This document shows, piece by piece, positions 1 to 30,161 of a DNA stretch of 30,161 nt (the stretch's first letter is position 1; the number at the start of each line of letters is the position of its first letter). Below the pieces are notes generated by a model. That model was not told the origin of the DNA and made no database searches. It worked only from the letters and a program-made list of their open reading frames with translations. The translations under genes and the position numbers were made by a program. This stretch comes from a bacterium (GTDB taxonomy: Bacteria > Patescibacteriota > Minisyncoccia > Phycocordibacterales > UBA1550). The DNA lies in assembly GCA_021812665.1 (NCBI GenBank), contig JAKAMX010000001.1:1-30161 (forward strand), read 5' to 3'.

Positions 1-1
1 A

Positions 2-322
2 GCAGCTGGTATGCAAGGAAAGTTCTGGGAAATGGGTGATGCGCTTTTCAAGAACCAGGAAACTTGGTCAATCATGGACAACGAAACCGCAAAGGCAACA
101 TTCATAATCTACGCAAACAAACTTGGCTTGAATATTGCTAAATTCAAACTCGACATGGACGGCGCGACTGTAAAAGCAAAGATCGATCGCGATCAAAAGA
201 GCGGGCTCACTTCTGCTGTCGACCACACACCAACATTATTCATCAATGGCAAAAAAGCTGACAATCCTCGTTCGGCTGACGAGCTGAAGGCGCTTCTCGA
301 TTATGCAATCCAAAATCCCTAA
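2..322 (+). CDS. DsbA-family thioredoxin-fold protein, C-terminal part (5' truncated by the window edge)
   Basis: Frame is open from nt 2 (AAGMQGKFWEM...); DsbA-like C-terminus with 'V.HTPTLFINGK' cis-Pro loop; overlaps a VKOR gene. The CXXC motif lies outside the window. Confidence 0.85.
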   Translation, partial: AAGMQGKFWEMGDALFKNQETWSIMDNETAKATFIIYANKLGLNIAKFKLDMDGATVKAKIDRDQKSGLTSAVDHTPTLFINGKKADNPRSADELKALLDYAIQNP

Positions 323-737
323 TTGGCTCCTCGCTACGTTTATCGCTGTTGCGCTTATTGGTTTCAGCGATAGCTCTTTCTTGCTTGCTAAACGTTTGTC
401 AGGCGGGCCCATTCCTTGCTTCATCACCACCGGATGTGACACAGTTTCTCTCTCGTCATATTCAACGCTTTGGGGGATCCCGCTTGCGGGGTGGGGCGTA
501 GCATTTTATTTGGGCATCGGTTTTCTCACGCTGCTCTACTGGGATACAAAAAAAGAGTATCTCTTAAAACTTATTTTCACTGGCACCTTTATCGGGTTCG
601 TTATGTCAGCATACTTTATGTATCTGCAAAAGTTTGTGATCGGCGCGTTTTGTGTTTATTGTATTGGTTCCGCTATTACCTCAACAACGCTTTTCGCTTT
701 GAGTTTGATCTCTCGGAAAAAATTGAATTCCGCATAG
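303..737 (+). CDS. Vitamin K epoxide reductase (VKOR) family disulfide-formation membrane protein
   Basis: Cys pair 'C.ITTGCDTVSLSSYS', 'WGIPLA.WG..FY', terminal CXXC 'FCVYC', four hydrophobic helices; follows DsbA. Confidence 0.92.
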   Translation: MQSKIPNWLLATFIAVALIGFSDSSFLLAKRLSGGPIPCFITTGCDTVSLSSYSTLWGIPLAGWGVAFYLGIGFLTLLYWDTKKEYLLKLIFTGTFIGFVMSAYFMYLQKFVIGAFCVYCIGSAITSTTLFALSLISRKKLNSA

Positions 738-742
738 ATAAC

Positions 743-775
743 GAAAAACCGCCGCGGTGACCGTGGCGGTTTTTC
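743..775. terminator. Bidirectional intrinsic terminator
   Basis: GAAAAACCGCCGCGG-TGA-CCGTGGCGGTTTTTC between convergent genes. Confidence 0.85.
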
Positions 776-778
776 TAT

Positions 779-1630
779 TTATCGTGCTTCAAACAATTTC
801 GGCTCTTCCTCGTTTCGCATATTGAGTGCGATAACAAGCATAAACACGAGAAGCGTTAGGTATGCTGGCAGGAAGAATAGTCCCATGATATTGAGGAGTG
901 TCTTGAGCGCCAGCGCCGGAACGATCGCATAAAGACTCATTTTGTATGCACTGCTGTACGAGAGTTGCTCCTTTTTGATCCATGCAATCAGGAGCGGGAT
1001 AAGTGCGAACAAAAGCAAAATTACCAAATAGAACGCAAAACCGAGCAAAAAGACCACGAACATCGCAATTCCCCCGCCAATAATGATAGCCACTGCATGG
1101 CTGCGGATTTGTTCAATAAACGAGAGCAGCATCGCCTGACTAATAACCATCGGAGGCGCATTGCGGAGTGATTGAATGGTGATCTGTCCATCCTCGTTGC
1201 TCGTCACGAGATCTGTCTTGGTGAGTAGTGCGTACGTTTTGTATTCCAAAAACGACTTCTTGTCGAATTCATGATTTGTATCAACAACAAGCAAATTCTG
1301 AACAGAACCAACCGTTGTTGTCGCGCCGTTCATACTTTTGACTGGCACAAAATACGGCATCGCAACCTGCGCCGAAGCCTGACCCTTGTCGATATTGATT
1401 GTGAGCGCTTCAGGATAGTAGTTCTTCACGAGATCTGCTGCTCGATATTTGATGAATGCCCCGCCCACGATTCCCAAGAACACGGCTAGTGCGACGGCCA
1501 TAACTCCCGCGAGCGCTACTGTTGCCTTTGCATAAAAACGAAATGCCTCCCAAAACGGCGCCGTAGCAATATTTTGGTAAAACGACGGATTATAAATACT
1601 ATTTTTAAATGTTTGATAAAAATTTTTCAT
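779..1630 (-). CDS. DUF1189-like membrane protein
   Basis: N-terminal 'F..SIYNPSFY' plus TM helix, soluble loop, several C-terminal TM helices with 'YSSAYKMSLYAIVP'. Confidence 0.7.
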   Translation of the reverse strand: MKNFYQTFKNSIYNPSFYQNIATAPFWEAFRFYAKATVALAGVMAVALAVFLGIVGGAFIKYRAADLVKNYYPEALTINIDKGQASAQVAMPYFVPVKSMNGATTTVGSVQNLLVVDTNHEFDKKSFLEYKTYALLTKTDLVTSNEDGQITIQSLRNAPPMVISQAMLLSFIEQIRSHAVAIIIGGGIAMFVVFLLGFAFYLVILLLFALIPLLIAWIKKEQLSYSSAYKMSLYAIVPALALKTLLNIMGLFFLPAYLTLLVFMLVIALNMRNEEEPKLFEAR

Positions 1631-1634
1631 ATTA

Positions 1635-2096
1635 TTATTTTTGATTTTTTGTCACAATTTTATGCATCTCCTCGGTCAGTTCATTATTTATTTTCACCAA
1701 TCGATGGATCTCGTCTTGAATTTTTAAAAGCGCTTCGGCGTCCTTGTATGTTTGCAACGCCTGCTTATCCGAAGCCTCAGCAGCAACTTTTTGGCCGACC
1801 ATGATGACCGACAATAATACTAATTGCAAAAACGTCTGCGCTATCCATGAAACCAGTGCCGCCGTGCCGCCGTGTATTGCAGCAGGAAGGCTAATAAGCG
1901 CAATAGCTGCAAACAAATACGCGCACCACATGGTGCCGACTGCTGCGGTTATCATTATCGCCAGACGACCATTAAGGCCGACGTGCTCATTTTTTGTAAG
2001 ATGTGGTCCTGTTTTTTGTCTCTCCTCTATTCGTGGGTGGGGTACGTGTGTTTCCATATCATCACTGATGATACACCGAAAGATGTGCCACATCAA
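1635..2096 (-). CDS. DUF1003-like membrane protein (true start probably ATG at 2057)
   Basis: 'RLAIMITAAVGTMWCAYLF...WIAQTFLQLVLLSVIMVGQ' followed by a coiled-coil tail. Confidence 0.7.
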   Translation of the reverse strand: MMWHIFRCIISDDMETHVPHPRIEERQKTGPHLTKNEHVGLNGRLAIMITAAVGTMWCAYLFAAIALISLPAAIHGGTAALVSWIAQTFLQLVLLSVIMVGQKVAAEASDKQALQTYKDAEALLKIQDEIHRLVKINNELTEEMHKIVTKNQK

Positions 2097-2115
2097 TCAG
2101 CTACACGATATACAA

Positions 2116-2141
2116 AATCCCGCACATTTCTGTGCGGGATT
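2116..2141 (-). terminator. Intrinsic terminator downstream of the unannotated small ORF
   Basis: Minus strand AATCCCGCACA-GAAA-TGTGCGGGATT followed by TTGTAT. Confidence 0.7.
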
Positions 2142-2156
2142 GGATGAAAGATTGAG

Positions 2157-2309
2157 TTAACCCAGGTAACGAAACGCCCAGAGGCTATCCGGCTTGAATT
2201 TCTGGTCATACCCGAGATTGATGGCGCTCACATAGCGACCGACTCGGGCGACACTGTCGAGAACAAAGATGTAGCACTTATCTCGCCAGGGCAGAGACTT
2301 GGTCACCAC
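2157..2309 (-). CDS. Small 50-aa hypothetical protein (not in the ORF track)
   Basis: GTG start about 9 nt after GAGGAG; VVTKSLPWRDKCYIFVLDSVARVGRYVSAINLGYDQKFKPDSLWAFRYLG*; terminator 15 nt downstream; fills an otherwise empty gap. Confidence 0.45.
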   Translation of the reverse strand: MVTKSLPWRDKCYIFVLDSVARVGRYVSAINLGYDQKFKPDSLWAFRYLG

Positions 2310-2370
2310 ATGGATCCTCTCCTCTTTCTACCATTTGTCAATGGTTCTACCCCCTTATTAGGGCCTTTGT

Positions 2371-2688
2371 TTAAATCTGCACCAAAACCACACTGACAAT
2401 CCCCAGCAGGATACCAATCTTGTTCGTAAGTGAGAGACTTTCATTAAATAGCGCCACGCCTACCAATACAACAACAACGAGATTCAAAACAGTAAATATG
2501 GTGATTGCTTTTGCGAGGAGTTCAAAGCGCAAAGAGTTCGCCCAAATGATTGTACTAATACCATAAAGCGCTACCCCTCCCCATAACAAAACCCCACGCG
2601 CATTTATTGACCAATATTTAAAAAGAATGTCGGCGATGATTTCAAATGCGACGGCAAGCACTACGAGATAGAAGAAAGTGTTTTTCAT
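2371..2688 (-). CDS. SMR/DMT-family small multidrug-type transporter
   Basis: 105 aa, four TM helices, membrane-embedded Glu ('AFEIIAD'), 'FNESLS..KIGI' motif. Confidence 0.8.
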   Translation of the reverse strand: MKNTFFYLVVLAVAFEIIADILFKYWSINARGVLLWGGVALYGISTIIWANSLRFELLAKAITIFTVLNLVVVVLVGVALFNESLSLTNKIGILLGIVSVVLVQI

Positions 2689-2783
2689 TTTTTCGCAACA
2701 AGCTTAGCTCTCACCTTTTTCCAGTCTCCGCGTTTGGGCTTTCGCAGTATCAATCTTTTCGTAGTCAATGTTATCTCTCTCAT
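2685..2783 (-). pseudogene. Truncated N-terminus of a RimJ/RimL-type GNAT acetyltransferase (32 aa)
   Basis: MREITLTTKRLILRKPKRGDWKKVRAKLVAKK* matches the 'L.T.RL.LR....D' GNAT start; its TGA overlaps the SMR ATG (ATGA). Confidence 0.55.
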
Positions 2784-2787
2784 GTTA

Positions 2788-3201
2788 TTACTTAAGCCCG
2801 TGTTCGTGAAAACATTCTTTGTATTTCTGGTCAGCGTTCATCAAGTGGTAGATCAACCAGTCCTCGAGAAAATCGACAAGATTGAAAGCTAGCTGGATAG
2901 GATCATCTGCAAATTGTTTACTGAGATCATCAAGCTTTGCGCTAAATTCTCTGTGTCTTTGAATATGCTCTTCCGCTCCTGCATAATTAAATTGCTTAAA
3001 ATATTTCTCTTCAGTAGCAAAGTGAAATTTTTTGTATGCAACTAGTTCCTCCACAATTCTAGAGATCTTTTCCCTTGTTGGCGCCTCGCTGATCGCATCA
3101 ACCAGTTCATTTATAGTGGCAAACATCACCTTATGCTGATTGTCTATTTCTTCCACCCCAACACTATATTTTGCATCCCACTCAAGTTTTTTCTGTGACA
3201 T
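2788..3201 (-). CDS. Bacteriohemerythrin
   Basis: 'W...YSVGVEEIDNQH', 'HFATEE', 'H...H..F', 'WLIYHLMNADQKY' di-iron ligands. Confidence 0.93.
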   Translation of the reverse strand: MSQKKLEWDAKYSVGVEEIDNQHKVMFATINELVDAISEAPTREKISRIVEELVAYKKFHFATEEKYFKQFNYAGAEEHIQRHREFSAKLDDLSKQFADDPIQLAFNLVDFLEDWLIYHLMNADQKYKECFHEHGLK

Positions 3202-3227
3202 GCATTCATCATACCAAATTGAACACG

Positions 3228-3256
3228 GAAAAGCCCCACGCGAAGTGGGGCTTTTC
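3228..3256. terminator. Bidirectional terminator-like hairpin at the left island edge
   Basis: GAAAAGCCCCAC-GCGAA-GTGGGGCTTTTC; similar to the hairpin at 7545-7570. Confidence 0.8.
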
Positions 3257-3266
3257 TATTATTTTT

Positions 3267-3445
3267 GGGTGCCTACTGGGAATTATCACGAGTTGCTAAG
3301 TCTGCTTGCGTGAGTACACACTGCGCGGACTAAGTACTCGCGATCCCGACTCGGCGACCGTGCGGGTGCCCGCCTCCGTCTTTCAAATCCCGATAGCCGC
3401 TCCAAAAACTAAAGAGACCGGACAACTTGTCCGGTCTCTTGTTTT
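3267..3445 (-). repeat. tRNA-3'-end-derived structured element, His-type copy 1
   Basis: 3267-3348 is 79/82 identical to 7379-7460; begins with a degenerate tRNA-His T-stem/acceptor copy; ends in the 14-bp hairpin at 3412-3440. Confidence 0.85.
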
Positions 3446-3447
3446 GG

Positions 3448-3510
3448 GCTGCCGTAGTAGAGGAAGTACAAAAGATTTTTGTGTCCCCGATTGTATTACT
3501 TTGTATTTAA
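3448..3510 (+). other. Orphan recombinase C-terminal tail / att half-site 1 (AAVVEEVQKIFVSPIVLLCI*)
   Basis: Follows the degenerate core GGGCTGC; peptide similar to the tails at 7579 and 10876; no start codon. Confidence 0.6.
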
Positions 3511-3575
3511 TTTGTAATGTGCCTGGGTACTTGTTGCGCCTGCCGTCTTGTTCCTCTCCTAAAGCTGCAATTAGC

Positions 3576-5609
3576 TTAGTATGCGTTGAGTACTGCTCGT
3601 GTCCCTGGTCCAACATAACCAACAGCCGAAATACCATGCGCTTTCTGAAGAGCGGCAACACCCGCAGCGGTAAGTGGTCCGAAGTTTCCGCTGGTTGGAC
3701 CATTGTAATACCCAAGCTCAGTTAGTCTTTTTTGTAACTCAACAACCTCGTTCCCTGTCATACCCTGCTGAAGGAATAACGTGAATTGATATTTTGAAGT
3801 CGAAGCGGGAGACGTAGTAACGACCGCTCCTGACGAACAAGGAAGTCCTGTTGTAGAACTGTACCCATAGCTCGATGAGCACCCAGAAGGAAGTGTGCCG
3901 CTCGTCGTGCTTGGGATGGTTGTTGTAGTTGTGCTACCGACCGTCACCGGAAGTGCCCCGCAGTCATTCAATGAATCACACACAACAACGATGGCGTGCC
4001 CATTACCAATTCCAGACAATGAAAGCACACTTCCATTTATAGTCGCCTGCACAATATTTGAGTTAGTGTTATACGCAACAGTATAGTTGCTGTTTGATCC
4101 ACCAGAAACAGAAACACTAGTGCTTTGTCCGAGACTCAGTACTGGCCCTGTTGAATTAAAGCTCAAGAACGAAGTTGCTGTTGATGCGTTTGTTGTCGTG
4201 GGGGTTGTTTGCGTCCCGGTGACATGGAGTGATAATGACGCACACCCAGTGTTGGTTGAAGAGCAAACAGTGATTTGCGCTGAGCCAATATTCGCGCCGG
4301 TTACATAGAGCGCACCTCCACTGATCCCCGCCTGGAAAACATCGTTTGATGGAGTGATGAGGATATACGGTGTCGTGCCACCAGTGATAGCAACACTTGA
4401 TGTTTGTCCGATTCCTACTGTTAAATTATTTTGAGCAAGATACACCTGGCTCGTACTCGAGGTATTATTTACTGTTACTTTTAAACTATTACAGTTACCT
4501 GATGTAACACAAACATTGATCGTTACTGTTCCGCTTGCTGCACCCAAGAGTGTCAGAGTGCTGCCCGAAATATTCGCCTGAACAATACTTGGGTTTGTGT
4601 TCGAAGCAATATAATAGGTTGCTGCACTACTGCCAGATATTGATACGGTCATCGTTTGCCCAACAGTTAGCACCGGTGCTGTTTGGCTGAACGAGATGCT
4701 ACCCGAACTTGTGCCACCGAGAGTAACTGTGACAACGCCACACGAACTAACGTTTGTTGAACACACCGTGATCGAGTATGTTCCGCTCGTGTTACTGCTA
4801 CCACCCAAGGTAAGAATACTTCCACTGATGCTGGTGGTCACATTGCCAGAACTTGAATTACCTGAAACCATATATGACCCCGTACCGCCAGAAATAGTTA
4901 TCGCAGTACTCTGTCCGTAAGAAAGAGAAACATTACTTTGACTAAATGTCAGCGTCTGTGTTCCCCCACCCTGAACCGTCACGTTTAATGTTGGACAGTT
5001 TGTCGTATTTCCTACCGAGCAAACAGTGACAGTTGTCGAACCACTTGCGAGCCCCAAAACAGTAATTTGATTTCCATTAACCGCAGCAGATGCAATCGCA
5101 GCATTTGAGTTGTTCAAAATATACAGAGCATTTTGTGTGTTGTTGGTTGCAGTCACTGTGTTCGTCTGACCAACAGAAAGCACCAACGCAGTCTGGTTTA
5201 GCGTAACTGAATTCACTGTTGTAGTAGTCACCGTAGGCCATAAGACCGTTGATGAGATCAAGCCATTGATACCACCTACCGAGACGTATGCTGGATTGCC
5301 TGTCGTGAGCCCAAACGAAGAACTACTAAATGTGTTTGAGAAATATCCGGACGAATTGGTTGTACCGATAGCCTTGATCTGCAAAACAGAATTTGTTGGT
5401 GTGTAATAAAGAATAACGCTCGAGTTCGGATCGGCGTTCACCGCAATCTGAACATTGTCACTACTTCCCGTAGCAGTAAGATTCAACGTTGGCGTTACTG
5501 AAGCAAGCGCCGTTGCCGAGAAAGTAACAAAGGAAACGACTGATAATAAAAATAGCAGAATTTGTTTTTTCGGTTTCATATAATATAAAATAGCACAATT
5601 AAAGAACAA
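3576..5609 (-). CDS. Secreted Ser/Thr-rich surface protein with five Ig-like repeats and a C-terminal peptidoglycan-binding domain (start probably ATG at 5579)
   Basis: Signal peptide MKPKKQILLFLL...ALA; five ~80-aa repeats 'L..GQ......' each ending in a C-x4-7-C pair; 'GCSSSYGYSSTTGLPC'; PG_binding_1-like 'LQQGMTGNEVVELQKRL...G.FGPLT..GV..LQ..HGI..VGYVGP.T'. Confidence 0.85.
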   Translation of the reverse strand: MFFNCAILYYMKPKKQILLFLLSVVSFVTFSATALASVTPTLNLTATGSSDNVQIAVNADPNSSVILYYTPTNSVLQIKAIGTTNSSGYFSNTFSSSSFGLTTGNPAYVSVGGINGLISSTVLWPTVTTTTVNSVTLNQTALVLSVGQTNTVTATNNTQNALYILNNSNAAIASAAVNGNQITVLGLASGSTTVTVCSVGNTTNCPTLNVTVQGGGTQTLTFSQSNVSLSYGQSTAITISGGTGSYMVSGNSSSGNVTTSISGSILTLGGSSNTSGTYSITVCSTNVSSCGVVTVTLGGTSSGSISFSQTAPVLTVGQTMTVSISGSSAATYYIASNTNPSIVQANISGSTLTLLGAASGTVTINVCVTSGNCNSLKVTVNNTSSTSQVYLAQNNLTVGIGQTSSVAITGGTTPYILITPSNDVFQAGISGGALYVTGANIGSAQITVCSSTNTGCASLSLHVTGTQTTPTTTNASTATSFLSFNSTGPVLSLGQSTSVSVSGGSNSNYTVAYNTNSNIVQATINGSVLSLSGIGNGHAIVVVCDSLNDCGALPVTVGSTTTTTIPSTTSGTLPSGCSSSYGYSSTTGLPCSSGAVVTTSPASTSKYQFTLFLQQGMTGNEVVELQKRLTELGYYNGPTSGNFGPLTAAGVAALQKAHGISAVGYVGPGTRAVLNAY

Positions 5610-5705
5610 TATTGCGTATATACCGTATACGAGAAGAAATCAGAACTTGATGCGAGACGAGTAAATTATAATACTTGAAACGCTAGATTTCGAGGCTTGA
5701 AAACA

Positions 5706-5733
5706 GGCCAGCCGGACGATTGTCCGGCTGGCC
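5706..5733. terminator. Terminator hairpin for 5740-6258
   Basis: GGCCAGCCGGAC-GATT-GTCCGGCTGGCC with A- and T-rich flanks. Confidence 0.8.
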
Positions 5734-5739
5734 TTGTTT

Positions 5740-6258
5740 TCAGATCTTTCTACTATCGTACGCCCAGTGCAACAATGCCTGTCTTTGTCTCGGTCTACAG
5801 TGCGCATCACCCGCCCTGCAATGTGCCCTGATCTGAGCGATATGCCTCGTCATCATACGCCATCGCTTGATCTGTCGAATATCCTCTGCCGGAATTCGTC
5901 GCCCCATATAATATCTGCAGTACCACTGGAACCATCCGCGCGGATCATCTTTGTAGATCCACCCCTTCTTTTGCCAGACTGAAAGTGGCTGGCTTGCATT
6001 GATTTTAAAGTAATTCAGCTCCGGATCATGTGTGTATATCCCCTTCTTCTGAAATTTTGCCTTTGTAAACCAGCTCTTTGGAAATTCTTTCGTGCAGTCT
6101 CTCATATAAACTCCGCCGAACACGCCAAGCGCGAGCATTTCTTTCGGAGAGAGATCTGGTTTGAATTTCGGATCAAAGTTCTTGCCTACCGGCTCGGTAA
6201 GCTGGTATGTATATCTCTTTTGCGTGCGGTCGTTGACCGTCACCAACTTCTTCTTCAT
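5740..6258 (-). CDS. Conserved hypothetical protein (DPRGWFQWYCRY motif)
   Basis: 172-aa ORF overlapping the TspO stop by 4 nt; Trp/Arg/Cys-rich, conserved-looking motifs; no function assignable. Confidence 0.8.
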   Translation of the reverse strand: MKKKLVTVNDRTQKRYTYQLTEPVGKNFDPKFKPDLSPKEMLALGVFGGVYMRDCTKEFPKSWFTKAKFQKKGIYTHDPELNYFKINASQPLSVWQKKGWIYKDDPRGWFQWYCRYYMGRRIPAEDIRQIKRWRMMTRHIAQIRAHCRAGDAHCRPRQRQALLHWAYDSRKI

Positions 6259-6758
6259 ATATTGAGCGCGACAATAGAGTAGTTAAGATAAACAGCAAAA
6301 CTGACCCAGAGGATATATGGGAGCAGCAAATACATCGCTGTGCGCGAGATTTTATAAAACGATACCATCGTAGCGAGTATCGCGATCCACAGCGCAACAA
6401 TGTCATAGAGCGCAAGCGTAGGATTATGCAATCCAAAAAAGAAAATGGACCAGAGCATGTTGAGCACCAGTTGAACAAAAAAGAGAATCAATCCCCTTTT
6501 TCGATCCATCGCAGTTATCTCTGATTTATTTTCCCAAACGAGAAACACCGAGATACCCATGAGCAAATACAAAAGTGTCCACACAGGACCAAACACCCAC
6601 GAAGGTGGGTTGAGCGCAGGCTTTAACAAAGTGACATACCACGAAGAAACTGACGAGACGGTGAAAACAGAACCAGCAATCCCCGCCAATTCACAAACAA
6701 CGATAGCAAAAACGACTTGAGAGACACGCTTGATAGTAAGGTTGTGCATTGCAGTCAT
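6255..6758 (-). CDS. tspO: TspO/MBR family tryptophan-rich sensory protein
   Basis: 'WY..L.KP.LNPPSWVFGPVWTLLY.LMG.S', 'LFFVQLVLN.LWS.FFF', 'LLLPY..WVSFA..LN'. Confidence 0.95.
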   Translation of the reverse strand: MTAMHNLTIKRVSQVVFAIVVCELAGIAGSVFTVSSVSSWYVTLLKPALNPPSWVFGPVWTLLYLLMGISVFLVWENKSEITAMDRKRGLILFFVQLVLNMLWSIFFFGLHNPTLALYDIVALWIAILATMVSFYKISRTAMYLLLPYILWVSFAVYLNYSIVALNI

Positions 6759-6842
6759 TGTATCATTTTGTTTTTGATAATTGATAGGCGCCGAAACATG
6801 CGCCCGAAGAGCGTCTTGCTGCTCTCCGCTTTTGCCGTATCA

Positions 6843-7289
6843 CTACTTAAAAAAACTAGCGCCAACCAAGACGACTCCTGCCCCAAGAAGACACCCCGAC
6901 ATTTTTCCAACAGCGGAGCCAAGAACAGTCCTTTTGTCGTCTACGGCCAACGCGGCCCAATATCCCTCAAAAATACCCGCGACCCCATCAGTGATCGCAT
7001 TGCCAACCACACCACCGATTATTGCTCCAACAACACCCGCTAGTTCTCCGCCGACTACAGCCATTACCGCGAGAATTCCATTATCGATAACACCGAAAAC
7101 AATGTCCGGCTTAACAGCTGAAATCTTTATATTAAATAGTTTCAATGAAGCAAGGCAAAGAAAAGCGAGGGCAACGAGGACGTACCCGATCAAATTCGCT
7201 TTATAGACGAAAAAAGTACTTACAAAAAAGATCACCGCACAGAGGACCAAAATATTTAATACTGAGGTTAAAAAACTTTTCTTTGTCAT
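6843..7289 (-). CDS. TMEM65/VIT-like membrane protein
   Basis: 'IVFGVIDNG...GN.ITDG.AG' resembles the TMEM65-type 'FG..DN...GN..SD..G' pattern; Gly-rich TM helices. Confidence 0.5.
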   Translation of the reverse strand: MTKKSFLTSVLNILVLCAVIFFVSTFFVYKANLIGYVLVALAFLCLASLKLFNIKISAVKPDIVFGVIDNGILAVMAVVGGELAGVVGAIIGGVVGNAITDGVAGIFEGYWAALAVDDKRTVLGSAVGKMSGCLLGAGVVLVGASFFK

Positions 7290-7378
7290 ATGAAGGATTA
7301 TAGCATCCAGTGCCTAACACTGTTAGGCACTCCCAGAAAGCCAAAGAGGTCGGGCAATTTGTCCGGCTACTTGTTTTT

Positions 7379-7577
7379 GGGTGCCTACTGGGAATTATCA
7401 CAAGTTGCTAAGTCTGCTCGTGTGAGTACACACTGCGCGGACTAAGTACTCGCGATCCCGCCTCGCCGTTGCTTCGCAACATGCTCCGGCTTTCAAATCC
7501 CAGCCGCAAGCAAAGCAGTTTGCTTGCTTAGGCACCCAAAATAAAAAAGCCCACCTCGTGTGGGGCTTTTTTATTTT
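7379..7577 (-). repeat. tRNA-3'-end-derived structured element, His-type copy 2
   Basis: Starts GGGTGCCTACTGGGA and contains the inverted TTCAAATCCC...TAGGCACCC; perfect 21-bp inverted repeat at 7532-7552/7563-7583. Confidence 0.85.
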
Positions 7578-7578
7578 G

Positions 7579-7674
7579 GGTGCAGTCGTAGAGGAAGTTC
7601 GAAAAGTTTTTGAAGATAAAAACAGCACGTCTATCTACATTCCCGCTTTCTCAACAAAAGAAGGCTCGGGCTAG
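7579..7674 (+). other. Orphan recombinase C-terminal tail / att half-site 2 (GAVVEEVRKVFEDKNSTSIYIPAFSTKEGSG*)
   Basis: Follows the GGGTGC core; GGT-GCA is in the same register as the integrase GGT-GCC at 27434. Confidence 0.7.
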
Positions 7675-8111
7675 TTCCACTTCCCTTTCAGCTTGAGATA
7701 TTTGATGGGAATAATGAGCAAAGAAACAATTACGAAAATTGCAGTAAACACTAGTGCAACCAGGCCAGGGGTTAAAATATTTGGTACTCCCCAACTTCCA
7801 TTACCTTCTGGAGTAATTGCGGTAAGGATGACAGTGAGTGGAATCCACCAATACGCAAACTTGAGCCAGGAGTAGAAAACTTCGTCACGGATTTTGTAGG
7901 TGATGAGAGAAATTAAGAGTATTGTAGCTCCCATATATAGGCCGAGAATAACAAACGGTTTTGAAATGTAAGCGGTGTCATAGCAGTATTTTGAACCCGC
8001 TGACCAAACTCCGATATTTCTGCAAAAACCAAATATTAATGGGTTACTAACGATATAAACTCCAATAAACACTATGAGCGAGGCCCAAAACACCGTTTTT
8101 TTAGATAGCAT
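7671..8111 (-). CDS. Hypothetical membrane protein (3-4 TM helices); possible immunity partner of the upstream lipase
   Basis: 146-aa hydrophobic ORF starting 7 nt after the lipase stop. Confidence 0.75.
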   Translation of the reverse strand: MLSKKTVFWASLIVFIGVYIVSNPLIFGFCRNIGVWSAGSKYCYDTAYISKPFVILGLYMGATILLISLITYKIRDEVFYSWLKFAYWWIPLTVILTAITPEGNGSWGVPNILTPGLVALVFTAIFVIVSLLIIPIKYLKLKGKWN

Positions 8112-8118
8112 AATTTTG

Positions 8119-10800
8119 TTAATAATCTAATATAATCTTTCCCTTGTTCGTAGTTGCTCTTAGAATAACAAGCCCTGGTAATGTTTTGGCGTCACCTGTT
8201 GTAGTATTTTGTATCTGTGTTGCATTCTTTTTTGCGTTGTAATGCGCCTGAATACTTTGTGTTCCGCTTGTTACCAATTCTTCAAGTTCTTTGAAGCTCC
8301 CTGTCTTATCAGTAGACCATTCATATTGTAATACAGTTTGAGATAATTCATTTGTGGATACACCATTGTAACTTAATCCCTGAATTTGAACATTGAGCTG
8401 GTGACCACTCTGGGTATTTTGAGAGTAGGTAATCTGCAGTGTGTTATTCCCTTGATCTGCAAGGAGCGAGGAGGTCGCGATAGTTGATATAGATGTTTGT
8501 GTATCGTCAATACCCTCAATCATGAGATTCATAGCGCTTGCGCTCAACGAGAGACGTGCCTCTGGTGGGGTGAGATCAGGAGTGACAATTTTCCCAAGCT
8601 CTGGCTTGATAGTGAAATCGGTACGACCATCACCATTGTAATCAACGAAAAGTGGCGAGGCGTTTTGGATCGTTCCATCAGTGAGGGCTATTGTCGCTTT
8701 AGTACTTGTCGAAGTAGGAACAGCTGCTATTGTGCTCGAGGCGATAATTGAATCGTTTCCATCTATCTCTTGCATGTCGAGCGTAAAGGAGCCAGATGCA
8801 TAGCCATCGAGATTTAGCGTTACTGGGGCGTGATTTGGAGTCGTTATTACTTGGACTTCGCCATATCGACGATAATCAGAACCAGGAATAGTTGAAGTTG
8901 CATAGTTTATAATGTTACCAGCACTGTCGATAGCGGATAGGTTGAGGGGCGAATGAAGAGTGAATCTAAGACGATTTGTTTTTACAGTCAATGGTTTTGT
9001 TGTTGTAATAAAATCTGGAAGAGTGCTTGTTGCACCAACAAGAATATCGTTGACTAAATTTCGTAGCTGTGGGACCTCGAAGATATCGGAATGTTTCCGA
9101 TCATACGGTAATAATTTTTGTGGAAAAGTATTGTTGTATTGATATAGATCAACCCAATATTTCGTCACTCCTGCTGCCGCAGGCGTCCATAATGCACTCG
9201 GTGAAACAACAGTACCATCGCCATCTACTACTTCATATGGTGTATATTTTATAGTAGGAATATCTACATAATTAGAGCACGTAGTCGATGGCGAAGATCC
9301 ATTCGCACAAACGCTATCCTCGCCCTGGTAATATTGAATCGTTGCAAGCGTATCCTCTCCCCACCCAGCAATTTCATACAAGGGCACGCCCTGCGGTGGC
9401 ACCCATGCGTCAAGCGTATTGTGGACTGCGTTTGCGTTGGAGAGCAGTCCCGCATTTCCTACAGCAGGATAATCCAAGTCGCTTGGCGACGAGGAAGCTA
9501 GACGCCAGGTATCTGTAATAAAGTTTGCAAGACGATCTGCAGAATGAATCTCGTTGCCATAGCGAGCACGAAAATCGGCAAGGATATCTGATTTATCAAA
9601 TGTCACAACAGGATTATCCACATACGTAAAATAGTTTGCTGAAGGAAGTAGGTTGTATGTGGCTGGTGTTGTGCTAGCAAAAGTGCGTGCTGTTTGTGGA
9701 TCTAGGGCGTAAGGCATTTGCGTTGTTGGCAAGCCTTGATCAAAGCCATGAAGAAGCGCGCCAGCCGCTTCAGGGGTACCGACCTCAGGAACTGCAACAA
9801 AGATTATTTTATCAATGAGTTTTGACGCTTCGCTCCCCAGCTTGTTGGTAAGTGCTTTCGCTACAAGTCCTCCGTTGGAATGAGCGACAATCGTTACCTT
9901 TCCTGTCTTTGATGAAGCCGCAAGGCGACGAAGATCTTGAATGATATACGGGGTGCTCGTTGCCCCCTGAACACCTCCATAATAAATACGATCATCTGAA
10001 AGCTGGTTTCCTGAATTCAGGATATCATCGAGTGATAATCGCCAATCGTACGGAGCTGTATCCCAGTCATTGATCGTTCCTGCGCTTTTGAGTCCATTCA
10101 TCTGGTTAATAAATGACTTATACACGTTACCTATTCCAGGCAGATATGCAGCATCAATCACTCCTTTGTCGTCACTGTTCGGATTGATATAGATATCATT
10201 CCGAATACTTTTACCTTGATCATTTAGATACAGATCGGGCGTACTATTACTAAAAAGACCAGGCTCCCAAAGTTTTTCTGTTCCACCATTGTAATCAGGA
10301 CGATAGAGTCGTGAGGCTTCAACACCTGGCAAGAAAAGAACGTTTGAGTAACAGTTCTCAGTACAGGCAGGAGACGAAGTAGCAATAGTGAGATCAGATA
10401 AAGTTGAGCTTGCGGTAACGTTATAAAGTAACCACGCATCGTGCCCATCATGGTCGCCCCAGTTGTAAGTGAGGAACGCAAAATTCCCAGGACCAAAGCT
10501 ATTTAGTGCTGGAGGTTGGGAATAGTAATCACCTGAACCCAAAAGAGCAGAACAAGAATAATTTATTCCTGAGACAAAAGAGGGATTTGTACAGATCCAC
10601 CAAAACCCAACAGGATGACTAAGGGGGTTATCTGCCAGCGTCGCTTGATAATGCGGATAAACATTCCCAACCGTGGGTATATTAAACGCTGCAGGATTAT
10701 TTATAAATGCAAAAGAAACTTGAGGAACTACTAAAAATAAACCAATTATTAGTAGTTGTTTACGGGCAAAGGCTTCGGTAATACGTCGCCAGAAAATCAT
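8119..10800 (-). CDS. Secreted alpha/beta hydrolase, LCAT/PGAP1-like lipase or acyltransferase (893 aa)
   Basis: Signal peptide; 'VLFLPGVEASRLY'; 'PYDWRLS'; nucleophile 'IVAHSNGGLV'; 'DGDGTV'; 'HSDI'; beta-rich C-terminal extension. Confidence 0.85.
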   Translation of the reverse strand: MIFWRRITEAFARKQLLIIGLFLVVPQVSFAFINNPAAFNIPTVGNVYPHYQATLADNPLSHPVGFWWICTNPSFVSGINYSCSALLGSGDYYSQPPALNSFGPGNFAFLTYNWGDHDGHDAWLLYNVTASSTLSDLTIATSSPACTENCYSNVLFLPGVEASRLYRPDYNGGTEKLWEPGLFSNSTPDLYLNDQGKSIRNDIYINPNSDDKGVIDAAYLPGIGNVYKSFINQMNGLKSAGTINDWDTAPYDWRLSLDDILNSGNQLSDDRIYYGGVQGATSTPYIIQDLRRLAASSKTGKVTIVAHSNGGLVAKALTNKLGSEASKLIDKIIFVAVPEVGTPEAAGALLHGFDQGLPTTQMPYALDPQTARTFASTTPATYNLLPSANYFTYVDNPVVTFDKSDILADFRARYGNEIHSADRLANFITDTWRLASSSPSDLDYPAVGNAGLLSNANAVHNTLDAWVPPQGVPLYEIAGWGEDTLATIQYYQGEDSVCANGSSPSTTCSNYVDIPTIKYTPYEVVDGDGTVVSPSALWTPAAAGVTKYWVDLYQYNNTFPQKLLPYDRKHSDIFEVPQLRNLVNDILVGATSTLPDFITTTKPLTVKTNRLRFTLHSPLNLSAIDSAGNIINYATSTIPGSDYRRYGEVQVITTPNHAPVTLNLDGYASGSFTLDMQEIDGNDSIIASSTIAAVPTSTSTKATIALTDGTIQNASPLFVDYNGDGRTDFTIKPELGKIVTPDLTPPEARLSLSASAMNLMIEGIDDTQTSISTIATSSLLADQGNNTLQITYSQNTQSGHQLNVQIQGLSYNGVSTNELSQTVLQYEWSTDKTGSFKELEELVTSGTQSIQAHYNAKKNATQIQNTTTGDAKTLPGLVILRATTNKGKIILDY

Positions 10801-10856
10801 ACAAACTAACCCTAGGAGAAAGGGGTGGCGATGTCAAGCTCAAGGCTGAAGCCTCA

Positions 10857-10878
10857 TTGACAAAAATTGACGATGGGT
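10857..10878 (+). repeat. 22-nt direct repeat with 17551-17572
   Basis: TTGACAAAAATTGACGATGGGT vs TTGACAGAAATTGACGATGGGT (21/22). Confidence 0.85.
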
Positions 10879-10968
10879 GCAGTAGTAGAGGAAGTTAGAA
10901 AGGTTTTTGAACTACGGAACAGTGTAATGACTCCCATTCCCAACATTGTTTTAGGAAATATTTTTTAG
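10876..10968 (+). other. Orphan recombinase C-terminal tail / att half-site 3 (GAVVEEVRKVFELRNSVMTPIPNIVLGNIF*)
   Basis: GGGTGC core; first 12 residues identical to tail 2 despite synonymous codon differences; in frame with the integrase if joined at the core. Confidence 0.7.
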
Positions 10969-11196
10969 TGATGACTGAGTGATCTTAACCTTAGGCTTGA
11001 TTATTCTATCTGCAACCTCGGTTTAATTAAGTAACATCTTAGGTCGAAACGTGGGGCGTGCGTGCAGCTTCGTTGTCGATGTCGATTTGGCGCCTATCTA
11101 AGGACTCTGTTATGCCCCGAGTGCATGCCAGGCGTAAAAGAGAAACTAAATCTCATTGCGGTCTTTGAATCATCTGACGGGGTGGTTCTTGCATAA

Positions 11197-12087
11197 TCAC
11201 TGCGGCATTGGAACATGCTCCTTGCGCTGTTCTTCCAAATCATCCTTAACAGTCTCTGTGAGAATAACATCACGTTTTGTTGTCGTGAGAAAAATCACAA
11301 GACCAAGGATTGATCCTAAGAATATGAAGCTGGTTACTGTCGTACCGAGACCAAGGCCACCGTCTGACCTTGCTTGCGATAAATAGTCGCCAATCGAGGC
11401 ACCTAGTGGTCGCGTCATAATGTACGCAAGCCAGAACGCAAGTACTGCGTTTGAGGATGCATGTTTGTGTTCTGCGCCAAGAATTGCTTTGAATACATAA
11501 TGCGCTATCGCAATAAGTGCGATTGTTCCAGCAAAAATAAGGAAAGCTGTAAGATACCCAAGATTGAACTGTTCTGCGATAAGATCACCTGCTGCTGTAC
11601 CAAGCGCAAACGTGAAAAGAATTGCAAGCCAATAAAATCCTTCTCGCTTTCGTGTAAAAATAGTGTGCACAGACAAAGTTTTCTCCGATACAAACCAAGC
11701 TATGAATGTTGCAATAAGGGCGATAGAAAACGTGATAGTTGTAGCAATGAGCGGTACGCCAAAGTTATCGCTCAGGTTATCTGTAATAAGCGTGCCAACA
11801 ACACTAATAAGCACCACCGAAAGCCAGTAAATAGATGGTATATACTTCTTTGATCTAAATTGGAAGAACAATACAACAACAAGCAACACACCCATAATGA
11901 CGCTTGTACCATTAAGACCGAAGCCGAGGGTCGTGCTGAGATAGTCAGCGGCGGTCTCGCCAACAGTTGTACATAAAATTTTTATAATCCAAAAATATAA
12001 GGTGACTTCTGGGACCTTGTTCAGCATCTGAGTCCATTTTGAAAAATCACTGTTTTTCTTTAGCGAACCATCTGTGGTTGTTGTCAT
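11197..12087 (-). CDS. COG4705/DUF347-repeat membrane protein
   Basis: 'NKVPEVTLYFWIIKILCTTVGETAAD', 'YW..V..SVVGT..TD', 'FWLAYIMTRPLGAS.GD'. Confidence 0.88.
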   Translation of the reverse strand: MTTTTDGSLKKNSDFSKWTQMLNKVPEVTLYFWIIKILCTTVGETAADYLSTTLGFGLNGTSVIMGVLLVVVLFFQFRSKKYIPSIYWLSVVLISVVGTLITDNLSDNFGVPLIATTITFSIALIATFIAWFVSEKTLSVHTIFTRKREGFYWLAILFTFALGTAAGDLIAEQFNLGYLTAFLIFAGTIALIAIAHYVFKAILGAEHKHASSNAVLAFWLAYIMTRPLGASIGDYLSQARSDGGLGLGTTVTSFIFLGSILGLVIFLTTTKRDVILTETVKDDLEEQRKEHVPMPQ

Positions 12088-12131
12088 GCCATTATTCTTA
12101 TTAATGTAATAAAATTTAGTCTGCGATGATT

Positions 12132-12163
12132 ACGTTACTATTTGAATTGTAAAATTCTGTAAG
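12132..12163 (-). promoter_or_regulatory. Putative OmpR-family box plus -10 element (site 1)
   Basis: Minus strand CTTAC-N5-TTTAC-N11-TAACGT upstream of the DUF347 gene. Confidence 0.55.
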
Positions 12164-12164
12164 G

Positions 12165-12704
12165 CTATTCATCAACACGACGTCCATATGCGGCAAGAAA
12201 TAGGAGAAAGATAAGGACGATGGGAGTGCCCAGTGCGACTGGTAAGACTTGTGCTGGGTTAAGATTCTTTTTGGGAGCAACATGGAACTGCGTTATTTCG
12301 CTCACCTGTGGCACTGGGTCGCCTGCTGTTTCTGCAATAATAATTAAGGAATAATCACCAGCCTTCACAAAGTGGATCTTCCAATTGAGAGGAAGCGTTG
12401 CATTCGCATCAATAGTACCCACGTAAAGCCCTTTTTCTGCGCTCCAATCCTCAAGGTCAACCGGTTTATGCGTCTGATTGTCCGAAAGAGAGAGGTATGT
12501 CGTCACTCCTTGTATTGCCTGCGTGCTCATGTTTTTGATTGAGCCTTGTATAGTGACAAAATCCCCCGCAGTACCATTTAGTGTTTTAGAAGAAAGTACT
12601 TGTAGGATGAGTGGGCGAGAGGCTGAAGCTGTGCGCACAAAGAATGAACACCAAATCAATAGCAACCACACAAATATAAAATGTGTATATTTCATATCAA
12701 TCAT
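12165..12704 (-). CDS. Exported Ig-like protein with C-terminal TM anchor, ABC-operon associated
   Basis: N-terminal hydrophobic leader, beta-rich middle, C-terminal TM helix; overlaps the permease gene. Confidence 0.7.
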   Translation of the reverse strand: MIDMKYTHFIFVWLLLIWCSFFVRTASASRPLILQVLSSKTLNGTAGDFVTIQGSIKNMSTQAIQGVTTYLSLSDNQTHKPVDLEDWSAEKGLYVGTIDANATLPLNWKIHFVKAGDYSLIIIAETAGDPVPQVSEITQFHVAPKKNLNPAQVLPVALGTPIVLIFLLFLAAYGRRVDE

Positions 12705-13470
12705 TATTTACTACCCCTTGTTTCATAAATATACGCTCAGATCCATATAAAAAAACAACCGTAATTGCAAGAAAAACTATCAGTGGCAGGAGAAACTGCC
12801 AATTCTCGAGAACAGATGTGTGGTAATCGACAAGCACGTTATCGAGTGACGAGAATATAGCATCAATAGGGTTTATGTGTGAAATAAGTTGTGATACTAA
12901 ATCATTTTTTAAAGTTGTAGTGAATGTGGCTGGTATACCAAGTGCTAAAAGCATAACCAGCGACGTAGTAATCGTATTTTTACTTGTGCGGAACAAAAGA
13001 GAAAGCCCAAGAATCAACAGTGTAAACGCGCTGACTCCAACCGTTCCCAACAGAGTAACATGTGCAAGAAATGGAATAGTGAGCCCAGACCCAACGGACG
13101 CAACAATGATATACGGAATACTCACAAAAAATATGGCTGCCCAAAGAGTAAGCACAGACATAAATTTACCCAACATAAGATTTGAAAGTGAAACAGGTGA
13201 AAGAAAAATATTTTCAGCCGTGTCTTTATCGAACTCGACTGTTAATATAGACGCTGCATCAAGCGCGGTCACCAGAAGCCCAATACCGATAATTACCTTA
13301 GCCAAGAGCCACATAAGTTCCGTCTGATCGAGAAGCGAGAGCTCTTTGTTGGTAAGGAGAAGGTAGCTCGTTAAGCTAAATGAGAGTGACGCAATAACAA
13401 GCCAGAGCATGCTCTTCCACGAATAGAGTTCCCCGCGTAATTCTTTTTTCCAGATTGTCATTGGTATCAT
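12697..13470 (-). CDS. ABC-2 type transporter permease
   Basis: 'I.KKELR', 'E.DK.T.E..F.SPVS....LGKF', six TM helices; coupled to the ATPase gene. Confidence 0.88.
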   Translation of the reverse strand: MIPMTIWKKELRGELYSWKSMLWLVIASLSFSLTSYLLLTNKELSLLDQTELMWLLAKVIIGIGLLVTALDAASILTVEFDKDTAENIFLSPVSLSNLMLGKFMSVLTLWAAIFFVSIPYIIVASVGSGLTIPFLAHVTLLGTVGVSAFTLLILGLSLLFRTSKNTITTSLVMLLALGIPATFTTTLKNDLVSQLISHINPIDAIFSSLDNVLVDYHTSVLENWQFLLPLIVFLAITVVFLYGSERIFMKQGVVNND

Positions 13471-14198
13471 AGTGTGTGTGTGAGATGAAGAAATATCTCC
13501 GTAAGCGAACCATTCGGCAATGAAGTTTCTTTTTGTAATTCTGTGAGTTTTCCATTAGCAACGATTCGACCATTATGGAGTATCACAATTCGCGAACAAA
13601 GATTGGATACCTCATTAAGAAGATGGGATGATAAAAATATTGTGACACCCTCCTTGTTGAGATTTTTTAAAAGTCGCTGGATATCCTCTTGGCCCTGAGG
13701 ATCTAGGCCGAGAGTTGGTTCATCGAGAAAGAGTATCTTCGGATTGTGTACGAGCGCGCGCGCCAATGCAAGCCGCTGCTTCATGCCACGCGAGTAGGTG
13801 CCAACGCGCGAATTGCGCCGCTCAGTGAGGCCGACCTTCTCTAGGAGCGAATCAATACGCTCATTTTTCTCGTCCGACTTCATACCGTAGAGATCAGCAA
13901 AGAACTCCAAGTACTCCGCTGCCGTCATCCACTCATAGAAACCACGCCCTTCCGGCACGACACCGATAACCCGCGCAATGGAGGCCTTGTTGCCCGACGC
14001 GTATCCGCCGACCGTGACCTCTCCCTCGTCTGGTTCGATAATGCCGGTAAGCATACGTATGGTCGTCGTCTTGCCCGCACCATTGGGACCCAGGAAACCG
14101 TAGAATTCACCCGCAGCGACGTCGAGATCGATGTGATCGACCGCGACACGACCGCCGAATGCCTTGGTAAGATTTTTTGCTGTGATTATTTCAGTCAT
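13467..14198 (-). CDS. ABC transporter ATP-binding protein
   Basis: Walker A GPNGAGKTT, signature YSRGM, Walker B LFLDEPT, H-loop SSH. Confidence 0.97.
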   Translation of the reverse strand: MTEIITAKNLTKAFGGRVAVDHIDLDVAAGEFYGFLGPNGAGKTTTIRMLTGIIEPDEGEVTVGGYASGNKASIARVIGVVPEGRGFYEWMTAAEYLEFFADLYGMKSDEKNERIDSLLEKVGLTERRNSRVGTYSRGMKQRLALARALVHNPKILFLDEPTLGLDPQGQEDIQRLLKNLNKEGVTIFLSSHLLNEVSNLCSRIVILHNGRIVANGKLTELQKETSLPNGSLTEIFLHLTHTL

Positions 14199-14200
14199 AT

Positions 14201-14395
14201 TTATTCTTCGCTTTTGCGCTTCTTAGAAGACGACCAGAAAATATTCATGAGAACACTTGACGCTCCTGAAATCGCGAGAAAGCGACTAACATAAAAATTA
14301 ATCATAATTTGGCTATCGGGCACATCGTAAAACTGCCACAAATAGATACCGAAGCAGAGAACGCCGAGCGAGATGAAAAGAAAGAGTTGTCGCAT
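14201..14395 (-). CDS. Small two-TM membrane protein
   Basis: 64 aa, two hydrophobic segments, tightly packed in the operon (1-2 nt gaps). Confidence 0.7.
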   Translation of the reverse strand: MRQLFLFISLGVLCFGIYLWQFYDVPDSQIMINFYVSRFLAISGASSVLMNIFWSSSKKRKSEE

Positions 14396-14396
14396 A

Positions 14397-15032
14397 TCAT
14401 TTACTGTTTTCCCATTTGAAACTCTTGATTACTGCATCGAACACACTAGAATACTGTGTAAATGTGTCCTGCGCAGAACTGCAAGTAAGTAACCCAGCGC
14501 GATCTTGTCCCGAGATGTATGCCCTAACTGTCTTACTCAAAATCCTACTAGTTATACTAGTATATGTAAGCTGGTAAATTTCATTACCATCGATACTTAT
14601 TTTTTGATAATTAGTTCTCGAGTAATGAGACAAAGAGTGTTTCAAGGCTGACTCGTCCTGGCTCAGAATATACAGCTCTAATGTGCTGTTGTCTGGAACG
14701 TCCATAAGCTCAGCCGTACAGGTGCCATTCGGGAATAAAAACGTGTAGCTGCCAGCTGGCTTGTTTGGCTCAAGCTTCCAGTTTTTAGGAACTGAAACAG
14801 TGTAGTAATTCTCTGCCATATCCCGATTATGGTAAACGTCCAACACCGCAGAGGACGTGCTGTTTATCGGTATATTGTTCTCTGTTGGCACGAGCGAAAC
14901 CGGATTAACTTGGGGTACAACATTTTTCTTTGAAAGAGGACTAAATGTGTAAGCGGTTAGTCCACCAAGCGCAAGAAGCGCGAACGCAAATATTGAAATA
15001 ACGACTTTATTCATGATTGCAATTGATTTCAA
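14397..15032 (-). CDS. Membrane-anchored PsbP-like/DUF1795-like protein (start probably ATG at 15014)
   Basis: N-terminal TM helix; 'Y.VSVPKNW', 'I.IDG.E', 'F..V.KSFK' PsbP-like pattern. Confidence 0.6.
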   Translation of the reverse strand: MKSIAIMNKVVISIFAFALLALGGLTAYTFSPLSKKNVVPQVNPVSLVPTENNIPINSTSSAVLDVYHNRDMAENYYTVSVPKNWKLEPNKPAGSYTFLFPNGTCTAELMDVPDNSTLELYILSQDESALKHSLSHYSRTNYQKISIDGNEIYQLTYTSITSRILSKTVRAYISGQDRAGLLTCSSAQDTFTQYSSVFDAVIKSFKWENSK

Positions 15033-15055
15033 CGAGGGATTACCCCGTTGGGCAT

Positions 15056-15088
15056 AATATAAAATCTACTGCGTAAAATCTCTGTAAA
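15056..15088 (-). promoter_or_regulatory. Putative OmpR-family box plus -10 element (site 2)
   Basis: Minus strand TTTAC-N6-TTTAC-N11-TATATT upstream of the ABC operon. Confidence 0.65.
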
Positions 15089-15095
15089 GGTGGAC

Positions 15096-16097
15096 CTAAC
15101 CCACACAAGACAATCGTATTGTCACAACAGTACCCTTCCCTTTCTCGCTTTCTATAGAAACTTCTCCACCATGCTGTATGATAATTTCTTTTACGATAGA
15201 GAGGCCGAGCCCACTACCATTTGTACCTTCGCCTTTATAGAAACGCTCAAATACATGAGGTAGATCTTTTGCGTCTATACCAGACCCAGTATCAGAAACG
15301 AGCACAAGTGCTTGTGTTCCAGCGTGTTTCACTTCGATGGTTATAGAGCCACCTTTGGGTGTATGTTCAACTGCATTTTGTACAATATTTGTAAGTACGC
15401 GTGTCAATTCAGGTTTTCTCCCGAAAATATGTACCGACTCAGTTGTAACGATCTTTAAAAAAACTCCTTTGTTGTCGGCAAGTACTTTGAGTTTATCTGC
15501 TGTACCTTTCACGATGCTTGAAACGTCGATTTGTTCGACCCCAGACTGTGATCTGGTATGAGAACGCGCAAGCATGAGGAGGTCTTGAGTCATGCTTGTA
15601 AGGTTGTCTATCTCCTCAATGTTACTACGCAGAACTTTTTGTGTAAGCTCTTTCGTTAGGGTAGGGTTACGCAAAAGTACTTCAAGGTCGTTTCGCATAA
15701 CCGCAAGTGGGGTGCGTAGTTCGTGAGAAGCTTTTTCTGAGAACGTTTGCTGTGCGTCGAGCACATTCTGAATAGGGCGAAGAGTATATCCCGCAAACAG
15801 ATATCCGAGCGACCCTGTCGCAATAAGTATAATGAGGTCAACAACCAAAATATCATTCTCGAAAGATGAGAGTGTGTGTTCAATGAACCGCTGCTGAGAC
15901 ACTGCGTCCGCAAATTCGCCGTCGTTAGGTTCATATAAACTGGATTGAAGATTGTGATACAAAAACAAACTAAAACCAGTCACAATGATTGTCACGACCA
16001 ACAAATACACACCAGTGAGTTTTAGGCGCGCCCAGAAAAACACCTTACGGTCTGAGCCTGTATCCAATGCTGCGGATTGTTTCAATTGTTGCCCCAT
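15096..16097 (-). CDS. Sensor histidine kinase (two TM helices, short loop, HisKA + HATPase_c)
   Basis: H-box 'ASHELRTPL', N-box 'NIVQNA..HT', G1 'DTGSGI', F-box 'FERFY', G2 'GSGLGLSI'. Confidence 0.96.
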   Translation of the reverse strand: MGQQLKQSAALDTGSDRKVFFWARLKLTGVYLLVVTIIVTGFSLFLYHNLQSSLYEPNDGEFADAVSQQRFIEHTLSSFENDILVVDLIILIATGSLGYLFAGYTLRPIQNVLDAQQTFSEKASHELRTPLAVMRNDLEVLLRNPTLTKELTQKVLRSNIEEIDNLTSMTQDLLMLARSHTRSQSGVEQIDVSSIVKGTADKLKVLADNKGVFLKIVTTESVHIFGRKPELTRVLTNIVQNAVEHTPKGGSITIEVKHAGTQALVLVSDTGSGIDAKDLPHVFERFYKGEGTNGSGLGLSIVKEIIIQHGGEVSIESEKGKGTVVTIRLSCVG

Positions 16098-16716
16098 GTT
16101 TATTCTTTAACTTATTCCTCAAATTATTAATATGCACATCCATCACTCTACTCAAAGGATTGAATTGAAAATCCCAAAGATGGTCAATTATTTGTTGTCG
16201 ATTAATCACTTGCCCTGGCTTGGTCATAAAAAACTCTAGCAAACGAAACTCAGTAAGTGTGAGATTGAGTTTCTTGCTATCTTGAAATGCTTCCTGAGTT
16301 GAAGGATTAAGCGTTAAATCGCCGACCTCAAGAGTGGGTGCAAGTGTAACACGAGGACGTCGTGAAAGTGCTCGTATGCGAGAAAGCAATTCATCAAACG
16401 AAAATGGTTTAACCAAATAATCGTCCGCTCCACTATCGAGTCCTGCTATTTTGTCATTTGTTGTGTCGCGTGAAGTAAGCATAAGTATAGGCGTCATTAT
16501 GCCTTGCTCGCGGAGCGATCGACAAATTTCAAGTCCATTTTTGCGAGGTAGGTTGATATCGAGAATCAGAATATCGTAGTCTCGATGACTCATGAGCATA
16601 CGCCTCTCACCGTCCTCCCCGTTCGTGAGATAATCAGCAGCATAACCTTCCTGTAACAAACCTCGGGTCAAGGAATCAGCAAGTTTTTGGTTGTCTTCGA
16701 TAATCAGAATTCTCAT
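16045..16716 (-). CDS. OmpR/PhoB-family response regulator
   Basis: Receiver 'ILIIED', 'LDINLP', 'LTSRD', 'GADDYLVKPF'; winged helix 'DVHINNLRNKL...IETIRSIGY'. Confidence 0.97.
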   Translation of the reverse strand: MRILIIEDNQKLADSLTRGLLQEGYAADYLTNGEDGERRMLMSHRDYDILILDINLPRKNGLEICRSLREQGIMTPILMLTSRDTTNDKIAGLDSGADDYLVKPFSFDELLSRIRALSRRPRVTLAPTLEVGDLTLNPSTQEAFQDSKKLNLTLTEFRLLEFFMTKPGQVINRQQIIDHLWDFQFNPLSRVMDVHINNLRNKLKNKHGATIETIRSIGYRLRP

Positions 16717-16727
16717 AGTACGAGTTT

Positions 16728-16760
16728 ACCATATCCCAGACAATGTAAATTACATGTAAA
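16728..16760 (-). promoter_or_regulatory. Putative OmpR-family box plus -10 element (site 3, autoregulation)
   Basis: Minus strand TTTAC-N6-TTTAC-N11-TATGGT, ending 11 nt before the regulator ATG. Confidence 0.65.
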
Positions 16761-16823
16761 GGCACCAAACAACAAGCCCCCTCATCTGAGGGGGCTTGGA
16801 AACACAGAGAATTATGAGAGTTG

Positions 16824-17363
16824 TTATTCGCCTGAATTTTCTGAGGAAGACGCTGGCTCGCTTGATTCGCTCGCAGCACCACCATCTTTATCGCCTGCCT
16901 TATCGGCATGCTCCCCGTGTCTACCGCGACCAAGAGAGATTGAGGTCGCGCTGACATTCATACCGGTTACTGTACCTTCTACGAAGATTTTATCTCCTAC
17001 TTTGAGGTCAGTAAGGCTAGCTGCCACGCCGTGATTTGTCACGGTTGCTTTACTTGCATCAATCGTGTATGAAGATCCTCCTTCGTTAGATTCCTCACCC
17101 ATAACGATGGTAGTACCGTTGATGCTTGAAACGATGCCATCGCCACCCAGAGGGGCATGTCCATGCGTTTTAGTTTCAGTTGCATCAGGCACATCACCTG
17201 GCTCAGGTGTATCTACTGCAGAAGGAGCAGTAACTTTTGTATTCACAGGATTCCCTGTAGATGTTGCGCTTTGTGCGCTGGCTATAATGGCAACACCCGA
17301 CACAAGACCCACAAGCGCCATTCCACCCACAATGAGCGGCGCCGTTAATTTGTTTTTAAACAT
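16824..17363 (-). CDS. Exported protein with DUF5666-like domain
   Basis: Signal/TM leader; 'G.VSSINGTTIV...YTIDAS...LTDLKVGDKIFVEGTV'; low-complexity acidic tail. Confidence 0.7.
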   Translation of the reverse strand: MFKNKLTAPLIVGGMALVGLVSGVAIIASAQSATSTGNPVNTKVTAPSAVDTPEPGDVPDATETKTHGHAPLGGDGIVSSINGTTIVMGEESNEGGSSYTIDASKATVTNHGVAASLTDLKVGDKIFVEGTVTGMNVSATSISLGRGRHGEHADKAGDKDGGAASESSEPASSSENSGE

Positions 17364-17465
17364 AGTTGAGAAAAGTTATTAATTTCTGATAATCATCACA
17401 AATGATATGCCTAAGTGATGAGAGCATGAGGTAATGACGACTTACTCTCCTTGCTACTGTGATCA

Positions 17466-17498
17466 ATTCTAAAAGAAGGTGCGTAAATGCTCTGTAAA
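17466..17498 (-). promoter_or_regulatory. Putative OmpR-family box plus -10 element (site 4)
   Basis: Minus strand TTTAC-N6-TTTAC-N11-TAGAAT upstream of 16824-17363. Confidence 0.65.
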
Positions 17499-17550
17499 GT
17501 ATTTCGAGTTTATAATTAATACAGAAAAACGGAAGATGGTTACATCTTCG

Positions 17551-17572
17551 TTGACAGAAATTGACGATGGGT
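17551..17572 (+). repeat. 22-nt direct repeat with 10857-10878; possible cassette junction
   Basis: 21/22 identity; ends in GGGT like the att core. Confidence 0.8.
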
Positions 17573-17669
17573 CAGGGAGGGCTATCTTTCCTAACAATCC
17601 TTGCCGACCATGAATACATGACGGGGGTTAAGGAAAAACTACAACTAATTCACGGATTGATTCAAAACC

Positions 17670-18518
17670 CTAAACAGGCGTTACCGGCCCTGGTCCAGAC
17701 CCAATAATGACTTGGTTGGTTAATTTACCGACATGCTTTGAAACTAAAACAAAAATATTGCCCGGGAAAGTAGGGACTTCTACTGGGTGCGCACGGATTA
17801 AAAAATTATCAGTTTTTTCTAGAGGACCCACTAGCGCAGGAGGACCCGACGGAACCCAAGCAATATTGTGAGGCAACTCATCTCTGTTTGTTCTATTGTC
17901 TACAAGAAAATCAAGGTGTAGAAATTCTTCCTTCCCTACACCCTCTTGAATAAGAGACATCGAATGAAATTTTGAATCTTTTTTTGATTGATCTAGTATT
18001 TTTATATACTTGTCCGATTCTTCTGACGGCACAGGAAAAGAAAACAAATACGTCTGGAATTGCTTCTCAAAAACACTTATTGACTCGACGCTCATCCCGA
18101 ACCAATAATTCAATCCGGGTTCGATTTCAGATACACGACGACTAGGAAGCTGACTGGTTCTATCTTTCTTTCCATCCTTAAAAATTGTCAGATGCCAGCT
18201 TTTCGAATTTGGCTCAAGAGTTATGTGGTCAACAATACCGCTTTCCCTTAGGTCCCCTTTTTCTGAATCCCAAAGTGTCTTTCTTCCGATAATCCCCGGA
18301 AAGAATATCAACCTGCCTGAGGGCGTATAACAGAGGGAGCCGACAACAGAAAAATGACCAACATCGGACAAAAAGAGGTGATTTACACGCCCAGTATCCC
18401 ACCCTTTCTCAATAAGCACACGGAAAGGTCTAGCAATAGCGCTATCCAAAGACACAGAAGACCCTGGTTCTGCATAAGGGAAAGATTGTTCTATGGTAAT
18501 AAAATCTGAATTTATCAC
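17670..18518 (-). CDS. Hypothetical protein (282 aa, GTG start uncertain)
   Basis: Long ORF, last gene of the HigBA-led minus-strand cluster; no family recognised. Confidence 0.75.
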   Translation of the reverse strand: MINSDFITIEQSFPYAEPGSSVSLDSAIARPFRVLIEKGWDTGRVNHLFLSDVGHFSVVGSLCYTPSGRLIFFPGIIGRKTLWDSEKGDLRESGIVDHITLEPNSKSWHLTIFKDGKKDRTSQLPSRRVSEIEPGLNYWFGMSVESISVFEKQFQTYLFSFPVPSEESDKYIKILDQSKKDSKFHSMSLIQEGVGKEEFLHLDFLVDNRTNRDELPHNIAWVPSGPPALVGPLEKTDNFLIRAHPVEVPTFPGNIFVLVSKHVGKLTNQVIIGSGPGPVTPV

Positions 18519-18559
18519 AATGAAAGGTGTCTAGAGTTGTATCGGTGCCATTCAAAAAC

Positions 18560-19012
18560 CTATAGTGGATAAATATCTAGTGGCTCGACTATTTCTTTCC
18601 ATCCGTAAACCTCCAAAACTCCAATTCTTGCTAAATCAAACTCGGGCAATGGAGTTGGTAATTTACCAACCGAAACCAACATTCCGTAGCGATAATTGTA
18701 CGGGGCGCCAAAATAAGTACTTTCAATCTTTTTTAAATCAGCAGTAAATTCCTTAATAGTCGGATCCTTCTTAACCTCAAAAACAACAAAATTATCTGAG
18801 TGATTTCCACGGTGGTGGATGGTAATATCTGGCCTTTGTCTTGTGTACTTAACAAGCTCAACATCTAGATCGTATTCTGGAAATTGATCTTGTAGTGCTT
18901 GTCGTAAGTGGGAACAAATATTTTGTTCAGATGTTCGCCAGACCATATGATCGTTATCTGATATCCATTGTGCGGCAAGACGAACCTTCTCTTTAATTTC
19001 ATCAATATCCAT
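18560..19012 (-). CDS. PD-(D/E)xK nuclease-fold-like protein (start likely MDIDEIK at 19012)
   Basis: 'SEQNICSHL...F..YD.DVE...RPDITIH.RG....FVVFEVKK' = E...PD...ExK arrangement. Confidence 0.6.
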   Translation of the reverse strand: MDIDEIKEKVRLAAQWISDNDHMVWRTSEQNICSHLRQALQDQFPEYDLDVELVKYTRQRPDITIHHRGNHSDNFVVFEVKKDPTIKEFTADLKKIESTYFGAPYNYRYGMLVSVGKLPTPLPEFDLARIGVLEVYGWKEIVEPLDIYPL

Positions 19013-19089
19013 GGGAAAAGTATAACAAAAAAATAATTTTAGGATTACATGATTGCTTAGTAGAACCATATCGTCCTTAATAATGTGCG

Positions 19090-21072
19090 TTAGCCCTTGC
19101 GCACTGACATAAACCCAGAATGTCTTGCGTCTCGTGTGTCAACAATAAAATTCCCATTTATCCTTCTCAGGTCAGGCATAAAAACAGGAGTTGGCCCCCC
19201 ATTCATAAGAAAATTATCTTCAAATACCTCCCTCCCTCTTGCCATTGCTGTATCAAAATCAGCGTAACCAAGAAGCGTCGTTTCAAGAAAAACCATCTTA
19301 TCCTTATCGCTTTTATCTCCCCAACCAATAAACGCATGTGTCGGTGTTAAAAAGATCAAAGAATAAACACCAAATCCCTCCAACAGGCTTGAGAAAAGCA
19401 CGGTCAGATCGATACAATTGCCTGCGTTATTTTCCAAAACCCGCTCTGGCAAGATAACTCTTTGACTACCCATCGATGTCTTAGACGAAAATGGCTGATT
19501 AAGATAGGTCATTCCGTTTTTTGCCAGATAGTCATACAGAGCCCTCACGTGAGCAATAAGATCTCCTAGAGTATTTAATTTATGCCCAAGAGCATTGTCT
19601 GGATGAAATGCTCGGGCGCCACTGCGAACCTTATCCAAGAGACCCTTCTTGTCTGTTGGGGTAATCCACGCACAAACAAAATCTCGCAAATTATATGTCT
19701 GGTTACTTCTTAAGTCCTGCAACTCCCACACCATTTCATCGTTCGCAAGAATATCAACGTTAAAATTTTCTTCAAAAAGTACCTCTTTCCTGTCCTCGTC
19801 AATTACCCGACATAACATTGTTGCCTTTACGGGGACAGCGAGATTTTCTAGAACATCCTTCTTAAGACGAGGGCACTGAGCTAAAATATTTCTCGCTTTT
19901 TGTTCCTTCTGATTATGTATTCCGTGTATAAAAATTGTTTTGGTCTCTTTCTCTGAATAACCACATATCTCTGTTTCTACTCGTAACCTTAACTTGTTTT
20001 TAGACAAATTGAAAATGTCATATTCAACAAGAACATCTCTATAGTTGGGAAGCTTTTGAATTTGCTCATAAATACGTGACGGTAATGATCTCTGAATTGT
20101 TCTGACAATAACATCAATATTTTTATCTTCAGGGATAAGGATCCCAAAACCAAACCGCAGGGTCTCATAATCACCTAACTGAATTGGTTTAGAAATATCA
20201 GCTTCTTTTTTCTTGATGATTTTTAGAATTTCTTCTTTAGAAGCTCCGTCAAATGCGGACTTAAGCTCCTGCTCTAAATTAAATAACGGGAAAGTCCCCC
20301 GATAAGGTAACGCGGGGCGGAAACGAGGCATTCGTGGCTCATACGACTCTAATTTATCAAGTTGATACTGAAACCACTCAGGAAAAACCTTCGTAGTTTC
20401 TGGTTTAACCCTCCAGGCAATTGGCTCAATATCATACTCCCCTGAACTCACTACTGAAATCTTCTCAAAAAGAACTCTCCCGAACGGGAACAGTGGTGCA
20501 AATTCAAAAGTTGCCGCATTTGCCTCAAGTAGGATCCTTGCTTCGTATTTTTCACCAAAGCAGAGATCTGAATAAAATACTGAGGATTTCTTATTGTAAT
20601 AAACATAATTCTCATCACCTGGCATCTCAGTCAGTGGAGGAAAACTTGATGGCATCAATAAAATGTCCGCATCTGCATCGTAGACAACCTCAACTTTTTT
20701 TCCACTTCGAAACAAATCAACCCCAACTACCTGTAAATATTTATTTAGCATTAAAGAAAATAATGGTGCTGGCGCAAAAAAGAGCTTGCTCTGTTTAGGA
20801 AATCTTTCAAGGAGATTATCAGTTCTCATGAATTTCCAATTTTCACCCTCATACAAATTTTGTATAACATCTTCTGGTCCATTTATTAAAAATGAAAAGG
20901 AAACTTCCATTTGTCGGAAATTTTTAATTTCAACCTTAAAAAATTTAATCAAACACTCAAGGTTGTCATATTTTGCTGGATGATAATGCTCTGTGACACC
21001 TCTTATTTGTGAAAGATTTCCACCACTAAAACTATTGGTAAAGGGGTAAGTTCTTGGTACGGGTTTAGTCAT
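19090..21072 (-). CDS. Protein with a C-terminal transglutaminase-like Cys-protease domain (660 aa)
   Basis: 'YDYL....Y...P.....QRV.LPERVL....GNCIDL..LF.S.LE..G.......P.HAF.GW....FLETT' Cys-His-acid triad; N-terminal ~300 aa unrecognised. Confidence 0.7.
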   Translation of the reverse strand: MTKPVPRTYPFTNSFSGGNLSQIRGVTEHYHPAKYDNLECLIKFFKVEIKNFRQMEVSFSFLINGPEDVIQNLYEGENWKFMRTDNLLERFPKQSKLFFAPAPLFSLMLNKYLQVVGVDLFRSGKKVEVVYDADADILLMPSSFPPLTEMPGDENYVYYNKKSSVFYSDLCFGEKYEARILLEANAATFEFAPLFPFGRVLFEKISVVSSGEYDIEPIAWRVKPETTKVFPEWFQYQLDKLESYEPRMPRFRPALPYRGTFPLFNLEQELKSAFDGASKEEILKIIKKKEADISKPIQLGDYETLRFGFGILIPEDKNIDVIVRTIQRSLPSRIYEQIQKLPNYRDVLVEYDIFNLSKNKLRLRVETEICGYSEKETKTIFIHGIHNQKEQKARNILAQCPRLKKDVLENLAVPVKATMLCRVIDEDRKEVLFEENFNVDILANDEMVWELQDLRSNQTYNLRDFVCAWITPTDKKGLLDKVRSGARAFHPDNALGHKLNTLGDLIAHVRALYDYLAKNGMTYLNQPFSSKTSMGSQRVILPERVLENNAGNCIDLTVLFSSLLEGFGVYSLIFLTPTHAFIGWGDKSDKDKMVFLETTLLGYADFDTAMARGREVFEDNFLMNGGPTPVFMPDLRRINGNFIVDTRDARHSGFMSVRKG

Positions 21073-21097
21073 CTCGATTAATTTTAGATTACTAAAT

Positions 21098-22162
21098 TCA
21101 AGAAAACTTCAAGCGAGTTCTAAGAGAAGCGACGTCTCGCCATCCCACCAATCGGTCATGAGAAAGTCGGCCTGCAATAATGCCGGGGTCTAACTTTATA
21201 CTTTTAGCAAAGCCAAGTATTGCCCTTTTTGAAAAATCTCCTGCGCAAAGAAAGTCTGAGTAGGATTTATGATCAATTAATTCTCTGGTTGCAAAATTGT
21301 CTGCCTCAATTTCTTTCTCTTGAGAATCCGAAAGTGGCCTCTCGTCAAATTCCAAAAACCTTTCTTTTTTACCATGAAGAAGGATGTGTCCAATTTCGTG
21401 AAACAAATTAAACCAAAACATGTCAGCATACGCACCAAACAAACTTAGCTGAATTACAGGAGTATCACCAATCCAACGCACAGCACCGCTCACTCCTGTC
21501 TCGGTAAAATGAGGAATATAGACCAACGAAACCCCAGCGTTTCCTAATATCTGTTGCGCCTCAACAGAAAATTTATCTGCCGTTTTTGTTGTAAGAGCTC
21601 GCAAACTTTTAAGCGAATCCTTGAGAGCGGCCTCTGAGAATTTTTCAATTGTTACTTTCTTTGATTCAATTTCACCACACCTCAACCATGCAGCAATCCC
21701 CTCGCTCCTTACCCCAGCAACCGTTCTCTTCCTAAAAGCAACAGCTTCTGTATTTGCAACAAAAGACAATGAATTAACTCCAAAAAATTTCCAGAGCTCC
21801 TCAACTCTTTTTTCTCTGATATTTGTCTGTTCGACATACTTTCTCTTCGCGAGCTCTAAATATGGGAACCTAGACAAAAGGGCTGTCTCTGCTCTCAAAG
21901 AAGAAAATTTTTCAATTCGAGCTTTTGTCTCCTGAAAATTTTTCTCCAAATTAATCCAGAACGAAGCAGTTCCGCCCAATGCGTTCTCAAACAACAATGC
22001 GGTTTCAACAGTGATAGATGCCTCGCCATTTATGATCTGGCTTAAATGCTTTTCTGTTAGACCAGTACGCTCGCTCAGGTTTTTCTGTGTCATCCCCTCT
22101 CTTTCTAGTGCGCGAGCGATGGTGTGTCCTGGGTGTATTGCTTTGTTTGGTTGGTAAGCCAT
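21098..22162 (-). CDS. higA: HigA-family antitoxin: XRE HTH fused to an ImmA/IrrE (M78) metallopeptidase domain
   Basis: 'IHPG', 'MTQKNLSERTGLTEKHLSQIING', 'FWINLE', HEXXH 'FHEIGHILLH', 'E.EADNFA'. Confidence 0.9.
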   Translation of the reverse strand: MAYQPNKAIHPGHTIARALEREGMTQKNLSERTGLTEKHLSQIINGEASITVETALLFENALGGTASFWINLEKNFQETKARIEKFSSLRAETALLSRFPYLELAKRKYVEQTNIREKRVEELWKFFGVNSLSFVANTEAVAFRKRTVAGVRSEGIAAWLRCGEIESKKVTIEKFSEAALKDSLKSLRALTTKTADKFSVEAQQILGNAGVSLVYIPHFTETGVSGAVRWIGDTPVIQLSLFGAYADMFWFNLFHEIGHILLHGKKERFLEFDERPLSDSQEKEIEADNFATRELIDHKSYSDFLCAGDFSKRAILGFAKSIKLDPGIIAGRLSHDRLVGWRDVASLRTRLKFS

Positions 22163-22166
22163 ATTT

Positions 22167-22505
22167 TTATTTATGATAATCCTTAAAAATCTCTAAAATT
22201 AATATTGAGGTGATTGTCTTAAAATTATCGATTCGAAAATTTTGGTCTCCATCATGGTTGGGGCGGAAAATGACTCTATGCTTGCTGGTAACATCAACAG
22301 CAAAACATTTTTTATAGGAGCCCTGTAGAGGATGTGGGCGATAACTCCGAGGAACGTCTGCGAGGGCATCCGCGGCGCGGAGAACTTCAAAAGTTGCGAG
22401 AATATCATCAGCGAATTCTTGTCCATTTTTATTATATTTTTTGCGCAGAGCATCATGATTATTAACCAGAGCTTCATGCTTCTGGTTATCGAAATCTATT
22501 TTCAT
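22167..22505 (-). CDS. higB: HigB/RelE-like toxin
   Basis: 112 aa directly upstream of higA; 'RPHPLQG.YK..FAVDV..KHRVIF.P', 'I.ILEI..DYH'. Confidence 0.85.
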   Translation of the reverse strand: MKIDFDNQKHEALVNNHDALRKKYNKNGQEFADDILATFEVLRAADALADVPRSYRPHPLQGSYKKCFAVDVTSKHRVIFRPNHDGDQNFRIDNFKTITSILILEIFKDYHK

Positions 22506-22533
22506 GATAGCATAGCTGGCTATTGTAGGTCAA

Positions 22534-22564
22534 ATTATTATTTACCATATTGGTAAATAATAAT
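22534..22564. promoter_or_regulatory. Perfect 14-bp inverted repeat; probable HigA operator
   Basis: ATTATTATTTACCA-TAT-TGGTAAATAATAAT, 29 nt upstream of the higB ATG. Confidence 0.6.
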
Positions 22565-22607
22565 ATACCACCCAATAAAAGCAGCTGCAAGCAAAACAAT
22601 ATACCCA

Positions 22608-23663
22608 TTATTCGGCAACCACTTGTGCCGGCGCAATAATCCTCTCGATTGTCGCTTTCCACTTAGCCTGGCTCGGTGCTTTTACGCGGAGGTAGTCAAA
22701 GTGATTAGGTAGCACAATGTTCCCACCAAGAAGCGTCTCTCCTGATTCTTGGGTATTACCAGAGGCAGTATTGAATCCAATGATATATGGAGTTCCTACG
22801 ATTGTTGCGTTCTCGTCATAGTCAACAACGCCATATTCCCAGCTTGCCATGCGAAGCTGAATCTGTTCTCCATCAAGACCTGTTCCCTTCCCAAAATTTT
22901 CATTAAGAGGGCTGTTTGACCACTCAAGGCGAAAGAACCACTCAGCCTTAGGAATTGAATTATCAAATGTTACAGCACCGAGAGATTGAGACCCTGCCCC
23001 GTTCCACGACTTAATAATTTCTGTCTGCGCAGGGATTGTCCTAAAAGTTGGCTGTGGGCAACCAAGTTTTTGAGCGATCGATGCAATAATCGTCTGCTGA
23101 CTTGAGCGGGGGCTCAAACCTTGTGTCCAATCATAAAAAGCGAGGAGATGGACATTATCCAAATTGTTTATTTTCCCAGAAACACAAGTTTTCCAATTAC
23201 TAGATCTTGAATAGGAAGGGACCAGTGCGGTAAACCTTGCATCAGTTTTTGAAAGAAGGGGCGCATTACTAGTGACAACTTGTGTGTCCTTTACACTCAA
23301 AACACTCCCACTACTTTTTACATTTGATTCTGGGGTCTCTTTTTGTAATGAAACGGTGGATGGTCCGGGAAGTTGTTCTTTTGCAAAATTCTCAACTTGA
23401 GGAGGGTTCACAATAAAAGCTACAAGGGCCACAACGAACGATGCAAGAGTAACGACGCTTTGCATTTTCCAAACAGGAATCTGAGAATATTTCTCTCTTA
23501 AAAATTTTGCAAGTGGCGGAAAAAAGATAATCGCTACGGGGAAAAATAAAATCGATATTGCAGGCATTCCAAAGAACCCAACAGCGCCAAGTAACCCAGA
23601 GACGATAGATACACACCAGCTCGCGAACAACAACAAAGCACTCCCGATAGATTTTAGATTCAT
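22608..23663 (-). CDS. Hypothetical membrane-anchored protein
   Basis: Three N-terminal TM helices, Ser/Pro/Thr-rich linker, soluble C-terminal domain. Confidence 0.8.
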   Translation of the reverse strand: MNLKSIGSALLLFASWCVSIVSGLLGAVGFFGMPAISILFFPVAIIFFPPLAKFLREKYSQIPVWKMQSVVTLASFVVALVAFIVNPPQVENFAKEQLPGPSTVSLQKETPESNVKSSGSVLSVKDTQVVTSNAPLLSKTDARFTALVPSYSRSSNWKTCVSGKINNLDNVHLLAFYDWTQGLSPRSSQQTIIASIAQKLGCPQPTFRTIPAQTEIIKSWNGAGSQSLGAVTFDNSIPKAEWFFRLEWSNSPLNENFGKGTGLDGEQIQLRMASWEYGVVDYDENATIVGTPYIIGFNTASGNTQESGETLLGGNIVLPNHFDYLRVKAPSQAKWKATIERIIAPAQVVAE

Positions 23664-23697
23664 AAAATTACTTTGCTCCTACAAATTAAAAACCAGC

Positions 23698-23883
23698 TTG
23701 TAAAAACCTGGTGGGTAGGTACACAAAGCCCGCCACCAGGAGGCCTTGCGGCCATGCATGAGTTTCCCCATGCAACGTACAGCACGCCCTGAATGACGGG
23801 TTTTCTATGCTGTACGATTTGCAACCATACCTTAAGCATTTGAACTCCTAAGGGTTAGGTCGACTTCCTATTCAGTTGTAACC
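23698..23883 (-). ncRNA. Candidate structured 5' leader RNA (multi-stem, two GNRA tetraloops)
   Basis: Minus strand stems: CGTACAGCA/TGCTGTACG; TGCATGGG-GAAA-CTCATGCA; GGCC-GCAA-GGCC; CCTGGTGG/CCACCAGG; -10-like TATCAT just upstream. Confidence 0.5.
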
Positions 23884-23936
23884 TAATGATAGCTCAAAAT
23901 AGCTTAAAAACCAATATTTTGTTAACATTTTAACAA

Positions 23937-24584
23937 ATGACACGAGTAGAAAAGATGTATCAAGATATTGCCTGGGTTCTCACAGAGATCAGGCGCCAGA
24001 ATTCAACTGACGGAAAACTAAACGAGGTTGGTTATTTTGAATTTGAGGAAGGTCCAAATATTCCCCCTATAACACAACAAGAAGCTATCGCAAAATGGTC
24101 CTTGCAAGAAAAAGGAGTACTTAAGGTTATCAAGAAGATCACGAAGCAAGCTTTTGTTAAGCACGAATACGGCAGTGGTTTAATGACGGTTGATGATGGA
24201 TTAGAAATTAAGATCAACGTTGCAAAATTTGAGGAGCTAGAAAACTCAATAAACCAAAAGATTCCTGCACTCAAAAATGCAAAAAGAATACCAATCACAC
24301 TAAGCGACAAAGATGGAATATACAGGAACGATGGAAAAGGTAAACAATATGGGATCAGCAAAAAACGCAAAGCGCTTCTTTTCTTAATAGCAAAAAAGGG
24401 TCGCGTGAGTTTGCCAGAACTCCAAAAAGAAACTGGGCGTAGCGAATCGAGAATTTCTAGCGAAATAACTGAAATAAATAAAGTTTTCCGGGATAGCTTA
24501 ATGCTAGCAGACAATATTATTATTCATAACAACACAGGCGGATATTCAATAAACAATACTGTGTTTGAGATTAACCTCGAGTAA
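23937..24584 (+). CDS. Hypothetical protein with C-terminal winged-helix DNA-binding domain
   Basis: 'LL.LIAKKGRVSLPELQKETGRSESRISSEITEINK...IIIHN..GGYSIN'. Confidence 0.7.
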   Translation: MTRVEKMYQDIAWVLTEIRRQNSTDGKLNEVGYFEFEEGPNIPPITQQEAIAKWSLQEKGVLKVIKKITKQAFVKHEYGSGLMTVDDGLEIKINVAKFEELENSINQKIPALKNAKRIPITLSDKDGIYRNDGKGKQYGISKKRKALLFLIAKKGRVSLPELQKETGRSESRISSEITEINKVFRDSLMLADNIIIHNNTGGYSINNTVFEINLE

Positions 24585-24614
24585 CCGCTTTACCCCCTGT
24601 TAATAACTTTTTTG

Positions 24615-24640
24615 AAAACCCCTTAAACAAAGGGGTTTTT
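24615..24640 (+). terminator. Intrinsic terminator
   Basis: AAAACCCCTT-AAACA-AAGGGGTTTT followed by TGCTTTTT. Confidence 0.7.
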
Positions 24641-24702
24641 GCTTTTTATTTTCCTTAAAAGCGTAACTGACGCGCAGCCATGCTTTTTAATACAGTGTGC
24701 AT

Positions 24703-24825
24703 ATGAGGAAGAAGAACGCACAAAAAACAACAGAGAACAACCCGACAGAGAAAGAGGTTGATCTTTTTATTGAGCGCCTCTTGGATATCCTCATTACACA
24801 AGCAGAACTTTCTGCAGAAAAGTAA
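24703..24825 (+). CDS. Small 40-aa protein (not in the ORF track)
   Basis: MRKKNAQKTTENNPTEKEVDLFIERLLDILITQAELSAEK*; amphipathic C-terminal helix. Confidence 0.55.
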   Translation: MRKKNAQKTTENNPTEKEVDLFIERLLDILITQAELSAEK

Positions 24826-25094
24826 TTTGTATCTCTGAGGGTTACTAATCTTATTGGTATTCCTCAGAGCTGCAAAAGCTCAGTCGTACGGGGTGTACCT
24901 GTAGCACTGAAAGACGACTATAAATAAAACTTTCGAGATTATGGGCGACCGACTGAAGGTGACCGATATACGCATGATGTACCACCCGGGGAGTAAGGGG
25001 AACAAGAGTAAGTGGTAATGCGGTTGAGGGAGCAGGAAGGAGGGAGGTGTGGGGCAGAGGAAAAGGTCCTATAGTCAATTAATTAACAAACAAC

Positions 25095-25454
25095 ATGAAC
25101 AACCAAACAAAACACGTGCGCGTATCAACAAAAACACATAAAAAGTTAAAGACAGAGGCTGCTTCAAACAACACCTCAATGACACTTCTTCTAGAAAAGA
25201 AACTATCTGAACAGGAACCAGAATATTTTGACGAATACACTGTAACCACAGATTCAACAGTTTTCAATCGTATAGCAATCGAACAGCTTGGAAGAAAACT
25301 CACGCGGGACGAGCTCTGTGATATTTTCGAATTCCTAGGGGGCGAAGTAGACGGTATTACAACCGAGCGTATCCTAGAGTTGCCGGGACCAAAGAAGAAA
25401 ACGAACTATGAAGTGCTACCAAAAGCAACAAATGATACAGTTGATGATTTTTAA
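25095..25454 (+). CDS. Hypothetical protein with N-terminal ribbon-helix-helix-like segment
   Basis: 'KHVRVSTKTHKKLKTEAASNNTSMTLLLEKKL' is CopG/Arc-like. Confidence 0.6.
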   Translation: MNNQTKHVRVSTKTHKKLKTEAASNNTSMTLLLEKKLSEQEPEYFDEYTVTTDSTVFNRIAIEQLGRKLTRDELCDIFEFLGGEVDGITTERILELPGPKKKTNYEVLPKATNDTVDDF

Positions 25455-25460
25455 AGGTAT

Positions 25461-25811
25461 ATGAAATACAACAAAGATATATCTCTTCTGCATCAAGAAA
25501 AAATAAAGGAAATTATTCTCGACGATTCCGGGGTAAGCTCGAGCTATATTTGCCGAGAGCTCACAAAGAGAGGCCTCAAACTTGGAAGAAATTATGTGAC
25601 CAAGCTCGTCAAACAGGCAGCGCAAGAAATTGCAGAAGAAAAGAGAAACCTACGCGACGCCAAAGAGAAGAATCTCCCCTCTCGCATCGAGCAATACAAC
25701 ACCCTCATCTCAGCTCACGACGGAATAGAAAAGCATCTCGAAGAACTAAAGCTTGTGATCAGGGAACTCTCGGAAGAGCTCCCGATTGAGCACAGAAAAA
25801 GTTTTTGGTAA
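25461..25811 (+). CDS. Hypothetical HTH / coiled-coil protein
   Basis: 'SSSYICRELTKRGLKLGRNYVTKLVKQ' is HTH-like; directly upstream of the recombinase. Confidence 0.6.
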   Translation: MKYNKDISLLHQEKIKEIILDDSGVSSSYICRELTKRGLKLGRNYVTKLVKQAAQEIAEEKRNLRDAKEKNLPSRIEQYNTLISAHDGIEKHLEELKLVIRELSEELPIEHRKSFW

Positions 25812-25864
25812 TCCTCCCCTTGCTATATTCGTGATTACGAGCATTCTATGTATTAAACAAAACC

Positions 25865-27463
25865 ATGAACAAAGCACTTATCTACTGCCGAGTATCCACC
25901 GAGGAACAAGCAACCTCAGACCGACATTCGCTTAAGACACAATTAAACCTCTGTGAAAAAGCCGTCGAGGATGGTGGTTTCAAGTTGGCCGAAAACGGAG
26001 TCTACCAAGACCCGGGACGAAGTGCTACAAACATGAACCGACCAGGACTGCAGGACATGATGGTCCGTGTTTCGGAGGATAAAGACATCACGGCTGTCTT
26101 CGTGCAGGATTCAGATCGACTAACGCGAAATGTAAGCGATCACCTAACCATCAAAGCGTTCTTGAAAAAGCATGGGGCACAACTTGTCTCGGTTTCTCAA
26201 TCGGGCATCGAGGACACCCCTGAAGGAAACTTCATGGACCTCATCATCGCCGGAGTCGGGCAATTTCAATCGCAAATCACGGGACGCAAAACGATCAAGA
26301 GTATGGAGCAAAAGTTCAAAGATGGTGGGTGGCCCACCCATGCCCCTATTGGCTACCTAAATGTTGGCGACAAAGAAAACAACGAAGAGAGAATCGTCGT
26401 CATTGATGAAACGCGAGCACCGCTCATCAAAGAAGCATTCAAAATGTATGCGACTGGAAACTATTCAATCATTGAGGTGCGTGATGCACTATATAGCAAA
26501 GGATTTACTGCGCGCGGAGGTAAACTATTACAGCACAGCAAAATGGTCGATATGCTAAAAAACCATTTTTACTATGGAGAAATGCGGTGGCGCAAAATGT
26601 CGAATACAGGCAAACACACACCGATCATCGACAAGGAAACTTTCGACAGGTGCCAACTAGTTATGGCAAATAATCAAGGCGGGCGATGTCGCAGAAGAAA
26701 GTTTAACTTCATTCTTCGTGGGTATGTATGGTGCGGGCGTTGTGGATACCGCTACACCGCCGAACACCACCCAAAGAAAAACAAGAGTTACTATCACTGC
26801 AACCACTACGGCAACAAGATTCCGAATAGCACCATCACCTGCGCCGATCGCTATGTGGAAGTTGATGACTTGGAGAAGCAAGTTCGAGACCACTTTGACG
26901 AGATCCAATTTTCAGAAGCATTCATAAAGAAAATCGAAGGTAGGCTTCGCTTTATATATGAATCAAAAAAGAATGCAGTTACTGGAACAAAGAGTCGCCT
27001 TGTTCAACAAAAGCTAACGCTCGAAAAGAAACTTGAGGCCGCAGAGGAAAAACTTATCGATGGTGTCCTCGATGACGATGGGTTCGACCGCGCAAAAAAG
27101 CGCTACCGAGAGCAGATCGAAAACCTTGAGGAACAGATCAACAAACTCGACCGAACGAAAAACATAAAAGTGGACGTCATCCAAAAAGTTCTTCTGATGG
27201 TTCGAGATATCGGGCAAGCATACGAAAAAGCAGACCCTGAACTCAAGCGCCTTTACCTTGGACTTTTCTGGGAAAGATTCGAAGCAGAAAACCGACAGAT
27301 TACTATAGCTACTAAATCCCCCATCATAACAGCGCTAGAGGCCGCAGGAAGCGTCTCGTATCAAGAATTGACCAATGTACCAAGCGCAGAAAATACCACT
27401 CTTGGAAATGAAGTTATATTAAACTCCTTTAGGGGTGCCTACAGGGATTCGAACCCTGGCTGA
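25865..27463 (+). CDS. Large serine recombinase (integrase)
   Basis: Catalytic 'YCRVSTEEQ', 'RPGL', 'DRLTR', 'P.GY', recombinase domain, Zn ribbon 'CGRCG...YYHC...C', coiled coil; last 10 codons antisense to tRNA-His. Confidence 0.95.
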   Translation: MNKALIYCRVSTEEQATSDRHSLKTQLNLCEKAVEDGGFKLAENGVYQDPGRSATNMNRPGLQDMMVRVSEDKDITAVFVQDSDRLTRNVSDHLTIKAFLKKHGAQLVSVSQSGIEDTPEGNFMDLIIAGVGQFQSQITGRKTIKSMEQKFKDGGWPTHAPIGYLNVGDKENNEERIVVIDETRAPLIKEAFKMYATGNYSIIEVRDALYSKGFTARGGKLLQHSKMVDMLKNHFYYGEMRWRKMSNTGKHTPIIDKETFDRCQLVMANNQGGRCRRRKFNFILRGYVWCGRCGYRYTAEHHPKKNKSYYHCNHYGNKIPNSTITCADRYVEVDDLEKQVRDHFDEIQFSEAFIKKIEGRLRFIYESKKNAVTGTKSRLVQQKLTLEKKLEAAEEKLIDGVLDDDGFDRAKKRYREQIENLEEQINKLDRTKNIKVDVIQKVLLMVRDIGQAYEKADPELKRLYLGLFWERFEAENRQITIATKSPIITALEAAGSVSYQELTNVPSAENTTLGNEVILNSFRGAYRDSNPG

Positions 27464-27506
27464 GAGTTCCACAAACTCTAGTGCTAACCATTACACTATA
27501 GGCACC
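27434..27506 (-). tRNA. tRNA-His(GUG) with encoded G-1; no encoded CCA
   Basis: Acceptor GTGCCTA/TAGGCAC plus G-1:C73, anticodon arm AGAGT-TTGTGGA-ACTCT, T-arm CAGGG-TTCGAAT-CCCTG; followed by CCT. Confidence 0.96.
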
Positions 27507-27524
27507 ATACTAGAATGCCCGCCC

Positions 27525-27553
27525 AATATAACAGAAAGAATGTTGATTGACAA
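27525..27553 (-). promoter_or_regulatory. Sigma70-type promoter of tRNA-His
   Basis: TTGTCA-17 nt-TATATT with an extended -10 TG. Confidence 0.65.
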
Positions 27554-27595
27554 TGGTTCCCTGCCTTGCTCTGGTGTGTCCCAAAATTCGTTTCG

Positions 27596-27623
27596 TTGAC
27601 AAAAAGGGGTCACACGGTACCAT
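27596..27623 (+). promoter_or_regulatory. Sigma70-type promoter of 27658-27882
   Basis: TTGACA-16 nt-TACCAT. Confidence 0.55.
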
Positions 27624-27657
27624 TAAGAAATCAGGTAAATAATTTATACATATCGCC

Positions 27658-27882
27658 ATGAACCCATTCGAAAAAATGACACCGCTGACAGAGGAACAAA
27701 AGCAGGCAATTCGTGAGAAATTAACAAAGGGTGCACCAAAGGTTGAGACAACAGAAGACAAAGCAAAACGAAGAGCAGAGTTTGCAGCAAAGATGGCTGG
27801 CAAAAGTCAGGAAGAAATGGGAAAAATTCTTGTCCAAGAGAAATACATCCCAGGTGGCAAGGAGGATGGTCAGGCAGCGTAG
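27658..27882 (+). CDS. Small charged hypothetical protein (74 aa)
   Basis: Has its own promoter and terminator; K/E-rich helical sequence. Confidence 0.7.
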   Translation: MNPFEKMTPLTEEQKQAIREKLTKGAPKVETTEDKAKRRAEFAAKMAGKSQEEMGKILVQEKYIPGGKEDGQAA

Positions 27883-27894
27883 GTAGCACCATAA

Positions 27895-27931
27895 CAAAAA
27901 GGACCAGAAGAAATTCTTCTGGTCCTTTTTG
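27895..27931. terminator. Bidirectional terminator
   Basis: CAAAAAGGACCAGAAGA-AAT-TCTTCTGGTCCTTTTTG, 17-bp stem. Confidence 0.88.
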
Positions 27932-28139
27932 TGTGGGAGAAGAATTATCACGAGTTACTAAGTCTCGGGTACGTTAATGACGAGCAAGCTCGCTAATTAT
28001 GTGGTCACAGATAATTCCTCGCCGTCGCTCGGAATTTCCGCGACCCCGGCTCGTGGTTTTGCAAGCTTGCAAAACATCACTGCGCCTCGCACATGTACGA
28101 AAAAATCTGGAGCAGTCCAGATTTTTATCGTCATGTGCG
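27932..28139 (-). repeat. tRNA-3'-end-derived structured element, Leu-type copy
   Basis: 27942-27965 is 23/24 identical to 3280-3303; CGCGACCCCGGCTCG (28039) is similar to CGCGATCCCG(A/C)CTCG (3339, 7451); flanked by degenerate tRNA-Leu 3' ends. Confidence 0.8.
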
Positions 28140-28219
28140 CAGGAGAAGATTTGAACTTCCATGCCCTTGCGGGCGCTACCACCTCAAGGTAGTGCGTCTA
28201 CCAATTTCGCCACCTGCGC
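28136..28219 (-). tRNA. tRNA-Leu(GAG); no encoded CCA
   Basis: Acceptor GCGCAGG/CCTGCGC-A, anticodon arm CTACC-TTGAGGT-GGTAG, long variable arm GCCC-GCAA-GGGC, T-loop TTCAAAT. Confidence 0.96.
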
Positions 28220-28261
28220 ATTACTCCGAGAGCATACATTAGAACCATAGTTTTTTCAAGA

Positions 28262-28286
28262 GAAAACCCGCCAGTGGCGGGTTTTC
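28262..28286 (-). terminator. Terminator after rplS
   Basis: GAAAACCCGCC-AGT-GGCGGGTTTTC. Confidence 0.85.
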
Positions 28287-28293
28287 GTTTTTG

Positions 28294-28704
28294 TTAGGCT
28301 GTTTCCTCTTCTGGAGTTTCCTCTGCCTGCTCGGCTACGGTTACACCACCCTTGGTGTGACGCATCTTGCGGCGAACATCGCGAGTAACTTTTTCACGGA
28401 TGAAGTAAAGCTTCGAGCGACGAACTGCTGACTGCTTTACCACCTCAATCTTTTCGATCGCTGGTGAGTAGAGGGGGAAAATTTTCTCAACACCAACACC
28501 TGATGCAACCTTTCGCACAGTGAACATTGAGTTGTTTCCTTTGCCGCCTTTTACCGCAAGAACAAGACCTTCAAAAACCTGAAGACGTGTTTTGCCTTTT
28601 TCCTCAATTTTGAGAGATACCTTTACGGTTGCGCCGGCACGGATTGGCAAATTTTTGCGCTCCGCCATTGCAACTGGGCTCATTTGTATAGTTGTTGTTC
28701 CCAT
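28294..28704 (-). CDS. rplS: 50S ribosomal protein L19
   Basis: 'G.TVKV..KI.E..KTRLQVFEGLV', 'FTVRKVASGVGVEKIFP..SP', 'VRRSKLYFIR'. Confidence 0.97.
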   Translation of the reverse strand: MGTTTIQMSPVAMAERKNLPIRAGATVKVSLKIEEKGKTRLQVFEGLVLAVKGGKGNNSMFTVRKVASGVGVEKIFPLYSPAIEKIEVVKQSAVRRSKLYFIREKVTRDVRRKMRHTKGGVTVAEQAEETPEEETA

Positions 28705-28732
28705 ATTTCTTTGTTACCAAGTACTCGCCACT

Positions 28733-29473
28733 CTAGCATACGATACCGAGTTCTGCAAGCGTCGCCTGGAAATCCAGGGGCAAAGGCGCCTCAACCCTTT
28801 GGGTAGTGCCATTTTGTAGCCTGAAAACAACTGAAAAGGCATGGAGAGCCACCCTACCGAACGAGCCCACGCAAGGGAGCCTGGGGGCGTAGAGTTTATC
28901 GCAAAGGATGGGGTGGCTGATGGCTTTGAGGTGCACACGGATCTGGTGAGTTCTGCCGGTATGCGGCTCTACTTCGAGATATGACAGTTTGGTGCCTGCC
29001 ACTTCCCCTTCGCCGATGACACGATAGTCGGTAACTGCTTCGCGTAAATCGCCACGCGCGCCATATTCAGCTGATCGCTTTCGAAAATCGCTAGCAGAAC
29101 GTCCGATGGGGCGATTGATCGTTCCGTTCTTTTCTTTGAATTGTCCGTGCGCGATCGTTCGATAAGTTTTTTGAATCGTACGTGCCTGAAATTGCGCCTT
29201 GAGATTTAAAAATGACTCTTGTGTTTTTGCGATTAAAATTACTCCCGATGTTTCTTTGTCGAGTCGATGCACAATACCCCATTTTTCAATTGTCTCTCCG
29301 TTTGTAAGCGCAATGGTTTCTCCAACACCGCGCACTGCTGGATATTTTTCTAAAACCCAATCCGCGAGTGTTGGTTCTTTTGTTCTGCCGTCTGGATGCA
29401 CCACGAGGCCGGCCGGCTTGTCGACGACCAGCACTTCGGTGTCTTCATACAATATATGAATATTGTCTTTCAT
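28733..29473 (-). CDS. RluA/RluD-family RNA pseudouridine synthase
   Basis: 'VVDKPAGLVVHP', catalytic 'HRLDKETSG', 'TGRTHQIRVHL', 'ALHA'. Confidence 0.95.
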   Translation of the reverse strand: MKDNIHILYEDTEVLVVDKPAGLVVHPDGRTKEPTLADWVLEKYPAVRGVGETIALTNGETIEKWGIVHRLDKETSGVILIAKTQESFLNLKAQFQARTIQKTYRTIAHGQFKEKNGTINRPIGRSASDFRKRSAEYGARGDLREAVTDYRVIGEGEVAGTKLSYLEVEPHTGRTHQIRVHLKAISHPILCDKLYAPRLPCVGSFGRVALHAFSVVFRLQNGTTQRVEAPLPLDFQATLAELGIVC

Positions 29474-29476
29474 GAA

Positions 29477-30160
29477 TTATTTGCCCATGCGTCGCTCACG
29501 AGCATGAAAATCATCGATAATTTGCATAAATTGCTCTTGAGAAAAATCTGGCCACCATGTGTCGACAAAGAAAAGTTCGCTATACACTGTCTGCCACGGC
29601 AAAAAGTTTGAAAGCCTCTTCTCTCCTCCAGGGCGAATGACAATATCAGGGTCAGGCATGGGATGCGACCAAAGTTTCTTTGAAAATTCTTCTTCAGAAA
29701 TACTGGTGGCACCTTCGGCAAGTGCAGCGTTTACCGCAGATAAAATTTCCGCGCGTCCGCCATATGACATTGCGATATGAAGCGTGATGTCAAAACTTTT
29801 TTCAGTTGCAGTCTCGAGTCGCTCCATACCCTTTTGAATGTCTTCGGGAAATCTCGCCCGATCACCAATAAAACGTACGCGTACGCGCTCCTCGATCATT
29901 TTGTCGCTCTCGTTGTCGAGAACAGAACGCAACAATTTCATGAGATACCCTACCTCATCTTCGGTGCGCTGCCAATTTTCTGTCGAGAACGCATAAACTA
30001 CGACGTTTGGGATTTTCAAATCACGCGCCCACCCAACAGCCTCTTGCAGTTTTTTATATCCCTCTGCATGTCCTTCAAAAACGGGACGATTGTGTGCACG
30101 CGCCCAACGACGATTGCCGTCCATAATAATCCCCACACATTTTATTGTTTGTTCTGACAT
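29477..30160 (-). CDS. uppS: Polyprenyl (undecaprenyl) diphosphate synthase
   Basis: 'IIMDGNRRWA', 'YAFSTENW.R', 'SYGGRAEI', 'PDIVIR.GGEKRLSNFL.WQ..YSE'. Confidence 0.96.
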   Translation of the reverse strand: MSEQTIKCVGIIMDGNRRWARAHNRPVFEGHAEGYKKLQEAVGWARDLKIPNVVVYAFSTENWQRTEDEVGYLMKLLRSVLDNESDKMIEERVRVRFIGDRARFPEDIQKGMERLETATEKSFDITLHIAMSYGGRAEILSAVNAALAEGATSISEEEFSKKLWSHPMPDPDIVIRPGGEKRLSNFLPWQTVYSELFFVDTWWPDFSQEQFMQIIDDFHARERRMGK

Positions 30161-30161
30161 A

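What the first reader, a model, noticed from the sequence alone, without database searches (positions are those of the whole stretch)
3267..28139. Family of ~200-bp elements built from the 3' end of their host tRNA (His twice, Leu once)
Seen: three loci share GAATTATCAC(G/A)AGTT(G/A)CTAAGTCT (3280, 7392, 27942) and CGCGA(T/C)CCCGNCTCG (3339, 7451, 28039). On the tRNA strand the 24-mer is followed directly by a degenerate copy of the local tRNA T-stem/acceptor strand: CCCAGTAGGCACCC for His (tRNA: CCCTGTAGGCACCC) and CTTCTCCCACAC for Leu (tRNA: CTTCTCCTGCGCAC). In both cases the junction falls exactly at the T-loop/T-stem boundary, with GATAATT replacing TTC(G/A)AAT. The other end has an inverted tRNA-end copy and a long hairpin, and each element closes with a terminator. 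Inference: a non-autonomous MITE-like or minimal integrative element, or a structured RNA, that adapts its termini to different tRNAs; its tRNA-end copies may create secondary attB sites that seed island growth. I know of no named family for it.
Basis: partly seen in the sequence, partly recalled or inferred. Interest (0 to 1): 0.8.

Follow-up and report, generated by a model that had tools for sequence, protein, structure and literature searches.

The report
Tiny gene-tail-replacing insertion cassettes at tRNAs
The three look-alike 200-bp stretches belong to a large, apparently undescribed family of gene-free insertion cassettes in Parcubacteria (candidate phyla radiation) that sit behind half of this genome's tRNA genes. 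Each carries a spare copy of the gene's tail, a short antisense match to the insertion point and a conserved folded core.

Summary
The 24-mer and 15-mer occur exactly where stated. They are two pieces of a covarying core of about 100 nt. That core has 29 copies in this 689-kb genome, and 26 of them lie just downstream of a tRNA or tmRNA gene on its strand, so 25 of 50 such genes are occupied. A covariance model finds the core in 125 of 151 sampled genomes of the same order.

Each unit reads, on the tRNA strand: gene tail, hairpin, inverted arm, core, displaced second tail.

1. The two "His" copies are tRNA-His-cognate units. Two serine-recombinase islands later inserted between tRNA-His and its unit and stranded them.
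2. A copy behind topA duplicates about 65 nt of coding sequence. Island-free and element-free relatives show that the distal copy is the native gene end, so the inserted DNA brings a replacement tail.
3. The inverted arm is complementary to the target across the insertion point.

Best reading: a miniature, non-autonomous, site-specific integrative cassette. Its folded sense strand may be the recombination substrate, as in integron attC and CTX phage, but that step is inferred. The recombinase is unknown and no RNA data exist.

I found no match in Rfam 15 or in the literature searched. This scan has noted the same family several times in other Patescibacteria genomes.

The parts
28135..28219 (-). 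tRNA-Leu(GAG), host gene of locus 3
   Evidence: ARAGORN and Rfam tRNA model.
28100..28126 (-). Hairpin H (terminator-like, followed by a T-run) between the tRNA-Leu end and the element arm
   Evidence: Read from the sequence. The equivalent hairpin is present in nearly all copies.
28085..28095 (-). Inverted arm CATGTGCGAGG, complementary to the tRNA-Leu 3' end and the start of its trailer (..TGCGCAC|ATG)
28003..28086 (-). Complete core of locus 3. It is the short-P4 subtype, ends in CTGTGACC and contains the 15-mer
   Evidence: Covariance model R1 hit 27984-28106, E=5e-12. Coordinates.
27943..28002 (-). 3' fragment of a second, older core. It carries the 24-mer and ends in GTGATAATT
   Evidence: Alignment to other copies. 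It lacks the P2 half of the core.
27931..27942 (-). Displaced, decayed copy of the tRNA-Leu T-stem and acceptor 3' strand: CTTCTCCCACAC against CTTCTCCTGCGCAC in the gene
27896..27930 (.). Bidirectional terminator hairpin, shared with the convergent small ORF. Read as the original tRNA-Leu terminator
   Evidence: Read from the sequence. That it is the original terminator is inferred from the insertion model.
7578..7603 (-). Degenerate tRNA-His-end-like remnant at the distal end of island B (attachment-site scar of the serine-recombinase island)
   Evidence: Similarity to 27432-27457 and to 3446-3469. Interpretation inferred.
7538..7577 (-). Hairpin H of locus 2
7492..7537 (-). Inverted arm of locus 2: GGGTGCCTA (acceptor part), an inserted hairpin (7505-7528), then GCTGGGATTTGAA (T-stem and T-loop part)
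   Evidence: Identical to the arm next to tRNA-His in L093.
7397..7490 (-). Core of locus 2 (helices P2, P3, P4). Contains the 15-mer and the 24-mer
   Evidence: R1 hit 7377-7510, E=3e-31. Alignment A2.
7379..7396 (-). Displaced tRNA-His tail copy AATTCCCAGTAGGCACCC
   Evidence: Matches the L093 tRNA-His allele.
7341..7378 (-). Imperfect hairpin that closes locus 2
   Evidence: Read from the sequence.
3446..3469 (-). Second degenerate tRNA-His-end-like remnant, at the distal end of the older island A
   Evidence: Interpretation inferred.
3405..3445 (-). Hairpin H of locus 1
3382..3394 (-). Inverted arm of locus 1, T-arm part only (ATCGGGATTTGAA)
3285..3380 (-). Core of locus 1
   Evidence: R1 hit 3265-3400, E=9e-31.
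3267..3284 (-). Displaced tRNA-His tail copy of locus 1
   Evidence: From here leftwards the sequence is identical to L093, where it follows tRNA-His directly.
3228..3256 (.). Terminator hairpin after locus 1. Read as the original tRNA-His terminator, shared with the hemerythrin gene
27432..27505 (-). Present tRNA-His(GTG) gene. It has no element directly behind it
25865..27463 (+). Large serine recombinase of island B. Its 3' end overlaps the tRNA-His 3' end. Context only, not part of the element family
   Evidence: Pfam Resolvase, Recombinase and Zn_ribbon_recom.

Best explanation
The three loci are copies of a miniature (about 180-250 bp), gene-free, non-autonomous integrative cassette. It inserts site-specifically into the 3' part of tRNA and tmRNA genes, at the T-loop (GGTTC|GAAT..) or right after the ..GCAC end. 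It also inserts into at least one protein gene, topA, at GGCAC|AAAAAC.

The inserted DNA has four parts:
1. A replacement copy of the target's tail, from the junction to the gene end.
2. A hairpin that usually looks like a terminator.
3. A short arm complementary to the target across the junction.
4. A conserved core of about 100 nt that ends in GTGAC(C).

The native tail is pushed downstream of the core and decays there. New insertions enter at the live gene, which produces tandem arrays. In the window, two tRNA-His-cognate cassettes were later separated from tRNA-His by two successive islands that entered at the GCACCC end of that gene.

Inferred mechanism: the sense strand of the cassette folds into three arms. 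Helix P1 (arm paired with tail) stacks on helix P3 and imitates the duplex target site. A recombinase supplied in trans exchanges strands at C|RAA, as with integron attC sites or the CTX phage attP(+) hairpin. In this genome the candidates are one XerA/XerD-like tyrosine recombinase and one three-recombinase (trio) element.

Shown: the anatomy, the target association, the covariation, which strand folds better, and which copy is native. Inferred: single-stranded DNA as the substrate and the identity of the enzyme.
For: - Target association. 26 of 29 model hits in the genome lie within 300 nt downstream of a tRNA or tmRNA gene on the same strand (1% expected at random), and 25 of 50 such genes are occupied. 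In other genomes of the order 33 of 36 hits do the same. The core is found in 125 of 151 sampled genomes of the order.
- Folded core. 99% of cells pair, 13 of 17 pairs show changes on both sides, and 0 of 500 shuffles reach this. The sense strand folds better than the antisense in 54 of 55 copies with RNA parameters and 53 of 55 with DNA parameters.
- Arms track the host gene. The longest exact match is 6.8 and 8.1 nt for the cognate tRNA against 4.7 and 4.3 nt for non-cognate ones. Perfect 19-22-nt repeats that include CCA occur in several genomes.
- Site dynamics. The orthologous tRNA-Leu(GAG) site in 27 relatives is empty, filled with different core types, or holds tandem arrays.
- Which copy is native. 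The topA site is filled in 8 loci and empty in 6. Empty relatives (L108, L110) carry the distal version of the gene end and the same downstream gene as filled relatives (L099, L101). The proximal tail, hairpin, arm and core are therefore the insert. In this genome's own topA copy all 7 differences across 20 duplicated codons are synonymous.
- The arm is complementary to the target across the junction: TTC|GAATCC at tRNAs and CAC|AAAAAC at topA.
- The displaced 'His' units. L093 shows tRNA-His followed directly by the unit and by the same flank as window 3284 down to 1.
- No recurrent neighbouring protein.
- The permuted unit behind tRNA-Trp folds into three fully paired arms.
Against: - No excised circle and no clean empty-site read was seen. 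Public contigs break at the repeats, and the few joints that skip an element have short sides.
- No recombinase is linked to the elements, and none was tested.
- It is unexplained how the arms become matched to more than 20 different tRNAs. Entry into a new tRNA at the T-loop would at first make a hybrid gene.
- Identical 68-nt core segments at two different tRNAs could reflect gene conversion rather than movement.
- Strong conservation of the fold across a whole order, and occupancy of half of all tRNA genes in streamlined genomes, would also fit a useful RNA.
- L093 shows a jump in identity, from 100% to about 80-87%, inside the element. Recombination or a chimeric assembly cannot be excluded there.
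Confidence: 0.62

Rival explanations
1. The unit is mainly a functional structured RNA, read through from the tRNA or tmRNA gene. The arm pairs with the pre-tRNA 3' end or with the tail copy, and the RNA acts in 3' processing, termination control or as a tRNA-like decoy. DNA mobility would then be secondary, or the cassette would simply be the vehicle for an RNA gene.
For: - Strong covariation, and the sense strand folds better.
- The unit always has the orientation of the tRNA, and the core is conserved across 125 of 151 genomes of the order.
- Half of all tRNA genes are occupied.
- In some copies the arm and tail form an acceptor/T-stem-like minihelix with CCA.
Against: - The unit lies behind a terminator-like hairpin with a T-run, and no promoter of its own was identified.
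- The same orthologous tRNA is empty in many relatives.
- The minihelix is not general. In other classes, and at topA, the arm is only about 9-10 nt.
- A copy with the same anatomy sits behind a protein gene and duplicates its coding end.
- G-U intermediates are rare at the covarying pairs.
- No RNA run holds this organism, so there is no expression evidence either way.
Confidence: 0.22
2. The units are leftover attachment-site scars (attL/attR arms) of ordinary integrase-bearing islands or prophages that once sat at these tRNAs.
For: - The direct repeats start in the T-loop, as at classical tRNA integration sites.
- In the window two units lie at island borders next to a serine recombinase.
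Against: - 25 different tRNA and tmRNA genes carry a unit with no island, no integrase and no recurrent neighbouring gene.
- The core has a covarying structure kept across an order, which scars would not keep.
- The window islands entered at GCACCC, not at the T-loop junction that the units use.
Confidence: 0.08
3. The core is the scaffold of a guide RNA, with the arms as guides, for an RNA-guided transposon enzyme such as TnpB (omega RNA) or an IS110 recombinase (bridge RNA).
For: A conserved scaffold is flanked by target-matched variable segments, and one arm is antisense to the insertion point.
Against: - No Y1 transposase, TnpB, IS110 transposase or reverse transcriptase was detected in this genome, which is 91% complete.
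- No protein gene lies inside or regularly beside the units.
- IS605-type insertion makes no target duplication.
Confidence: 0.04

Closest known systems
Integrative islands and prophages that target tRNA and tmRNA gene 3' ends at the T-loop, and their integrase-less derivatives (cis-mobilizable elements, CIMEs). Recalled from established knowledge.
   Same: - Insertion into the 3' part of tRNA and tmRNA genes.
- A direct repeat that runs from the T-loop to the gene end.
- The inserted DNA restores the gene tail, and the native tail is displaced.
- Tandem accretion at the live gene.
   Different: - About 200 bp in total, with no gene and no integrase.
- An inverted arm complementary to the insertion point.
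- A covarying three-helix core shared by units at more than 20 different tRNAs in one genome.
- It also uses a protein-gene end (topA).
Integron attC sites and gene cassettes, and the CTX phage attP(+) hairpin. In both, a folded single strand forms the recombination site. Recalled from established knowledge.
   Same: - Short non-coding units whose structure is conserved and whose paired arms vary in sequence.
- One strand folds better than the other.
- The stem imitates a duplex site.
- Arrays form with the newest unit nearest the entry site.
- The enzyme acts in trans.
   Different: - No RYYYAAC/GTTRRRY core sites, no attI and no platform integrase.
- The target is a tRNA T-loop, not attI or dif.
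- The conserved part is a three-way junction, not a single bulged hairpin.
- Use of single-stranded DNA is not shown here.
[quoted passage not shown]
   Same: Small, non-coding, multi-copy, non-autonomous, and flanked by an inverted pair and a direct pair of repeats.
   Different: - The inverted repeats are copies of each target, not family-wide transposase sites.
- The direct repeat is 12 to about 70 nt and can differ between its two copies by substitutions typical of separate lineages.
- No parent insertion sequence is present.

Membership tests
tRNA/tmRNA-targeting integrative elements (T-loop class) | Sits in or at the 3' part of a tRNA or tmRNA gene, flanked by direct repeats that start in the T-loop and run to the gene end | tested here: met
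   26 of 29 own copies and 33 of 36 copies in other genomes lie behind tRNA or tmRNA genes. Repeats begin at C|GAAT of the T-loop.
tRNA/tmRNA-targeting integrative elements (T-loop class) | The inserted DNA supplies the new gene tail, and the native tail is the distal repeat | tested here: met
   Shown at the topA site by comparing filled with empty relatives (L099 against L108, L101 against L110). Inferred by analogy for tRNA sites, where distal copies are the decayed ones.
tRNA/tmRNA-targeting integrative elements (T-loop class) | The element encodes its own integrase next to the attachment site | tested here: not met
   The units are about 200 bp without an ORF, and no recurrent protein lies within 1.5 kb in 40 loci.
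tRNA/tmRNA-targeting integrative elements (T-loop class) | Excision to a circle, leaving a restored empty site | tested here: inconclusive
   Only assembled contigs were available. Joints that skip elements have sides of 27-32 nt.
Integron cassettes / attC | Conserved core sites R'' RYYYAAC and R' GTTRRRY at the ends of the hairpin | tested here: not met
   The junctions read GTGAC(C)|GAAT or |AAAAAC, and the arm ends in ..TTCGAA or ..GTTTTTGTG.
Integron cassettes / attC | Linked integron integrase with attI and a promoter platform | tested here: not met
   The genome holds one XerA/XerD-like recombinase and one three-recombinase element, neither next to an array. The integron-integrase models score far below their cut-offs.
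Integron cassettes / attC | Strand-specific folded structure with variable sequence, and arrays of units | tested here: met
   Covariation and strand asymmetry. Tandem arrays at L034, L035 and behind tmRNA on contig C53.
MITE | Family-wide terminal inverted repeats and a short target duplication of fixed length | tested here: not met
   The arms differ with each host tRNA. The repeats range from 12 to about 70 nt.
IS200/IS605 miniature derivatives or TnpB omega RNA; IS110 bridge RNA | A cognate Y1 transposase, TnpB or IS110 recombinase in the genome | tested here: not met
   PF01797, PF07282 and PF01548 give no match in this 91%-complete genome.
Any Rfam 15 family | Score at or above the family's gathering threshold | tested here: not met
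   Only tRNA and LOOT reach threshold in the window. Relaxed scans of loci 1 and 3 hit only terminator hairpins.

The most novel reading that the evidence does not exclude
These are a new class of single-strand-recombining mini-cassettes. A roughly 200-nt circle of the sense strand folds into a three-arm structure whose P1-P3 stack imitates the duplex T-loop region of a tRNA gene. A housekeeping Xer-type recombinase of Parcubacteria inserts it, together with a ready-made replacement gene tail. That would be an integron- or CTX-like mechanism aimed at almost every tRNA gene of a reduced genome.
Probability: 0.25. Interest if true: 0.9.

Novelty: new variant of a known kind. Interest (0 to 1): 0.78.

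Why it matters
If this reading is right, the smallest bacterial genomes known carry, behind about half of their tRNA genes, a self-contained insertion cassette. It has no gene of its own, repairs the gene it enters and is recognised through a folded core. That would be the smallest integrative element described.

It also gives a concrete substrate for finding the recombinase that acts on tRNA genes in candidate-phyla-radiation bacteria. It would explain a recurrent source of contig breaks and mis-annotated 'partial tRNAs' in these genomes.

The finding that the cassette carries tails with substitutions typical of another lineage offers a marker of DNA exchange between uncultured lineages.

If the element instead works as RNA, it is a very abundant uncatalogued RNA family tied to tRNA expression.

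Tried and rejected
- Rfam 15, at gathering thresholds and in relaxed mode: no family.
- Literature, four usable full-text searches and one paper read: nothing describes it.
- IMG/VR viral contigs, two motif scans. The first found nothing. The 14 hits of the second were chance, and none matched the model.
- Phage and plasmid collections: no match.
- RNA evidence: the metatranscriptomes of the same study hold none of the sequence, so expression could not be tested.
- Read laying. Only Logan contigs were available, and I laid them on contig C19 (five tRNAs with units) rather than on the window. The contigs break at the units, and the joints 4608->4781 and 4866->5132 skip whole units. Their sides are short, and the second does not have the predicted empty-site border. 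I treat both as inconclusive.
- tmRNA, retron, group II intron and T-box readings were considered from the anatomy and dropped. There is no reverse transcriptase, the unit is too small, and it is in the wrong position.
- A first statistic for arm-to-tRNA matching (split best matches) had too high a background. I replaced it with the longest exact match.
- The giant hairpin between the tRNA end and the arm looked like the key feature. It is absent at topA and in other classes, so I no longer treat it as essential.

Full report
**What is in the window**

The 24-mer is at 3280, 7392 and 27942, and the 15-mer at 3339, 7451 and 28039, with none expected in shuffles. The window has two tRNA genes, both on the minus strand: tRNA-His 27432-27505 and tRNA-Leu(GAG) 28135-28219. 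Rfam finds only these and a LOOT RNA. Relaxed Rfam scans of loci 1 and 3 hit only terminator hairpins.

Read on the tRNA strand, each locus has the same order of parts:
- a hairpin;
- a segment complementary to a tRNA 3' end;
- a conserved stretch that holds the 15-mer and then the 24-mer;
- a degenerate direct copy of the T-stem and acceptor 3' strand;
- a closing hairpin.

**The family is far larger than three copies**

A BLAST of the three loci against the whole genome (689 kb in 66 contigs) showed many more copies, all behind tRNA genes. I aligned 18 of them (A2).
- RNAalifold gave two helices with compensatory changes, and I built covariance model R1 from them.
- R1 finds 29 copies in this genome.
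- 26 of the 29 start within 300 nt downstream of a tRNA or tmRNA gene on the same strand, against 1% for random placement. That occupies 25 of 50 such genes, and two copies lie in tandem behind tmRNA.
- In a sample of the same order, 125 of 151 genomes have matches, roughly 960 in all and up to about 20 per genome.
- Of 36 hits in 29 of those genomes, 33 again lie behind tRNA or tmRNA genes.
- In a phylum-wide sample the model finds only 5 of 150 genomes. This core type is therefore essentially order-specific, although the few distant hits have the same architecture.

By its L19 protein the organism is a Parcubacteria/Paceibacteria bacterium, and the nearest named relatives are Candidatus Yonathbacteria.

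**The core is a real folded structure on the tRNA-sense strand**

- On 37 sequences from other genomes, 99% of cells pair, 13 of 17 pairs show changes on both sides, and no shuffle of 500 reaches this. Sliding the partner by one to three columns destroys the signal. That alignment was fitted to the model, so the count leans towards the structure. The independent MAFFT alignment shows the same swaps, for example GGC/GCC to GCC/GGC to GAC/GTC in P2 and UAC/GUA to CAC/GUG in P3.
- The sense strand folds more stably than its complement in 54 of 55 copies with RNA parameters and 53 of 55 with DNA parameters.
- The core is a three-way junction with three helices. P1 is the arm paired with the tail copy. 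P2 is a 3-bp stem, a GCA/GA internal loop and a variable hairpin. P3/P4 is a long helix with a conserved G-U pair, a bulged A, conserved U-U and C-A mismatches, and a second GCA/GA loop.
- Hairpin tips are often GAGC-GNA-GCGA.

**Arms follow the host gene**

- The inverted arm and the direct copy match the neighbouring tRNA better than other tRNAs. The longest exact match is 6.8 and 8.1 nt for the cognate tRNA against 4.7 and 4.3 nt for others, over 51 copies.
- Many copies have perfect 19-22-nt repeats that include CCA.
- The repeat begins at C|GAAT of the T-loop, and the core always ends in GTGAC(C).
- A second group has a short generic arm (..TGTG) and sits right after a tRNA that ends in ..GCAC|A. 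The complete core of locus 3 belongs to this group.

**The site is dynamic**

I compared the orthologous tRNA-Leu(GAG) behind rplS in 27 relatives of the genus. It carries one of the following:
- a plain terminator;
- a hairpin that includes a partial inverted copy but no core;
- this core type;
- other core types in the same architecture;
- tandem arrays, in which each displaced tail is followed by a new hairpin, arm and core.

Two different tRNA-Leu genes on contig C19 share an identical 68-nt P3-P4 segment but differ in P2 and in their arms. Copies are therefore mosaic.

**Why there are two 'His' copies**

I looked up the hemerythrin protein encoded at 2788-3201 in public assemblies. One contig (L093) has the following order: tRNA-Leu (with no unit behind it), a small ORF, tRNA-His, a hairpin, the arm, the core, GTGATAATT, CCCAGTAGGCACCC, and then exactly the terminator and flank of window 3284 down to 1.

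The tRNA-His in L093 has the T-arm CTGGG TTCAAAT CCCAG. That is what the arms of window loci 1 and 2 match. The present window gene instead has CAGGG TTCGAAT CCCTG.

Next to loci 1 and 2 lie degenerate tRNA-His-end-like remnants (3446-3469 and 7578-7603) that share GCACCC with the tRNA end. A large serine recombinase gene (25865-27463) runs into the tRNA-His 3' end.

The simplest history is this:
1. A unit inserted behind tRNA-His.
2. An island (now 3470-7340, without a recombinase) entered at GCACCC and displaced that unit.
3. A second, closely related unit inserted at the restored gene.
4. A second island (7604-27431) displaced it again.

There is a caveat. Across the element in L093, identity to the window drops from 100% to about 80-87%. 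L093 is therefore a recombinant, a different lineage that shares the left flank, or a chimeric assembly. The mismatch between the present tRNA-His T-arm and the displaced units is not explained by island insertion alone.

**The key comparison: a copy behind a protein gene**

One hit (contig C14:3473-3597) is not at a tRNA. It follows a topA-like gene and is flanked by two copies of the last 65 nt or so of the coding sequence. In 20 shared codons the two copies differ at 7 positions, all synonymous third-base changes. This says that both versions evolved as coding sequence in separate lineages.

Among the 14 genus loci fetched for inspection (the best topA matches in 28 of 29 genus genomes, including this genome's own C14 locus) the site is filled in 8 and empty in 6.
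- Empty relatives (L108, L110) carry the distal version of the gene end, with its lineage-specific C-terminus and the same downstream gene as the filled relatives L099 and L101.
- The proximal versions all end in HKLxK followed by a stop.
- So the insert is the proximal tail plus hairpin, arm and core, and the native tail is the distal one.

At topA the arm is only GTTTTTGTG, the complement of CAC|AAAAAC that spans the junction. At tRNAs the arm is the complement of TTC|GAATCC. The targets share the pattern GGYWC|RAA, which resembles the core end GTGAC(C)|.

In the distant genomes the arm is also only about 10 nt, while the repeat is perfect. The long hairpin between the tRNA end and the arm, which is striking in this genome, is therefore not essential. 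P1 next to the junction, together with the tail copy, is.

**Mechanism**

Shown:
- It is inserted DNA that restores the target.
- It has a strand-asymmetric covarying core.
- It has an arm antisense to the insertion point.
- It has no gene of its own and no recurrent neighbouring protein.

Inferred: when permuted to its presumed free form, the unit behind tRNA-Trp (192 nt) folds into three fully paired arms. The 3' strand runs without a break from P3 into P1, so the P3-P1 stack looks like a duplex site with an element-specific left half and a target-identical right half. This is the logic of integron attC sites and of the CTX phage attP(+) hairpin. In both, a folded single strand is recombined with a duplex site by a tyrosine recombinase acting in trans, and replication completes the insertion. 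I recall this from established knowledge and have not tested it here.

The recombinases found in the genome are:
- one XerA/XerD-like recombinase (C32; NF040815, 228 bits);
- a three-recombinase element on C48;
- the island's serine recombinase;
- a partial resolvase.

It has no detectable Y1 transposase, TnpB, IS110 transposase or reverse transcriptase.

**What remains open**

- I could not observe excision, circles or transcripts. The RNA runs of the source study do not hold the organism. Contigs laid on C19 break at the units, and their few skipping joints are unreliable.
- It is unclear how a unit acquires arms for a new tRNA.
- A functional RNA role, alone or as the cargo of the cassette, is not excluded.

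**Comparison with what is known**

- It works like tRNA-targeting integrative elements, but it fails their defining feature of an own integrase.
- It resembles attC cassettes in logic, but lacks their core sites and platform.
- It is not a MITE.
- Neither Rfam 15 nor four usable literature searches gave a described family.
- Nothing was found in viral contigs, phage records or plasmid records.
- Earlier notes of this scan describe the same kind of element in other Patescibacteria genomes and left 'cassette or RNA module' open.

Noticed in passing
window 23741-23861 (-): LOOT RNA (Rfam RF03000, 70.8 bits against a threshold of 46.4) lies inside island B, between divergent genes.
   Followed up: no
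window 25865-27463 (+) and 27432-27505 (-): The large serine recombinase ORF ends inside the tRNA-His gene. Related tRNA-His-end-like remnants lie at 7578-7603 and 3446-3469, which suggests two islands in tandem at the GCACCC end of tRNA-His.
   Followed up: partly
G000 contig C48:626-3497 (loci L112-L114): Three adjacent, overlapping tyrosine recombinase genes (337, 312 and 315 aa) are flanked by long inverted repeats rich in TTATGCCGAATGG. This looks like a recombinase-in-trio element.
   Followed up: partly
G000 contig C14:3473-3680 and loci L097-L104: The same element family sits behind the topA-like gene in 8 of the 14 genus loci inspected (best topA matches, own C14 locus included). The element-borne replacement C-terminus always ends in HKLxK, whereas native ends vary between lineages.
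   Followed up: yes
L093:1014-1101 against window 3259-3346: Identity between this public contig and the window jumps from about 80-87% to 100% within the element. This marks a recombination breakpoint or an assembly chimera at the repeat.
   Followed up: partly
G000 contigs C19 and C51; C3 and C6: The genome bin holds two diverged versions of the same tRNA loci (tRNA-Leu TAG/CAG and tRNA-Leu CAA), with different element variants and arrangements. It probably mixes two strains (contamination 2.6%).
   Followed up: no
L028, L034, L022, L035, L037 (tRNA-Leu(GAG) loci of genus relatives): At least two other core types (starting AAGGTTGAGTATG.. and AAAGCGAGCGCGGGG..) use the same architecture of arm, core and displaced tail at the same tRNA.
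   Followed up: no
hairpin tips across copies, for example window 7470-7480 and contig C3:2110-2125: The tip motif GAGC-GNA-GCGA recurs, including GCGAAGC. From memory, GCGAAGC is an unusually stable mini-hairpin as DNA, which hints weakly at a DNA fold.
   Followed up: no

Follow-up and report, generated by a model that had tools for sequence, protein, structure and literature searches.

A putative accretion zone at tRNA-His and a large serine recombinase whose attP may lie in its own gene

The window analysed here is the whole 30,161-nt stretch JAKAMX010000001.1:1-30161 of the assembly GCA_021812665.1, from a very small bacterium of the Patescibacteria (Table 1). We believe, with a probability of roughly 80%, that positions 1631-27431 form a zone where elements have accreted at the 3' end of a single tRNA-His gene, and that the unit next to the tRNA is an integrative element run by a large serine recombinase with attP in its own gene. 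Judged from the sequence, the array would fit the accretion layout with cis-mobilisable elements (CIMEs), in which integrase-less, att-bounded units lie beside an integrase-bearing element.

In the proposed mechanism, the attP crossover would occur within GGGT, at a Gly codon nine codons before the stop of the integrated form and hence inside the coding sequence. In the circle form, or with the tail of another unit directly downstream, the gene would gain about 25-45 codons of conserved tail. When the element integrates at the tRNA-His acceptor end, this tail would be parted from the integrase gene; it would be left as the P' half of attL at the element's distal end, and the integrated integrase would end instead in eight tRNA-antisense codons. 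A new insertion at the tRNA core would displace earlier units away from the tRNA. Such insertions would have left the four co-oriented, in-register orphan tails observed, of type B at 3446, 7578 and 10875 and of type C at 17569, and the older units would be integrase-less remnants or cis-mobilisable units. The order of the insertion events is one that we infer.

Table 1. Features of the tRNA-His region (window coordinates)
Feature	Position	Strand	Remarks
DUF1189 gene	779-1630	-	Pfam PF06691; conserved chromosomal left flank of the tRNA-His hot spot
Putatively oldest variable segment	1631-3226	-	153-aa ORF, SMR-like gene, hemerythrin (Pfam)
Unit U1	3227-3445	+	native-type tRNA-His downstream flank, B arm of J1; terminator H1 3227-3257, pseudo-tRNA-His 3' end 3267-3280, trailer A1 to about 3420, hairpin H2 3412-3440
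Junction J1	3446-3510	+	degenerate core GGGCTGCC, decayed type-B orphan tail (tail 1)
Cargo 1	3576-7289	-	PG_binding_1 protein (677 aa), 172-aa protein, TspO/MBR, 148-aa protein
Unit U2	7348-7577	+	second tRNA-His trailer unit; hairpin H2' 7348-7368, pseudo-tRNA-His 3' end 7379-7392, trailer A2 to about 7550, terminator H1' 7550-7564
Junction J3	7578-7674	+	core GGGTGC, type-B orphan tail 2 (31 codons, GAVVEEVRKVFEDKNSTSIYIPAF...)
Cargo 2	7671-10800	-	146-aa protein, 893-aa LCAT-like lipase/acyltransferase
X arm	10857-10878	+	left arm of J4 (TTGACAAAAATTGACGATGGGT)
Junction J4	10875-10968	+	core GGGTGC, type-B orphan tail 3 (30 codons and stop)
Cargo 3a	11197-17363	-	DUF347 protein, ABC-2 transporter, histidine kinase and OmpR-type regulator, DUF5666-like protein
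Junction J5	17551-17707	+	X' arm, core GGGT 17569-17572, type-C orphan tail 17570-17704
Cargo 3b and accessory module	17670-25811		YafQ/HigB-like protein, HTH-Peptidase_M78 protein, transglutaminase-like 660-aa protein, unknowns
LOOT RNA (in this module)	23741-23861	-	
Three small genes upstream of integrase (in this module)		+	
Large serine recombinase, 532 aa	25865-27463	+	integrated short-tail form, ends ...NSFRGAYRDSNPG
attR core (junction J6)	27433-27438	+	crossover putatively within GGGT 27433-27436
tRNA-His(GTG)	27432-27505	-	target gene, B' arm; sole tRNA-His of the genome

The integrase gene and its tRNA-His target

The 532-aa ORF is a large serine recombinase by its Pfam domains. The N-terminal resolvase catalytic domain (Resolvase, PF00239) spans residues 4-156 (E=4.4e-29), and Recombinase (PF07508, E=1e-14) and Zn_ribbon_recom (PF13408, E=2.8e-10) are also matched; all Pfam matches are to serine-recombinase domains, and no tyrosine recombinase domain was found on this protein. 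It has the YCRVSTEEQ motif with the catalytic Ser11 conserved, and R9 and S11 are invariant in 55 homologues. In the AF2 model of the homologue P0012, two long helices (351-447) are predicted after the zinc-ribbon region. The resident protein is full-length, has lost none of the family-invariant residues, and may be an active enzyme. Its ORF runs via GGGTGC into the antisense strand of tRNA-His, its terminal 32 nt overlap the tRNA gene, and the translation ends in ...ILNSFRGAYRDSNPG. The domains and the overlap agree with the preliminary description of this DNA, which had called the gene a serine integrase reading through the core into tRNA-His. Relatives at 42-66% identity in the genome collections likewise end antisense in tRNA-His, and more distant integrase clades end at tRNA-Asn, tRNA-Lys or tRNA-Ser.

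The GGGT at 27433-27436 overlaps the Gly codon GGT at 27434-27436, and this codon register is kept at all four orphan-tail junctions. GGGTGC is shared by J3, J4 and J6 (7578, 10875 and 27433), and J5 has only GGGT; the repeat common to all window junctions is 4-6 bp. By itself GGGTGC is not significant, with 15 matches in the window vs 8.4 expected. The 37-nt core-plus-tail motif is significant: it occurs with at most three mismatches at 7578 and 10875, where shuffles expect 0. Within the genome (0.69 Mb) it is confined to the present contig. A degenerate copy lies at 3446 (84% identity across 37 nt). The reconstructed attP has modest dyad symmetry (14/28), a point against the proposed mechanism.

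Orphan tails and long-tailed homologues

In the integrase codon register, the tail at J3 reads GAVVEEVRKVFEDKNSTSIYIPAF onwards from 7579 to a stop, and that at J4 reads GAVVEEVRKVFELRNSVMTPIPNI onwards from 10876 to a stop. At J1, the frame from 3448 gives AAVVEEVQKIF, turning then to unrelated residues before the stop. This translation bears out the earlier account of core-linked, in-frame tails, two behind an exact core (7578, 10875) and one degenerate (3446). Between tails 2 and 3, 3/36 nt differ, none of them changing an encoded residue (chance about 0.015), again as first described. Tail 1 is degenerate, tail 3 leaves the family consensus in its second half, and both are decayed past codon 12.

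A fourth junction, at 17569, is new and carries an in-frame tail of another family, type C, reading GQGGLSFLTILADHEYMTGVKEKLQLI... This tail aligns to the C-termini of homologues P0090 and P0107-P0120, and the type-C HMM scores E=9.5e-17 at J5, with short-ORF matches in seven other genomes. Three orphan tails of one family, produced by repeated insertion at one tRNA core, had been proposed; the repeated insertion stands, but there are four tails in two families, and the one nearest the integrase (17570-17704) is of type C. Of the attL sites, J5 is the closest to the integrase (9.86 kb), and J4 is a candidate attL of a 16.56-kb element. The long-tailed members of the resident integrase's own clade (P0012 and P0014) are type B. 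Because the resident integrase is in the type-B clade but the nearest attL is type C, its cognate partner is ambiguous between J5 and J4.

The preliminary description had placed attP inside the 3' end of the integrase and expected full-length recombinases that carry the tail. Such proteins were found. Homologues P0012, P0014, P0063 and P0066 read on past the core as ...G-AVVEE/DVRTxFExxNDATIYIPD, in the same register and at the same RG-A junction. Among 116 homologues, 54 have tRNA-antisense ends, 48 stop at or just after the core, six have a type-B tail and eight a type-C tail. Another genome (L102) has an independent attL/attR pair with the common sequence TGGGGT and an orphan tail 9.2 kb from its integrase. 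Conservation of the tail is of the protein type: in 20 tails over 24 codons, the summed entropy at codon positions 1, 2 and 3 was 18.4, 13.7 and 28.7, and third positions are thus about twice as variable as second ones. The congener G407, in which DUF1189 and tRNA-His are separated by only 65 nt, is an empty site, and the tail motif was not found in it. The checks on full-length homologues, codon positions and an empty site, set out with the original proposal as ways to refute it, all failed to do so. The results support a location of attP in the integrase 3' end, since the long-tailed homologues continue in the same register, and the orphan tails would then be attL scars.

The repeated motif could also be a small ORF in its own right, or else a DNA element, regulatory or associated with terminators, that lies downstream of cargo operons. 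Each orphan copy does have the last minus-strand cargo gene on one side and a hairpin terminator on the other, and the GTTAGAAC word is almost invariant in DNA. We consider this very improbable, as full-length recombinases end in frame with the same peptide, the orphan copies lack a start codon and are in frame with the core, copies occur by tRNA genes or in arrays, and the empty-site congener has none. A non-integrase origin of the motif is contradicted by the long-tailed homologues, the orphan tail in L102 and the codon-position entropy.

Array units, congeners and mobility

Compared with congeners, 1631-27431 is entirely variable. The gap between DUF1189 and tRNA-His is 3.7 kb in G402 and 8.8 kb in G411, and the 1631-3226 segment is absent at the matching position in congeners and has no recognisable att scar. 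Inside the array, two tRNA-trailer elements with pseudo-tRNA-His ends were newly found; U2 is 94% identical to U1 across 99 nt, with the hairpin order swapped. The first account of the array needs revision in extent and make-up: the variable zone begins at 1631, and tRNA-trailer elements are interleaved in it. The left-arm homologies between X and X' and between H2 and H2' (80% across 54 nt) are not accounted for by the accretion model.

Core-plus-tail junctions bound the units 3446-7578, 7578-10875 and 10875-17569, with junction spacings of 4.13, 3.30 and 6.69 kb; the last closes at the fourth junction. As had been stated for the older cassettes, Pfam found no recombinase gene in these units and their cargo is co-oriented, all cargo genes from 3576 to 23663 being on the minus strand. 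Homologues of cargo 2 are found elsewhere in ordinary chromosomal contexts. No 3'-end remnant of an integrase was found beside the core of the integrase-less units, which stop exactly there.

These unit ends bear on two other readings. Complete integrase-bearing elements may have inserted serially and the older ones lost their integrase modules by deletion, leaving orphan tails and arms without present function and a resident integrase that may itself be inactive. The degenerate tail 1, the departure of tail 3 from the consensus and the scar-free 1631-3226 segment, as continuing decay predicts, are consistent with this, and all public assemblies of the species show the identical arrangement. 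Simple decay is nevertheless disfavoured because random deletions should leave pieces of integrase 3' end by the core and none were seen; the intact resident integrase and the exclusively synonymous differences between tails 2 and 3 also argue against it. We regard this reading as possible but doubtful.

The exact unit ends would suit discrete mobile cassettes that circularise and are inserted in trans at the tRNA core by a serine integrase, in an integron-like or CIME-like manner, with the circle's att site made of the unit's own right arm, the core and the tail as P' half-site. A unit landing directly downstream would also give the integrase a new C-terminal tail. Units 2 and 3a carry unrelated cargo and have the same ends: their X arms (10857-10878 and 17551-17572, a sequence found nowhere else in the window or in 29 genomes of the genus) match at 22/24 nt, and tail B is 92% identical over its opening 37 nt. 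In other genomes (L203 and L210), units of 0.6-1.5 kb that lack an integrase directly adjoin tRNA-His, and strictly sequential insertions at the tRNA-proximal core yield the observed arm order from J3 to J6. The long-tailed integrases were seen on linear contigs, of which L002 and L003 bear chromosome-like genes; neither L001 nor L002 has overlapping ends. The same idea was raised for ssrA islands by McMurdie et al. (PMC3146451). On the other side, the tRNA-proximal ends of integrase-less units are not conserved in the arrays of other genomes, the X arm is unlike the integrase-borne P arm, tails 1 and 3 have decayed past codon 12, and large serine recombinases normally need both half-sites and leave attL-like sites unrecombined (PMC3783163). 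We consider such cassettes unlikely.

The lack of circles in the contigs also counts against the cassettes: neither the assembled Logan contigs of four runs holding the organism nor JGI metagenome contigs contained attP, circular or empty-attB junctions. The same arrangement was present in 14/14 public contigs bearing cargo 2. Mobility under the accretion reading is therefore treated as historical. Among 401 Patescibacteria genomes, type-B tails occur in 35, mostly as short open frames and often in arrays, and type-C tails in eight.

Comparison with known systems

A 2014 paper stated that tRNA genes were not known as targets of serine integrases (PMC4383910); a serine integrase overlapping its own att site at a tmRNA gene had been described in 2011 (PMC3146451). 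The closest precedents are the Dehalococcoides DsiB/ssrA islands and phage Mx8 IntP. DsiB, a large serine recombinase with some 540 residues, is encoded at the island edge (McMurdie et al. 2011, PMC3146451). As here, its ORF extends through the att site into the RNA gene that is targeted, islands are stacked in tandem downstream of a single small-RNA gene, and some islands have no integration module and were proposed to be cis-mobilisable; McMurdie et al. also suggested that a complete integrase might exist only in the circular form or with the 3' fragment of an adjacent island, and accretion of integrative elements is cited there (PMC3146451). The ssrA islands differ in their target, a tmRNA gene whose 3' end is directly repeated over 20 bp, in contrast to tRNA-His and 4-6 common bases here. 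DsiB C-termini were reported as divergent, whereas a conserved peptide tail in two families is found phylum-wide here. The islands also have a six-gene integration module that encodes another, small serine recombinase (DsiA); a scan of 30 window proteins gave no Resolvase-domain protein beyond the integrase.

In Mx8, as summarised in PMC6070905 (from Tojo 1996 and Magrini 1999), attP is within the integrase coding sequence, and integration gives int a new 3' end that alters the enzyme's properties with no inactivation. The crossover inside the ORF and the altered protein are thus shared. Mx8 Int is, in contrast, the tyrosine recombinase of a temperate phage, and that summary does not describe orphan-tail arrays. 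By analogy with Mx8 IntP, the tail here may modulate activity or direction. The originally proposed switch of directionality or stability by tail swapping is speculative; AF2 gives the tail a pLDDT of 31-40 and so offers no sign of a structural role. SSV-type archaeal integrases, as outlined in PMC7253208 and PMC4383910, also have the recombination site inside the ORF and are split on integration, but these tyrosine recombinases are cut into two large parts and inactivated ('suicidal'), whereas here only the last 25-45 codons would be removed. The putative common core of attP and attB would be very short, as it is for phage and ICE large serine integrases (PMC3783163). The resolvase, recombinase and zinc-ribbon domains followed by a long coiled coil are those of phiC31, Bxb1, A118 and SPbeta SprA, but known phage and ICE serine integrases have attP outside int and target protein-coding genes or intergenic sites.

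Integrons use the tyrosine recombinase IntI, attI and folded attC hairpin sites. An integron was rejected here, as the recombinase is of the serine class and the unit ends consist of core and tail with no attC-like structure. The description 'integron-like array served by one enzyme' is a weak one, given that neither circular nor empty-site junctions turned up and that the unit ends near the tRNA are not conserved in the arrays of other genomes. Its likeness is in the layout, which is shared by integrons and CIME accretion: one recombinase gene stands at the fixed end of co-oriented, promoter-poor, integrase-less units, and, as in integrons, the newest unit would adjoin the insertion point.

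The integrase gene and its tRNA target

The reading frame at the right end of the array encodes a 532-aa protein with the C-terminus ...ILNSFRGAYRDSNPG, and its last 32 nt overlap tRNA-His(GTG). The results of the Pfam search showed Resolvase, Recombinase and Zn_ribbon_recom domains, and the protein keeps the catalytic YCRVSTEEQ motif and every family-invariant residue. Judged from these features, it is a large serine recombinase. Hundreds of homologues were found, nearly all in Patescibacteria. When IMG/VR viral contigs were scanned with an integrase profile, only relatives of at most 32% identity appeared, so the integrase is not from a recognised phage family. The protein P0001 is the sole member of its 90% cluster (one sequence), and a long-tailed near-identical copy is therefore not on record.

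All relatives of 42-66% identity in reference genomes are positioned antisense at the 3' end of tRNA-His, and more distant clades adjoin tRNA-Asn, tRNA-Lys or tRNA-Ser. The tRNA side is conserved around the relatives (tRNA-Leu; L19 and pseudouridine synthase in several) and the other side is not. This indicates that the tRNA is chromosomal and that the integrase side is the insert. The DUF1189 gene is 65 nt from tRNA-His in the congener G407, 3.7 kb in G402 and 8.8 kb in G411, so that the whole interval between these two genes in the window is taken as hot-spot content.

Positions of the array features and related loci
Feature	Position	Strand	Remark
DUF1189 gene	779-1630
Hot-spot content	1631-27431		25.8 kb
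Trailer unit U1 (hairpin H2)	3227-3445
Trailer unit U2 (hairpin H2')	7348-7577
Trailer elements (100-200 nt), window	3267-3420, 7379-7550, 27935-28134		first two, type-A repeats
Trailer elements, same genome (G000)	contigs C3, C6, C19, C29, C32, C37, C47, C51, C61, C64, C66
Pseudo-tRNA-His ends	3267-3280, 7379-7392
Junction J1	3446		type-B tail
Junction J3	7578		type-B tail
Junction J4	10875		type-B tail (B3)
Junction J5	17569		type-C tail
Junction J6	27433		attR at tRNA-His
Unit 1	3446-7578		4.13 kb
Unit 2	7578-10875		3.30 kb
Unit 3a	10875-17569		6.69 kb
Unit 3b	17569-27433		9.86 kb, with integrase
Arm X	10857-10878
Arm X'	17551-17572
YafQ/HigB-like, HTH-Peptidase_M78 and transglutaminase-like 660-aa genes	17670-22505		in integrase unit
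LOOT RNA (Rfam RF03000)	23741-23861	minus	70.8 bits; gathering score 46.4
Integrase ORF	25865-27463	plus	532 aa
GGGT, putative strand exchange	27433-27436
Gly codon GGT	27434-27436
tRNA-His(GTG)	27432-27505	minus
Long-tailed type-B integrase	L002:9988-11670, L003:10001-11683
Congener tRNA-His T-stem/loop	L230:11805-11830

The core and the orphan tails

The preliminary description placed attP inside the 3' end of the integrase gene and reported GGGTGC cores followed by tails in the integrase register at J3 and J4 and, in degenerate form, at J1. The reading frames found here match. GGGTGC occurs 15 times in the window (8.4 expected) and is too short for significance alone. The 37-nt word formed by GGGTGC and the first 31 nt of the tail was found at J3 and J4 with at most 3 mismatches (0 in 100 shuffles), with a degenerate copy at J1 and no copy elsewhere in the 0.69-Mb genome. 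GGGTGC is common to J3, J4 and J6; J5 has GGGT only. The attL/attR pair of L102, a locus whose integrase is 42% identical, has TGGGGT in common. We infer that strand exchange takes place within GGGT at J6. Because this GGGT overlaps a Gly codon, the protein would always switch after ...G. Dyad symmetry is modest, 14/28 around GTG|C in the reconstructed attP and 12/28 at the same position in the natural attP of the long-tail contig L001.

The homologues (116) were sorted by type of C-terminus. A tRNA-antisense peptide (YRDSNP... and variants) ends 54 proteins, 48 stop at or just past the RG(G/A) junction, 8 carry a type-C tail (..IITLLxDxEYMxxLKEKL..) and 6 a type-B tail. Three checks on the preliminary reading had been set in advance. 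First, full-length homologues with the same tail exist: P0012, P0014, P0063 and P0066 continue across the junction glycine into AVVE(E/D)VRT.F...NDATIYIPD, the window motif in identical register. Second, the tail is conserved as protein and not as a DNA site only; summed column entropy over 20 tails from 15 loci was 18.4, 13.7 and 28.7 bits at codon positions 1, 2 and 3, the highest value being at the third. Third, the tRNA-His locus of G407 is empty and the tail motif is absent from this congener. The reading of tail and attP therefore stands. The synonymous differences reported between the second and third tails were also recovered, amounting to 3 bases in the first 36 nt (chance ~0.015).

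By its substitution pattern, the tail is coding throughout its 24 codons. At the codons Val-Arg-Thr, the word GTTAGAAC is near-invariant at the DNA level too, which would be expected of a stretch that doubles as a P' half-site. The type-B tail HMM matched 35 of 401 Patescibacteria genomes sampled, nearly all in open frames <100 aa and often 2-3 within a few kb. L102 has its own orphan tail, G followed by PIVEDIRTVIQEKVGHIYIPALV and a stop, 9.2 kb from the integrase. Arrays of 2-3 orphan tails, 0.6-3 kb apart, were seen in other Patescibacteria (L203 = G176:C40, L204 = G375:C29, L205, L206, L214), several on contigs without an integrase; in L203, two lie within 2.5 kb of tRNA-His.

Anatomy and order of the array

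The three orphan tails of the preliminary description are all present, but a fourth lies at J5, nearest the integrase. Its arm TTGACAGAAATTGACGATGGGT (X') matches X at 22/24 and is followed by GQGGLSFLTILADHEYMTGVKEKLQLI..., 45 codons in the integrase register, which align with the C-termini of the type-C proteins P0090 and P0107-P0120. The tail at the attL closest to the integrase thus belongs to a different family from the other three. With the type-C model, 7 further genomes of the phylum sample gave matches, in short open frames of 44-108 aa.

The 22-nt arm TTGACAnAAATTGACGATGGGT stands directly left of both J4 (type-B tail) and J5 (type-C tail), and no further copies were found in the window or in the genomes of the genus (29). 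An origin from the 3' end of an integrase gene was considered for this arm and rejected, as no homologue has a similar C-terminal peptide and the DNA agrees with the P arms at only ~9/24. A role as a response-regulator box for the two-component system in the cargo was also rejected, since the only two copies are both at junctions. Cargo 2 was considered as a gene specific to the element and rejected, since its homologues are common in Patescibacteria chromosomes. The cargo genes of the integrase unit look like a toxin-antitoxin or defence-type operon. The LOOT RNA has the cargo on one side and the plus-strand genes next to the integrase on the other, and Rfam gave no match at the tails or trailers.

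The type-A repeats are 94% identical over 99 nt, and their first 14 nt come from the 3' end of tRNA-His. An origin as att scars left by another integrase family was considered and rejected, because the repeats belong to a genome-wide trailer family. Its 27 nhmmer matches in the 0.69-Mb genome include 21 immediately 3' of a tRNA gene, of many kinds. In tRNA sense, the tRNA is followed by a short hairpin, a conserved body (...GACTTAGTAACTCGTGAC), the duplicated tRNA 3' end and a second terminator. In most copies the duplicate matches the 3' end of the adjacent tRNA, from T-loop to discriminator, and the arrangement looks like T-loop-targeted insertion. The trailer units with their hairpins are therefore regarded as the native downstream flank of tRNA-His, serving as B arm for J1 and J3. 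The pseudo-tRNA-His ends have the T-stem/loop of a congener tRNA-His, CTACTGGGAATT, not that of the window's gene, CTACAGGGATTCG, which indicates that the tRNA-His T-arm changed after the trailers were laid down.

Strictly sequential insertions at the tRNA-proximal core reproduce the order in which the arms stand between J3 and J6. Trailer A1 would come first, followed by unit 1, trailer A2, unit 2 with right end X, unit 3a with right end X', and finally unit 3b, which carries the integrase and tail C. Units 1, 2 and 3a would have to be integrase-free on arrival or later, and each right end would become the next B arm. Integrase-less units of 0.6-1.5 kb do lie directly at tRNA-His in other genomes (L203, L210); the tRNA-proximal ends of such units are not conserved, which speaks against a cassette att site with two defined arms. 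The sequential model leaves the paired flanks unaccounted for (H2/H2' around unit 1, X/X' around unit 3a), as well as the absence of any integrase 3'-end remnant at the core ends of the units. It also does not explain why the resident integrase, from a clade with type-B long-tailed members, has a type-C orphan tail as neighbour. Alternatively, 10875-27433 may have entered as a single composite of 16.56 kb, with an attP that linked the integrase to tail B3.

Mobility, tail function and known systems

The array arrangement is identical in all public assemblies of the species. In Logan contigs of four runs holding the organism (7-15x word depth), the array was intact and no joints were found at any core; such contigs drop rare variants. 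A degenerate attP pattern gave 0 matches in JGI metagenome contigs, where no integrase-tail junction of the window element occurs, and an exact tRNA-His word search returned two unrelated organisms only. Several public assemblies end near 7540 (trailer/terminator repeat) and at 27489 (inside tRNA-His), so the array structure is easily lost in short-read MAGs. The long-tail contigs L001, L002 and L212 had no terminal overlap indicating circularity. The long-tailed integrase of L002 and L003 is on a linear contig with no tRNA nearby and with chromosome-like pyrimidine-biosynthesis genes 3-7 kb upstream. The linear contig fits a chromosomal state in which the tail comes from a neighbouring unit. 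The full-length form may thus also exist integrated, with a tail from whatever is downstream.

In the AF2 model of the long-tailed P0012, the catalytic, recombinase, zinc-ribbon and coiled-coil parts are confident. Tail residues 503-555 are unplaced (pLDDT 31-40), and the sole feature is a short helix at 528-538 (VEEVRTIFEKR). In Mx8, the recombinant 3' end is reported to alter integrase behaviour (PMC6070905); by analogy, the tail might act in the direction or stability of the integrase. We think it unlikely that the orphan tails are working parts and not scars. On this reading, the P' half-sites of integrase-less cassettes would double as exchangeable C-terminal modules, the resident integrase would insert cassettes in trans at the tRNA core, and a cassette directly downstream would give the enzyme a new tail, of type B or type C, that alters its activity or direction. 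If true, this would be a serine-recombinase analogue of the integron, with cassettes reprogramming the recombinase. One catalytic body occurs with a type-B, a type-C or a meaningless tRNA-antisense tail, which offers a natural experiment on what a C-terminal extension does to a unidirectional serine integrase. Enzymes of this class are in wide use for genome engineering. In Patescibacteria genomes, the conserved peptide of the orphan tails is a simple marker of islands made by these serine integrases, and the array illustrates how very small genomes collect accessory genes for envelope, transport and defence at one locus.

The closest precedent is the ssrA islands of Dehalococcoides, which are in tandem at the tmRNA gene, have a ~540-aa serine recombinase (DsiB) overlapping att and include some units without integration modules (PMC3146451). 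Its authors proposed an enzyme that is whole only in the circular form or beside another island (PMC3146451). The Mx8 and SSV integrases share the principle of attP inside int, but they are tyrosine recombinases (PMC6070905, PMC7253208). The Islander authors stated in 2014 that serine integrases were not known to use tRNA genes, and genomic-island finders presume tyrosine integrases and a long tRNA-fragment repeat at tRNA-gene islands (PMC4383910). Islands of a large, phylum-wide clade of serine integrases with a 4-6-bp core are therefore invisible to such finders. What is new here is tRNA genes as the target class, the 4-6-bp core, and a peptide-conserved tail in two families across the phylum.
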